Assembly: GCA_051294905.1 (NCBI GenBank)
Contig: CM119386.1
Location: 4,216,001 to 4,280,000, forward strand
Length of the DNA: 64,000 nt
From: Botryllus schlosseri
Lineage: Eukaryota
Direction: 5' to 3'
Positions 1-64,000 of this stretch are shown in pieces (position 1 is the stretch's first letter; every line of letters begins with the position of its first letter). The position numbers and the translations under genes were made by a program. Under the pieces are notes generated by a model that did no database searches, was not told where the DNA came from, and saw nothing but the letters and a program-made list of their open reading frames with translations.

Positions 1-1177
1 CGTAATAACGGTGCACTCGAGAAAAGATGGAGCAAACAAATTGCGATGCATTGCTAACTTAGAGAACCCGTTCTCTCAATATGTGCCAGCACATGTTGGA
101 TTATCTACCAAGTGCTTACCGTTGCCATTAGGGTTCCATTTAAAACGAAGGGTGTTTTGAAACACGTGTTTAAAAACAGTGTTTTAAAAAATGCAATTAA
201 AAAAGTTGCATTATTATGCCATAATTGCGTAAAACATGCAGGAGCCTACGGAGGATTTGGACCCGATGTAGTCGACGTATCCGATATGGGATGGCTCGAA
301 CCCTCGAAATCGATGCCGGTTCAACAGTTATAGCAAGTAGATATAGATCATTGATATGAAATAGTGTTCTGATGATGCTGACAGCCGACCACAAAAATGC
401 TGCATGACGATGTAGTCCTGGCTAAAGATATTTTTGGTCCGTTTATGACAGGAGTCGGAAGGCTTTTTCGTCAAAGGATCCATGTTTACCCTGCATTTTC
501 AATTGTCGAGTTCAATCTGCTATGATGTCACAATTAAAGATTCGTGACGTCAGAGCTGAAAAAAGTAAAACATGTTTCAGACAACGGCCTTGCTTTAAAC
601 ATGTTTATTTTATATTGATTTTTGTTTTGAATACAGCCCTAGTCGGAATACTTTTGAGCCATGGCCTGATTGTATTCGAAAGTCCGCAGATTATTTTGCT
701 GCGACTTCAAAATATAGGATTTGATTCGGTCCTGTAACCGTAGGGTGGTTCGGAAAGCTTTGTAAATAAATATGAATATATTATTATTCAAATGCATTAT
801 GAGGTGCTGTAGGCCTACTCCTAAGCATCTCTTAGTATTACAGTATTATTTTAATTTCCAATTTGCCTTTGCGAATTTTCCTAAATCTCGTTTCAGGATG
901 ACCACCGGTAATATTTGGGGTGTTGGTTTATTAACATAACCATAGAATGACAGTGCACACATCAGCTCAATGCTCAATGTTTAATTCTGGGATTGTGACG
1001 TTGTTTTGTAGGTAACGTCACAATATGTCCATAACAGTGTTTCGTGGCATAGTTTTATTTCCAGTTTTATGACTGCCTACCTGGCTGACGCCAAAATGCC
1101 GGTGCTAGTTTTGCGCCCACAGGCTTCACACCTATAGACCTAAGCTTCCCATGCAGCGGCTCCAAGTGATACTATGA

Positions 1178-2094
1178 CAGTGGTCGGGAACCTATGGCTT
1201 GCGAGCCATATATGGCTCTTTTGGGTATAAGACATGGCTCTTTGCCAAATATTTATTTTTGTGTTGAATTGATCAATATTGCAACGAGTAGTTGGTAAAT
1301 GTTAATCACGGCCAAAATAATTATTCTCGTGGCAGTACAAACATGTATTTGAGAGGTAAAGACAATGTTGTCTTCAAGTTTAGGGGCTCGGACCCTCTCT
1401 TTTCAAAATCACCAAATTTAAGTTACTGTCACGCCGGCGATCAATATCACTCGCGAATTCTATCTACCCGACTCGAACTCTTGAATTGTGCGATACGTTG
1501 ATTAATCAAAGAGCATAGCAGACACGGCAGCGCCCATTTCAAAACGCAGTTTTCAAATACGCATTGTCTTCCTGATCTAAGTCGCAAAATGAACTGTTGT
1601 GAATGTGACAATTACAAACTCGAATTACACACAACGTCATAGCTATCCACGTTCTTGATCGGTAAGTATAGCTCTGTGTAGTGCCGGCGATAAAATGTAG
1701 GCGTGTAGCGCAACGTTATGTTACCGCCGAATACTTTGAGAAGTCGATAAGTATATAGATTTTCGTAATCAGTGTGACAGTCACATTCGATTAATATCAG
1801 TTGAAATAAATTCTAAGCTACATATGAATTGCGTTATCAAGGGTGAGGCTTGGCCCGTCTGTTCTATACCTCTCGTTTTGACCTTTATTTCCGAACAATA
1901 AATACCAGATTTTACTCAGAAAATATGGCGCACACGAGGAATCCCATGTAGTGAGTTCGAATTAGTGCTACCATGACGTCATAAATTTTCAATTGTGACG
2001 TAACAGTTGATTGGCATGTATAGCTCTTTGGGAGTTGAGGTGGAAAAAATAGGGCCATTATGGCTCTTCGGACAAAAAAGGTTCCCGACCACTG
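1178..2094. mobile_element. Non-autonomous hAT-type DNA transposon
   Basis: 16-bp TIRs CAGTGGTCGGGAACCT / AGGTTCCCGACCACTG; 8-bp TSD TACTATGA / TACCATGA (1 mismatch). Confidence 0.85.
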
Positions 2095-2582
2095 TACCAT
2101 GACTATATTGGACTCAATTCTATAACTTATGCGTGTTATTAATGGGAGCTGGTAACTCTATTAAAATCAAGAAATGTGCTCGCACTAATTCGCGCGAAGC
2201 CTAATGAAAATTTTAAGTTGAATGAACCTACGTTCGCGATTATCAATAACTCATTTCGAAAATTACCGCGTGGGTCATCGATTGGCTACCCCCGTATTAG
2301 ATCTGCTTGTTTAGTCATACATAGAAATTTCATCATGAAGGGATGAGTTATTCTACCAGAAGAAGAGTTTTCATTTAGGTTGTCAAACATAACATTATAA
2401 AAAGGCATATCTTGCTGAAGTACCATCTCATAAATTGCTTTAAATTCTTTGTCAATGTTACAAGCTAGTCTTACCATCCCCTCCGCCGACTCGCTTTCGC
2501 ATTTTTAGATCGCATACTTTAATTCGAGTGTGTCAATCACATCTCCCGGTGATTTAAAATAAGCTAAGACAGCCGATGATAT

Positions 2583-2830
2583 CTGAGTTGGCAAACGTGG
2601 GCAATATCGCCCCCCTGTGGGCGAATTCGAGAAACTAGGGGGAAATACCAAAGGGGGCGATTGAAGGGCGATGGGGGGCGAAAATCTTAGAACGTCCAAT
2701 GAGATACATTTATTCAACACGGCCAAAAATGCACGTGACGGCGGCTTATTCTGTGTATGACGCGAGAATTGGCTAAAACAAAAGATCAACGTAAAGTAGT
2801 CGCGGAAACCGATTTTTTGTTTTAAATTGA
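2583..2830 (+). mobile_element. Partial left end of the hAT family found at 19802-20815
   Basis: Colinear similarity to 19802-20030 (e.g. CAAAGGGGGCGATTG, GGGGCGAAAAT..TAGAACGTCCA, GCGGAAACCGATTTT). Confidence 0.7.
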
Positions 2831-3070
2831 ATTTTGTGTTGAATGCAACGCTAGTTATCCGTCACTTTGCCTTGGTCGCTAAGATACATCCTTCAATTTC
2901 TGAAGTAAACCAACCTCCGTTTAATCGCTAAAACTGGACGATCCCTCGACCAAATCTGCTTTTTCAAACTATTTACTTCATTAACTTGAGTATCATACAA
3001 ACATACTTTAATTTTTTACTTCTATACTTGAAAGTCTTGACTTGTTTTATCTTGGAAATCACTACCAGAC

Positions 3071-3925
3071 CATGGTTCTCAAAGAATTCAGCATTCTCAA
3101 GGATTCATTCTTAAACATTTTCAGGGGGGCTGCGAAACCTCTAAATTTGCAAAATGATCGATAATCCAATTTGCAAATTTTTAAACTAGGAAAAGTATGA
3201 GGCAGTTTTGCTTGGTAACTGCTAAAACTTCAGGACTCACATCACCAGAATGGTCGTCTGAGATGAAATATCCTACTGTGCAAGCTCATATTAATTGCCA
3301 ATAGCCTACTGATACAAACATATTGTTATTTGAAGACGTTTTGTTGGGGTTTGTGGGCAAAATAAAAAGTTGGAGATAGTAAGGCCAATCAGGATGCCTT
3401 CGAAATGTTAGCAAAACATTTTGTATTTGAAGTACTCAGTCTCAGCAATTTATTAAACAGTCGTTTGAAAAATGAACTTTTAATCCCAATCTGTTCCAAT
3501 GAATGGATTGAAACCTTGCTACAAAATCCGTTTTCGCCTGCGCTAAACATAACCACAATTCCAGAATGACTTCAAGATGGGATGGTAATAGACAGAAATG
3601 AATATAGGTTGGACTTGGTCACAGTTTCTTAATTTTGGTTCCATATATCTTGCAATCACACCAAACGGCGTCCTCGAAAGCGGACGAGTTAATACTATAC
3701 ATTCGCCACCACCGATGTTTGTGGAAATGGATATTCGGCACTCGTTTACAGCTGCACAATTCGCTTTGAAATAATAAAAGTATGCCCAATTTTTACATAT
3801 ATAGTATGATGTTATTTTGAAGAAAAGTCATGTTACTGACAGTTGGACGATACTTGAGCTAAATTTGAACTGAAACTTGGGGGGTCTGCGGGGGTCCGTG
3901 AAGACAAAAGGGTTGAGAACCACTG
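3071..3925 (-). mobile_element. Non-autonomous hAT-type element, inverted relative of 29240-30230
   Basis: Ends CATGGTTCTCAA / TTGAGAACCACTG; reverse complement aligns with 29240-30190 (CTTCACGGACCCC, CCACAAACCCCAACAAAA, TGTTTGTATCAGTAGG, TTGCAAATTTAGAGG). TSD not convincing. Confidence 0.75.
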
Positions 3926-4041
3926 GTTTAGACTAAGTGAAGCTGAAAAATCTCAGGAGTCAATCTTTTGGTAATATCATGCGATATGCGAATATTTGCA
4001 AGGGTAATTATCTTATTGGGTAACTTTTAAGCGGAACAGTG

Positions 4042-4070
4042 GGATTCTACCTCCGTCGGAGGTAGGATCC
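4042..4070. repeat. Near-perfect 29-bp palindrome
   Basis: GGATTCTACCTCCG-T-CGGAGGTAGGATCC: 14-bp arms, one T/G mismatch, 1-nt centre. Confidence 0.85.
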
Positions 4071-5009
4071 GAACTTATATCGTAAAATGATTCGTGCCTA
4101 AAGCCGGACTCTTAAGTATCACTGCAACGAAAGCCGCTGCTATATGCCCATTAATATTAAAATGAATAAAAATTGTGTTTTAGCAACTGCCTCCATTATA
4201 TTAACATATGGGTACGAATTAGTTCCTGCTCACGGCCAATCTGAAATTTGCTGTAAATGATCTACATTCGTCCAATGGAACAACGATCACTTTGAAATGA
4301 CTTTGAACACGACCGCATTGTGGCGACTTCCGGTATTATTTTTCGTGTTCTAGGTCAGGGTATATATGCGTGGTTGAAAGAACAATACAAGTCGTGTCGA
4401 CTCCTTCCTAACGTTATATCACAATCTTTCGGTGTTACAAATTGATTAGAAATAACAATAAACGAATCAATGAATTACGATTAGCATGGAATCCCCGTTT
4501 ACGATGCCAATGGTAACTTAACAAGTGTTACACACGTAGTACTGACTGTATGTCCCTATTTCTTACAATAAACATGCACATTTCAGCGCAGTGAGAATGC
4601 AAAAAAAGAAGTATTAAACATGCAAATTTCGAGAGGCCCTATTTCAGTCTTCCCATTAATAATTAATTATTGCTTTACCATTGGCAGAAAATAATTACTA
4701 ACAAATAACCAGCCGTGGCATGCGACATCAGCGGCACGTGTGTGATGGTTTGCCTATGTCGCACGTTTGAATAAAAATCGATTTTCGCTTCCGAAAATCG
4801 CACGCTTTGGGTCCTTGCCGGTTGTAAACTAGCGACAATTAAATGGAAACGACTCATGTAGGAACACGAGCCATGTCGCATGGGAATGGTCGCAACGTGT
4901 CTGCGTGATTGCGCAATAAAGCGAAATATCTGGTCATTCTCAACTGCACTAATGCACATAGATGGTACGCGAGTACGCTTGTACGCGAAATATACCTATA
5001 CATACTACA

Positions 5010-5500
5010 CAATGTTCCCTCTTAGCTGCGCAAGTGCACAGTACTGACACCGTCTCTGCGCACAGAAAGTCTAAGTTGCGCACAAAAAATCCGAAGTGAT
5101 GACCTTTTTTTAGTCGTTACGCACTGTTGTTCAAGTCTCTGCGCAGTAAGTTGGTGAGTGTGCGCAGACTCTTCATGAATTAGAGCAGGGGTTCTCAACC
5201 TGGGGGGCGTGAAACATCTGAAGGGGGCGCGAAGAAGCGGTCACCTGATACAATATTTCGCGCTTCGCGCGATTTACCTCCAATGCACGCATGTTTCTCT
5301 CTATATAGACCCAATTTCATATTTTTTACTCTCTCATAAACATTCATAACCTTCCATACCACCAAACAATTGGTTGAGGTTGCTAGCATCCCAGTGGGAT
5401 TTTGTGATATGACGATAAGGGGGGCGCGAAATTCTTCACCATCAAAAAGGGGGGCGTGTCTAAAAAAAGGTTGAGAACCACTGAATTAGAGGAAACATTG
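5010..5500. mobile_element. CAATGTTCC-family MITE interrupted by a second MITE
   Basis: TIRs CAATGTTCCCTC / GAGGAAACATTG; TSD ATACTACA / ATTCTACA; internal similarity to 28972-29118 (CCTTTTTTTAGTCGTTACGCACTGTTGT). Confidence 0.8.
5186..5483. mobile_element. hAT MITE nested in the 5010-5500 element
   Basis: TIRs CAGGGGTTCTCAACC / GGTTGAGAACCACTG; perfect TSD AATTAGAG. Confidence 0.9.
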
Positions 5501-6316
5501 ATTCTACATTCTATAGAACCAGTCTGAACCGACTGAATCCGACCAGTGCTCACAGTTGTCAACTCCAGATGCAGACGTTCTAGTTTATTTCGCGACCAAA
5601 CGCAGAAATGGCTGTAGAGTTGTTCAGATTAATGCTCTGAAGTATTGGAAATATGCCTCGCTAGATACTCTCGCACATTTAAGTTCCCATTCTTGTTTTG
5701 AGTAGCAAACTTTAATCGTAATTACACTCTGGGTAGGTTATGATTCTGGAAAGTTCACCGATCAGCAAAATTTGTTTTCAAATTTTACTGGTCAGCAAAC
5801 TGAAAAGGTTAAGACCGCTGCTAGAGGCTACGCTATCCCTTCAATCGAAATATTATTAACGGGTCCTCGGTTTTCGCCATATTAACGTTTCAGCAGATTC
5901 ATCGAACACATATTCAACACAGTAGATACACTAATTGTGTCAGTGCGCGTGGGGTTGGAATCTTAGCTGGTATAGCTTATAATGAAGGATTAGGTATCGA
6001 TCGTTGTGATTTACTCCAAGTCAGTGGCGTTGACCGTTACTATAGCCTGGGGAACACTAATGCCAATCTGCAAGCCTTCTGGAACACCAAATTTTCGTTG
6101 AGTCTTAAAATAAATCTGCCGCGATATACATCTAACTACACAATGCCCCCAACACATCTCAAACACTACTATAGACCAATTGCTTCATTGCAAATGAGCT
6201 GCGTATGCCGCTGCACACGACGTATCCTACCACCACACCAGTGTGACCAGTCACAATTCGAGTACTGATCAGGCCATAATTGCAATCAATGATTGCTACG
6301 ATGGGCGTGTCATCAC

Positions 6317-6713
6317 TAGGGCAAGTTTTTGTTGCAGTTAAATCCGTGGAAAGTTGCATTTATTCATTTATTTTCGAAAAAAGTTGCAGAAGTTGCATTT
6401 CGACCCCATTTTGCTCGGTTGACTAAAAAAGAGGTCAATTTTCCGGCTCAGCTCCCGAAATACCCGTAAAAGCGTTACTCCGGTGCTGATTTACGGTGTT
6501 TCAGTCGAATTTGGCCGTGTGTTTCACCAAAATCGAAAATATTTTCATGAAAAATCGAAAAAGTTTCATGAAAAACATCGACAAAAGTTGCAAAAAGTTG
6601 CACTATAAGATTCCTCCAAACAGCTTAAAACAGCATTCTACATATCTTACGAGTATTTAGGAAGCTGCCGCAAGCTGTAAAAAAAGTTGTAAAAGTTGCA
6701 AAAACTTGCCCTA
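6317..6713 (+). mobile_element. TAGGGCAAG-family hAT MITE
   Basis: TIRs TAGGGCAAGTTTTTG / CAAAAACTTGCCCTA; many AAAGTTGCA subterminal repeats; perfect TSD GTCATCAC. Confidence 0.92.
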
Positions 6714-7460
6714 GTCATCACAATTCATGTGTATCGGTTGAGTGTATGTCTTGACCTCCAGGGAACCCCTGTCATTGGCCCAGGAAATCAGGGCTCTCGG
6801 GACCACCGGTTTAGAACCGCTGCCGTAAGTATAGGTGCACTGCACACTGCACAGTGAACACTGCCCAGCTGCCCAAGAGTTGAGTGTGTGACGTTTGTGA
6901 GTTTGTGTACGGGCTGCATGCAAGTCCGTGTGCAAACGCATAGTTATTGTCGTGTCAAGACCGCGGCCATGAATTGATGATGTGAAGTTAAATTACCGCT
7001 CAACTATCGACACTCTACAGTTCACGCGCTCAAGCCACGTGCAACGGTGCTTGTGCAACTAAATTTTGCATTGACGTGCCGTTGCAGATTGTACATTGTG
7101 CAAGCAAGCTAACGGCTGGGACATTCTCTCGTTTCGTGACATTAGATTACAGCCGACTATAATCCGATCAAGATAAATTACGCGGCCCCACGATCGTAGA
7201 TGATCGACAAGTTTAGTCACCGACGTCAGTGATGACGAAGAAGAAAATAAAACATCGAGACAAAGCCCAGCTGTTGTACAAGACATCCTAATTACCAATG
7301 CTTTATGGCCGCGGTCGGCAACCTGTTATTCCTCCGCGGATCGGTTTCAAATATGAAATTGTATTCACGGACATGTCTTCAAAAACGCAAATGTGCAACA
7401 TTGAAAACTTATATTGCAGCTCATACACTATAAGTTCGTTATTCAGTGTGATGTGATAAG

Positions 7461-7956
7461 TAGGGCGATTTTTTCTGACTTAAAAAATCATAATTTTGAC
7501 CTTGACCTTGACCCTTTTTTGACCTTGAAAAACTTAATTTTGACAAAATTTTGCCCTCACGTATGTAGATTAGATGTTTTCCCACAAAATCTTAGAATTG
7601 TACTGCTTATCTTCATTTTCGGTTGGAACTGTCTGTCAACAATTTTTCATCATGCGCTTGTTGATGTACAAACCAATGTCCATTGCCCATGCAGACTTGC
7701 TTCAGTTAGGATATTGCGGTACGTTGAGCATAACACCATGCCAACCTATCTGTTTCATTTGGCCGTATATGATTCACAATGAGCAGACAATGAGCCGTCA
7801 ACAACGGTAGGCCGGTAAATTGGGCTACAAGCTGTAAAATGTCAATGATGAGTTCACCCACAGTAACTTTGTAAACAATTTTGACATTTTTTTACCTAAC
7901 TGCTACAATTTCGACAGCATTTTGACTTTTTTGCATGTCAACAAAATATCGCCCTA
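7461..7956. mobile_element. TAGGGCGAT-family hAT MITE
   Basis: TIRs TAGGGCGAT.TTTT / AAAATATCGCCCTA; TTTTGAC subterminal repeats; perfect TSD GTGATAAG. Confidence 0.88.
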
Positions 7957-8536
7957 GTGATAAGTCGACAACACGCGCGCGGATCATGTTACAACCCAGC
8001 AGGGGATCTGGTCATTTCAGGTTCAAATAAGTATGCGCGACTTCGGCGTGTAAGATCTAACATATCAAAATATCCAAGGTGGAATAGGTTATGTAATGAA
8101 CGGTACAGCAATTTGCTGTGCTCCAGTTGATTTAACCGAGTAACGACTGCCCAGTGCCCGTCTTTCTGATCTATTGATATCCCGGGCCAACAGCACTTCT
8201 ACTAATTGTCCTATGTATAATTCGCGCAAATTAATTATATATCTTTCGTGTCTGTCTATTGTTCAATGTTCACATTGCGAGTTTTGCAGATCGGAAATAA
8301 TTGCGCTACGTGTTTTCACTCTCGAACCAAGACGATATCTAGAAATCGTCAACCACGGTAGATAGTGTAGCAATCTTGTTGTGTTGAGCGTGTGCAACAC
8401 AATCGTTAATGACTGCAAGCCCTGCTCACAGTTCTCAGGCATTCTGTCAGGCTTGATTTTGGATTCGGGAAAATGAGGTATCAAATCATGCCTGCGCCAC
8501 TAACACACGTTTCGAATGAAGATATTAAGTGATTAG

Positions 8537-9077
8537 TAGGGCAAGTTTTTGTTGCAGTTAAATCCGTGGAAAGTTGCATTTGTTTTTCATGAAAGCTGCA
8601 GTAAAAAGTTGCATTTATTTTTTAGCAGAAGTTGCACTAAAAGACCACATTTTGGTCGGTTGACTAAAAAAAGGTCCCAGTTCCACTCCCGAAATACAGT
8701 TTTCCATCCACATTCTCCATTGGTTGACTACAAAAAAAGATCAACTTTCCGGCTCAGCTCCCGAAATACATGTTAGAGCGATACTTCAGTGCTGATTTAC
8801 GGTATTTCAGTCGAATTTGGCCGTGTATTTCATCAAAATTTTCAAAAAAGTGACATAATCAAGCGATCTATTTACATATACTGCCAAATATTTCCAATAA
8901 AAAGTTGTTTGCATGAAAAATTGAAAAAATATTCATGAAAAACCGAAAAAGTTGCAAAAAGTTGCACTATAAGATTCCTTCAAACAGATTAAAACAGCAT
9001 TCTACATAACTTCCGAGTATTTAGCAAGCTGCAGGAAGCTGTAAAAAAAATTGCAAAAGTGGCAAAAACTTGCCCCA
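8537..9077 (+). mobile_element. TAGGGCAAG-family hAT MITE
   Basis: Colinear with 6317-6713; right end CAAAAACTTGCCCCA; perfect TSD GTGATTAG. Confidence 0.92.
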
Positions 9078-9735
9078 GTGATTAGCTTTGGCTTGATTAG
9101 CTTGACTGCTGAAATGATTACTTCTGAACCTTCACTTAACTTTGAAAAGCACTGGAACTTTTCGCGGACCAGCGATTGCCGGCCACCACTTTATAGCAGG
9201 CATGTGACATTCGAAAGTCGGAATTTGGAGACTTCTGGTCGATTTAACCTACAGGAATCAAGCTCGGTCATTACACCACAACGTGAGTTTTAACAAGTAC
9301 AAATATGGTACTTATTCAAATGAATGCTGTGCGATATTGAACGATGATAATTGATAAAGTCTAGTGCGTTGGATGAGTTTTACCTAAACATTCGAATTCG
9401 CTATATATAGTAGATCTGACTCCGGGTCAAGCCACCATACAGACATCTTCGCCCGTCGGTAGGCCATTGCCGTAATGCCCACATTAACGCAATTGGCGCT
9501 TGTTGAGTTGGTTCACTTGAGACGAGAAATTCTATTCGATCGTCCTATAGTGGGCGAATTCCATCCAATTACAGGATAAGGAATAAAGCCAACAGTTGGG
9601 ACATAGCCTATAGAGCTTCGTAATTTAATTTATTCGCAAAATCCTCCGGGAATTCAGCTTCGCGCCAGATAAGATGGCGATATTGATTTGAAAAGTCAAA
9701 CAGTTTCATTGTCAAACACTCACTATAAAACCTAC

Positions 9736-10449
9736 CTTTTTAGGATATCGTTGCCGATAATAGCGAGACTTTCGTTTCGGGAGAAGGGAATTATTCCCAG
9801 CGGAAGATTTATCTCCGTTGTTAACAACAATATCCCGCGATGGCACAACAGACAATGAATTTGGTGCGTGCTCAAACAGCTCTTCTACAGTGTTCGTGAG
9901 CTCCGAAATGTCAAAGGCACTGTTACGTTCTAAATTGCTATAACCGATGCATGATTTCTTCGAGTCCTGCGTCACCGAAGAATCGTCGACGTAGTCCGAT
10001 TTCGCATGAAGCTCGTTACGAGATTGATCATTGTGTATAGTTATACACGCAATACATGGCATGCCATTGGTGACGGGCCTACAGTTGGTAAATTGTTGGT
10101 GGTCGCTGCCTCTGTTCAATTGTGACCCTTTCCTGAGAACTTTACATTGTTTCAAGTTATTCCCCGCGGATACACCACTATTGCCACAAGCAATATGATG
10201 CATGTGACAAACAGGAGCTCGATAATTTGGGCAAGTCTTTGAAGACATGGACGTTGCTGTTGAATTGGAAGAATGCAGAGGGCACATTGGCCGGAAGGCT
10301 GTATTTCCATATTGACTGCTGCATGCTGACCCCGGTAATTTCCAGTTTCTCATAACTGCTATATCTCCGCGACCCGTCGAACGTTGATCTTCGAAAGACT
10401 GGATAGCGATACATTCCCCATTACAATGTTTTCCACATGTAAGCTCCAT
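9736..10449 (-). CDS. Probable coding exon of an unidentified Cys/Ser-rich protein
   Basis: ATG-initiated 245-codon ORF in repeat-free sequence; phase-0 donor AAAAAG|GTAGGT at 9736/9735 just before the stop. No recognisable domain; downstream exons not resolved. Confidence 0.5.
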
Positions 10450-12363
10450 TTCTATACGAGTTTAACGAAGACTCACGCATCAGCAGACAGCTAAGGCAAC
10501 TTAACCGACCGCGCGTCTAATTATATCAAGATGCAGATAAAATTAATATTTTTAAGAAGCACAACCCTGCTGTTAAGAAAGAATTGTTTGGATAACTGAT
10601 CTCAACTGTTCTTCACAGTGTGGGCTTTTATTACTCGCGAGGCAAACTATCCAAGGACTTCAATAAATCAATACCAAGGTAATGAATTTCATAGGTTGGG
10701 GGCGTTAGTGATCGTAGTCTCTTGACAACTCGTCAGCAAAGTGCAACTTTTTCTCCTGGCATATTACGTAACTTCTGCATAGGCCTTATATAATTTTTCT
10801 CAAGAATCTACGAACAATGTCCGCGTTCTTTACAAGCTTCGTAATTACATGTTTTGTCTCATGTATTTTCAGTAAAACACTTGACTCCTAGTACGAGCTT
10901 GGAGGCCCGTCTGAAACCAGACTGGATTTGCCCTGCATATAATATATAGTCCTTATAACGCTTTACAACGTTTGTCTTATAAGCTAGCGCCATGGATATC
11001 GATTTCATCTATATAGCTCCTACCAAAGCGTATACCAGTCATCTTTAATCGCTAGCTCATTTTTATGGTATTCTTATATTTTGCATTCAGAATTCTGCCT
11101 GTTACAAAAACATATTTCTTAATATATTTAGATATTTCTATTCAAAAGCTGGGGAGTTATTCGAGACTTGCGCAAGTCGCATATAGTTATGGTTTATTCC
11201 TATCTTTTCGTAGTAGGTCAAGGCCTATTGGCGTATTGCAATTTTGTGATGTTTTGAACGGAGCGAAATGTAATCAATGAATAATCCAGAAGCCTATTTG
11301 ATGCTTGTCTATTCTCGAATTCGTTCGACTTGATTCTGCTGGATTGCTCGTGACTGTTTTAATGGTTCCTCGATTAATACAACAAAGTAATGCTATCAAT
11401 AATGCATGAAACTGGGATTGAGGAATTGTAATGTCAGGAGTCCGCGCAAAGCGTGCGTTGCATATTGACATGAACTGCTTCTACAATATCTGAGCCTATA
11501 ACTCATCAAAATTAATTATTGGCCCTCGCTGTGATGTAGGCGCATACGAACGCACGTCGAGGAGTGACACAAGTATGTATTGAATCGGATGGACGACTTT
11601 CAATTGTGGGCCGATACATCAAATCCGTTATCAAAACTAATATGTCTGGATTTTTCAGATCAAGGAATTTGGGATATTGCTAGTATTATGCTGGGATAAT
11701 GCCTTGTTGGTACGGAACTTGAGAATTACAACTAAAATGTATAATGCTACATGTATTCACTCCGAGTCAGGGGTTCTCACTTTTTTCAAGTATCCGAACC
11801 CCAAATGCTCCATACATGTACTAGAGAAACTATTTGTAGTGCACAAAATACCACATACTTGTTTTCGATAATCTTATAGTTGGCGATCCATAATAATAAG
11901 ATAAAACCGTACCTAATCGAATCACACTGACTCCCAAAATGCGAATTCTAATGTGCACTGGACAGTGCATTCGAAAGCTCACAATATCGCATTCGAAGAT
12001 GAAAATTGGTCATGTACAGGCCGTGTTATTTTTGGCATATGCCAAAACTGCCAAAAATAACTTATTTTTGGCATTTTTCGATTTTTATTTTTGGCAGTTT
12101 TGGCATAGTCCTCTAAATAGATAGTTTCAGCCTGGAATTAGTCACAAAAACGTTTTATTTGGGCCAGTTTGTCAAAAGACACCACAAAATTTGCAGCATC
12201 CGCGTATAATCAGTGCCTACAAACAATAAGAAGAAAAAAACCTAACGATTTCATAGGTTAATAATATCAAACGAAACCACAAAATGTACAGTATCCATTG
12301 GAATCGATACCAATAAGCAAAAAAAGAAAGAAAAGCCTAACAAACACGCTCAACAGCTGATTG

Positions 12364-12800
12364 TTACAGCTTTTGAATAGACTTAAATCGCTTGCACTGT
12401 AACAGTGCTTCCAAACTCAGGTCAGCCAAGTTTCTCCTGAATTAATTTCTCGCCCAGCGAATCTGGGAAATTACGGCTTCAACAGTAGCCGTTGAGGGAA
12501 AGAATGTTGCCAGTGATCCACAAAAGGTTTTCAGAGCTTCAAAATCTTTGGAGGGCCGAACCGGCTTCCATGCATCATGAAAATAGATCACTTCGCCAGT
12601 GCCATCGATCTCATCGCGGAAAGAATTTTCTTCCCGATCCTTTTCCAGGAGTTTCCTGTGTTGTCTCTTAACACATTCTATTTAGTAGCCCGACTATCGT
12701 TTCTCTTTCAGTCTACCGATATATTTTCGGAGGACTTTTGTCACTTCAGGTGGCTTTAATATTACCAACTCGCATGGAAGAGTCCTGGGAAGGTTAGCTA
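12364..12800 (-). pseudogene. hAT-like transposase C-terminal remnant
   Basis: Manual translation with stops and one frameshift: LPRTLPCELVILKPPE...IECVKRQHRKLLEKDREE...FHDAW.../FCGSLATFFPSTATVEAVISQIRWARN*FRRNLADLSLEALLQCKRFKSIQKL*. This resembles the hAT dimerisation-region pattern F-P-x-T-A-T-V-E...R-x-x-L-x-D-x-S-L-E (recalled, not searched). Confidence 0.7.
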
Positions 12801-12806
12801 TTTTAA

Positions 12807-12890
12807 GAACATTGACGCAACAAGACTGTCTGGCAAAACGAGACTATGCAGCTCAGAAATAGCCAGACAGTTTGTTGCGTCACAATGTTC
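12807..12890. repeat. About 84-nt foldback hairpin (tiny MITE-like)
   Basis: Arms GAACATTGACGCAACAAGACTGTCTGGC and GCCAGACAGTTTGTTGCGTCACAATGTTC around a 27-nt spacer. Confidence 0.75.
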
Positions 12891-14404
12891 AACTCGATCA
12901 CAATGCAGAAATCGTGGTTGATTTTTGGGGTTCCAGTTCCATGAGCAGAATATAATTTATATTTTAATAATCAGTACTGCGGTAGCTTCTCATTGATACC
13001 CGTTTTATCAAATTTAGCGCTCGGCAAGCCGGTCAAAAATGGTCGTAAAATTGCCTTAGGACAAATGGAAAGTATGATATAAACCAAATGCAGTCAGCCG
13101 TTCAATCTCGCTGTGCCCGCACCATTTAGGACACCATGCTTTCACCCCTAATGGGTGGGCTGAACCCAGATTAAGAAACCTGCCTTTCACAAACGCTCTC
13201 CTCGCTTGTAACGCGGTCCTGTTAACACAACACCATGAACGAAATACACTATTTGGCAGGCCGCGTTATTTTTGGCATATGCCAAAAATTGCTTATTTTT
13301 GGCATTTTCAAATTTTTATTTCTGGCAGTTTTGGCATCTGGCTTCTGAAATGCCAAAAATAACACGGCCTGGTCATGTACCAAACAATCGCTGCGCGCCG
13401 AAACAATGCTGTTTCGAAACCGAGCAGGCTTGCGTCCATTGATTGGTAACAATTCGCCTGGAAGCTAAGCATTTCGATTGACTCTGACTATAGCACCGAC
13501 CGTCGTAACAAATGCGGGGATCGGCATTCATAATTCGAAATCTAAGATGAAGTGGAGACTGTGACGTAAAAATATCAGAAAAGCCCAAATACGACCGAGT
13601 CACAAACGAGAATGTCAACGTCAAACATTACGTACGCATAAAGGCAAATACAAATTGTGTTGGCTATATAGCCAAGACACATTATAATGTAATATACGGA
13701 GAGGGGAGACGGTTCTTTGTAGACAGAGAATCTATTGTGGTTCATGATTCTGGATTCGAAATCCTTTGTATCAGTGGTTCCAACCGGGTTCTCGAACGGA
13801 CTTAAATGAGGAAGTATTGAAAGTAATCAGCGTTGGTAGTCTAGCAGAAGTAGGCTATAGCAGTAACGCCTCAATTACAAGTATAGTAGTAGCGGTTTCC
13901 ACGACATGTCAACACTACTGCAAGTGGAAGCAGATAATGAAGCATGACCTGTATACTACACAGATTGATGAGGTGAGCAGGACCACTCTTGAAAATCTTT
14001 TAGCTGCAGTTCGAATACGGTTGCTTTCTGAGAAAATGGCTTTTGCTAAAATTTATTGCCAACTTTTAGCTATATTTCGAAACCACATATGCATCGTATT
14101 CAGAGCGCAGTGCGGGTCAGGACCAGGACTAAGACCAGGACCAGGACCAGGATGAGGACGTGGGGCCTGGGACCTTAGTACACAGTCGCCACCTGAACGA
14201 GTATTACAATGAGTATAAAGAAATCAATAAATAAAATCTACAAACAATGAGCGAAAAAGTTTTCAACCTGGATGCTAACACAAGATGTATGCAACTGATA
14301 AAAGAACGCATATGGATCATGATTCAATATTTATCTAAGATATACTTCCGATCAGAATAGAGATCAGTCTGAATGTCGAAGTATGCCAGAATTCTGAATG
14401 CTGA

Positions 14405-14712
14405 ATGAAGGCCGAAATAGTAATATCACGCAATCTGCTCAAAAGTTTGCCCGTGGATAGACCATGTGCTTCATTTGGAACTAAAGTTATGCCAGGCGAA
14501 TATAATTGCATGTTTTGTGGAAAGAATGACCACCATATCCCAGATTGTGTGGGTTTTGAGAGTTTACCGTTTTCTGATCGAATATCGCTTTGCGTGACAA
14601 GTTTTTCTGCTATGGATGTGGGGAAAGATGTACTAGACTGCAAAATTGTAAAGATTGTCCAAGGCGCGTAGTTTGCGGGAAATGCGGAAAGTTTCATCTA
14701 ACTAGCTTGCAT
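14405..14712 (+). pseudogene. BEL/Pao LTR-retrotransposon gag remnant (triple zinc knuckle)
   Basis: CMFCGKNDHHIPDCVGFESLPFSDRISLCV, then after a frameshift DKFFCYGCGERC...DCPRRVVCGKCGKFHLTSLH; this spacing is typical of BEL/Pao Gag. Confidence 0.8.
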
Positions 14713-15027
14713 CAGTGCTCTGCTCACGCCGTTTCGAATTCCATTGAAGTCTCCGAGTAGAAAACTGTGTGGATAATTGATAATGGTATAAAATTGGTGC
14801 TTTGGTTTCGGATTATCCTTGTCTGTTTTACAGTATCGCTGCATGATGTATGTGATTAGCATTTGTCTGTCTTTGTTGCCTGTCAGGGGTCTATTTGTCC
14901 TCGTGCGTTTGATGTAATGTTAGTAGAAGTCAGATTCCCCCGACGTGGAGCCACATTGTTTACACGTTGCGATAAGAGTTGTAAGGACACCTTGTGTTGC
15001 ACGAAAATGTCCTTAGGGGGAATGTAA

Positions 15028-15499
15028 CAGCTGTACCAACAGGGTGCCAATAATATTCTCACCCACCCCTGCACCCAACCTCGTCTCTCCCGACCATTAT
15101 CTTATTGACAAAGTAGTCTGCTAAGCACATGCTTTGAGAGATCGCCCAGCAGTGTAGCGGGCGTGCTCGCGTTTCAGTCGCAGTATCGTATATAGACAAA
15201 AGACAATTAGATTCATTTCACTATGTTCTTTATATATTTGTTAATATATTGCAGTATGATTTGATCCTGGTAAATCTACAAGTTTCTGACCACTAATTAC
15301 TACTAATTGGGCTGTTCTGTGCTATTAAAGAAAGCTCCTTGGATCTACGTGTGTGATCAGGATTGCAAGAGAACTCACAGAGGTCATTAGTCAGTCGGAT
15401 AGTGCGTACAACAGGAGCTGTAGCCGTATCGTCGACTCCAATCAAGTACTATAGGCCTACCAGCGTGTCTTGCAACAAGTCGCTACATCGACCGCTACA
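15028..15499 (+). repeat. Unclassified interspersed repeat, copy 1
   Basis: Colinear with 50405-51055 (CAGGGTGCCAATAAT, AAGCACATGCTTTGAG, TGTTAATATATTGCAGTATGATTTGATC, GGTCATTAGTCAGTCGG). Confidence 0.85.
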
Positions 15500-15724
15500 G
15501 GGCGTTCGTGAAATGGGAAACTATTTAAAATTCAAACAACGAATTTTAAAAAGCGACGTATTCACATATTGTTCGGGCACGGTCGTGCTTGGCAGGGGTA
15601 GTTGAACTTCTCGCTTACAAGCCCTTGTGTCACAGATAACAGTGAGATGCAATCAAAGACAATAGAACCATGTTAGAGATGGCTCATAGCGTGTTTTTTA
15701 ATCACTCCTTTACATTTGCACGCA

Positions 15725-15896
15725 ATATTTGATAAAAGTTGCAGTAAAAATCGGCAAAAAAAAATAGTGAAAAGTTGCAAGATGTTGCACTATAAAATCC
15801 CTCCAAATGGCTTGTAACATCATAGTAGCCTACATAGATTCTGAGTATCTAGGAAGCTGTTGGAAGCTGTAAAAATAGTTGCAAAAACTTGCCCTA
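15725..15896 (+). mobile_element. Right-end fragment of TAGGGCAAG-family MITE
   Basis: AAAGTTGCA repeats and terminus GCAAAAACTTGCCCTA, followed by GTTTTAAG. Confidence 0.75.
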
Positions 15897-16324
15897 GTTT
15901 TAAGTGATCTGTATTTTACATTTGCGTTGGTCGGCTGTGTGAGGTTCTCAGAATCACTAGATATTAGATTATGTCGATCCTGCACCTAAAACAAAAATAG
16001 GTCCAACAGAATGTCGTATTTGGAAAACGCAAACTATAATATAGTTTCCGGTAATTATCCGGATCATCCGTCGCTAGCTTACACAAACCTCTTCCGGTTG
16101 AAATTATGTTATTAACTTCAGATTCAAGCGACGCGTGGTGATTTCAGGACACCGTGAGCAAAGACAACTAGTGATCATCTGAGAAAGTGAGAATAGTGAA
16201 GAGCGACATCTACAGGATAAACATAGCGGACATATGTACAGGTGATGATTGATTGGTGCTAGAACTTAATAATCAGTATCAATAATCGTCAGATCATGTT
16301 TTTAATCTGAATAAGACGCACACA

Positions 16325-16522
16325 CAATGTACAATGCGATGTAATGTGAACAGATAGGAGGATGCCGAACGACCAGTTGCGGTTGCAGTTGCGGTCTCTT
16401 AAACAGGCATCGACCTCGGCTTGGTGCCCGCGATGTCACAGTTCCTTTTTCTATGTTAGTCTCTCTTTCATTGTGTCTTTTTCTGGGCTTATTTGTCGCC
16501 GTAAGAACAGCGAACCTCCGAC
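16325..16522 (-). mobile_element. 5'-truncated SINE copy (family of 48847-49180)
   Basis: Shares CAATGCGATGTAA..GAACAGATAGGAGGATG, CGATGTCACAGTT, TTGTCGCCGTAAGAAC and GAACCTCCGAC with the 48.9-kb copy. Confidence 0.8.
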
Positions 16523-16594
16523 GTGGGCGCATGGGCGGTATGCGCGTATAGTGACGATAAGCGCATACCGCCCATGCGCCCGCGTCGGAGGTTC
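16512..16594. repeat. GC-rich 34-bp inverted repeat
   Basis: GAACCTCCGACGTGGGCGCATGGGCGGTATGCGC, 15-nt spacer, then the reverse complement with a single T/G mismatch. Confidence 0.9.
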
Positions 16595-17119
16595 CAGGCC
16601 GAGGTCGATGTGACTACGCTATCTCCCCGCTACTTGAACGTAGATTTCACGACATATGTCATATATACTTCTCATGCGGCCATAAGTTCTATAACCTCTC
16701 GCTGAGTTCGTCATGGCCAGCAGTGCGATTACAGAGTGGTCTACACCATTTTTGCGGCAGTGTGTTTGGGTCTTATTTGCGTAATTCGGGGGCGATAAAT
16801 GCGAATCTGGCATTCTTTTGTTTCTGCACGTCACGTCGCGTTTATTAGATATTAAATATGGTAATTATAATGAAATTAAAAATAGTATAAAAATAATAAA
16901 ATAAATAATAAATCATCTTGAAGTATAGAGGTGGTTTTAATCATAACTCGAAAATTTTCGTTTTGATGACCTTATTTCGTAGGTATATTGGTGTAACTTG
17001 TTTGTTTGTGGTATTCATGGTGTTTGTCGACTACATTGGTCATTTACACCAGGCCGATTTTCCTTATTTTTAATTCCGCAACTGCCGGCTTGTAGCACGG
17101 CCCACTTCAAAGCTTTTGA

Positions 17120-17270
17120 AGAGCTTCTTGGAGGTACTGAGCTTCAATATACAATTGAATAGTATATTCATATTGAAATGAACCCGAATATTTTCGGCTG
17201 ACAATTACCCCTGACGAGTGTCAGCCGAAAATATTCGCGTTCATTTCAATAGGAATACACTATTCAATTC
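17120..17270. mobile_element. Penelope-like pLTR remnant with inverted duplication
   Basis: 51-bp inverted arms at 17153-17203 and 17219-17269 (3 mismatches); similar to 50786-50987, 47115-47290 and 62383-62460. Confidence 0.8.
17197..17240 (+). ncRNA. Minimal type I hammerhead ribozyme (family 1)
   Basis: ACCC-CTGACGA-G-TGTCAGC-C-GAA-AATATT-C-GCGT: intact CUGANGA/GAAA/UH core, 1-bp stem II, palindromic stem III, stem I 3/4 paired. Confidence 0.75.
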
Positions 17271-19801
17271 TAAGCTTTTATAATACACCGCTTACACGGA
17301 TGATAAGGCGAGTAGGATCCTAGAATCTAGATAAACCGCCCCCTTCCTCTCCAAGTTCCCCCTGTGATCTACCACCATGTGGAAGTCCGATCGCCTGAAG
17401 TAGCGCTCTCCCATACTTCTAAGATCTTGATTACTGACATAGACAAGGTTTTCAGGAACGTAATAAATAAAATAAAAATTGTATGATGATGACAAGACAT
17501 TGTAGCTTTATGCTCTTCTCATATTGAGCATTGTTTGCCGCACTGATTGTTCATTCCTACTAGCAATCCAATCTAATTTTTCCGATTCGGGAAGAAATAG
17601 TTAATTAGTGAGGAATTATATGCGTCATTCTCAATCTTAGATTTCCGAAATTACAGAATGCTGTCATAGGATTCCGGCGCCACCCAAATCTGGTACAGCT
17701 ACAAACCCTTGAACATTGTAGTAATTTAGTGAACGTGATTTGGAGCATTCACAAAGATGTTGCAATCTAATACGATTTGGTGGTCTATGTGAATAGGACC
17801 AGGACGTTGTTTATTTTTGTCGTTTTTGTGGCATATAACCGGACTCATAATATACATACACACGATCTGTGCATTGCATATGCACACCAAAACAAAGAAA
17901 GCGTACATAGTCAGGCAAAAACCAAATGTAATTTGAATATAGTACAACTGATTTACGGTTTACATGTTAGAATTTGTTGAAATTATAAGGAATACATAAA
18001 GCGATCGCTACTACATCGTTTAAACTACGATCACCATTTCCGACATCTTTTTGGTTCGTATTCACAGTTAAAATTTTATATAAGTTGGAGTTTGCATGTG
18101 CTCTGAGGCTGAGCTCGATCCTATCAGGGATTTGCACTATCACTAATTTCTCATGTTTGTCTCGGATGGAACAACACCCCTGCCGATGAAAATCAAGCTC
18201 GGGTTTCTGCTGGTTCATCGAGTGATTGCTTGCAAATTTTGCAAATATTAATTCCTTCATATGTAGGCTATTTTATTCGCAAAACTTATTATTCGGGTTT
18301 TAACGTCTTTTCACAAGTTCAAAAATGAAGACATCCTCGATATTCTTGGGTGGCCCGTATCATACGTGAGTCGGTCCATGGAGACAAGAAGATATAGGGA
18401 CCATTGCTATGCCTGAGACGCTGGAAAGCAATTGTTGCAGTAGACGATTTTAAGGAACGGAAGAGATTGGGAACGACATTGACTGGGAATTCCGAATTCC
18501 GAATGCAGTTACATTCAATTATGGATATTTGCGTAGTTAGTGAAAGTTTTTTTTTACTCGAGAGGGGTACCAATTAACTAAATCAATGAACGTAGTTACA
18601 CTATAAATCGCGCGACTTCGAGTTGATTTCATCTGCAAAAAAGGAGTCTACTTTATAATAATCTACGAAAATTCACCAAACATTGGGCGGGGATTGGGGG
18701 TGGGGCATTTCGCCCCCTTGCTACGCCAATGAATCTTGATGGGAACGGTGATTTATTCTGGCCCCTCGCAGTCAATGCTAGTAGTCAATTATTTTTGGTC
18801 ATTCATAAAAAATGTGCTTAGGATTCTCGGATAAATTCCACGGCTGCAACACCAATGCGCCTCGGGCTCGAGTCCGACTATAAAGTCCTTACCTGAGTAG
18901 TGTCTTAAAATGGTATAGATTAGAACAAAAACATCATGTATACCAAACAACAACAATTCTGAGATAAATAAAGAAACTTCGGGAAACAATTGATTAGCAA
19001 TTGAATCCTTGAAACCGATAGCTGCGCGGATAAACAGATGACTCGCTGTGTGGTCGTTGTTGTTTAGCTTTTCATGTATTACGACAATACAAGAGGCTTT
19101 AGGATGACGGTACTGCTAGCTCGTAGCACCTTACGCATACCCGTATCATATGGCAATTTTAATGTAACTCCAATAAATGGACATGGGAATTCTCGAGGCG
19201 ATCTCAATCGGATTAAAGCATTCAACGCTTGCTGTTGCAGCTGTGGACGGTACCACTACGATATCTTTCGACGACGCCATGTTGAGGTTGTTATTGTTCT
19301 AAAACGACCCTTTTAACTTACAACTATACCGTTGGCATGTAGCAGGGCCCACCTTCGCTCACGCGAATAATCATGAGATATGACGGAACGAATGAGGCCG
19401 TAATTCGACGAACAATGAGTCGTGTGAGTGTCGAATTAAAGTAGTGGACGCCCGAAAATGAAATTGCACGATAATTCGGGAATCCTACGACTGTATGAAG
19501 CAGAATACACATAAAAGTAATATATTATTACAAATGAGAAAACGTGAATTAAAGCAGTAATTCGTCTTATACGTCGAACACAAATGGGTTCCGAGTACAT
19601 TTTAAGCCGTGGCAATTCTTTGCTGATTATAATCAGGGTGGATTGCATTTTCCAATCACCGTTCGCAAAGCCTTTGGAGGAAGGAGTGAATTCACGGTCC
19701 AATCAAAATGATTATCGCGAAAATCTGGCACACGAACAATTGTGAGCACGGGGACGTAACCTACAGCACCCGTGGGCGCATAAAAACGAGTTAATTTAGA
19801 A

Positions 19802-20815
19802 TGGTGGTTCTCAACGTGGGCGATTTTGAGAAACAAGGGGGCGAAAATGCCAAAGGGGGCGATTGGGGGCGAAAATGTTAGAACGTCCAGTGGGATGTAT
19901 TTGATTAACACGGTAACAAAATGCACGTGAAGACGGCTTATTCTGCATATAACCCGAAAAAGAAGTCAGCTCAACGGAAAATTGACGCGGAAACCGATTT
20001 TCCGAGCACGGTGATTTCCAAACTGTGTGACGCCACAGGTTCTCAGGTGTGCAGCGAATATTTTTGTAATTTATTTAAATCAAGGCACGCAGGCAAGCAC
20101 GTGCGGAAAAGGCACTCTGACCGTCTCATATCTGATAAAGCACATGTTGACATTACAATCATGACATTATTGTCGATAAGTAGGTTAAATGTCACGTTAT
20201 ATATTGGGCTGCTATGTGTCGAAGATTCGTTTCACACTCCTTGTGAAGCATCTCCTCAACATAAAATTTATTCGCAAAATCTGAGCATACTGCCTAGACT
20301 TCATTTTGCATTTGCATTGAAATATGTCGTCTCACGATTTGTTGTTCACAAATTTAGATGGACATTCAGTTCATTTGGAAGCAATAAAACAAGCAATCTC
20401 ATTGAAGAAGTGGTCATTGATATATATACGAAATATCCCGTTCTTTAAAACGCTGTTTCCACAAATTATTTGTCTCATTTCAAATCTTGACCTATATCAT
20501 GATAGACACAAAAGCGACCCGAGTCGCATTGCCAATTGCATCTCCGTGACTATATGAACATAGCTTCTTTGTTTTGAATGATATTAAAAGCTGTGCTCGA
20601 GAGAGACTGCTTGAAATTGACGACGAAATACGGGTATGTCGTCAACAATCCAATGTAACTTCGTTTCAGTCGCATATATGTTCCTATAAATTATTATCAT
20701 AGCCATCGCGTTACCACGTAAATCTTTTCTCAAAAATCGCAATTTTGTAAGTGTGCCGCGAGCGTTTTATAATTTTTCTATAGTGTGCTACAAGCAAAAT
20801 ATTTGGGAACCACTG
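19802..20815 (+). mobile_element. Buster/ZBED8-like hAT deletion derivative
   Basis: Ends TGGTGGTTCTCAA / TTGGGAACCACTG; plus-strand remnant ...DIYTKYPVL... and DIKSCARERLLEIDDEIRVC...ICSYKLLS*PSRYH (about 20420-20720) resembles the Buster-type C-terminus IKSKKRERL..IDEEMRVCLS (recalled pattern). Confidence 0.72.
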
Positions 20816-21786
20816 ACCTACCACGTCGGAAAAATGCCCTTTTTTTAGTAAATTCACCATCGATCAGAGTATAGGTGAATAAATCTTCCGTTTATGTGTC
20901 CTCCTTCTTCGGATCCGTAAATATGGGGTGCGAAAATTTGTGTCGAGAGATAAGGGGGCGATTAGTCGAAGAAGGTTGTAAACCACTAATTTAGAAGATA
21001 ACTGGTATGTCCCGTCTAATTGTGAGAAGATAAGATGTTTGGTGTATTTGGAAAATTGAGACTGTAACATTTAGAAATTCTTGAAATAGCTCTTCCTTAA
21101 ATAACTGCAAGACCATCTGTTGATTCGTACCGACGATTCGTATATGCACTGCCCACTTTACGATCAACCGGATCATATGACAATGGGAAAAAACCTCCAA
21201 AATTTACATGCGAATTCCGGAGACGACATGCCAGCACCACTCTTTCATCTCGCAACACCGTTGTCTTGTTATTGTTATTGTTCCAAAATGACCTTTTAAT
21301 ACTGCTGGCTCTGTTAACGCGTAGCACAACCCACCTTGCGCTTACCCGGATCATGTGGAAATGACAGTAAACCTCAAACATTTAGGTAGAAAGTCCTAAA
21401 ACGACCTCAGTCGTATTCTACCGTTCAACCCTAAAACGACCTTTTTGAACTTACAACATTATATAAGCGTAATTCTCTTCATTATGAGAGGAACTCATTA
21501 TTCAAATGAGCATCTGTAGGAAAACCCGGTTGTAATTCCGAATATTACCAGCAGTTATATATACGCACCGTCGACATTTTTAACACATTTCTAACTCAGT
21601 TATAATACAGTACGTGACTTCCTAGTCTACTTTGTATAGCCTTTAATCTCCCTGCCTATATCGTCGCGGTGGAATCAAATTAGTATAATGTAGACCTATA
21701 GTTACCAGTATCGTTAGCGAAGAGATACGTATAGTCAGATGAGCTGAATATGTTCAAATATGCCCTAACGCTTGTGACTATTGTGG

Positions 21787-22051
21787 TACGATTACCATAT
21801 TTTGGAATCCGGAAAGGGGGACACTGTCTCCAAATCTTAAAAGTCAGATTACCGGACTAGAAAACTCCTGATTCTGAATTATTTACTAGAAATCCTTTTC
21901 TGTTGACTAAAAAAGGTCATCTTTACGACTCGACTTCCGGATCACCCTCTTTTTAACGATACTGCTGTGGTGTTTCCCCAAAAAAGGACATTTAGGCATC
22001 CTCGGAAGACATTTTCGATTTCATGAAAAAGGAGGACAAATGGTAACCCTA
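21787..22051. mobile_element. TAGGGTTACC-family hAT MITE
   Basis: Right TIR ATGGTAACCCTA, degenerate left TACGATTACCAT; AGGAC repeats; flanks TATTGTGG / CATTATGG. Confidence 0.7.
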
Positions 22052-23734
22052 CATTATGGGAACGCAATGCTTCAGGATAATTTGACAGTAGACCTACTTG
22101 ACTAGACTTTATAAGATTTCTTCGCGATTAAAACAATGAATCCAAACTCATCAGAAGCAAAAAACTGAAAAGGCCAGTGTTTGTTGTGCTACAATATCAG
22201 TCAACGTAACATTGACACGAGAGGTACAGAGAGGCCAGCTTCTTGAAGTGTGATGGATTTTGATACCAGAAAACACAAAAAGTGCGTAAGGACGACTTGC
22301 GATACGCGCCAAAACTTTAGACATCTACTTTTTCGTAGTAGGCCTAATTTGGTAGGTCTTCTTCCACTCCTTACTCTAGTACAGGGGTACGCAACCGGGG
22401 TATCGTTTGAACTGACCAAGGGTGCCGATAGAAAATGAGGTGATGCGGGATGAAGGATATCCAAATTCTGAGTACTTTACCAAAAGGGGCGAATAGGGCC
22501 TTGCCCCCAAAAATGTTTCGCAAATTTTTTTAAATCAAAATAGGTGGGGGATTTTTGCGCAGATAAATTTGACTTGAAATTTTTTTTCGCCACATTTCTT
22601 GATATTATTATTGGTACCCCTTGCGAATAAATAATCTCCGCAGAATACGAGTAATTTCCAGAGTTGAGTTCGCGATTATGAGAGAACGGTATTTTACTTG
22701 TAACGTTCAGCGTTAGAAATGCGACTCGCACAGGAAAATATGCCCCCAAGGGGGAGAGGCGGACTTTGTCCTGGGGGGAGTTCCCCTGAACTTATCAAAA
22801 ATTTGGCCGGCCGAATTTTTTTTCGGGCTACGATCCTGGTAACCACAGGTATACATAAACCATTTATTTCGCATAATATATGTACAATTGTAATATACAA
22901 TTGTAATAAAAGGATTGATTTGGAACGTTGGTGGAAACGGTGATTTATTCGGACCCTTCTTATTCATTATTAGTAGCAAATTACAGGAGCAGATGACTCA
23001 TGTTGCCATTTTTCTTCTTCTAAAGCTTCCAACAATTGTCGTTACAGCCTTTTTGCTGTGAGACGAACTTATCTTAACATTATCTATTCGATATCAGAAC
23101 TGTAGTTCGTATAAGTGACACCTGACATTTACGAACCATCGATATCTTTCCTCGGATTTCTCAGAAGAACAGAGTCGGTTGTAATACGGTGAGCGAAATC
23201 CACGTTTTCCTTATATTGCCCTCATTGATTTTGTACATGTGAACGTATAAGTGCTGCATCAGAGATGTCGGCATCAGAATCCATTGGCGGGCCGCACTAT
23301 ATATAATAAAACATTGTACAATACTTGAGGGACAAAGTAAATTAGCTTTTTTTTTAAACGCAGTCATAGCAGATTGCCCCTGTGCCATTGGGAAATATAA
23401 AATATGGATATCACGCTTGAGCTCGTCGATTCCCCCTTACAGCCTTACTACTCTCGCATATGCGCATTTTACATTGTACAAATGTATGTGATGTACGTAT
23501 ACAGTGTTTATTTATTAGGATTGATGGATAGCCTGCATTCTTGTATCTCCTTGTTTAAGTTAGCATCAATCCGGATTGATTGTTTCTAATTTCCGTTATT
23601 TTAATCGTCATTTTCGAAGAGAGTAGTATTGTCAAGCGCCTTTTGCCTCGGTCTGAATGAGATATTGAAGTCCCCATAGGATGTGCATGATGTGTTCATT
23701 GTTCAAGTTCATGCACAAGCGCACAACGTCTTAC

Positions 23735-23814
23735 CTTTGACAACGCTGAATTTTCTTCATCAATGTCGTTATAGACGATTTGATTTGATTTGTCGAGCCA
23801 TCGCAGTTCGCTGA
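23735..23814 (-). CDS. Candidate small internal exon (V)SELRWLDKSNQIVYNDIDEENSALSK
   Basis: Acceptor TATATAG| at 23815, strong donor AAAG|GTAAGA at 23735/23734, open frame. Phase-compatible with an acceptor at 23296 giving CGPPMDSDADISDAALIRSHVQNQ*. Confidence 0.3.
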
Positions 23815-24060
23815 CTATATATACGTCTTGCATATAGTGTATTATGTTCGTGATATTGTGTGGTTTGAGGTCAAGCTAAAAGCAATGACTGTCACATGAA
23901 GTGTCTTAAATATTCACAAATGGAAAAGATGAATATTTCAGGTTCATCCCGCAGGATTAGTCAATAAATAGTGACGTCACGACTCAGGACCCATGGGTTA
24001 TACGAACCTCTGTCCTAATATAACTATTACAACCTACAGTATATTTACTGTATATTTCAG

Positions 24061-24255
24061 AAGTCACCGAAGCTGAGATTAAGCGAACGAAGAGATATAA
24101 TGCCGAAAGAAGAGAAAATGAAGGCCGCTAAAGCCGTATTGGAGGTCACTGGACAGGTGGTTCTGACCACTCTTAATGTGATAGGAGCTGTGGCAGAAGT
24201 TATCGGCCCTGAGGCTACTGAGACTGTTGTGTCTGCTGTCTGTGTTATACAATGA
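24061..24255 (+). CDS. Terminal exon of small CaaX-ending protein, paralogue A (...SAVCVIQ*)
   Basis: Acceptor TATATTTCAG| at 24060; phase-0 frame KSPKLRLSERRDIMPKEEKMKAAKAVLEVTGQVVLTTLNVIGAVAEVIGPEATETVVSAVCVIQ* (internal ATG at 24100); intron end, exon start and 3' UTR are similar to 48085-48510. Confidence 0.65.
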   Translation, partial: KSPKLRLSERRDIMPKEEKMKAAKAVLEVTGQVVLTTLNVIGAVAEVIGPEATETVVSAVCVIQ

Positions 24256-25488
24256 AACTGTTTAACAGGCATCGTCACTGTAAATTTAGGATAAGTCAGA
24301 ATATTCAGTTCATACTAATAATATTTTCATCATTTCAATTCATTATTGCGTTAAAATGAAAAGGTCAGGAAGGAGTCGAAACGAATTCTATATTGGCCTC
24401 TGGAACATGTAAATATTGCTGTACAAAATAGCCCATACATCTGCATATGGGCTACATGTTGCAATTGGAATTAAAGCAATTGAAATTGTGGATTTTCGGG
24501 TAAATTTTGTGTTTCTGCATTAGGCTACATCTGCGGCATATCAAATCAGGTGCCACTTGGTTGCGATAACAGTTAATAAAGTGGATATTAATCGATCGAG
24601 CCACAGTAGTTTGTTGAGTCAGTTGCAGGTGTACTGTGATGTTGTTCAATCTCGAATGATTCGTGACGTCACGCTCTGCTTGGCCACCATTGGCTGCAGC
24701 TGATCACGACGCACTAAGTCATACAAAATGTTTTTGCATCTGCTATGAAATAAGATGTGCAAGCTTTTATGAGTAGACAGATCTCTGCTGGTTTATCCCG
24801 CCGTTGCACAATGAGGGCGGGCGCTGTAGACCTTAGCAATTTCTACCAAGAGTCAGAATTGAGCATGAAGCAATCGAGAATACTAGATTGTGCTGGCCGT
24901 CATTAGGTCAATTTCTAAATTGAATATTGTCTGTAAGCGGGGACATGAAGGTCACCTACCTCACTTGTACAATCCAGTTTTTAATCGGCTCAGATTTGCT
25001 TCCATGCCAATTCCCACATATCTAGGTACGTTGTAGCCTATCTACTCGCATACCACATATGATTCCACGTACCGCAGTTTGGGAACCACAGTCTTGAACT
25101 ATATCATTTGTGAATTCAGTATTCAGTTTGAATCTCTTGATTAAAACGGAAGCCCTGGGTGATCAGCTATTTTAGTGAAGGTAGTATATAAATGAAGAAA
25201 AGCAGCTGACTTGGTCGCAAAATGATAAAAAGAGTGGCCCGTAGGTGACCCCGAGCATTTGCAACGGGGGCCTATCATTTACACAAGCAAACTAACGAAC
25301 ATATGCGGATCATAGTGAGCCATAATGACCATAGAAAACTATGAATGAACATTGAACAGTGTGATGCTAAGGATCATAATGATGCATAAGGTGTGGCTAA
25401 CTCACTACGCGGCACATCCTTTCATTTTAAACAATTCATTTCAGCAATTATTTATTATTAATAATATCAATAAACACACATGTAACAT

Positions 25489-25770
25489 AAGGGTTACCAT
25501 ACGTCCTCCTTGAAAGGGATGTTTCCTACTTTTTCATGAAATCGAAAATGTCCTCCGAGGACGCCTAAATGTCCTTCATTTTGGAAATTCGTCCTCCTTT
25601 GCAGCTTTGACAGCTAGGCTATGGAAAGGAGAAAATCGGTATTTCGGGAGTCTAGTCAAACAACATTTCCAGTAAAAATTTCAAAATCAGCTGTTTTCAA
25701 TTCGGTAATCTAATTTTTATGATTTGAAAAAAGAATACTCCTTTCCCGATTCTAAAATATGGCAACCCTG
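25489..25770. mobile_element. TAGGGTTACC-family hAT MITE
   Basis: Ends AAGGGTTACCAT / ATGGCAACCCTG; TSD TGTAACAT / CGTAACAT. Confidence 0.8.
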
Positions 25771-27372
25771 CGTAACATGTCTATGAAGTATATGCCGGTT
25801 TCCCCACCTTGGAATCGAGCCAGGTTTTGGTTCTAGTCTTGGGTGTCAAACTCAACTGTCGTCGCAGGCCGGATTCAATCATATCATTCATATCGTTCGC
25901 CTGCCAGACCAGCCAAATGATTCCAAAATGTCACCACAAAATCCATGCCCTTTTTCTCTTGAATATTTTATTATCAAACCCACATACACACACATGGTAT
26001 ATTACACTATATTCCAGATCATAAAGGTTCTATTTTAGCAACACCTTGATTCGCAAACAACGGGATTGGAAAAATATGATAATCGGTTGGTATCATTGGT
26101 TGAATACAGTTAAGTCCCGCTAAAATAGTGGCTCTATCGACGATATAAGTTGGCATATACTTTTACGCTCTCAATCTGGAGTTGCCCCGCGTATGTGTTG
26201 TGAGGAATACAAGTGATTTAACCGTAAACGCGGACTGTGGAACACCGCAGTAAGATATTGTAAAGTGGACTATGAACAAGACCTACCCGACATCTGCCGT
26301 CTTGAGGGATTTTGTAATGGAAGTATTTATACTAAAATCTCTCAACTTCTGTTAGAAATGTGCTGGATATTACAAGCATATTTTCATTTTCTCAGATTGA
26401 CCTCGCGGATCGGATGAAATCGTCTGGCGGGCCGTAGGCTATGTTTAACACCCTGGTCATTTCGCGAATGCAGGCATCATATCCTAGTTATGCCTGGGGT
26501 ATGTTAGGCAGACATTGGGCAATCGTAATTTGTAATCGATTGCAGCATTTTCAAGTAATCGGAATCGGTTACATTTGAAAAAATCCGAAGTAGGCCTAAT
26601 CGTAATCGCAATTGATTATTTCACATATTTAATCGATTCCTTATTCAAAGAACGATTTCTTTTACTTGTACATGGACTATGATTTGAACTGAACATTCGT
26701 GAACAAGGAATCGTGCGTTATGATATCAGGTTATTGACAAGGGAAGTTAAATTTTCAAGCTCCACTGCTCATTACACTATACGTAACAGTATTTAGGCTA
26801 GATTAGGCTAGGCTATTTTTCCCCTGAAATAAGAAAAATTACAGTGATATTGGCAGGATTGTTTGAAACTCTGAATTGGAAATTCCCCAGGCGGATTTTT
26901 AGACACTCCGGCCGGAGCTGGATGGATTCAGATTCCGAAATTTGGGTCGACTAGCCGGAGTAGGAGCAGAGTAGGGAATCCGACCATTTCTACGCACCAC
27001 TTTATGGCACTATGATCTAGTTCAGATATCAACGTAATCCAAATGCAGTGACCCGTGCGATCTAGTTGTTCACGCAACTACGAGGGCATAGTGTCCTACA
27101 ATGGTGTGGACACGAGCAAATCTCACGACTCACTGCGATTGGTCTACCTCACACTTTCCATTTGGCCAAAGGCAATTTTACGGTAATTTTTGACCGGCTA
27201 GCCGAGCGTAAAAATTGATATCAATCGAAAGCTATCGCGGTACTGATTGCGAAAATATAATATTTATTCTGCTCGTAGTCCTATAACCCCCATAAAACAG
27301 GCTCGAATGTTGAATTGTAACGGAGCTTGGTATTGTGACCCAGCAATGCCGTGTGCTGGGAGTAGGTCACTG

Positions 27373-28604
27373 CAGTGTTGCCAACTCCGGATGGAAGAAA
27401 ATCGCTAAAACTGGTGTTAAAAATCGCTAGATATCGCTAAATATTGAGAAAAAAGCGCTAAAAAATAGCGCTAAATCTGCATTGATTGCTAAAGGTGTTA
27501 AATTGAACCATAATATCAATACATTCTTCTCAACTATATTTTACTCGTCTGGGTCCTAAGTCACTTATCATATTTCCTGTTTATAATACGTACGAGCCAT
27601 CTCTAAGCGGGACAAAGCGTGCAATGCATTTCTATAAAGCAGATCGCTTTGCGCAATGATCGCTCTGCGTCACCACTGACCAGGTTTGCAAGCATAACCG
27701 CTCACAATATGAGCGTGCCTTGCTCGATGCGTCCGTGAATACGTGATGCGATGTACCGTGGAAATGCGCTTGACATCTCTAAACTGTGTTGGGGTAGGCT
27801 ACTTGAACACGACATGCGACTTGACACACTTGTACACGACATACGAGTTGACCAGACACAACACGACTTGAACCGAGTTTGCCAGCGACTATAAGTGGAG
27901 GCCTTGAAGGAAATATTCCGAGGACCAACCCGGGGTATGAAATTTAATTAAACTGGTCTTAAACGAAAGCTAGTGTCACACTGATTACAACAATACGAAT
28001 TAAATTCTTGTCAAGACAATGGAGCGACCTCAAAACAGCCCCCAAAGTCGGCATTAATCAGAAAATTCGCTGGACGAAATTGGTCATTGTTATGTTCATT
28101 GTGTTGCGATGGTGCCATTGTTGGAGCAATGCCGGTTTTCACACTTTGAGGGCTGTTTCGGGGTGGTTCCATTGTCCTGACGAGATTTTAATTTGTATTT
28201 TCGAAATCACTGCGACACTACCTTTCGATCAAGACCAATTTTATTAAATCTCAGCGCTCAGGTCGCCAGATGTAGCACTGTCAATTATGCTACTTTTAAA
28301 TTACTCAGCAAGAAGAGAGACTGTTTGCCCATGCGTAACCGCCGGGAGTTGCGTATCTATCCGTAGGTTAGTAATCTATAATTTATCATCGTAATCCGCA
28401 CTCTGGTGGCCGGTAAAGTCAATGCCGTCGTCGGCCAGAACTGATTTTTATTAGTTATTTTCGGTAAAAAAGCGCTAAATAATCGCTAAATACTTTTCAA
28501 AAATCGCTAGATTTATCGCTAGGCGCTAGATCCATATTTTTTGGCGCTAAACCGGATGAAAAATCGCTAGATCTAGCGCGAAAATCGCTAAATTGGCAAC
28601 ACTG
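27373..28604. mobile_element. Non-autonomous hAT element with AATCGCTA subterminal arrays
   Basis: Perfect 12-bp TIRs CAGTGTTGCCAA / TTGGCAACACTG; many (A/T)CGCTA repeats at both ends. Confidence 0.85.
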
Positions 28605-28971
28605 AGTAGGTGAGGACTTGCTCCTGAGCTGCACCGTATTACGCCAGCGGGCATTGTTGCGTCACAATATCAAACTTCCATGGGCTATGATATGAGTGTG
28701 TGTCACTGTGTCGTCTGTCTTCATTGTATTGACCACCGAATTCAGGGGAAACAGACCATCTATAGATAACTAACCTACGCAGCACAATGACCAAAACAAT
28801 GGCCCTTGCTTGGTTGCGATTGTTCAGAAAAATGCCAGTTTTCAGACTTTGGGGTGTATTTCGAGGGGTTCCATCGTCCTGGTCAGATTTTAATGTATAT
28901 TTTCGGAATCAGTGCGGCATTAGCTTTCACAAAAGATCAACTACATTTAATTTGAGCCCTCGAGTCGTCAG

Positions 28972-29118
28972 CAATGTTCCCTCCAAGCTGCGCACGTGCG
29001 CAATTGCCCAATACTGACACGGTCTCACCTTTTTTAGTCGTTACGCACTGTTGTCCAAAGGACCGGGCAGTGAGTTGGTGAGTGCGCGCAGGCTCGAGGA
29101 AAAGTAGAGGGAACATTG
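28972..29118. mobile_element. CAATGTTCC-family MITE (147 bp)
   Basis: TIRs CAATGTTCCCTC / GAGGGAACATTG; TSD GTCGTCAG / GGCGTCAG. Confidence 0.85.
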
Positions 29119-29239
29119 GGCGTCAGCTATAGGATTGGCAATTATGTTACTTTCATATTGCTGAGCAGTAATTCGCACTGAGCAAGCAAGCGTGACGACG
29201 AGTGTTGCATATTTATCCGTAGGTTAGCTATCTATAGAC

Positions 29240-30230
29240 CAGTGGTTCCCAACGTTTTTGGCTTCACGGACCCCTTTTTGACCGTCACGGACCCTCGAGG
29301 ACCCCTCAAGATTTAGTTCAAATTTGGCTCAATTATGGTGAGACCGTCATCTGTCTTGTGCAAATATGAACTGCTTGTGATAACAACGACAAAATTACTT
29401 TTCTCACAAATAACATCATGCTATTACGTATAAATTAGGTAGACTTTTGTTATTTCAAATATAATTTTGCAGTTGTATTTCTTGCTGTACGTGGTCTTGA
29501 AAATCCGCATCTTCGATTTGATATGAACGAGCGCCGGAAATCCATTTCCTACAAATATAGATGGAGGCTAATGTCATATTAACGCGTAACGCTTCCGACG
29601 ACACTTCTGGTGTGATCGCATCATTTATGGCACCATAATGAAGAAACATATTTTGAAGGAACATATCACGTCCAGCTTAGTCATATTTATCTATATTTCT
29701 ATATTATCTCATCTTGAAGTTATTCTAGAATACTGTTTATGTCAATCACAGGATAAAATGGATTTCGTGGCAAGGTTTCAATCACTTCATTGGGGAAAAT
29801 TTGGGAAGATACTTCAGAAGTTTTTATTTCAAACGACTGTTCACTAATTTGATGACACTGACCACTTCAAATCGGAAAGGTTTCTCAAACATTACGAAGT
29901 AACCGTGATCGATCTTACTATCTCCATATTTTTATATTTTCCACAAACCCCAACAAAAGTCTCTAAACAGCTATATGTTTGTATCAGTAGGTTATTGGCA
30001 ATTTTATAATTAAAATGAATTTGCACAGTAAGATATTCCATGTCACACGCTCATTCTGCTGATGTGAGTATTGAGTGAGGTTTTAGCTGTTGTGGAGGAA
30101 AACTGCCTGATACTTTCCCTAATTTAAAAAATAAAAAAATAGGTTATGAACCATGTTGCAAATTTAGAGGTCCCGTGCACCCCCTGAAATTGCTTCGTGC
30201 ACCCTGAGGGTCCGCGGATCAGGACCGTTA
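29240..30230 (+). mobile_element. Non-autonomous hAT element (family of 3071-3925)
   Basis: Left TIR CAGTGGTTCCCAAC preceded by CTATAGAC; similar to the reverse complement of 3071-3925; right end degenerate. Confidence 0.72.
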
Positions 30231-30466
30231 CTGCCGCACCCCAAACCCCCAATTAGGGAGAGCGAGCTCGAAAGGGCTCGAAATTATTTTGTGAATTAGC
30301 ATCTGCGATCTGCGATCTGCGAAAAATGCATGGGTCGGATAAACTTTCTGGTGTTGTCGAACTTATGCGTATGGTAGTTAAGCCGCCATCAACTACACTT
30401 TCGCACGCTAATATAACTCAAAAAAATAAATATGCTATTTCATCTGTACCGATTTCTACTGTGCTA

Positions 30467-30629
30467 TCAATTAGCGAGTCCGCGATCTCCCGTGAATAAA
30501 TATTCATATTCATATGAACTCTTATTATAACGAAACATATGATTTCAATCACACCATTTCGAAGACGAATGAATAACAACTATTTGCGGGAGATCGCGTG
30601 ACTCTGTCCAGTCGATTCTCGCTAATTGA
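30467..30629. repeat. Inverted-repeat element with TCAATTAGCGAG arms
   Basis: TCAATTAGCGAG / CTCGCTAATTGA plus inner CGCGATCTCCCG / CGGGAGATCGCG; related arms at 53629 and 56121 share the downstream CACTGATAATACGA..TGAATTGCAA. Confidence 0.6.
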
Positions 30630-31065
30630 AGGCACTGATAATACGAATTGCTGAATTGCAAATGTGCAAACAACTATTAGAGATACGATCGGCATTTCAT
30701 ACAGACGTTTATTAAACGCCGTTATGCATGTAAAGAATTGTTTTACAAGTGAGTGTATTCCCTACCTGGAAACCCTAAATTCCCCACAAGTGCATATGGG
30801 GAATTCTCCACCGGTTCGAAACCACTGCATTAGGAACATATCTTACGATATAAGTTTACATGACTACAATCATTTTGCGACATCGGATCAAATGTTCATT
30901 TCCCCCGCCAATCTCTGGGCCTCACATACTAGCTTCATTAGCCAACATCAGTGTGTCCAATCTTTCATCATAGATAACCAGACAATGAGCGATTTTCAGA
31001 GGTATGCAATCAATTTGACAAATCGAAAGTAGGATAATTATCATGGTTCTGGTAAAACTGTCAAA

Positions 31066-31220
31066 GTATGGAAGTATGGAGAAAACGTTCCATGCCGTAC
31101 TTGGGAAATTTCCATACCATACCATACTTGCATATTTCCATATTCCATACCGAAATTTCGTTCCATACCATTCCATACTTCCATACCATACCATATCATT
31201 CCATACTTCCCTACCATATA
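31066..31220. repeat. CCATAC/GTATGG-rich repeat split by a hAT insertion
   Basis: Degenerate CCATAC(T)T arrays that resume at 32383-32400 after the 31227-32374 element. Confidence 0.7.
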
Positions 31221-31226
31221 CTAGAC

Positions 31227-32374
31227 CAGGGGTGGGCAAACTTTTGAGCTCGCGGGCCGCATTCAACATCTGAATCCATTCGCGGGCCGCACTATATAAA
31301 ATTGGGATTATAAACCAAAACGCAATATTGGTATTTGATTATATAGTGAGGATATGGAGATACTTATTTTAGCAAACCAAGCATTGCTTTGATGATATCG
31401 TACATGCTTCAGGAACAGTGGCGAGATTTCAAAGGCTGGTCGACCTCACTAACCAATTTGTCAAAACTAGAGAGATGAAAGTCGGTTGTCCCGATTCTTA
31501 GACCAGGATTGAAATTTAAATCTGTCAGCAGCGATCTGTTCATAGATTTGCTAATTCCAATTTGGTTCAGTTCCAAGACACACAATGCTGACAGCATCAT
31601 AACCATGTTAGCTTCAAACTCGCTTCTACTGTGCGTGGATGAAATATAGATACCCTAATTCTACGCATACAGAGAACGAATCTACCGAAGACACGCGCGA
31701 ATCGTTTTTTATAAGCACATCACTGAAATAATTAAAACTGGAGAAACTGGAGTGGCCAATCTGAAATCACACTCGTGATGTCAATCTCGTTTAGGATTTC
31801 TGTGATTTTTAGCAGTTGAAACCTTTCAAACTGCGCAGGTTTTAATATCGGGCTGTCGCGCCAGACATTAAACCTAAAAAATAATATAGGAAGTATTTAC
31901 CTCAGAACAGTGGTTCTCAAACTTTGCAAGTCACGCCCCCTTATGATAGTGAACGATTTCGCGTCTCCCCTTATCGCCATATCACAAAACGCAACCAGGA
32001 TGCTAGCAAACCTAACGGGTAGTTTGATGGCACGGAAGGCTACGACTGTGGATGAGAGATTTTTAAATATGAAATTCAGACTAAATACAGAGCATTAATG
32101 GCGAATTTGTTGTCAATCGCGCGGAGAGCGACAAATTTTTTCAGTTGATCTAAGCTTCGCTCTCCTCTTCAGATGCCTTCACGCCCTCGAGGGGGGGCGC
32201 GCCCAAGTTTGAGAACCACGTTCTTAAAATTATCATGGTGAAATATACTAAAAACTTAAATCAAGTTCCTGCATTAATTCGATTCTTAGTACGCATTTTA
32301 TCAATATTTTAATAAGTTTCTTTAGACTCTCGCGGGCCGCATGCGGCCCGCGGGCCGTAGTTTGCCCACCCCTG
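31227..32374 (-). mobile_element. SPIN/GTF2IRD2-like hAT deletion derivative
   Basis: TIRs CAGGGGTGGGCAAACT / AGTTTGCCCACCCCTG; perfect TSD TACTAGAC; minus-strand remnant ISKSMNRSLLTDLNFNPGLRIGTTDFHLSSFDKLVSEV..SRH (about 31410-31560) fits the K-S-x-x-R-S-x-L-T-D...L-R-I-x-T-T C-terminus. Confidence 0.88.
31908..32221. mobile_element. Older hAT MITE nested in 31227-32374
   Basis: CAGTGGTTCTCAAACTT / AAGTTTGAGAACCACG; flanks CCTCAGAA / TCTTAAAA differ only by transitions. Confidence 0.65.
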
Positions 32375-33081
32375 TACTAGACCATACCATACCATACCAT
32401 GTCCTGCATAGTACATAATAACACACTGTCCAATTTCGAGCTCTGATCTATCACAAAAATCGCTCCCAACTATATAGCTCATCTCACACTGCTTTCGTGA
32501 CGAGACAGCAACAGGGAGAGTAAGCTCGTAGTACAGTACTTTCGTTTCTGGCTGTGGTCGTGAGGGCGAAACGTGCTCGCAGTTATCGTAAGTACAAACC
32601 AGAGGCAGCAAAATGATTTCAGCTCGACCCTAAAACCTCTCACAGCTTTCTTTCCTATTTCTAATAGACGGGGTGGGGATAGTCCTCGTCCGACCGTGGG
32701 ATTTTGATATAAAAAATCGACAAAGTATCAAAGCTGTGGTCATACACGTGACTGTAATATAAATTTGAGCGCTATTTTATCATAGGAATAATTGAGGGAG
32801 ACATTCAGACTGAAATGAAACCGAATTGAAACACGTTGCACCGAATGAAAAATGCAGATGGTGTAGCAACGGCCGCGCTGTGAAAATGTGAGTATATAGG
32901 ACCAAGAATCTTTCACTTTCACCACTACTAGAAATATGTGACGTTGATGTGTCAAAACCTTGACGTGGTAACTAAAAGCGCGGACAAAGTGCTGATTACA
33001 TGGAAAAATGACTTGGAAAAGCCGAAGTAATGCTTTTCCACACTTTGCCCCAAACCATATTTTGCAGCTTCGTGTTAGGCA

Positions 33082-33422
33082 TAGGGCTACCATATTTTGC
33101 GATCCGAAAAAGAGGACACTTCTCAAAAATTCTGAAAGCTATGGTTCCGTCTAGGACAACTGGTGAATCTGGAAATTTTTCTACCACTTCTACTGTGTTG
33201 ACTAAAAAAAATAATAAAAAAGGTCATCACTTTGATTCGTCAGGCCGTTACTTGAGTACTGATTTCTTATATCGCAGTCGAATTTTCACATACATTTAAC
33301 CGCAATTTAAAAACAGAGGACAGATTCTCAAAAAAGAGGACATTTGGGTGTCTTTAGAGGACCCTTTCAAAAAAGTCAAGAAAGAGGAAAATCCTATTAA
33401 AAGAGGACGTATGGTAACCCTA
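33082..33422. mobile_element. TAGGGTTACC-family hAT MITE
   Basis: TAGGGCTACCAT / ATGGTAACCCTA; AGAGGAC repeats; no TSD recognised. Confidence 0.75.
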
Positions 33423-33529
33423 GCCGTGAATATGTGATGCAGTTGCAAGAGGTTTTTTTATAAACGGTGTGTATTTCATAATGACCATCATAATGGCTAT
33501 TTTGTCGCTTTAGATTGTCGCATGAGATT

Positions 33530-33652
33530 TTGCTCCGAGTCACGAGGCAATCCACATTTCTGAAGCGCCGAGTCAAGTCAAGGCATTTTTGCAAAGTGAC
33601 TCGAGTCAAGTCAAGTCATACATAAAAGCTGACTCGAGTCATCCCAACACTG
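33530..33652 (+). mobile_element. Right end of GACTCGAGTC-family hAT element
   Basis: GACTCGAGTCAAGTCAAGTC arrays ending GACTCGAGTCATCCCAACACTG, as at 63600-63753. Confidence 0.8.
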
Positions 33653-34069
33653 TTAGTGATATGGTATATTTGTGTCACCCTTATGCTCATGTGCTTGAAA
33701 ACTGAGCACTGAGCAGCGTATTTACGACATTGATGCTGGATATTGCGAAGCAGGCTTCCCAGTGGCCGAAGTGATAAATCTATTTTCTGGTCACACGTCA
33801 CGTTTTTTTTTACTTTTACGGGTTTTCACGGGCCACTTAACGTGACCTGGCATGCCACATTTGACCCGCACATTTCACATTTCTGTTACATAGTACTGTC
33901 AGAAGAGTAGGCTATTATAGCATTCTTAAACTCAGATATTCCAGACGAGTGTTCAGAACAAGTCACCAATTCGGAGTCACCAACACGTTGGGAAATGATA
34001 CGACAGCACATACATGACGGCACGGCGCATATATAGTGCTGCTGGCGCGTGCCGGTATACGGTATTTTG

Positions 34070-35059
34070 TAGGGATGGTGTGAACGCGAGGTTCACGTTC
34101 GTGTTCTGTGTGTGAACCTCGGAAATTTAGAGGTTCGCGTTCACAACAGAACCTTGGTAGGTTCTGCACTGTGAACCTTTTTCATAAATTACAATTTTCA
34201 CTTCATTGTAACATCTTTGGTTCAAATTTATTTTATTTCAACTGCGGGCCACTCTATGTATGGCGCTGGCAGCATTAAAAATCAACACTAAACGAACATG
34301 CACCTTGACAATCTCAACAATTTTACTTGCTTTGTTACAATAGTTTGCTCGAAATATCCAGCTTTCCGTTTGTGGATATTTAGTGACACTCTGCTGTGAG
34401 CTTGAGCCGCAATCACACAACATCACGAGCCGAATACGTGGTCAGCGAATGATGCTTATTCAACCAATCAATGAGATTGATATCGTTTTCTGATGCAAAA
34501 AATCTAGCAGGCGTACGGGGTCAATCTTGAATTCATATCTTTACTGTATCATTAAAACCAAATCCGTGCGATTGAGGTGTTGGCTACTGCTGTAGAACTT
34601 GTTAATGGGGTAATATCTGTAGCAAGTATAGAAACCCGTTTTACACTCTGCTCAATATCAATGTAGCAATACCCAGACGCCGAATACATTGTCCGGTCTG
34701 GCCTAGACCTTCAAGGCGTAAGCTTTTATTTCTTCGTAAGTCCTCGTCGAAATTGTTGGTAAAGCGACGGAAGATATTGATTTTATGGAAGTATTATATC
34801 CTTGATTGCCTCAGTTGATACATTTAGCGGCGTTTAAAACACCAATATGTACTTCAGCATTGTGGCCTTATGAGGCCCGAGTCGTCGCTAGGTATCGTGT
34901 ACATAAATATAGGTTATCGCTTCATTGAAAGATGGAGATGAAATTGGCAAAATGACGTCACGTGACGTCACGAGGTTCACGTTCGTGTTCACACAGAACC
35001 TTTCAAAAAGGTTCGCGTTCACACGAACCTGAACCTTTCAGAGGTTCACACCATCCCTA
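34070..35059 (+). mobile_element. TAGGGATGG-family non-autonomous hAT element
   Basis: 16-bp TIRs TAGGGATGGTGTGAAC / GTTCACACCATCCCTA; GAACCT/AGGTTC subterminal repeats; TSD GTATTTTG / CTATTTTG. Confidence 0.88.
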
Positions 35060-35096
35060 CTATTTTGTTCTTCTACTACACTACATTATAATAATA

Positions 35097-36230
35097 GAAA
35101 ACTCGCACGGTGATGTTTGATGCCCAAGACTATTTCAGACGTTGCAGAAATTCTAGAATAGTTTTTTTACATGTCGGCAAATATATACCGTCACTGTACT
35201 TACATTATAATAAATGTAGATATAACATATGATAAATATTTCGCGACATATATTATAACCACAAAGTAACGTATAGGTATGTATTTTCCGCAAATACACA
35301 CCCGCACTGTATGCTTTGTGCTCATATTATAATATAAATATAGATATCAGATATTTGCTGACTTATACGAAGTACCGTGCCGGTATGGATTGCCAACGTC
35401 TGGTAAACAATGCTATAATTTCTGCAAGATCTTAGTTCATCTTGCACATCAAGCATCACTGTGCGATTTTTTTATTATTTTATTTTATATGAGTACAAGT
35501 ATAAGTACAAAGTACGGTGCCGGCATGCAGGCTATATGCTGACATGTGAAAAACTATGCCATAATTTCTGCAACACCTGAGCTTATGTTTGTTGTAGTCT
35601 TGGAAATCAAGTATTACTGTGCTGTTTTCCCACACGTCGGCAAATACATGATGGTAAGGTAATATAAGTCATCAAATATATAAGATTATATTTACATGTA
35701 GATTATAATCTAAGTACAAAGCACTGTGCCGGCATGTAATTGCCGACGTGTGGAAAACTCGTATAGTGATACCTGGTGTCCAACGTTATAGCAAACATAA
35801 ACTCAGATGTTTCAGAATTGTTTTCGAAGCAAGTCACTTGTGGAGTCAGCAACTTGGCGTGAAACGAAACGCGGACAATCTGAACAATACGTAACATTTC
35901 AGTACACACCACCGCGCGGGTTTATATTCACCGACTTGTAGAAAACTCGCACTGTGATGCTTAGTGTCCAAGGCTATAGCATTCATAAACTCGAATGTTG
36001 AAAAAATGTTTTCGGAATAAGTAACAAGGTGGAGTCGACAAGAAGGACTCATTCTACATTCTTTGGAGTCGCAACGCGGCGGGAAATCTAACGTGAACAA
36101 TCCGAACATTATTATAGCCTACATGCACACTACACACACAGTAACGTATCGGTATGTACTGGCCGGAAAACTCGCGCGATAATGCGTTATGTCCAAGAGT
36201 AGAGCATTCATAAAATCAGATTTTTCTGAG
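35097..36230. repeat. Local cluster of at least six degenerate ~130-150-bp foldback units in mixed orientation
   Basis: Motif GAAAACTCGCACTGTGATGCTT..TGTCCAAG forward at 35097, 35752, 35941, 36165 and reverse at 35440-35472, 35597-35630; companion motif AAGTAC.GTGCCGG.ATG..TTGCCGACGTGTGG in both orientations. Confidence 0.7.
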
Positions 36231-37261
36231 TATATGTTTTTACCTTTTAATCAAATACTGCATAAATGTAAAAGAAGTGAAAAATATCAATGTGACCCCA
36301 TTCGATAACTTCTGAAAGTTATGACTCCAAACTATTGCTGACTTCAAGAAGATCTATGCCTATGTGAATGCAGGTTCGCATCGTTCCGGAAGTATCAGTC
36401 TTGGATGCCCTGATGTCTAAACCCAGGCGACCCACAACCATATAGGCGTAGTGCAGGGGTCTCAACCATGCATACCACGGGCCGCATCCGGCCCGCCAGA
36501 CGGTTTCCTTCGGTCGGCGAAGCAATTTTGAGTAGATTGAAAAATGCGTAGCATATCCAGCACATTTGTAACAGATGTAGAGATGTTTTTAACGTTACAC
36601 TTAAATTTAAATATTCCCTTCAATTTAAATAATCCCTTAAGAAGGTAAATGTTGATTATGCTCATAGGTCGCATTATAACCACCCGACTGTGTGTGGTGT
36701 TATGGTTTCACTCTGGTTCTAGTTACCACTAAGAAAAAGTCGGTCATTGACACCCAATTCGAGAAGACAAAAGTGCACATTGAGTTCATAGTTTTACGGA
36801 AAATGGAACAATAAGTAGTTAGTTATTCACAGAAGCAAAGACGCCGATGCAGAACCGTTCTATGCAGTTCACATGCAGAATATATTATTTACACAAAAAT
36901 ATCATTCAAATATATTTATGGTTGCACCGCTCTGTCACTTCCAACTCAAAAGGCTCCCGGAATTAAAAAAAATGAATCGCGATTTAATACCAATGAACCA
37001 AATTCCAACGTCCGCGTTTACAGTTGAATCTCTTGTATTCCTCATAACGCACAAACATGGCTAACGACAGATTACGACTAAAGCAAAGTCAGCATCGAAA
37101 TATGCCGACCTATTGTCGTGACGCCCTCTGTTTTATCGGCTCATAAATATATTAAACCAGCCAATCATCGTATTGTAACCAATTCCAATGTACGCGAATA
37201 TACAACCCCTATGGTCCGTGATACGATGTGATATTGTTTCAAACAATATTTTGGCAATAAT

Positions 37262-37830
37262 GAATTAACCAACATGTGCCCAAACAGGTTAGAAAACCTG
37301 ACGTCAATGCTATTTCAGACAGTCAATCGCAGACAAGTAACCCTTTCTTGCGAGACTATAACCAGACCATGGCATGTAACTCAGCAATAGGTCAGCACCT
37401 TCTTACGCATCCAGAGTGTGCAACATCGTATAACGATAACAGATTTTCAATTCTTGCTCGCGGACGTACTCTGTTCCATTCGAAGGTTCTCGAATCGACT
37501 CTAATAAAACTCGAGCAGCCGATTCTTTGTCGGCAAAAGGACCGGCTCTATTCTCTCCGTGTATTTCACTAGTGTTGCGTCTCTGGCTATATATTATAGC
37601 CAATTTGTATTGTACTAATTGCATTTTTGCTTAACGCTCTCGTTTTGAGAACTCTCTCATTGTTGTTGTTATACCATGATTACGTCACACTACATATTTC
37701 ATCTTTATATTTCTAATTACAATCTCCGTATTTACTGACGGCCACTCCCGACGAGGATCAGTTGAAAAGCTTAGAGTGAATAAATTGCGAATATGAATGT
37801 GTTGTTCGTTGCAATATTCAAATTATGTTC
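37262..37830 (+). mobile_element. 5'-truncated Penelope-like retroelement (GIY-YIG C-terminal half plus 3' region)
   Basis: INQHVPKQVRK...NSAIGQHLLTHPECATSYNDNRFSILARGRTLFHSKVLESTLIKLEQPILCRQKDRLYSLRVFH* is typical of the PLE GIY-YIG C-terminus; hammerhead about 160 nt after the stop. Right boundary approximate. Confidence 0.88.
37734..37777 (+). ncRNA. Minimal type I hammerhead ribozyme (family 2, U4C and G-U stem II variant)
   Basis: ACTGAC-GGCC-ACTC-CCGACGA-G-GATCAGT-T-GAA-AAGCTT-A-GAGT: same spacing as family 1, perfect stem I ACTC/GAGT, palindromic stem III. Confidence 0.7.
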
Positions 37831-38581
37831 CACAAGGAACCTGTTTAGATATGGTTAATGAAAAACAGGGGCATGAGGTAGCATTTTCGAATCAGTTGAC
37901 TGGTGCGGCCTGCGAGCGATTTGAAGTTTGAATCCGGCCCGAGAAAGCTCATTTTACCTTTCCTAGTTACACCAGTGCACACAACGCTAAACATGCATTG
38001 CTTCATTGAGTTGATTCTCGGTGCGCAAGCGAAACAGATCTGGAGACAAAAACATTTCACTGTCAGATTTCCAATTTTTTAGCTATGGCTTGCACCTGTA
38101 GCAGTGGTTTGAATTAGAACATTATAACGGATAAACTATAACCGCGGTCATTTGCCGAAATAAATTTGGTTCAATTCAATGTTTAGGTTTGGTTATCATT
38201 TCTTTGCATAAAGCACTTCCCGTACAAATAGCAGATCACCATTTAGTGGGCGACTGTCACATGTGGCGACTTCAACATTCATATCCTCGGATTTGCTTGG
38301 TAACTGCATCACCATATTGTCCTATTGTCCTGGCGTGGAAACAGCGAGATCGAACAGGTCACTGCGGCTGGGTTACGTCATACTTTCCATTTGGTCAATA
38401 GCCATTTTCCGGCTAATTTCTGCCGGCTTGCCGGGCGCTCAATTTGATAAAGCGGGTATCAATAGGAAGCTGCCTTGGAGCTCCCCAAAATCAGCCTCGC
38501 ATTTTGCACTGTTACGGAATTTGGCATTGTGACACTACAGGGCTGTCTACTATTGATACGCCGCAGCTCAGGAGCAAGGAG

Positions 38582-40175
38582 TAGGGATGGTGTGAATGTG
38601 TAGCCTACCTCTGAAAGGTTCAGGCTCGTCTGAAAGCAAACCTTTTTGAAATGTTCTGTGTAAACGCGAACGTGAAACTCATGACGTCACGTGATGTCAT
38701 ATTGCTACTTACAAACCCTACACATGAAGTGATACAGTATTGTATAAGTACAACGCGATAGTTATAGCGATGACTCGGTCCACATTATGCCACAAAGCTG
38801 AAGTACATACTGACTTTCTAAACGTCGCCAAATATATAAACTGGAGCAATCAAATGATAAAATAATCCAATAAAATCAATATCTTTCGTCGCTTTGCCAA
38901 CATTGGCGACGAGAACTTGCAAGGGCATATAAGCTTACGCCTTAACGGTCTAGGCCAGGGGTGTCAAACATACGGCCCGCGGGCCGCTTCCGGCCCGCCA
39001 GACGATTTCATCCGGCCCGCGAAGCAATTCCGAGTAAATTGAAAAATGCTTACAATATCCAGCACATGTGTATAAAATGTTCAAGTTTTTTTTTATTTAT
39101 TTTTATAGTAGATACTTCCATTACACAATCCTTGAAGACAGCAAATGTCGAGCTTCTTCAATTTCCATGGCCACATCATAGCCCCCGATTGGGCGACATT
39201 GACAGCCAATTTCGAGTAGGAAAAAAGTGCACACTGAGTTTAGGGTTCTATGGGAAAATGAAAAAAAAGTAGTTCTTCACAGAAGCGAAAACATTCAAAT
39301 TTCTGTGGTTGCACTGCTGTGTCACTTCCGCCTCGACAGGTCCACGGACTCCAGAGAAACCAGAAGCGAGATATATTAATAATAAAAAATGCGTTCCAAC
39401 GTATGTGGCTACAGTTAAATATGTTTTCCTCACAACCCATGCGCCGGGCTAATGCCAGATCACGGCTGAAGCACGGTGAGCATAAGAATATGCCAAGTGC
39501 CAACTTATATCGTCGTAAGCGCCACTGTTTTAGAGGTTCATAAACTGTATTCAACCAGCCAAGCATCGTATTTGCCTTGTCGATTGTTCGCGAATAAAGG
39601 TGTTGCTGATTGATAGAATGAAACCCACTATGATCCGGGGTGCAATGTAGGCCTAATTATACTATTATAATGATCTATGGTGCAATGTATGCCTAATATA
39701 TACTATTATAATTATCTATATAAGCTTAGTAATAAAGTATTCAAGTGAAAAGCAAGGGCATGAGATAGGCTATAATGGAAACATCGACTGATCCGGCCCG
39801 CGAGCGATTTGAAGGTTTGAATCCGGCCCGCGACGCAATTTGAGTTTGACACCCCTGGTCTAGGCCATACCGGAATATGTATACGGCGTCTCAGTATTGT
39901 TACATTGGTATTGAGCAGAGTGTAAAAAGGGTTTCGATACTTGCTATCGATATTATCCAAATAACAAGTTATGCAGGAGTAGCCAAAACCACAATCACAC
40001 GTATTTTTTTTATCGTACAATAAACATATCAAACCACAATAAACCACGTACGCCTGCCAGATTGAATAAGCATCATTCGCTAACTATACCTACATGTAGT
40101 GTATTTCGCTCTTGGTATTGTGAAGTTGCGGGTCAAGCTCACAGCAGAGAGTCACTAAATATTCACAAACGGAAC
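38582..40175 (-). mobile_element. Inverted partial copy of the TAGGGATGG element, split by a hAT insertion and cut off by the LINE
   Basis: Starts TAGGGATGGTGTGAA; reverse complement follows 35059 back to about 34370; match stops at CACAAACGGAA (40175), where LINE sequence begins. Confidence 0.8.
38956..39857 (+). mobile_element. Charlie/Buster-type non-autonomous hAT element
   Basis: TIRs CAGGGGTGTCAAAC / GTTTGACACCCCTG; GGCCCGC repeats; perfect TSD GTCTAGGC. Confidence 0.92.
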
Positions 40176-43100
40176 ACTGCTGATAATGCTGTATATCCAC
40201 AGGGCCTATCGAAAGCTACATTCTTCGAAGCTGCATGGCTACGTAAGCATTCTATTTGACCGCGGTATTTTCTGCAATTCATCAGATAGTGCTCTACGGT
40301 TTCATCAATACCGCATAAGTCGCACAGTCGCGAGTCGATGCATCCAGTTTTGTTGATATGGTACTTCAGTCTGCTATGCGTCGTTATTAACCGCAGAATA
40401 AACGAGTTTCCGAACCTTGTGTCCACTTCAGATACACTGTCATGTACTGAGGGTCGCAGTTCTTTGTATGATCTTCTAGTATCTGTTGATTGATAAATGT
40501 GGTCTCGGCAAGTGGGGTGACATGTTTCGTCGTCTGTGTGTATTAGAGGCTTCCGCCCTTGCTAATTGATCTGCAGATTCATTACCGCGTATTCCGGAGA
40601 GTCCGGGTACCCTTACAAATGATATGGTGATTTCTTCTGCCCGTAGCTGATGATTCAGCTCAATAATTTCATTCACCAGTGCCGTGTGATATAGTCCAGA
40701 ATGTTTGATCGCGTCCAATGCACTCAAGGAATCGCTGAATAATGCAACTCTCTTAACTTGACTCTGCCGCACCCATAGTAGCGCATGTTTGATTGCAATG
40801 AGCTTCACTGAGAAGATCGAGAGAATTCTTAGGAGCGAGTACGCAATATTCATATTATGTGCAGGAACGTGAACCGAATATCCGCAACCTATTTCCGTTT
40901 TAGACCCGTCTGTACAGATTTCTGTGTGTTCTTCATAGTTGATTTATAGGCCTATGCGATCTTTTAAGAGTATTGCAACCGTTTCTGGAGATGTTTGTCT
41001 ACTTATTGAAAGTGATAGTGAGGAATCTACATCGGGAAGTGACGTTGCCCAAGGATCGATAGTATCACGTTCCTGCAATATTCTCACAGGACAAAGCCTT
41101 AGCATGTGTAAAGGCGTGAAACGTTGATAATCAATCTTTAATAAGAGCGTACATGTCCTCCCACGTCTCTTGCAACACCGAATATGTAGGGTTGTCCTGC
41201 TGGGTACAGTCAATTGATATCGATACTGCGAACAGGCGTACCAATGTCTTAGGTGAAGAAGCATTTCATTGCTTTCAACTTCGAATACGCACATCGGGAT
41301 ACTGCACATGGCACCGCAGCATATATTTTCAGTGCTTGGTTCCTAATCACTTAAATTTTCTTAAGGTGTGTCGTGTGTCTTAGGAGCAAAGAAGTAGGCC
41401 TAGGGCTTCATTCCATAATCGATCACCGAGCGAATTAATGATCTATTTAGCATCAACATTACATCTTTAGACCCACCCAATGTGGTGCCTGATAGCATCC
41501 TTCATTACATTTAAGCATTTGTCACACTTCCTTATAACGAAATCAATAGTATTTTTGTAGTTAAACCTCTTATCAAAGTATACTCCAAGATATTTCAAAC
41601 TGTCTACATATGTTAGATCATCTTCACCCAACCGAAGTCTTGGTGCATCCAGTTTCCGTTTTCTGGTAATTAACATAGCGACACTTGACTTCTCTCGACG
41701 CAGCAAATCCCCATTTCGAACACCATCTGACGAATGTGTCCAGGCTAGACTGAATATCAGCAGCGAGCTCATTAATATCGAAACCGGCTTCCCAAATTGC
41801 ACATAATGCACAATCGTCAGCAAAGAGACCCACTTTTGATCCTATATTTGATGGGAGGTCATTTATCATAACAGTGAACAGTATGGTGATAATACGCTTC
41901 CTTGAAGAATGTCGTTTTCTAGATGGTACAAATCTGATAACGCACTTGAAACGTCCGGGTACCTAAAAAGTTCTTTATCCGCGTCAACATTTGTCTGGCT
42001 ATTCCCATACGTTGTATAGTTTTCAAATAAATTCATCCCGCCAAACCATATCATATGCCCGTCTTATATCCAGAAAACCCGCCAAAACCGATCGCCCATT
42101 ATTTTTTTATTGCTTTATAGGCAGAGTCATGGAAACTGATAATATGATCACGAGCACGTCGCCCTCTCCTGAAGCCGCACTATGACTATTTATATTTTTC
42201 CAGGTACCATGTCAATCTGTTAGCGATCATCGTTTCTACTATCTTGCAGAAATGACTTGACCGATATTGGTCGATACGAATGGGGAGAAGTAGAGTCTTT
42301 ACTTGCTTTCAAAATTGGAACGATAATTGAACAGTTCCAGGAACTTGGCATCGCACCTGTTGCCCATGACAGATTTATGATTTCCAGCATTTTTGACCGA
42401 CCCTCGTCCGGCAAGTGCTTAAACACAGCATAACACAATAAGGCATCACCACCCAGTGCCGTATTCTTTTTGGTACATAGGGCTTGCATCAATTCGTTTG
42501 CACAAAACGGTGCGTTAAGCTCGTCAAACACTGCTATATTACATGGAGAAATACCGAGCACAATGTGCCTGTTAATAATGAAATTGAAAGGAAAGTTATT
42601 GTTGCTACTCGCGTTTTTGAACACATGGGCTAACGAGTTTGCTTTACCAACATCATTGGTAATCTTCTCTCCGCCAATCATTAAAGTAGGGATTACTCCC
42701 AACGCTGCATTTGTGTTCGAAACGGATCGTGCGACTTTCCATACCGTTTGAAAGTTTGCTCTAGCTCCCAATGATTTGCAAAAAGACTTCAAAGAATGCC
42801 TCCTGGCTCGGAGAATTACACACCTGCTTTACACACGCAACCTTTTAGAACGAATGATGTCCTCCTGTGCGAACGTCCTTTTCATCTTCATCAATGCTTC
42901 TTCTTCCTCCTAACAGCTCTAGAGCATTCAGCGTTCCACCAAGGGTTGGGATTTCTTCTATGATTGTGCGTCATAAGTATTGAATTGCTCGCAACATGCA
43001 GCATGGTTTGACAGAACTCTGCGACGACTGAATCGATATTGGTTTCAGCTTCCATATTCGTATGCAATACAAGGGATACTCAAAACTCTCCCAGTCAGCT

Positions 43101-43583
43101 TTTCTCAGACTCCAGCTGGGGGGGGGGGGTCTTAATTTAGTTCTTGGGGCTTTATTAATAGAGGTAGTGGGGACGATCAAATAATCACTGCCAAATAAAT
43201 CATTTGACACTGTAGTTGAGCATCTACTTGCTCTATCAGGGGATGCAAACGACATGTCTATCAATAACTCATCTTCTTCAGATGAGTAGGTGAATCCACA
43301 TTCAATGACACAATAGAATATTTATCTAATGCGTCGTAGAGATTGACTCCTCGCGCATTGGTTACATCTGATCCTCACGCCCAGTGATGCGAGTTAAATC
43401 AACAAATACCAAAGATTTCCAGGAAAGCTATGTATAGCATTATATCCATGGGAAGTTGGTGCATATTCCTCGATTACGAGTCTCTTGGAGCAGTATAATA
43501 TCAGGATGATTTCTCATTTCAGCAATATATTGCTTAAATTACGGGAGCTTTCTATATATGCTACGACACTTCCATTGTAGGAT
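40176..43583 (-). mobile_element. Decayed I-group-like non-LTR retrotransposon ORF2 (APE-RT-RNase H-CCHC)
   Basis: APE: ILQWKCRS...PDIILLQET, DFNSHHW, IDMSFAS, GSDY; RT: YRPIS, QGSVLS, MINDLP...LFADDCAL, KYLGVYFD; RNase H: CTDGSK, FSDSLSAL, GIRGNESADQLA; C-terminal CDLCGIDETVEHYLMNC. Many stops and frameshifts. Confidence 0.93.
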
Positions 43584-44361
43584 AAGTAATCTGGTATGAT
43601 TGAAGGTGCCCTGGGATCGCACTCAACATATCTTCCAATGTAGCAGATTCGAAGGATACGCTTAGCCATTTTTCAGACGCTGAGGATATGAGACACCGAA
43701 CATCGATTTCTTCATTTGCACGGCATGCAATAGCTGTTTGGTTGACGATTTCCGTCATACAAGCGAAAAATAGAAACGGGTGTACGGCAGTTAACAATGA
43801 GTTCGCATTGGCTTGATTGTCCTCTTCGTGATGTTGATTACTATCACTGAGAAGACAAGTAGGTATTTTAGGATTACAAGCTCCAACTTCATCGTTTTAA
43901 TATCGCTATATTGGGACTATACTTTGTATTTGAGTATATACATTTTGGCATTTCCTACATGCAGTGCAGTATAAGCAATGACTTTTTATTATCCCTCTAC
44001 ATTCTACATAGCTTGGATTATAAATATTACATATTACATTTTATTTGTGTGCTGTGCATCATTGCAATATGTCTGAAAACGACGTGAACGTCAACGAAAT
44101 AAATTGTCCATCGACAGAAAAAGATTACAAAGAATATTTTCTGCGCAGACTGGTAAGTTTCCCGGTGTTAAAGATGGGTGTGGTATGGTCCTTGGAAACT
44201 GAGAACTTTTTCCAGATGCGACTTCACTTGATATGGTCGCCGGCAACTTTTTATTAACCATTCATTCGTTGAACAATTTTCATCATTTGCATAATATGAG
44301 AATGTTACGATGTGCTGAAACAACAGGAGAGTGTTTTAAGCAGGGGTCGGCAACCCCTTGC

Positions 44362-44758
44362 GAGTGCGGAGCATGAACCGGAGCCGGATTGGATATCCGG
44401 CCGGATTTTTTAAATTTTGGCGGGACCGGATCGGAGCCGGATCAGTACTCTTTCTGATAAGGCCAGAATCTTTATGGATAAGCATGACGTTTGTGACTAA
44501 ATAACTACCAACCAACCACACGCAACGTAACCGCCAAGCCAGTGCAAAAATAAACGAGCCATATTTATAAATTCACGGAACTACCGTACCGTGTTGGGCC
44601 GGACTTCCGGCCTGACTTTTTCATTTTAGGCCGGATCCGGATAGGAGCCGGATCAATAGTTTTTCCTGATACGACCGGAGCCGGATCGGAGCTGGACCGG
44701 AGAATTGAAAAACCGGATCGGAGCCGGACCAGAGAATTTGTTGATCCGCTCCGCACTA
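44362..44758. mobile_element. CCGGAT-repeat MITE nested just inside another hAT left end (44341)
   Basis: Ends GAGTGCGGAGC / GCTCCGCACTA; CCGGATCGGAGCCGG arrays; TSD CCCCTTGC / CCCCTTGT. Confidence 0.8.
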
Positions 44759-45010
44759 CCCCTTGTACGCGGGCCAAAAGTGGAGATAATTTTTCATGGC
44801 ACGCCAAATGATTTGACAAATTTCAGTAATACAGTCAAATTGTTATTCCCATGTAATACATGAAGAGGTCAGATTACAGAAGAGCGGTAGATAAAAAATT
44901 GGCAAGCGTTGCAGAGCAGAGGTAGAGATCATTAAAAATGAAGAATCGAAATTACAGAAAATTATGCTGTGATTTGCGCGCACAAGTCATATGATCAAAT
45001 TATATTGTCA

Positions 45011-45184
45011 CAGTGTTGGGATCAAGTCACTCCTTCGAGTCACGAGTCATCTCGAGTCACAGCATATTTTGACCCGAGTCAAGTTAAGTCACTCGTTTTT
45101 TGGAGGTGACTCGAGTCAAGTCAAGTCAAGTCACGAGTCAAATCACAATTCAAGTCAAATTGAATTTTCGAAGAATGAGTGATG
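45011..45184 (+). mobile_element. Left end of GACTCGAGTC-family hAT element
   Basis: CAGTGTTGGGATCAAGTCACT plus GAGTCAAGTC arrays, as at 62850; interrupted by the MITE at 45185. Confidence 0.8.
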
Positions 45185-45614
45185 TAGGGCAAGTTTTTGT
45201 TGCAATTAAATCCGTGGAAAGTTGCATATATTTTTGAAAAAAGTTGCAGAAGTTGCATTTTGACCACATTTTGCTCGGTTGACTAAAAAAAAGGTCTACT
45301 TTCCAGATTAACTAAAAAAAATTTCCGGCTCAGCTCCCGAAATACCCGTAAAAGCGTTACTTCGGTGCTGATTTACGCTGCTTCAGTCGAATTTGGCCGC
45401 GTATTTCTCTAAAATCGAAAATACTTTCATGAAAAATCGAAAAAGTTGCAAAATGTTGCAAAAAGTTGCATGAAAAAATGGACAAAAGTTGCAAAAAGTT
45501 GCACTATAAGATTCCTTCAAACAGCTTAAAACAGCATTCCAGATATCTTACGAGTATTTAGGAAGCTGCCGGAAGCTGTAAAAAAAGTTGCAAAAGTTGC
45601 AAAACCTTGCCTTA
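45185..45614 (+). mobile_element. TAGGGCAAG-family hAT MITE
   Basis: Colinear with 6317-6713; GTGATG flanks both ends (partial TSD). Confidence 0.88.
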
Positions 45615-45915
45615 GTGATGATTCAAAGTCATTTCATTTTGTTTGCTGCGTGAAAGACAGATTAAGTGTCCATTTGTATTGAATCAAATAACGAATATAA
45701 AGGTAAAGATACATGCAAAATGGCATTGCATCGCTGACGCGCACGTAGAACTGCTAATAAAATATGCATAGCTCCATGCTACTGTCTGTTATTATTAGGC
45801 AAAACTGAATATCGAAGCCTCGAGAAGTTGAAATAAATTGATGTGGTACAATACACAACCCACCTACACATCCGGGAGAATATAAACGCATAAACAATGT
45901 TCGCTCGATTTAAAT

Positions 45916-46760
45916 CAGTGGTACCCAAATTGGCGCCAGCGCCCCTGGGGACGTTCGCGAGCGTGAAGGGGGCGCTGAACATGAAATGGGCGATTGAGGG
46001 GCGCTGCGTATAAAATTGGGGGATGAGAGCAAATGGGGGCGGTGCAGGTATAGAAGGCATCTGTTGTGTAGTGTTGAAACGATTGATGAGATTGATGAGC
46101 CACCATGGCCTCGGACATGACGTTCTAATTGCGAGAAAAGATATCTGTTATACTTGGCGGACATATTCTCCAAAATTTAAGAGTCGAATATATCCGTTCT
46201 CGGTGAAAATGCCACTGTCCGGATTCAATGATGAGCCCTTGATATATTACCGAAAATTAGCGAGACGTGAACTTTTCGAATTGCCAAGCTTGCCTGAGCT
46301 TTATATCGGTTCAGCTCGCATGTCCGAATTTTTAGAAGCCAACAGCAGTCATCGCCACACTTTTAGCGGACAAGACTCTGTATTCACACCCAAAGGGTGG
46401 TACACGAATATATAACCTAACTCAGAATTATATCGAGGTCATAAATCCTACGTGTCTACGTGCATACCTTTCTACGTTCGCACGTGCATGCGTAATTTGG
46501 ATTAAAATGCTGTACTCGATTTATAACGCGGTATAAGTCTGAGGCATGTTCTGGTTCCGTCTCCGTGTGTCATGGGTGTATTTTCACACCCGTATACTCT
46601 TTTCGCTAAGAGGGCATCGTTAGCTGTCTCATTATTAGCGGCAATCAATGCAGAAATACTGTTTTTTATTATTTAGGCGTGGTCAAGGAGGGGGTTGGGG
46701 ACGCTGGTACTTTATTGGTTGTCCAGGGGGCGGTAGCTCAAAAAGGTTAGGGAAACACTG
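45916..46760. mobile_element. Non-autonomous hAT element
   Basis: Ends CAGTGGTACCC / GGGAAACACTG; TSD ATTTAAAT / ATTTAAGT. Confidence 0.72.
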
Positions 46761-47114
46761 ATTTAAGTCGTACAAGATGGTTGGCGAAGGGTGAGCACTG
46801 CGCAATGTAAGCCCTCAGCCGTCTAAGAAACAAAGATACGTTGCTATTAAATTAATCTGTCTACTATGACAACGTAAGCTGTGATCTTTTCGTTTTTTGC
46901 GGTTGCAATTTATTTGTGATGTGAAATAATAGAGGATCAATCAGTGGCACGCTGCAGACGAAAGGTTGCCGATTCCTCAGTCTATATATCAGCAAAGATA
47001 GAGAATGAAACCTCTTAAAGTTGAAACAAATGGAATACACAAATGGAATGCACAATACACAAACCACCTATATATCCATATGATACGACTTATGCTTGTA
47101 CATTTCGATTATAA

Positions 47115-47290
47115 TCGCCCGACTCGCCCGATTATTGGAAATTACATGCCGGTGACGTCATATTTTGTTATACGATTGTTAATATACAATGTTCTTTCTA
47201 ATTCTCTACTAATTGCTGACGATTACCCCTGACGAGTGTCAGCCGAAAATATTCGGACTCATTTCAATATGAATATACCACTCAATTATG
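47115..47290 (+). mobile_element. Penelope-like 3'-end (pLTR) fragment
   Basis: Aligns with the reverse complement of 62383-62500 (CATATTTTG..ACGATTGTT.ATATAC.ATG..AATTCTCTACTA.TTGCTGACG). Confidence 0.75.
47215..47258 (+). ncRNA. Minimal type I hammerhead ribozyme (family 1)
   Basis: GCTGAC-GATT-ACCC-CTGACGA-G-TGTCAGC-C-GAA-AATATT-C-GGAC: intact core, stem I reduced to 2 bp. Confidence 0.7.
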
Positions 47291-47488
47291 CAATTGGTAT
47301 CACGCTGTTGCGTTTCGACAGAACAATATTTCAATACTTTCCGAGGTGAAGGCTCGCTTGTTCTTGTAAAATGATTATAAAATAATTATAGAGTAAATAT
47401 AAAGTAATTATGGAATAATTATTTTACAAGCACAAGAGTGATTTGATTCAGGTTGGGCTGTGGTCACAGAATCAAGCAAATTGTGAAA

Positions 47489-47620
47489 ATGTCTACATTG
47501 AAATGTCTCATTGGGGACAAATTGCGTGAAAGATCCGTCCAGGCATATACGTATTTTCACATTTCACAGAATAAAGATCCTGACTGTGTGGAGCTGCTGT
47601 GCTTGGAGGAAGACAACAAG
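47489..47620 (+). CDS. Candidate upstream coding exon of CaaX paralogue B (MSTLKCLIGD...LLCLEEDNK)
   Basis: Acceptor TTCAG| at 47451, ATG at 47489, phase-0 donor AAG|GTAAAT at 47620/47621, matching the phase-0 acceptor at 48131. Confidence 0.45.
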
Positions 47621-48131
47621 GTAAATAGCCATAGCATGTTGACAAGACCAGAGGGATCGACGATAATCAGATTAGCAGCACACATATAGTAGTGCGTTTT
47701 CCGTGCTGACATGGCAGCGTCCGCGCTGTACTATACCTGAAAGACTATAACCTGCCTACAGCTGAAAGCCGTGATTGACATACCAGAAACGTAGGGCTAC
47801 TAAGGACAAGTTACAATTACCAAGCTTAGCAAGCAATTTATGAAATTTTATGTTTAAATTAGGAATTTTGCATGATATTGAAATGGAACTACCACTCCCA
47901 AGGGTTACTCTCGGCAATGATAACTCACGTTAGTTTCAAGTATGTACACAAGATATGGAGGTCAATCCCGCAGCTTGCTTTGATAAAGAATGAAATTATA
48001 TTTTAGTAATTCAAACAATCTGGCGAACTACGTTTTCGTCATTATTTAAGGACGTTCGCTCATAATTTAAGAACCACTGCCCCAATATAACTATATAGCA
48101 ACCTATACGCTACATACATTGTATATTTCAG

Positions 48132-48377
48132 AAGTCAGCGAAATTGGAATTAAGCGAACGAATAAACATACTAAGAATATGCGTTGAAGAGCATGAGAAA
48201 GACCCGATAAAGAATCGGGCGAAGTTGATCACGCTGGAACGGTATAAATTGGAGGACAAGCAGCGAGGGGCAGAAGAAAGGTGGCGCGAATTGCAAGCGG
48301 GGGTCGCTGTCGCGGGGGCTGCGTCAGGCGCCGTCGGCGCTGGCGTAAATGCTTCAAAATCGTGTGTTTTACTTTGA
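48132..48377 (+). CDS. Terminal exon of small CaaX-ending protein, paralogue B (...NASKSCVLL*)
   Basis: Acceptor TATATTTCAG| at 48131; KSAKLELSERINILR...EERWRELQAGVAVAGAASGAVGAGVNASKSCVLL*; N-terminal part similar to the 24061 exon. Confidence 0.68.
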   Translation, partial: KSAKLELSERINILRICVEEHEKDPIKNRAKLITLERYKLEDKQRGAEERWRELQAGVAVAGAASGAVGAGVNASKSCVLL

Positions 48378-48846
48378 ATCTGCTTAAAAGGATCTTGTTT
48401 AAAAATTTTGATAAGTCAGAATACATCTTTAAATAAATACACGAACACGTATGCTATGCGTTGTATTTGAAATAAAGGCAAATGCAATTTGATATTTTCG
48501 GGTAAATTTAGTGCCTTTGAATGCCTTTGTCAATTAATATAATCAACTCGTTCGCCCGACTCCGTTCTGTCGAATATGCACAATTAGAGAACAGATGAAG
48601 AACGAGAGCTGGGAGTTCAGGACGGAGACCATAAAGTTAGCTTATCCAGGAGAATGCTATAATCGTCTGATTAAAACTGTTAATCGTGGTTCATAAAGTT
48701 TGAAAGATTTCGCGCGAGAATCATCCCAAGTCGACTCGTGAAACTTTTAATCCGGCGAAGTGGTTTGCCACGATTAATAGTTTTTAATCAAACGATTACC
48801 ATTCTTCCGGGTAAGGCAACTTTATGATCTCGGCTGTGTTCGATTC

Positions 48847-49180
48847 AATATAATAATAACCAATGCGATGTAACGAACAGATAGGAGGATGTCGAAGGAC
48901 ACGCATCAGTAGCGATCCTTTACTCCAACATCCACCTCGGCCTAGAGCGCCCGATGTCACAGTTTTGTTTTCGATGTTGCTCTTTTTGAAGCCGCGGCCC
49001 TTTCTACTCGGTCTTTCCATTCCTTGTGAGTGCTTTCTTTCTTCGGGTCTTTTCCCGTACTTTATTGTCGCCGTAAGAACGGCGACAGCGGGGGCAGAGG
49101 AGCCCAAATGAACCTCCGACTGGAATCGAACCGGGTCCACCAACTTAGTAGGCGCTCATCGTTACCACCCCCTACGGATG
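48847..49180 (-). mobile_element. tRNA-derived SINE
   Basis: Minus-strand head with A-box-like TAGGGGGTGG (49165-49174), B box GGTTCGATTCC (49122-49132) and acceptor-like CATCCGT/TCGGAGG; body shared with 16325-16522; (TTA)n tail. Confidence 0.75.
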
Positions 49181-50404
49181 GATACGAATCACGATTTTGT
49201 AAGGTTGAGCAAACGAATACGGCTAGCAATTTGAGGTCGCCTCATCAACAAATATCACAAATGTATTAACAGTGCTAGCTTGCAGATGGTTACCCCCATC
49301 ACTATGAAATTTTCACAACTGCTAGGTGTCGCTATGCTCTATACAAGAAAAAAATCGAAAATTGTAATTCTGCTTTGCACTGCACAATTTGGATTTGACA
49401 GTCTAAAAATGCACTGATGCGCCGAAAATCAAATCTCATAATTGTGATGCCCATGTCCTATCTAACACTTTTGTCAGAAAGTGCTAGGACAGTCTTTTGC
49501 TATGCTGAAATTTGAAGGAATATGTCCAACCCATCTTGGAGAAATTTCATTTTGAAATTTCAAAATCTCAAATTTCAGGCTATTTTTTCGAAAAGTTTGC
49601 TGTGGAGTTCTGGAATTCAGAGCAGGGTAGACAAAGGCCAAACGACTCTTAGCATAACATAGGCCTCGATGTTGGCTTTCTCAAAAAACACGAGTTAATA
49701 TTATACGACATATATTTCATACAAACTTTTGATTTATCATGAAGCTGTGTAACAAACTTTTACAACTGAGAAAAACGTTAGTAAACATTTTACTAAATAT
49801 AAAAGATATTTTTACTAGTAATAAAATAATTGAAAATTTGGATGTTTTATTAAAACTTTTGACTTGCTAGTCTCTTTAAGCGAAATATACTGTCGCGCTG
49901 ATTCTCGAATTACATAATTTATAACCTGATAAGGTCACTGCTCCCGAGCCGAACGAACTTTTTTGTAAATTTGCCTTAGGAATTTTCTATGCTCCATCTA
50001 AATCCCAAATTCTCTGGGGTGTACGCCACCCAGGCAATTGAACGAGCATTTACTGTAACTTCGACGACGATATGCATACATCTGTGTTATTATTAGAGCA
50101 TCTGAATAGAGTATTAGGCTTCGAGCCGAGTTGAATATTCGAGTATCAACCATTATGACGTCATACAGTAAGAAACAGCTGGAAATTTCAAATAGTTACC
50201 TTTAATGCTATCGAAAGTAATATAATGGCAGTTCTACGTCACAATAAAGGAGTACTGCGCTCTAAATATGATGTGATCTCAAATTAATAGTAAAATCGGG
50301 AAATAAGGCCTTAAGAAAGCCACCGTAATGGTACTGCAGCTAAATCATATTTTCGAAACACGCCGTTCCACTCCAGCTGCAAAAATAAATATCAATGCTT
50401 GCAG

Positions 50405-51055
50405 CAGCTGTCCCAGCAGGGTGCCAATAATCTACCCACGCACCCCTACACCCAACCTCGTTTCCCCCCACCTTAATCTTATTGACGAAGTAGTCTGCGA
50501 AGCACATGCTTTGAGCGATCGCCAAGTGTAGCGGGCGTGCTAGCGCTTCAGTCGCAGAATCAAATATAGGCAAGTAGATTATTTACCTATGTTATTTCTA
50601 TATTTGTTAATATATTGCAGTATGATTTGATCTTGGTAAGTCTACAAGTTTCTGACCACTACTACTACTACTATTTGGCTGTTGTGTGCTATTATAGACA
50701 GCTCCTTGGATCTGCGTGTGTGATCAGGAATGCAAGAGAACTAGAACGGTCATTAGTCAGTCGGCTAGTGCGTACAACAGAAACTATTGAATAGTATATT
50801 CATATTGAAATAGACCCGAATATTTTTGGCTGACACTCGTCAGGGGTAATCGTCAGCAACTAGTAGAGAATTGGAAAGAGCTGATGACATTTACCCCTCA
50901 CGAGTGTCGGCCGAAAATATTCGAGTTAATTTCAATATGAATATACTATTCTAATGTAAACTGAAGTTGAGTAACTCCAAGAAGCTCTACAACAGGAACT
51001 GTAGCATCGACTCCAATCGAGCATTATACCAGCGTGTCTTGCATCGACCGCTACA
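50405..51055 (+). repeat. Unclassified interspersed repeat, copy 2, interrupted by a Penelope pLTR
   Basis: Colinear with 15028-15499 apart from the 50786-50987 insert. Confidence 0.85.
50786..50987. mobile_element. Head-to-head Penelope pLTR pair with two mutated hammerheads
   Basis: Minus-strand HHR at 50814-50857 (G12A, perfect ACCC/GGGT stem I) and plus-strand HHR at 50883-50926 (G5C); 13-bp TSD TACAACAGAAACT / TACAACAGGAACT, where the empty site at about 15407 reads TACAACAGGAGCT. Confidence 0.82.
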
Positions 51056-51482
51056 TGCCGCGGCTGCGCGTCTTCACTAACCCGTTGCGAAATTTCTGAC
51101 ACGGTTTCTTCACTGTTGCACTTACTTGTAGTCCCATTTCTTCAAGTAGTTCGTGGAAACATACGTTGCGTCTTACACTTTATCTGGGCTCCTCATGGCG
51201 ATCCGCCTGTTAACACAGCGTCTTGAAAAGCCCAGAGGAAGAGTGAGCCGAGCTCCAAAGTCGGCAGTAGAGACCTGAAAGCGGAATGAAGTAAATCGAG
51301 AGTGAATGGAAGTGTGGAGTGCGCGAGCATAAAAAGTCGTCTTCAAGACCAAGAACACAGATACCGAACTTTACCAAATACATTGTCGTGGCGCACAAGG
51401 CATGAACAGGCGATAAGCGCCACTGTCGTTGTTGTGTAATAATAATAACTCACCTTGCTTCCACATGGTGCAACACCACATG

Positions 51483-52818
51483 CAGATGTGGTCAGTAACT
51501 AAGTACTTCTACTTTTTCGAAGTACTCAAGTAGGTTTGCCTCTACTTGCATAACTTTTTAATTAAGTAAATCTACTATACCGCTACTTCCAGAGAAAGAA
51601 AGAGAGAGAAAGACATGAAATATATTTTCCGCTTTTTTCCAAAATTGTATTATAATTTATTTTTATACGACGTATAATTGCTTTGAGTAGGCTACTTCAG
51701 ATTAATTTGAGCTCTTTTGTACGGAGCATGTCCAAGTTAAAAACTATAATTGCAGTCGTGCCTATTTTCCGGACGTTAAATAAATGTGATCTAATGTGAA
51801 TTATGATCTACCGTATCTTTTGTTAAAGTTCTAATCGCGCAGCGAGTTATGCAGCATCCGATACAACTTCTACATATCGCTTATCGTCGTCTTAAGTACG
51901 AGCCTTACAATAGGGGGAAGGGTACCACACCACATGACATTTTCTGAAGAGGGACACTGTGGTAAGAAAGTTTAAATAACCGCAATTCTATATCAAACAA
52001 TCATTTGTATCCCATGATACGGTCAAATTCCTCCTGGAATGTAGCAGCACGAAACATAGCCAGAGGTGGTCAGTAACGAAGTACTTCTACTTTTTCGAAG
52101 TACTCAAGTAGTTTTCCTCTACTTCTGGTACTTTCTCAAATAGATCTGATTTTCGCTACTTCTATTTCTACTTCATAATTGTTTATGATCTACTTACTTA
52201 CTTTTCTCTGTTTTCAGTTTGTAAAGTAAAGTAGTTTAATCCTTTAATCAGGAATGTAGCTTGAGGAATCTCGGGGCTGTTTTGACGGACTATCAACATT
52301 AAATGCAGCTAAATTCAATTATGGGTATTTGCGGAAGAATTTTTGTCGGGATACCGATAACAAAATCAAGACGTGTATGGCCACTAAATCGCGCGAAGCG
52401 CGAATAAATGTTTTAGGTTGCATTCATCTGCCCCAAAATACTGTTATATTTATTGATTTTACGAAAAGTTTCCAAACATTTGGGGGAGCAATCGCCATTT
52501 TCGCCCCTCTCTGACTACGCCAGTGCCCATGATGCGGAAGAATGCTTATGCTGTCGAAAATTGAATACCTCCTGGAATGCATCAATATGAATCAAGCTCT
52601 ACACCTTTCGCCTAGCTCAAATTGCACCTTTTGAATTACGATCGTTTTCACAACTACTTACTTACTTGAGTAGATTTAAAGTCGATCAATTCTACTTCTA
52701 CTTCAAGTAGTTTTAGGTTGCTTATGGAAGAAGTAGTTCTACTCGTACTTGAGTAGATTTTTCGTCGCTACTTCTACTTCTACTTGAGTAGCTTTCTTGA
52801 CTACTTTGACCACCTCTA
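51483..52818. mobile_element. TACTT-repeat hAT-like element with two left ends
   Basis: Left ends CAGATGTGGTCAGTAAC (51483) and CAGAGGTGGTCAGTAAC (52061); right end TGACCACCTCTA; AGTAG/CTACTT arrays; TSD ambiguous. Confidence 0.7.
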
Positions 52819-53198
52819 CCCATATCTCTCTCCGCAGAGTCGGTATATGTCAGTTTCCAGCATTTGACAGTCCACAATAGCTTATTTATGACTGCTTTTT
52901 ACAGCTACTTACTTACCTTAGAACTATGCAAAGCCATCCAATTCTACTTGAAGTAGTTTTAGGCTGCTTCTAAGAGCACTGCTTCTATATTAGTAGACTT
53001 TTGCGTGGCTACTTCTACGTCTACATGGTCACCTTAGGGGACATGAGTTTGAAACAATGTTTGTTGCAACCGAAGTGAGCTACGACTCACATACCAACTG
53101 TGGCACTAGCAAGTATAGATAATATAAACTATATACTATATATCTGTAAACCATACTATTCTATTTATGACTGATAGTACATCCTTCTGTGTTACAGG

Positions 53199-53327
53199 CA
53201 GGGCTGTGGGGTCGGTAAATTTTACCACCGACTCCAACTCTGACTCCAGACAGATTCAATGCTGACTCGAACTCCGACTCCGACTCCCGAGTCTTTAACC
53301 GCACCGACTCCGACTCCAACAGCACTG
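53199..53327. mobile_element. GACTCC-repeat MITE
   Basis: CAGGGCTGTGGGGTCGG / CCGACTCCAACAGCACTG with CCGACTCC arrays; related right end at 58888-59053. Confidence 0.75.
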
Positions 53328-53766
53328 CAAATTTACTTCGAAAGTTATATACCACAGTGATGGTTTAATGACTTACAATAACCATACAATAATAAGCAAA
53401 CATATTATTCACGATGGCATGCAAAATTGTTTCATTGTGGCACAGCTTGAAATACTCACTGTTCAATTAACATGGAAGTATATATTTCGAAATATATATA
53501 TATGCATAGGCACCAAGTTACGGGGTGGCGGGGTGGCGCAGCCACCCCATGACACATTTATGGGGTGACGGCCTCCCCATACAATTAGATTAAACACTCG
53601 CCGTCTGCGATTCTAATCATCAGCGCTGTCAATTAGCGAGTTCGTGATAGCTCGTAAATGCTATTTAGCATTAACCGATACGCGCGCGGATAATTGAATA
53701 TGCAATTTCGTCGGCGACGACGAACTAGTGTTTAAAACGCCCCAATAAGTTGTAATCCGTGATTAG

Positions 53767-54205
53767 TAGGGCAAGTTTTTGCAGCTTTTGCAACTTTTTT
53801 TTACAGCTTCCGGCAGCTTCCTAAATACTCGTAAGATATGTAGAATGCTGTTTTAGGCTGTTTAAAGGAATCTTATAGTGCAACTTTTTGCAACTCTTGT
53901 CCATTTTTTTCATGCAACTTTTTGCAACATGTTGCAACTTTCTCGATTTTTCATGAGAGTATTTTCGATTTTGGTGAAATACACAGCCAAATTCGACTGA
54001 AACACCGTAAATCAGCACCGAAGTAACGCTTTTACGGGTATTTCGGGGGCTGAGCCGGAATATTGACCTTTTTTTAGTCAATCTGGGAAGTTGACCTTTT
54101 TTTTGAGTCAACCGAGCAAAATGTGGTCAAAATGCAACTTGTGCAACTTTTTTCAAAAATAAATCCAACTTTCCTGGGATTTACCTGCAACAAAAACTTG
54201 CCCTA
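53767..54205 (-). mobile_element. TAGGGCAAG-family hAT MITE (inverted)
   Basis: Reverse complement of the 6317-6713 family; perfect TSD GTGATTAG. Confidence 0.92.
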
Positions 54206-56361
54206 GTGATTAGTAATCAAACAATCGAAGCAACCTCGTTTACGACGTCGATTTCGACACACTTGCGCTGAGAAACACCATCTTCTCTCTCGGCCAGACG
54301 AGCGAATTCACGTTCTCCTCTCTTAAATTGTATTTGCGCCCATATTCGTTTACAAAATAATTCTCGAGCTCCGTGATAGTCTCTTTAATTGGAAGCTTGG
54401 AGCGCGAAATAGGACAGTGTGTTTGTGTATGCCTACGAATTGAAAGTCATTCCTGCGCGAAGTGCACATATTCATTACTTTAACATAGCTTTGCCACGCC
54501 AACTTTTATCGGAAAATGCAACATTGCAGCTCAAACGTCGTTTTAATGAGCAAACAATTGTCGCGATGTCAGACTTGGAAGTTCCAAGTTGGAACCCCAT
54601 TGTGCTGTACACAAGTTGAGGAATAACTGATTAGATGCGCGCTTTCTCGTTTGCTATCATCTGTAGGCTACTAATTCTTGTTTGCTTCATACACTCGTAT
54701 TCCCTAGCTGTCACTTGTCAGTGTTTGATTTGTTATTCATACTGCGAATTGTGCAGTGCACGGCGTTGAATTACATTGTCAAATATTGATGCATCACGAA
54801 CTTCTCGGTGGCGCAAATTCTGAATTTTCTCGATTAGTTTGAACGGGAACCTTCTATATGTTCCAATAAACTTCATTCCTGGACGGACTCCATCGAGCGC
54901 AACCATATCGCGGATCGAATTTCAAACCTTTGGGATATGTATTTCTATTGATAAGGTGCGCCCATATTGCTCTTACTGCAATAACACGTGGATAATTAAA
55001 AGCGCACCATTTTACGATCGAATTCGACTGGCTGATCGGGCCTACGCAGGCCGTAAGTCCCGGGCTCATATTAACCAGCGCGTTGTCGGCATTAAAACCC
55101 CAGGTGCGTGGCCAGGGAGTTTCTCATTTATAACTAGAAATCCTGTCCTTTTGAAATGCTAATTTACTAATTCGTATTATCGATGCTGCGTACTGCGAAA
55201 TGGGTCATCGATATCTCATGTGCAGTGCAGTGGGCACTGTCGGAGGTGGTTTGATTTAGCGCGTCCGCATGTAGGCTTGCTATCGTCCGCAGGTATACTT
55301 TCGCCAAACAGTTATAATCTCTGAGTGTAATATTGTTTGTGTTTATGTATCTTTTTGATTAAAACTTATGCCCGCGTCTGAACAAATTGTGCTCGTTGCC
55401 ATTGCCGAAGCTGGGTATTTAGATATGGCTAGCACACCCTGTAATTGTAATTAATTGCAGGTTTGCGACATGTGTGAATTTCGTTATCAGCGCAACCTTA
55501 CCGGCCGATTGTACGCACAGTCCTATAAAATTGATCACTGCCATGTATTTCGCACAGCGTAGCCTACTGGGGCTGATTTCAGCAAACTAACGATCTTTAT
55601 TAGATGTACAAATTCGACCTCATCGTTAGAAACGTAGATTCGAAACACTATCGCGATTTGACGACGTTCACCTCTACAAATTAAGGTGCATTATTTGCAT
55701 TGATGAGGGCCGCAAGCTGCGTTTGAAGTATTTTGTGAACCATTTTTGTGATAAATATTCTCGGAGAGCAAAGGGGAACAGTGTTTAATTGTGTGTGCTT
55801 GCTTGTTGGAATTTATTTCAGTGCCCATAATATTAATCCAATTATGCTTTGCGAACGTAAATTGAGAAATCCAGCAATGCAGTCAAAATCGATGTTTTAA
55901 ATAGCAACCAATTGTTGCGATGCGAGCTACTCAATACTAAGTAAAATCCCATTGTGTTGGTGGTAAGGGATAATTACTGATTGGCCATGCGCGTTTGTAA
56001 TCATAATTCATGTGTCTCTCGTGTTGTAGAATTGTCGCGCCGTGTTACTGCTGAGTCCAGCGACGAATGCCGAGCGCGCGGCAATAAATTACATAATTTC
56101 GCAATCGTCCTGAAACGAATCTCGCTAATTGGTCGCGGCCCGCGTAACACTGATAATACGACTTGTTGAATTGCAACTGAATATCAGCGTCAGAATGGTC
56201 ATTTCAACAGGATGGGGTTTTGCGTTTCAAAAGGAGGGGGTCTCGACACCCCCGGGCTACGCGCCTGCCGCCACCCCATGCAAAAATAAAAGTCGTCGCC
56301 TATCCTTCCTTTTTTCATGTCTTATAAGTTTATATATCATAGACTCCAATATACTCTAATA

Positions 56362-57831
56362 CAGGGGTTCTCAACTTCCGTTGTGTAACGGGCCGCATTT
56401 CAACAGTTAATGACGCTGCGGGCCGCAGAATATTATTACCATGTATTTTTGGGCTACCATTAAATTTGGGCTTCTGTAGCCTATCTACCAATCGCATACG
56501 GGCATTTAGGACATTTTTATGAATTCTAAAGCATTGATGGACGGCGTTCGTAAGTTTGCAGTTGCTGTTTTTTTGTGAGAATAAGTATCTTCCAGCGGCG
56601 CAAGTAACTCCCTTGATGGAGCGTGCATCGCATTCATAGAGCGTGCAAGTCGTTATATGCACCTTCGAACTCTCCCACTAGAGAACCAAATTCTCTGTTT
56701 CAATGCGTGAGCGAGCAAGCATTAAATTACTGTCAGTTTTCTGTACTGAGGCAATTATCACTTTAAGCTCGCAAATATATGAGAAGTCTGGCGTTTGAGG
56801 TCATTTCTGAGCAAACCAATCAACCCTTCTCCTTTCATTCCATAGTTACAAAAGTCAGCTCTATCAAGTTGATGTTTTTCGCTGGTCCCTCCCCCCTTTT
56901 GCCCAGCCAGCATTTCGTCTGCAATATGCTTCCTCTGATAAATGTACCCAGATAATTAGCTCTGTAATGTATGTGGAGCCAGTGGATTAGTCCAATGCGA
57001 GGCTAGAGTAGTCTCCGCGGCAACGTGTTTCAGAACATGCGGTAAAGATCGACTGACATTGCTGTTACTCATCTGGTCACGGTTGAATCAGACAACTGTA
57101 GCGTCGAAATTTGTCAGGAGATGTTGTTCTTGGCGCTAAGCGCAGGAAACAGCGAATATTCCCGCAGTATTTTAAAGTTTAATTAAAATACATCTTCTCT
57201 GGCAGATTTCTTCGGTTTAGGGTTATTCCAATCAATTTTGAACGATGCGCCAGTAACGTCGTCGGCAATTTTAACAATGTCTCGAAATTTGAATTGCTTG
57301 GTTTGACACCTAGGTGGCAGCGTTCTTTCTAAGATCAGGTGATATGTGTAACTCCAGAAGAAACTGTCGTGGTATCATTGTAAGCTTCAAACCTTCTTTG
57401 CTACAAGTGTTCTTCGACAAATATGACACATTGGTTTCCGTTTATATCCGAGAAAGCAAATTCATTGTTGCGCGCTGAGTTACAAACCCAGTTTTCGACG
57501 TTTAATGTCCCGTTCCCTTTTCTTGTTTCTGTTCAAATCATTCGCGGTGAGTGAAACACTCTATAAAAGTGTACTACGAAGCGGGGTCCGCTTGAACCAG
57601 AGTCCAGCCGAATAGCGATTCAAAACAAAAACAATCTAAACTCGAGCGTATATCAAGAATCCAGAACACATCAAAGAATGAGTAATTAAATGAAACAGAG
57701 ACGGTGCGATAAGAGAGCCAAGTAGCTAAATTGATATGTAACAATACCGTCCCCCTAATAATTGCGTTCATGATGAAAAATGTCGCGGGCCGCAAAAAGA
57801 ACGTCTGCGGGCCGCGGGTTGAGAACCCCTG
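56362..57831 (-). mobile_element. SPIN/GTF2IRD2-like hAT deletion derivative
   Basis: TIRs CAGGGGTTCTCAAC / GTTGAGAACCCCTG; perfect TSD CTCTAATA; minus-strand remnants KPMCHICRRTLVAKK, LQLSDSTVTR and DYSSLALD*STG...LII match the N-terminal zinc finger, S-x-x-T-V-T-R and first catalytic S-L-A-L-D-E-S-T-D motifs. Confidence 0.9.
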
Positions 57832-58324
57832 CTCTAATATATCTGAATTATTCAAACATGATATATATCCCATCCTGTATAGTTAAAATGTGGACAAAAA
57901 CAATAAAAGTGTAGCTCTTGTGTATGAGTCAGCAACTATTACACACTATGCTGATGACAAGCACACACTCATTACTAATAAACGATGATCCGAAATGAAA
58001 TTTAGAGGGTATAGTTAAACAGCATATGTCTACGTACATTTAGTCAAGTATTCATGGAGTAGGACTATACGTGCACTCTTTATTAAAGATTAGTTCGACC
58101 CAAGCGGCTGAGCTGCTAATTACAAAACTATTTTTGATTTTGACAAGTGGTAAGCAGCGTTTGGTTATATTTGTATCAATTTTGCAATTGATGTTGTCAC
58201 TTACAAAACCATACGATTTATTTACTCTTTCATGGTATTATGGCATAATTCCAAAAATTGCACTAATTTGTGATTGCACCAGCAATTTTGCATTGGTCAA
58301 CTTGCAATGTTCTTTCTCTATTCA

Positions 58325-58743
58325 TAGGGTTACCACGTCCTCCTTTAGGAGGATTTGTCATCCTTATTCAGGCAATTGAAAATGTCCTCCGAGGACGTCT
58401 AAATTCCCACTTTTTTGGCAATGCGGCCTCCTTTTACAGCTAGGTTAATGGACAGGGTCAACTGAAAATTGGCATAAATTACGCGAAATAGGTAATGCGG
58501 ACGTTCGAGCGGGTCATTCGGCAATCGACTCTGAGCGATGATCTTTATTTTAGTCAGCGCCACAGGATTATCGAAGGAAGTGGGTAATTTGGGAGTGGAG
58601 TCAAATTGATGGTCTTTTTTCAGTCAACACAACACGATTTCCAATAAATATCATAAAATCAGCTGTTTTCAATTTCGGTAAACCATATTTTATGATTTGG
58701 TAAAAGTGCCCTCCTTTCGCGATTCTAAAATATGGTAACCCTA
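58325..58743. mobile_element. TAGGGTTACC-family hAT MITE
   Basis: TAGGGTTACCA / TGGTAACCCTA; TSD TCTATTCA / TCTATGCA; colinear with 25489-25770. Confidence 0.85.
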
Positions 58744-58887
58744 TCTATGCAGCTGAATTGCAATTTGCAAATATTGTCCGATGTCATCGATATCGTTACT
58801 AATAACAGTGATTATTGGTACATACAAATCCTATTTCATTTATTATGAGTAATTTTAAGAGATCTTTGAAAGCACTCGCTTCCATAT

Positions 58888-59053
58888 TAAAAAAGTTGGA
58901 GTCGGTGTCAGGAGCATTTTCACAAACTCCGATCCCGACTCCAGCAGGTATTTTTTCACGACCCCGACTCCGACTCCAAGGAGTGCTAAAGAATTTTTGA
59001 GACTCCAACTCCGTTAAGGAAAATATTAGCGAAACTCCCACTACACAGCCCTG
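58888..59053. mobile_element. Right-end fragment of GACTCC-repeat family
   Basis: CCGACTCC arrays ending CACAGCCCTG; no adjacent left TIR seen. Confidence 0.7.
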
Positions 59054-59338
59054 GTTACAGAAAAAAGATATATAGCTATTAATATCACCCTATTTGGCTG
59101 CACCCACAATAAGCACTGACCAACAGATAACGTAATTTGCTTTTCAATTCTTGTCCACGTGGTGGGGCGTGAAAGTGCCAGTGTTCTGAATACTATCAGT
59201 AACCGCTAACCACATGAAATGGAGATTTTGTATAGCTTCCGAACTATCAACAAATGGCCGGGACGCGTTCAACTTGGTCGTGTAGGCGCAAGTTATATCA
59301 GAAACCCCAGCCCAGCAGTGGTTTGCGATCATATATAG

Positions 59339-60302
59339 CAGTGTGGGGATAACTCGAGTCATGACTTGACTCGAGTCAGACTCGAGTCACCTTTTTCGCA
59401 TGACTTGACTTTACTCGAGTCACTTTGTGAAAATGACTTGACTTGACTCGGCGCATCAGAAATATGGATTGACTCGTGACTCGAAGCAAAATTCACCAGT
59501 CAATTTCAAGTCATCAAGCAATCGCTGTCGATAAAAATCACTGTATCTTGCAATCGAATTGTTCGCGACACGTTGGTGTAACCCGTGGGAACTACCAATT
59601 ATTCAATGATCGGGCGTTTTACTGAGCCTCCATTGTTCTCTCACAAATAAATTGAACGCTTACGAAGTGATCGAAGCTTACAGCTTACGCTGTCGTAAAC
59701 TAGTATTATATAGTAAAGTATTATAATAGAAAAATGTCTATTACTGTTCTCGGTTCCTGAACCAAACCTCTTGTTTTATTGAAATTAAATTCGAAGAGAG
59801 TTTATATAGTCCTCAACCATTGGCGCAGGCTCGAATTGTATCATATCCATTTGTAAATGGGTAATGTATTGCATCTTATCAATTCGTTTATCTATTCTCT
59901 ATTTTGGCTGGTAACTATGAACTGAGGCTATGCAATTATACTTGCGTAGTTTAGCATTTCTACGTATATGTAAGAGATACAGCGCCGTCTTACGTGTATA
60001 TTTAACTTCATATTCGTTCATCGGTTCAAAATCAATGACCAGTCAATCTGTGTTTCGGACAGCTAGCAAAATGCAATGGCGTAGGCATGCCTCATACTTC
60101 GAAAAGGCAACTTGACTTGAAATGTGACTTGACTCGTGACTTGACTTGACTTGACTTGACTCGAGTCACTTCCAAAAATCGAGTGACTTGACTTGACTCG
60201 AGTTACCTTCGAAAATCGATTGACTTGACTTGACTCGAGTCAAAATGTGCAATGACTCGAAATGACTCGTGACTCGAAGGTAGAGACTTGATCCGAACAC
60301 TG
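59339..60302 (-). mobile_element. GACTCGAGTC-family non-autonomous hAT element (complete, inverted)
   Basis: Ends CAGTGTGGGGAT / ATCCGAACACTG; perfect TSD ATATATAG; reverse complement of 62850-63753 along its length. Confidence 0.92.
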
Positions 60303-60707
60303 ATATATAGTCCCTAGTCCTATCATACCGCTGATTTTAACCACATATAGAAAATATAGCTATACATTGTACATGAATCTATTCTTACGAAAATCTTCAT
60401 ACTGCCAGAGCCCTCAGAAAATTTGTTCACTACCAAATATTACCATGATAATACCACGTTTCATATGTGTATAATCTATTCGATATGATGACCTATTGCA
60501 GTTGAATGGTGTACAGATGGAGTCGGTGATATCATATTTAAATCATCAAAATCAATTCAGTAAATACTATACATATATTTTACAATATCATATGCTTAAA
60601 CCACAGACTCTATCAACAAAATTTAAGGGAAGTATATATACAAGCATTTATTAGCATGGGAATCGTACAATAACACAAAATACTATGTAGGCCTATATTT
60701 AGTTCAA

Positions 60708-62382
60708 CTAGTTGCTCTGATTGAATCCAACATTGCCGTTGCTATTTTGTATAATGATATTGGTATTGTTGGTACTGTTCCCAGCACTCATACGTGCACC
60801 GTAACATTCGGGGTATGTTTCTTCATGAGGTATGTGAGGGATGCAAATAGTCGTGTGGTCCGTACGGAAAATCATATATTGGAAACCTTGCCCGATTAGG
60901 CCCGGTGCCTGCAGTTCCGGTGTAGCCATCTTCATATTGGCAGGGCCGGACTTCGCGCTTGGAGGTGCCACAAAAGTAGCGCGACCATTTGAATTTAACA
61001 GTGGGTTGTCACGTTTACGATTGGTCTCATCACCTCTTTGTTTAACAACGTCGTCATTCAGCAGGTCGGAGAATTCCTTTATCTTGCGGTCACTTTGCTC
61101 TTGTTCGTGGGTGAGAAATACGACATCCACCTCAGATGAGCTGTCATCGAACCGAATGGTACACTCATTTTCACAACAGTGTGTGATGATCCACTGTGTC
61201 ATATTCTTCAGACATTCAATTACTCTTTCGGATCTTGCCACAGGAGAATTTATCCTAAGACATACTGTTGGAGGAGATCCAGTGGAAACTGAAAACACAT
61301 CGACTCTGGAATTCTGGTCTGCATTGCAGCTCTCAGCATTCGTGATCGCCACGGAATTTTCCGTTTCTTCTACTATTCGTTGCAAAAGCCCAAAGTCAAC
61401 GTTCCGAGGAACATCATAATCGATTTTCTCGACAGGCGCTACGTATTTCGTATTTATGCGAACTGTGCGTCCATCGTCATACTCTATCACGGCGTGTCTA
61501 CAGTCGGTGAATCCCAACAGAGTGGCTTCTTGACTAATTGCGTGACGTGTTGATGGCTTGGTTTTTATTCTCGATAAGATTTCATCGACATATCGCGGAG
61601 GACCGGATGCAATCCGGACACGACAGTCTGCTCGCAACGACGTTTTTTGAAGTTCGTTGGATCGAAATCTCTTTGCCTGCGAGCGCGAGACGTTCTGTAT
61701 CATAGATGGGTTCAATATCAATTTTTTCCCGTTGTTGAATCTGACGACGACATCGAGATCCTTATCTATTCCTTCAACTTTTCCAGGCAATTTTATAAAA
61801 TCCAAGCACGACTCCAACAGGTTTGCAGCGACCAGCTGCGTTCTGATACTGGCAGTTACTGTCAATCGCCCTACGTCACCTGCAGAAAATGGCAGGGGTT
61901 CCGGCGGGCAAAATTCATCTGGATCCATGTGATTGTAATCCAGAAATGCGCTTTGAAAGTTTATTCTCCATGTTCGTCCAAATTTCGGCGCAACTATGAG
62001 TGACCCATCTTTTTTGATTTGACAAATCCTCACGGCTTTTCCCGCAATGCTAGTCATTTTCCAGTTCCAGCCCCCAACTTCTTTTTGGTACTCGATGAGT
62101 TTTGGCAGATTGGAAATAATTTTTACCTCCACACCGACTTCAAAACCCTTCGGATGATTCGTGATATTCTCTTTCGACATCGGTTCTGGGTCACTTACTT
62201 CTATAAGTAGTGCTGGATGCACAACAACGCTTGACACGCAATTGAATGTTACATGCACTCCTGCGCTCGTTATGGCAATCACTCTTCCTTGAACACCTGT
62301 ATATTTCTGTGGAATGTCAGGTAGCCTTTTTTGGAACTTTTTCAAAAGCGTCTTGCTCTTCTTGGTTTTCACAAAATCTCCA
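60708..62382 (-). CDS. Protein (or terminal exon) with four Mind-bomb-type SH3 repeats and an N/Q/G-rich C-terminal tail
   Basis: Open 554-codon frame. Repeats GDFVKT...GVQGRVIAI...VHPALL, FEVGVEVKI...YQKEVGGWNWKM...GRTWRIN, FSAGDVGRL...PGKVEGIDKDLDVVVRF...LNPSMI and LRADCRVRI...VIEYDDGRTVRINTKYV fit the MIB repeat pattern F-x-x-G-D-x-V...Q-x-x-x-G-G-W...G-x-V...D-V-x-V...N-P. AATAAA lies 55 nt after the stop (60647-60652). No in-frame ATG before residue 65, so an upstream exon is likely. Confidence 0.85.
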
Positions 62383-62625
62383 CTGACACTCGTAAGGGGT
62401 AATCGTCAGCAACTAGTAGAGAATTCAACAAAAGAGCATCGTATATCAACAATCGTGTTCGTGTATCCCAAAATATGTCGTCATCAGCATGAAATTTCGA
62501 ATACGAGAGCGTTCGATATACTATTTTAGATGGTACACGAAGTCTCTTTGTTGACAGAACCTGGGCTGGCGTATTTTGATAAAACTCGAGTCCAAGACAC
62601 ACTAATGAATGAAAGTGTGAACGGC
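62383..62625 (-). mobile_element. Penelope-like 3' fragment: GIY-YIG C-terminus, 3' region and truncated family-1 hammerhead
   Basis: Minus strand SGRSHFH../VLDSSFIKIRQPRFCQQRDFVYHLK* (compare GRTLFHSKVLESTLIKLEQPILCRQKDRLYSLR at 37.5 kb), then GCTGACGATTACCCCTTACGAGTGTCAG cut off at 62383. Confidence 0.82.
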
Positions 62626-62849
62626 CACTCCCAACGACACGATATCCGTCCTTTAACGACCAGATGCATATAGTAAGCCCCCAGAAGTTGCATCGATTAC
62701 CCTACGGTGGGCCAAAAATCAATGTTTATTTGTGCGGAAGGGGGCTGAAAAATGTGGCTTCGGACCTGGTTACAACACTCATCCGCATACTCCTGAACCG
62801 GATCGTGACCACCTCTATAGTCGATAGACAAAGCTTGACTGGTGTGACG

Positions 62850-63753
62850 CAGTGCTGGGATCAAGTCACTACCTTCGAGTCACAAATCAATTCGAGTCAT
62901 TGCACATTTTGACTCGAGTCAAGTCAAGTCACTCAATTTTTGGGGTGACTCGAGTCAAGTCAAGTCAAGTCACGAGTCAAGTCACATTTCAAGTCAAGTT
63001 GCCTTTTCGAATGCCTACGCCATTGCATTTTGCTAGCTGTCTGAAATACAGATTAACTGGTCATTGATTTTGAACGGATGAACGAATATGAAGTTAAATA
63101 TACACGTAAGACGGCGCTGTATCGCTTACTACGTAGAAATGCTAAACTACGCAAATATAATGGCATAGCCTCAGTTTATAGTTACTAGCCAATATAGAGA
63201 ATAGAGAAACGAATTGATAAAATACAATACATTATTCATTTACAAATGGATATGATACAATTCGAGCCTGCGCCAATGGTCGAGGACTATATAAACTATC
63301 TTCGAATTTAATTTCAATAAAGAGGTTTGGTTCAGGTACAGAGAACAGTAATAGACATTTTTCTCTTAAAATACTTTACTATACTAGTTTACGACAGCGT
63401 AAGCTGTAAGCTTCGATCACTTCGTCAGCGGTCAATTTAGTTGTGAGAGAACAATAGAGGCTCAGTAAAACGCACGATCATTGAATGATTGGTCGCTCTC
63501 ACGGGTTACACCAGCGTTTCGCGAACACTCCGATTGCAAGATACAGTGATTTTTATCGACACCAATTACTTGATGACTTGAAATTGACTCGTGAATTTTG
63601 CTCCGAGTCACGAGTCAATCCACATTTCTGATACGCCGAGTCAAGTCAAGTCGAGCCATTTTAGCAAAGTGACTCGAGTCAAGTCAAGTCATACGAAAAA
63701 GGTGATTCGAGTCTGACTCGAGTCAAGTCATGACTCGAGTCATCCCAACACTG
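62850..63753 (+). mobile_element. GACTCGAGTC-family non-autonomous hAT element (complete)
   Basis: TIRs CAGTGCTGGGAT / ATCCCAACACTG; flanks GTGTGACG and ATATATAT do not match, so no TSD. Confidence 0.9.
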
Positions 63754-63823
63754 ATATATATATATATCATTGGGATAGTCCGATGACATTCCCCGACATC
63801 ATCGGCTACCTATTATTATAAGG

Positions 63824-63922
63824 CCCTGTGGATATAAAGCTGTATCAGCTGTATCACCCTGTGGATATAAAGCTGTATCAGCTGTACCACCCTGTGGATA
63901 TAACGCTGTATCAGCTGTATCA
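63824..63922. repeat. 33-bp tandem repeat, 3 copies plus decayed tail
   Basis: Unit CCCTGTGGATATAAAGCTGTATCAGCTGTATCA at 63824, 63857 and 63890. Confidence 0.9.
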
Positions 63923-64000
63923 CAGCTCTATCAGCTGTAGCACTCTATCTGTATGGAATCGGTGTCTTGTGTCCCAAGACTCAAGTTTTTTTTGCGGAGC

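What the first reader, a model, noticed from the sequence alone, without database searches (positions are those of the whole stretch)
24061..48377. Pair of paralogous terminal exons that both end in CaaX boxes, one farnesyl-type and one geranylgeranyl-type
Both exons follow TATATTTCAG|, start in phase 0 with KSPKLRLSER / KSAKLELSER, and share intron and 3'-UTR blocks (GATAAGTCAGAATA; ATTTTCGGGTAAATTT). The middles have diverged beyond alignment, but both end C-V-[IL]-X-stop: CVIQ and CVLL. By established CaaX rules X=Q favours farnesyltransferase and X=L favours GGTase-I. A hydrophobic, small-residue stretch precedes each box (GAVAEVIG; AGVAVAGAASGAVGAGV). Retention of the box despite divergence suggests selection on a family of small membrane-anchored proteins. 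The 51-aa version from ATG 24100 is missing from the ORF track.
Basis: partly seen in the sequence, partly recalled or inferred. Interest (0 to 1): 0.7.

Follow-up and report, generated by a model that had tools for sequence, protein, structure and literature searches.

The report
Small CaaX-tailed gene and partial duplicate
One of the two exons is the proven last exon of a small, spliced, lineage-restricted gene whose 126-residue product ends in a textbook geranylgeranylation signal (CVLL). The other is a duplicate of that last exon alone, and whether it is used at all remains untested.

Summary
Exon A (24061-24255) ends CVIQ-stop and exon B (48132-48377) ends CVLL-stop. Both follow TATATTTCAG and share the quoted blocks.

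**Homology.** It lies in three collinear DNA blocks (73-79% identity): the acceptor plus the first 13 codons, the last 5 codons plus the start of the 3'UTR, and the poly(A)-signal region. The coding middles are unrelated on either strand. The two loci are the only copies in the 495-Mb genome.

**Exon B is real.** Contigs from two studies join 44152|47570 and 47620|48132 at GT..AG. This gives a three-exon gene with a 126-codon ORF from ATG 44069.
- A relative's ORF (P0001) is 68% identical, aligns without gaps and keeps the Gly/Ala/Ser tail and CVLL.
- AlphaFold predicts two helices and a disordered tail, which fits the extended GGTase-I motif.
- No known family matches; G-protein gamma was tested and failed.
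- Within-species pN/pS is about 1.

**Exon A is unproven.** B's exons 1 and 2 are single-copy, so only the last exon was duplicated. A's CaaX lies inside a DNA-homologous block, so its retention is weak evidence of selection. A's open, in-frame middle is mildly suggestive (p about 0.02). Its expression could not be tested.

"Family" means two loci.

The parts
44016..44152 (+). Gene B exon 1. The 5'UTR starts at or before 44016. The CDS runs from ATG 44069 to 44152 (28 codons) and ends in phase 0 before GTAAGT.
   Evidence: Contigs of X1 and X5 cover 44016/44035-44151 and join to 47570. Sequence read. An in-frame stop lies at 44021-44023. There is no earlier ATG in the covered 5'UTR.
47570..47620 (+). 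Gene B exon 2: 51 nt, 17 codons, phase 0 at both ends.
   Evidence: Joints 44152|47570 and 47620|48132, both GT..AG, in one contig each of X1 and X5. Single copy in the genome.
48132..48421 (+). Gene B terminal exon. CDS 48132-48374 (81 codons), CaaX codons 48363-48374 (CVLL), stop 48375-48377, 3'UTR covered by contigs to 48417/48421.
   Evidence: The relative's ORF P0001 is 68% identical without gaps and keeps CVLL.
48432..48522 (+). Probable 3' end region of gene B. It holds AATAAA at 48432-48437 and 48471-48476, plus a conserved downstream block that includes ATTTTCGGGTAAATTT (48494-48509).
   Evidence: Sequence. Block 48453-48522 is 73% identical to 24451-24520. The 16-mer is unique to the two loci. 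The 3' end itself was not mapped.
24001..24060 (+). Acceptor region of exon A: a CTAAT branch-point-like site, a pyrimidine tract and TATATTTCAG. It is homologous to 48068-48131 in B's intron 2.
   Evidence: about 78% identity with small indels.
24061..24255 (+). Exon A. The open frame is 64 codons plus a stop, with the first ATG at 24100 (51 codons). CaaX codons 24241-24252 (CVIQ). The first 13 and last 5 codons are homologous to B. The middle, 24100-24240, is unrelated.
   Evidence: No other copy in the genome. No homologue in the protein collection. Expression not tested.
24256..24520 (+). 3' flank of exon A. It holds a homologous block to 24303 (GATAAGTCAGAATA), an inserted dispersed repeat at 24302-24387, ATTAAA at 24470-24475 and a conserved block 24451-24520 with ATTTTCGGGTAAATTT.
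   Evidence: (the repeat has 38 or more genomic copies).

Best explanation
The locus holds one real small gene and a partial duplicate of its last exon.

**Gene B (shown).** Gene B (44016-about 48500, + strand) has three exons and is spliced and expressed at a low level. From ATG 44069 it encodes a 126-residue protein with no match to any known family.

**Protein features (inferred).** Exon 3 is predicted to form two helices followed by a disordered Gly/Ala/Ser tail. The tail ends ...NASKS-CVLL.

**Mechanism (inferred).**
- The tail is a substrate of geranylgeranyltransferase I.
- After prenylation of the cysteine, -VLL is removed and the cysteine is methylated.
- The lipid anchors the helical part on the cytosolic face of a membrane.

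**Exon A (shown).** A segment of about 520 nt was duplicated 24 kb upstream. It carries only the last-exon module: acceptor, first 13 codons, CaaX plus stop, UTR blocks and poly(A) signal. B's exons 1 and 2 were not copied. The 47 middle codons were replaced by unrelated sequence that stays open and in frame. Two base changes turned the X codon from Leu-type to Gln (CTT versus CAA), giving a farnesyl-type box.

**Whether A is used.** This is about even. A could be spliced to an unknown upstream exon, or translated from ATG 24100 as a 51-aa peptide. Otherwise it is a relic.
For: **B is spliced and expressed**
- Two GT..AG joints appear in contigs of X1 and X5, which come from different studies.
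- Thirteen runs from four studies hold parts of the stretch.
- Each B exon is single-copy in the genome, so the joined form is not a genomic retrocopy.

**B is coding**
- The ORF of 126 codons spans three phase-0 exons. Its chance is about 3e-4 at the window's stop frequency of 0.0615.
- It starts at the first ATG of the transcript, after an in-frame stop.
- The X5 contig has four indels in the 53-nt 5'UTR; none is listed within the CDS in X1 or X5 (table 4).
- P0001 aligns without gaps at 68% identity. Residues 31-81 are 80% identical, with an identical ...AGAASGAV.AGVNAS.SCVLL ending.

**Prenylation motif**
- CVLL was fully modified by human GGTase-I in a yeast reporter (PMC11152559).
- The PrePS rules ask for about 11 small or flexible residues before the cysteine, with Ser or Lys at -1 (PMC1175975). 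B has S at -1 and K at -2.
- B's tail (residues 60-81) has pLDDT below 50.

**A is a terminal-exon-only duplicate**
- Three collinear homologous blocks, and nothing else shared.
- No analogue of exons 1 and 2 upstream of A.
- The middle is unrelated on both strands.
- The two middles differ by 51 nt, which is 17 codons. P(no stop in 47 codons) is 0.05-0.06.
Against: - Within-species variants in B give pN/pS of about 0.84 (X5) and 1.4 (X1). Counts are small, so no purifying selection on substitutions is visible.
- Two bulk RNA-seq runs read as raw reads (X19, X20) gave no reads on exon 3.
- X1 and X5 are only guessed to be RNA.
- Lipid modification is not shown.
- The tail before CVLL is moderately hydrophobic (Kyte-Doolittle 1.42) and could act as a weak membrane segment instead.
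- For A there is no RNA evidence, no upstream partner and no homologue.
- A's exon start diverges as fast as the adjoining intron.
- A repeat has inserted into A's 3'UTR.
- A's pre-CaaX residues are hydrophobic and predicted helical.
Confidence: 0.65

Rival explanations
1. Exon A is a dead relic of a partial duplication. Its open frame and CaaX box are left over by chance and recency, and only gene B is functional.
For: - Only the last-exon module is duplicated.
- The exon start and the CaaX block diverge at the same 21-27% as the flanking intron and UTR.
- A dispersed repeat sits in the 3'UTR.
- No homologue among about 15 billion proteins.
- The linker suits prenyltransferases poorly.
Against: - The unrelated 141-nt middle is both stop-free (p about 0.05-0.06) and a multiple of 3, so the homologous CaaX is read in frame. 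The joint chance is about 0.02. This figure is post hoc, because the exon was flagged for being open.
- The acceptor, the stop and the ATTAAA signal are intact.
Confidence: 0.45
2. Both products are tail-anchored or otherwise hydrophobically inserted small membrane proteins. The Ala/Gly/Val stretch would be the membrane segment, and the C-terminal CVLL/CVIQ would be incidental and not prenylated.
For: - Hydrophobic windows close to the usual 1.6 threshold lie 9-20 residues from the C-terminus in both copies, despite unrelated sequences.
- B's stretch has small-xxx-small spacing typical of helix packing (by inspection).
- A's stretch is predicted as a confident helix.
Against: - Both windows fall below the threshold.
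- B's stretch is predicted disordered.
- Together with S at -1 and K at -2, B's stretch fits the prenylation linker.
- CVLL is invariant in P0001, along with the polar NAS.S linker in front of it.
Confidence: 0.12
3. Gene B's transcript is a spliced non-coding RNA, or a very young and unconstrained ORF. On this reading the CaaX has no biochemical role.
For: - pN/pS is about 1 within the species.
- Expression is low.
- No Pfam, PDB or Atlas match.
- The gene is absent from the protein collection.
Against: - The 126-codon ORF has a chance of about 3e-4.
- Indels fall in the UTR and none is listed in the CDS.
- The relative's ORF is gapless, ends at the same stop and is 80% identical over the last 51 residues.
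Confidence: 0.1

Closest known systems
Paralogue pairs that differ in prenyl type through X=Q versus X=L: PDE6A (CCIQ, farnesyl) / PDE6B (CCIL, geranylgeranyl) and RAP2A (CNIQ) / RAP2B (CVIL) (table in PMC7674641)
   Same: Two paralogous C-termini whose CaaX boxes differ in the last residue (Q versus L). By the established rule this switches the enzyme and the lipid.
   Different: Those are full-length paralogues of large, known families with proven lipidation. Here only the last exon is paralogous, the body is unrelated, one member is unproven and no lipid has been shown.
CVLL-ending GGTase-I substrates such as CDC42 and RAB8A (RAB8A in PMC7674641; CVLL reporter in PMC11152559)
   Same: An identical CaaX box, with a flexible linker carrying Ser or Lys just upstream.
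   Different: There is no GTPase domain and no Pfam match. The product is a 126-aa helical protein of unknown family. CDC42's alternative last exons share upstream exons. Here A lies 20 kb upstream of B's first exon, so the two are not alternative ends of one transcript.
Heterotrimeric G-protein gamma subunits (Pfam PF00631)
   Same: They are small helical proteins with a CaaX end, and the family is split between farnesyl and geranylgeranyl members. A C-x-E-x-H-x-K-DP stretch in B recalled the Ggamma core; this was recalled from memory and is only a lead.
   Different: The PF00631 profile finds eight other places in this genome, seven of them above the curated cut-off, but not this locus at E up to 10. 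No Ggamma chain appeared in the PDB sequence search. B's tail after the helices is about 30 residues longer. B is not a member.

Membership tests
CaaX substrates of FTase / GGTase-I | Cys at position -4 from the C-terminus, followed by two aliphatic residues and a specificity residue X | tested here: met
   A ends CVIQ-stop and B ends CVLL-stop. The reading frame of B is confirmed by the spliced contigs.
CaaX substrates of FTase / GGTase-I | About 11 small, flexible, preferably hydrophilic linker residues before the Cys, with Ser or Lys at -1 favoured by GGTase-I (PrePS, PMC1175975) | tested here: inconclusive
   B fits: the linker is GAVGAGVNASKS, with pLDDT below 50 over residues 60-81. A fits poorly: the linker is PEATETVVSAV, with V at -1 and a predicted helix. 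PrePS itself was not available.
CaaX substrates of FTase / GGTase-I | Motif conserved in orthologues | tested here: met
   For B, P0001 keeps ...NASQSCVLL. For A no orthologue was found, so this is untested for A.
CaaX substrates of FTase / GGTase-I | Covalent isoprenoid on the cysteine | not testable with these tools
   This needs metabolic labelling, mass spectrometry or an in vitro transferase assay.
G-protein gamma (PF00631) | Match to the G-gamma profile | tested here: not met
   A six-frame search of the genome with PF00631 gives eight hits elsewhere and none at C16:4264132-4264374, at E up to 10. Pfam scans of both exon peptides list no G-gamma.
Alternative terminal exons of one gene (CDC42-type) | Both terminal exons lie downstream of shared upstream exons | tested here: not met
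   B's transcript starts at about 44016, with an in-frame stop before its ATG. A (24061) lies 20 kb upstream of that.
Tail-anchored membrane proteins | A single hydrophobic transmembrane helix close to the C-terminus | tested here: inconclusive
   The best 19-residue Kyte-Doolittle windows score 1.55 (A) and 1.42 (B), below the usual 1.6. B's segment is predicted disordered and A's helical.

The most novel reading that the evidence does not exclude
The duplicated unit may be a self-contained "lipid-anchor cassette": splice acceptor, short conserved lead-in, CaaX, stop and poly(A) signal. On this reading it was copied on its own, acquired an unrelated in-frame middle and switched from a geranylgeranyl-type to a farnesyl-type box. 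That would be a route by which new prenylated micro-proteins arise, or by which other genes capture a membrane anchor. It requires that A is expressed and prenylated.
Probability: 0.15. Interest if true: 0.6.

Novelty: new member of a known kind. Interest (0 to 1): 0.3.

Why it matters
If confirmed, gene B adds a lineage-restricted small protein to the set of CaaX-prenylated proteins. It is absent from a collection of about 15 billion predicted proteins. Outside GTPases, lamins and Ggamma, that set is poorly charted in non-model animals. The A/B pair would be a compact natural test of how a single X-residue change (L to Q) redirects prenyl type. It would also test whether a last-exon module can seed a new membrane-anchored peptide. 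As the evidence stands, only B is supported, its function is unknown, and the case is of modest general interest.

Tried and rejected
- **More family members.** Genome-wide DNA, tblastn and pattern searches found only the two loci.
- **Counterparts of B's exons 1 and 2 near A.** blastn-short and tblastn at E up to 2000 gave only noise. The genome-wide DNA search found them single-copy.
- **Inversion or frameshift to explain A's middle.** There is no similarity to B on either strand or to anything else in the window.
- **G-protein gamma membership.** The PF00631 profile does not hit the locus.
- **Known domains, structures or look-alikes.** Pfam gave only sub-threshold noise. The best PDB sequence hit had E 0.017 to an unrelated isomerase helix. 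The ESM Atlas gave no usable hit.
- **Known RNA families in the conserved non-coding blocks.** None found.
- **Homologues of A.** None. The exact 51-aa and 77-aa ORFs are not in the collection.
- **Accession SRR25569784 in the literature.** No paper.
- **Steps not done.**
  - Fold searches were not run, because two-helix models at pLDDT 64-78 would give meaningless matches.
  - The spliced 126-aa protein has no reference, so it was not sent to the Pfam, fold or homology tools. Only exon 1 plus its upstream in-frame stretch (window:47489-47620 translation) and exon 3 were, each separately.
Full report
**1. What is in the sequence**

Both stretches follow TATATTTCAG.
- Read from 24061, the frame is open for 64 codons and ends CVIQ-stop.
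- Read from 48132, it is open for 81 codons and ends CVLL-stop.
- The first ten residues are KSPKLRLSER and KSAKLELSER.
- The 51-aa ORF from ATG 24100 appears in the ORF list once the threshold is lowered to 50 aa.

**2. Extent and nature of the similarity**

A sensitive A-versus-B comparison finds three collinear blocks and nothing else.

| Block | A | B | Identity | E | Content |
|---|---|---|---|---|---|
| 1 | 24001-24099 | 48068-48170 | 79% | 1e-16 | 60 nt of intron plus the first 13 codons |
| 2 | 24241-24303 | 48363-48423 | 76% | 3e-6 | four CaaX codons, stop, and the start of the 3'UTR with GATAAGTCAGAATA |
| 3 | 24451-24520 | 48453-48522 | 73% | 1e-7 | ATTAAA/AATAAA and ATTTTCGGGTAAATTT |

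- The 16-mer, the 14-mer and the exon-start pattern each occur only at these two places in the 495-Mb assembly.
- The coding middles (24100-24240 and 48171-48362) show no similarity at DNA or protein level on either strand, with z about 0 against shuffles.
- Adjoining non-coding DNA is still 73-79% identical. The middles therefore cannot have drifted apart gradually; one was replaced.
- A's 3'UTR also carries a dispersed repeat at 24302-24387, with 38 or more genomic copies.

**3. Copy number**

- DNA and six-frame protein searches of the whole genome return only the two loci.
- B's exons 1 and 2 are single-copy.
- They have no recognisable counterpart in the 14 kb upstream of A that was searched.
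- Only the last-exon module is duplicated.

**4. RNA evidence and gene model for B**

- Thirteen runs from four studies hold parts of 47440-48520.
- I laid reads on 43300-48700. Contigs of X1 and X5, from different studies, skip 44153-47569 and 47621-48131, both GT..AG.
- One 481-nt contig of X5 runs 44016-44152, through exon 2, then 48132-48421.
- The joined form is not in the genome, so these contigs derive from spliced RNA, although the runs are only guessed to be RNA.
- Two bulk RNA-seq runs read as raw reads (6% and 13% sampled) gave no reads on exon 3. Expression is therefore low or restricted.
- The ORF starts at ATG 44069, the first ATG of the covered transcript. It has A at -3 and follows an in-frame stop at 44021-44023.
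- The ORF runs 28 + 17 + 81 = 126 codons.
- The 3' end is not mapped. The contigs stop at 48417/48421, and AATAAA lies at 48432 and 48471.

**5. Is B coding?**

For:
- An ORF of 126 codons has a chance of about 3e-4 at the window's stop frequency.
- The X5 contig has four indels within the 53-nt 5'UTR; none is listed within the CDS (table 4).
- The only hit among 1.84 billion representatives and 5.8 billion clusters is P0001. It is an 87-aa ORF on a 2.5-kb Logan contig and begins with six intron-encoded residues.
- P0001 aligns to exon 3 without a gap and ends at the same residue. Identity is 47% over residues 1-30 and 80% over residues 31-81, and the ending VAGAASGAV.AGVNAS.SCVLL is kept.

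Against:
- The variants listed for X5 and X1 give pN/pS of 0.84 and 1.4. Counts are small (9:3 and 5:1) and the amino-acid changes are conservative.

I read B as a young, fast-evolving but translated gene.

**6. What the product looks like**

- There is no Pfam, PDB or Atlas match.
- AlphaFold, using a two-sequence alignment, predicts helices at residues 7-22 and 25-61 of exon 3 and a disordered tail at residues 60-81. Mean pLDDT is 64.5.
- The tail has S at -1, K at -2 and only small residues back to -11. This is what the refined prenylation motif asks for (PMC1175975).
- CVLL was completely modified by human GGTase-I in a yeast reporter, while an X=Q box was not touched by GGTase-I (PMC11152559).
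- Inferred mechanism: geranylgeranylation, followed by -aaX cleavage and methylation, and then membrane anchoring of a helical head of unknown partner.
- The rival is a weak tail-anchor. The hydrophobic windows score 1.42 and 1.55, below the usual threshold.

**7. Status of A**

In favour of use:
- The acceptor, the stop and the ATTAAA signal are intact.
- The unrelated middle is stop-free (p about 0.05-0.06) and differs from B's by 51 nt. The homologous CaaX is therefore read in frame, with a joint chance of about 0.02. This figure is post hoc.
- ATG 24100 has a purine at -3.

Against:
- There is no partner exon, no homologue and no RNA test.
- The exon start diverges like the intron, at 3 synonymous to 5 non-synonymous changes in 13 codons.
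- The CaaX lies inside a block that continues into the UTR, so its retention needs no selection.
- The residues before the Cys are hydrophobic and predicted helical.
- The first 14 residues of A and B are closer to each other (9/14) than either is to P0001 (6-7/14). This points to a duplication or conversion after that split, with A's middle as the replacement. This is an inference from a very short stretch.

I put A's use at about even odds.

**8. Comparison with known systems**

- The Q/L contrast has precedents in PDE6A/PDE6B and RAP2A/RAP2B (PMC7674641).
- The two exons are not alternative ends of one gene as in CDC42, because A lies 20 kb upstream of B's first exon.
- G-protein gamma was a lead from memory and failed the profile test.
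- No known RNA family lies in the conserved non-coding blocks.

**9. Verdict**

B is a new, apparently unannotated, lineage-restricted CaaX protein candidate. A is a last-exon-only duplicate of unknown status. The "family" has two members. Interest is modest. The decisive missing piece is RNA evidence at 24061.

Noticed in passing
window 24302-24387: A dispersed repeat of about 85 nt sits inside the 3' flank of exon A. It has 38 or more copies at 77-82% identity on many contigs of the genome and is absent from the B copy.
   Followed up: partly
window 40476-43264 (- strand): Remains of a retrotransposon lie between the two exons. One ORF has an RNase H domain (PF00075, E 3e-6). Neighbouring minus-strand ORFs look like reverse transcriptase or endonuclease but gave no Pfam hit at E<0.01.
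   Followed up: partly
window 44929-45652 and 47101-47281 (inside intron 1 of gene B): These repeats have very high summed k-mer depth in the contig runs, up to about 26,000 in X5, and also show reads in the raw RNA runs. Other copies lie at 6312-6721, 53759-54210, 17197-17276, 50786-50962 and 62383-62503.
   Followed up: no
window 23972-23979, 24664-24671 and eight other sites: The palindrome TGACGTCA (a CRE/ATF-type site) occurs 10 times against 1.0 expected. One copy lies about 80 nt upstream of exon A, where B has only CGTCA. Another lies about 150 nt past A's poly(A) block, next to a CCAAT-type ATTGG. These may be promoter elements, but this was not tested.
   Followed up: partly
window 59331-60302 and 62850-63761: Inverted repeats of about 1 kb at 87% identity bracket the stretch 60303-62849. 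That stretch overlaps the MIB-repeat region flagged by another first-stage note (note s1-274217). This may be a transposon with long terminal inverted repeats.
   Followed up: no
window 44016-44068: The 5'UTR of gene B is highly polymorphic. One contig carries a 4-nt insertion and three 1-nt deletions within 20 nt, while no indel is listed within the CDS.
   Followed up: partly

Follow-up and report, generated by a model that had tools for sequence, protein, structure and literature searches.

The 64-kb stretch of Botryllus schlosseri DNA analysed here (64,000 nucleotides in all, hereafter the window) carries on its minus strand a long open frame that we read, with a rough probability of 0.62, as an N-terminally truncated and probably non-functional copy of an ascidian-restricted family of intronless genes encoding RING-less Mib-repeat proteins. 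The members of this family, previously uncharacterised, join Mib repeats to a nucleotidyltransferase (NTase)-like domain and a conserved C-terminal tail. A full-length protein consists of an N-terminal region of ~100 residues, five SH3_15 repeats, a predicted NTase-fold domain of ~100 residues devoid of the catalytic glycine/acid motif, and a C-terminus of ~130 mostly low-confidence residues, which includes an aromatic hairpin and a terminal Asn/Ile motif of ~20 residues, both of them short, conserved and beta-prone. This combination of Mib repeats, degenerate NTase fold and conserved tail was found neither in the literature searched nor in the family and structure libraries, and a literature search on Mind bomb, ascidians and innate immunity yielded only a Notch review.

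The window has ~40% G+C and sparse ORFs, as is usual in animal genomes, and the longest ORF listed for its 64 kb is a frame of 554 aa with a GTG start (minus strand, 60708..62372), the runner-up having 245 aa. Upstream of the listed start the frame continues for merely 11 codons, and its first ATG is codon 65 in the 554-aa numbering, with none earlier. All that the initial annotation had described in the sequence, from the ORF and its repeats to the quoted tail, is present, and the 554-aa ORF terminates in exactly that tail. The intact adaptor gene that had been proposed for the locus did not survive the analysis: what lies there is instead a 5′-truncated copy, on which RNA-seq reads are almost absent. 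A structural model of the protein was obtained with AlphaFold2 from a 27-sequence family alignment, and it gives residues 1-425 high confidence, with pLDDT values mostly of 80-95. The features of the locus are collected in Table 1.

Table 1. Features of the truncated Mib-repeat locus and its surroundings, in window coordinates.
Feature	Residues	Position	Strand	Basis and remarks
Open frame, 565 codons + stop		60708..62405	minus	ORF listing
Stop codon of the frame		60708-60710	minus	
AATAAA hexamer		60647..60652	minus	~55 nt past the stop codon; consensus match only
Mib/SH3_15-type repeat A		62187..62384	minus	tblastn, hhalign, model strands; second repeat of full-length relatives
Mib/SH3_15 repeat B	70-142	61947..62165	minus	best Pfam stretch aa 77-138; hhalign
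Mib/SH3_15 repeat C	158-230	61683..61901	minus	matches MIB1 4tse residues 41-78; hhalign
Mib/SH3_15-type repeat D, most diverged	243-315	61428..61646	minus	hhalign; pLDDT 80-92
Predicted nucleotidyltransferase (Pol-beta-like) fold domain	324-424	61101..61403	minus	pLDDT > 90; VIA-align; Foldseek PDB/AFDB/ESM Atlas
Linker, poorly conserved	426-488	60909..61097	minus	pLDDT 32-42; alignment
Aromatic beta-hairpin, conserved	497-515	60828..60884	minus	family alignments; pLDDT 73-79 in domain model
Asn/Ile-rich C-terminal tail	533-554	60711..60776	minus	pLDDT < 50
High-copy transcribed repeat fragment, 43 nt		62383..62425	none	read depth and loose ends at both edges; adjoins homology boundary
Inverted repeat, left arm		59331..60302	none	GACTTGACTCGAGTCA-type subrepeats; high-copy in reads
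Inverted repeat, right arm		62850..63761	none	identity with left arm 87% (977 aligned bases), reaching 91-97% in blocks

The four diverged SH3 repeats of the MIB type recognised in the initial annotation were borne out by Pfam, Foldseek and hhalign. The Pfam family SH3_15 (PF18346) matches the window protein at 48.2 bits and E 1.4e-12, well above its gathering score of 24 bits, and it was matched in all of the aligned members (9/9). When the AlphaFold2 model was submitted to Foldseek, the best solved structural match was the Mib-repeat domain of MIB1 (4tse, E 6.5e-8), with other tandem SH3-like/KOW/Tudor arrays ranking behind it, and MIB1 was also recovered by the PDB sequence search. The family alignment was split into its units for profile-profile comparison with hhalign, and those at aa 1-62, 70-142, 158-230 and 243-315 proved mutually related, most pairs reaching a probability of 89-97%. 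Repeat D is related to B and C only, and a fifth, N-terminal unit, which only the relatives possess, matches A, B and C.

The absence of ankyrin and RING domains, also claimed at the outset, was confirmed by Pfam, where SH3_15 is the sole family seen in the window protein and its relatives: no match to Mib/Herc2, ZZ, ankyrin or RING was obtained in any of them, whereas genuine Ank/RING proteins, searched alongside them, did yield their Ank/RING domains. The family thus resembles the REP region of MIB1 in its tandem SH3-like Mib repeats, of which it has five (four in the window copy) versus two in MIB1, but differs from that protein in the lack of the Mib/Herc2-ZZ (MZM) module, the ankyrin repeats and the RING fingers. 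Since these are missing, E3 ligase activity would not be expected of the family, judging from its sequences. In MIB1, the short peptide recognised by the REP repeats is the Notch-ligand C-box (PMC11887331), and by analogy the repeat array of the ascidian proteins may bind short linear peptides as well.

A profile search among 1.84 billion representatives returned 19 clear members of the family, with E values up to 1e-51, below which many unrelated SH3_15 proteins rank. The named ones among the clear members are only “uncharacterized proteins” of Styela clava, and a distant member, likewise “uncharacterized”, comes from Clavelina lepadiformis (E 1.7e-9). Judged by its named sequences, the family is restricted to ascidians. 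In the genome from which the window comes (495 Mb in 219 contigs), the paralogue search yielded 10 family loci, three of them decayed, namely the window copy and two copies with stop codons. Seven paralogues (L002-L005, L007-L009) have uninterrupted and intronless frames of 738-821 codons, or 719-765 aa from ATG to stop, within the span of 719-770 aa of the full-length family members.

All of the full-length members possess ~190 additional N-terminal residues, which include the fifth repeat. The nearest relative of the window protein, and its only close one in the database, is P0001 (742 aa), which aligns to it through residues 199-742 with 48% identity, and the nearest paralogues show ~49% protein identity. 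By tblastn, homology with the family begins at 62384 (‘GDFV’), inside the first strand of repeat A, and nothing similar to the N-terminal 190 residues of the paralogues was detected by tblastn, either inside the window or over the next 8 kb past its end, which reach ~9.6 kb upstream of the frame. We regard the copy as truncated because P0001 aligns only from residue 199, the N-terminus of the paralogues is missing, the first ATG does not come until codon 65, and a repeat sits at the boundary. This repeat is a 43-nt piece that hundreds of RNA reads match on its own, continuing into unlike sequence on either side, and further copies of it lie in the window at 50832-50872 and 47133-47240. No Rfam family, hammerhead or other, was detected in the whole window at the gathering score, nor within 62000-64000 at E up to 1.

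In a maximum-likelihood tree the window copy and the full-length P0001 are sisters, with a support of 94/92, the next pair being L002 and L003, and the branches of the two sisters are of similar length (0.58 for the window copy vs 0.52 for P0001). This position, together with the similar branch, indicates that the lineage was formerly full-length and that the truncation is probably not ancient. The stop-free frame of 565 codons and the P0001-like branch argue against a long neutral decay, and point either to a recent truncation or to a shortened product still in use. One X1 contig, 96% identical to the window, departs from its sequence exactly at 62382, and an intact allele or copy may thus exist.

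A shortened product in use would make of the window copy a working gene, either starting at codon 65, and so retaining the NTase-like domain and the tail behind three repeats, or receiving its 5′ part from a remote exon further upstream, with the CAG at 62383 as splice site. The uninterrupted codons, the conservation of family-conserved residues, a branch no longer than that of P0001, the AATAAA past the stop codon and a CAG exactly at the homology boundary are all in keeping with such a gene, which we nevertheless hold to be unlikely: every other family member is intronless, no N-terminal exon is found in the window or ~9.6 kb upstream, the sequence directly upstream is repeat-derived, and RNA-seq reads on the frame are almost nil. 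In the bulk runs X4, X6 and X8, of each of which 6-13% was read, depth is 0 across nearly the whole frame. The better account of the window copy is that of an N-terminally truncated and probably non-functional relic.

The relic lies in an inner segment of 2.5 kb (60303-62849), bracketed by inverted arms of 0.95 kb that are composed partly of short GACTTGACTCGAGTCA-type subrepeats and have a very high read depth. It might be asked whether a mobile element of the foldback or long-inverted-repeat type picked up part of a gene and brought it along as the present frame, as opposed to a gene native to the site having degenerated there. The segment fits exactly between the arms of a high-copy, subrepeat-rich family, the copy is 5′-truncated, and X1 contigs join 60299 to 62849, near the inner ends of the arms, omitting the inner segment; these joints, however, depend on stretches of 20-26 nt within the subrepeats, and repeat artefacts may account for them. 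Nor is there any close parent copy, the nearest paralogues being ~49% identical in protein against 87% identity between the arms, which makes a recent capture unlikely and leaves this origin of the fragment improbable in our judgement. The notion that the family as a whole is encoded by a mobile element was ruled out, as the intact paralogue loci are devoid of flanking inverted arms; the sole trace of an arm near the paralogues is a 155-nt fragment by L009. The domains that the copy retains are considered below together with those of its full-length relatives.

Beyond the repeats, the initial annotation described ~230 unrelated residues. The C-terminal stretch is indeed present, but it is not unrelated to known proteins throughout, as it comprises an NTase-like fold of ~100 residues and, beyond a linker predicted to be disordered, an aromatic hairpin conserved in the family. 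Residues 324-424 are modelled as a helix, a beta-hairpin, a helix and three strands. Foldseek against the PDB placed NF90/NF45 on top and also returned Pol beta, OAS1 and TUT4/7 (E 0.006-0.02), and against the AFDB clusters it gave NTP-transferase, PAP palm, ILF2 and RelA/SpoT. A VIA-align comparison with 48,161 chains had NTases in nearly all of its best 34 rows (Z 8.6-6.0, rmsd ~2.7-3.5 Å over 85-105 residues), including Pol mu/beta, CD-NTases, PAP, TUTases, OAS and cGLR, and the matches in the ESM Atlas were the CCA-adding enzyme, PolX, PAP and AbiEii. Four structure libraries concur, with uniform match lists and middling scores (Z 8.6), in suggesting an NTase fold for the modelled domain. 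A different candidate, an AKAP7 / 2H phosphoesterase domain at aa 380-447 (Pfam E 0.01, 16.2 bits, below the cut-off of 24.4), was rejected, all four fold searches having given NTase.

At the sequence level, neither the window protein nor its relatives match any of the NTase families of Pfam. Active NTases of the Pol-beta superfamily bear an hG[GS] x9-13 [DE]h[DE]h motif and a third carboxylate. In the family alignment, a G-S is found in the window subfamily only, 5 residues ahead of the strand L-R-I-N, and there is no conserved acidic pair; this second strand, L-R-I-N in the window copy, reads D-L-R-V in other subfamilies. Conserved G[GS] and acidic motifs were thus not found in the family alignment, and because the catalytic motifs are unconserved the domain is best read as a putative non-catalytic NTase-like module. 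Its core fold would be common to the DZF domains of NF45/NF90 and to the active NTases, but it consists of this core of ~100 residues alone, and differs from the active enzymes of the Pol-beta superfamily in having kept neither a conserved G[GS] nor conserved acidic motifs. As in the DZF of NF45/NF90, the degenerate fold might serve as a non-catalytic module for pairing or for ligand binding.

After the domain and its linker comes the conserved hairpin, with a family pattern of [FY]-x-[FY]-h-x-[LF] ... [VI]-[YC]-h-P-x-[YI]-h, where P512 is invariant in the alignment, and a second low-confidence stretch (aa 516-540, pLDDT < 50) separates the hairpin from the tail. A feature search of the ESM Atlas with the last 240 residues of the protein returned no match that could be used. 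Within the genome, the C-terminal module is confined to the 10 family loci and occurs in no other architecture.

The tail is a genuine feature of the family. In 22 members, Asn makes up 18% of the last 20 residues and Ile 12.7%, whereas over the 100 residues ahead of them Asn accounts for 4.6% and Ile for 5%. The similarity between the tails of different subfamilies, measured as summed best local scores against composition-preserving shuffles, amounts to 532 vs 441 +/- 15 for the shuffled tails, and 0/300 shuffles reach 532. Between the Clavelina and window proteins, the tails share 9/19 identical residues in an ungapped alignment, and the top-five score sum of the Clavelina tail was attained by 8/1000 shuffles. 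This similarity above shuffles, Clavelina included, indicates a real and fast-evolving family motif; the conservation among homologues that the initial annotation had proposed to check was in fact observed across ascidian orders, by shuffle tests with the Styela and Clavelina relatives. In its layout, two short hydrophobic/Asn segments flank a Gly/polar turn, often with an N-x-x-N end, and several members show an I-N-h-x-G core followed by V-x-F/I-N. AlphaFold, to which the initial annotation had pointed as a check, gave low confidence to the tail and its flanks, and modelled the tail as two short strands that come after low-confidence sequence.

Whether such a motif is a RHIM, as the initial annotation had proposed, can be judged from its residues. 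The RIPK1 RHIM has an ‘NST’ ahead of a hydrophobic/Asn stretch, and so does the family tail. The likeness extends to a length of ~20 residues, Asn richness, a beta-prone character and the adjoining low-confidence sequence, so that the disordered-like flanks of RHIMs are a trait that the family has (pLDDT < 50 at aa 426-488 and 516-540, and in the tail itself). RHIMs are defined by a core tetrad (V/I)-Q-(V/I/L/C)-G within a segment of 18-20 residues, and the insect-type cRHIM by a VxxG core (PMC13506858). A regular-expression search for the tetrad [VI]-Q-[VILC]-G found it in 0/22 family tails, and there is no VxxG in the window tail; among the windows of the last 40 residues, V..G occurs in 3/22 (VGEG, VSTG, VIRG), never inside the terminal Asn/Ile motif. 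The sequence VQLG is present outside the tail in two Styela proteins. None of 18 tails matched the Pfam RHIM family (PF12721) at E up to 10, in a search where the HMMER filters discard weak matches, and a tail profile run against the PDB did not recover RIPK chains. The family tail thus departs from the RHIMs of RIPK1/RIPK3/ZBP1/TRIF and from insect cRHIMs in the missing tetrad, in the lack of VxxG in the window tail and in the lack of a profile match. As read from its residues, the tail is not a recognisable RHIM and would not belong to the RHIM family; the RHIM-like interpretation given to it in the initial annotation was not upheld.

Other short Asn-rich motifs exist in the same genome. In L038, L041, L037 and seven further sites, the NACHT exon is preceded at a distance of ~400 nt by a small frame, and these frames share a short G/N/H-rich tag with the core N-N-S-T-x-H-[IV]-G-N-N-N-[DN]-N-Y. 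Like the tag of these NLR genes, the Mib-family tail is short, Asn-rich, provided with an ‘NST’ element and part of an ascidian genome in which canonical RHIM proteins are lacking, but it lacks the tag core that the NLR-associated small frames have. In local alignment, the tails are no closer to the tag than shuffled tails are (p 0.86), the tag HMM gives the family tails <= 5 bits, the same as for shuffled ones, and the tag search returned no family tail. Conversely, no tail-like peptide was found within 1.1 kb upstream of a small sample of 30 NACHT exons. By these sequence comparisons, the Mib-family tail falls outside the NLR-tag group. A genome search with the 35-residue tail returned the tail itself only, a motif so short having little search power, and a motif shared with partners, which is the hallmark of amyloid signalling, was thus not found in searches of limited power. 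The prediction of a complex of four copies of the last 60 residues, run without controls, gave no answer (score 0.00).

These results bear on the idea of an innate-immune or cell-death adaptor polymerising through a RHIM-type, or analogous, amyloid tail. The tail has about the right length, it is rich in Asn, Ile and Gly and modelled as two strands, it has been kept across ascidian orders, and several relatives have I-N-h-x-G where RHIM has I-Q-h-G. The multiple copies of the family, with their birth-and-death evolution, and the RHIM-like tag on NLR genes of the same genome would also be compatible with an adaptor of this kind. We consider it decidedly improbable in view of the tetrad missing from every tail, the failure of both the Pfam RHIM and the PDB RIPK comparisons, tails that resemble the NLR tag in nothing beyond composition, NACHT exons with no tail-like peptide up to 1.1 kb upstream, and a C-terminal module that recurs in no other architecture of the genome; moreover, no RHIMs were found in tunicates by Kajava et al. 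2014 (PMC4262963), and this group appears to lack them. An amyloid role of the tail is by itself possible but unsupported, and quite improbable. That the tail could be a lineage-specific analogue of RHIM, homotypic and possibly amyloid, linking a peptide-sensing Mib array and a pseudo-nucleotidyltransferase to their partners, strikes us as very unlikely. In the proposed mechanism the tail would be a family-specific peptide for docking or self-association, held on a flexible tether.

At the locus itself, a truncated copy embedded in repeats does not warrant an annotation that presents it as an adaptor gene in intact form. Should the family prove functional, it would represent the peptide-binding module of Mind bomb used without the ubiquitin-ligase part, and joined to a degenerate NTase fold and a tethered tail. 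Its multi-copy, birth-and-death evolution, with 3/10 loci decayed, would suit a role in immunity or conflict, although this is pure inference. No invertebrates are closer kin to the vertebrates than the ascidians. The group has been reported as RHIM-less, yet in the present genome short Asn-rich motifs abound on genes of immune type, which makes it useful to sort those motifs that are related from those that are not.

The open frame lies between the arms of a long inverted repeat, which share short GACTTGACTCGAGTCA-type subrepeats and show very high read depth. The structure resembles a long-TIR or foldback element, and the window contains smaller pieces of this repeat family at two further sites. 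A repeat at 62650-62849, upstream of the frame, also adjoins both of the other broken copies of this RING-less Mib-repeat family, one of them interrupted by TAG and the other by TGA and TAA. An intact paralogue (L007) is found 9 kb away from the broken copy L010. The protein of a further locus (L011), whose frame extends past the end of the locus, is a different one, outside the family.

At the 5′ boundary of the frame, the 43-nt piece at 62383-62425 has an RNA read depth of ~2-32 per strand in three runs and represents part of an abundant repeat that is transcribed. The reads on this piece continue into non-matching sequence at either end, and nearly all of them carry C at position 62394, where the window has A; no ribozyme match for the piece was found in Rfam. 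A contig of 325 nt from run X1 (record 7) is 96% identical to the frame over 62117-62382, and its 59 extra letters past 62382 have no match to the window. This contig may stem from an allele or copy whose 5′ part differs and is perhaps intact.

Features in the window and at other loci of the same genome (G000; L, loci taken from it; C, its contigs)
Feature	Location	Strand	Description
Long inverted repeat	window 59331-60302 and 62850-63761		arms 87% identical over 977 aligned bases
Smaller pieces of inverted-repeat family	window 33508-33655 and 45011-45172		
Tandem array	window 63824-63943		unit length 33-34 nt (CCCTGTGGATATAAAGCTGTATCAGCTGTATCAC); of four copies, three are nearly identical and the fourth has diverged
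Broken family copy	L006/L023, C7:9.74 Mb		
Broken family copy	L010/L024, C11:6.97 Mb		
L011	G000:C13:8000777-8004292		SH3_15 match at E 4e-52, with five repeats, strong and canonical
Small frame encoding RHIM-like Asn-rich tag	L038:2714-2818	-	~400 nt upstream of NACHT exon

The RHIM-like tag encoded at locus L038 has the core NNSTNH[IV]GNNN[DN]NY.AD, and frames matching it occur in L057-L065. A single query gave ten copies, several of which adjoin NACHT genes on contig C1. A search with PF05729 placed at least 94 NACHT exons of this genome above the Pfam cut-off, among 224 first-look candidates, with many of them clustered on contigs C1, C10 and C16. This number and clustering indicate that the genome of B. 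schlosseri holds a large NLR expansion.
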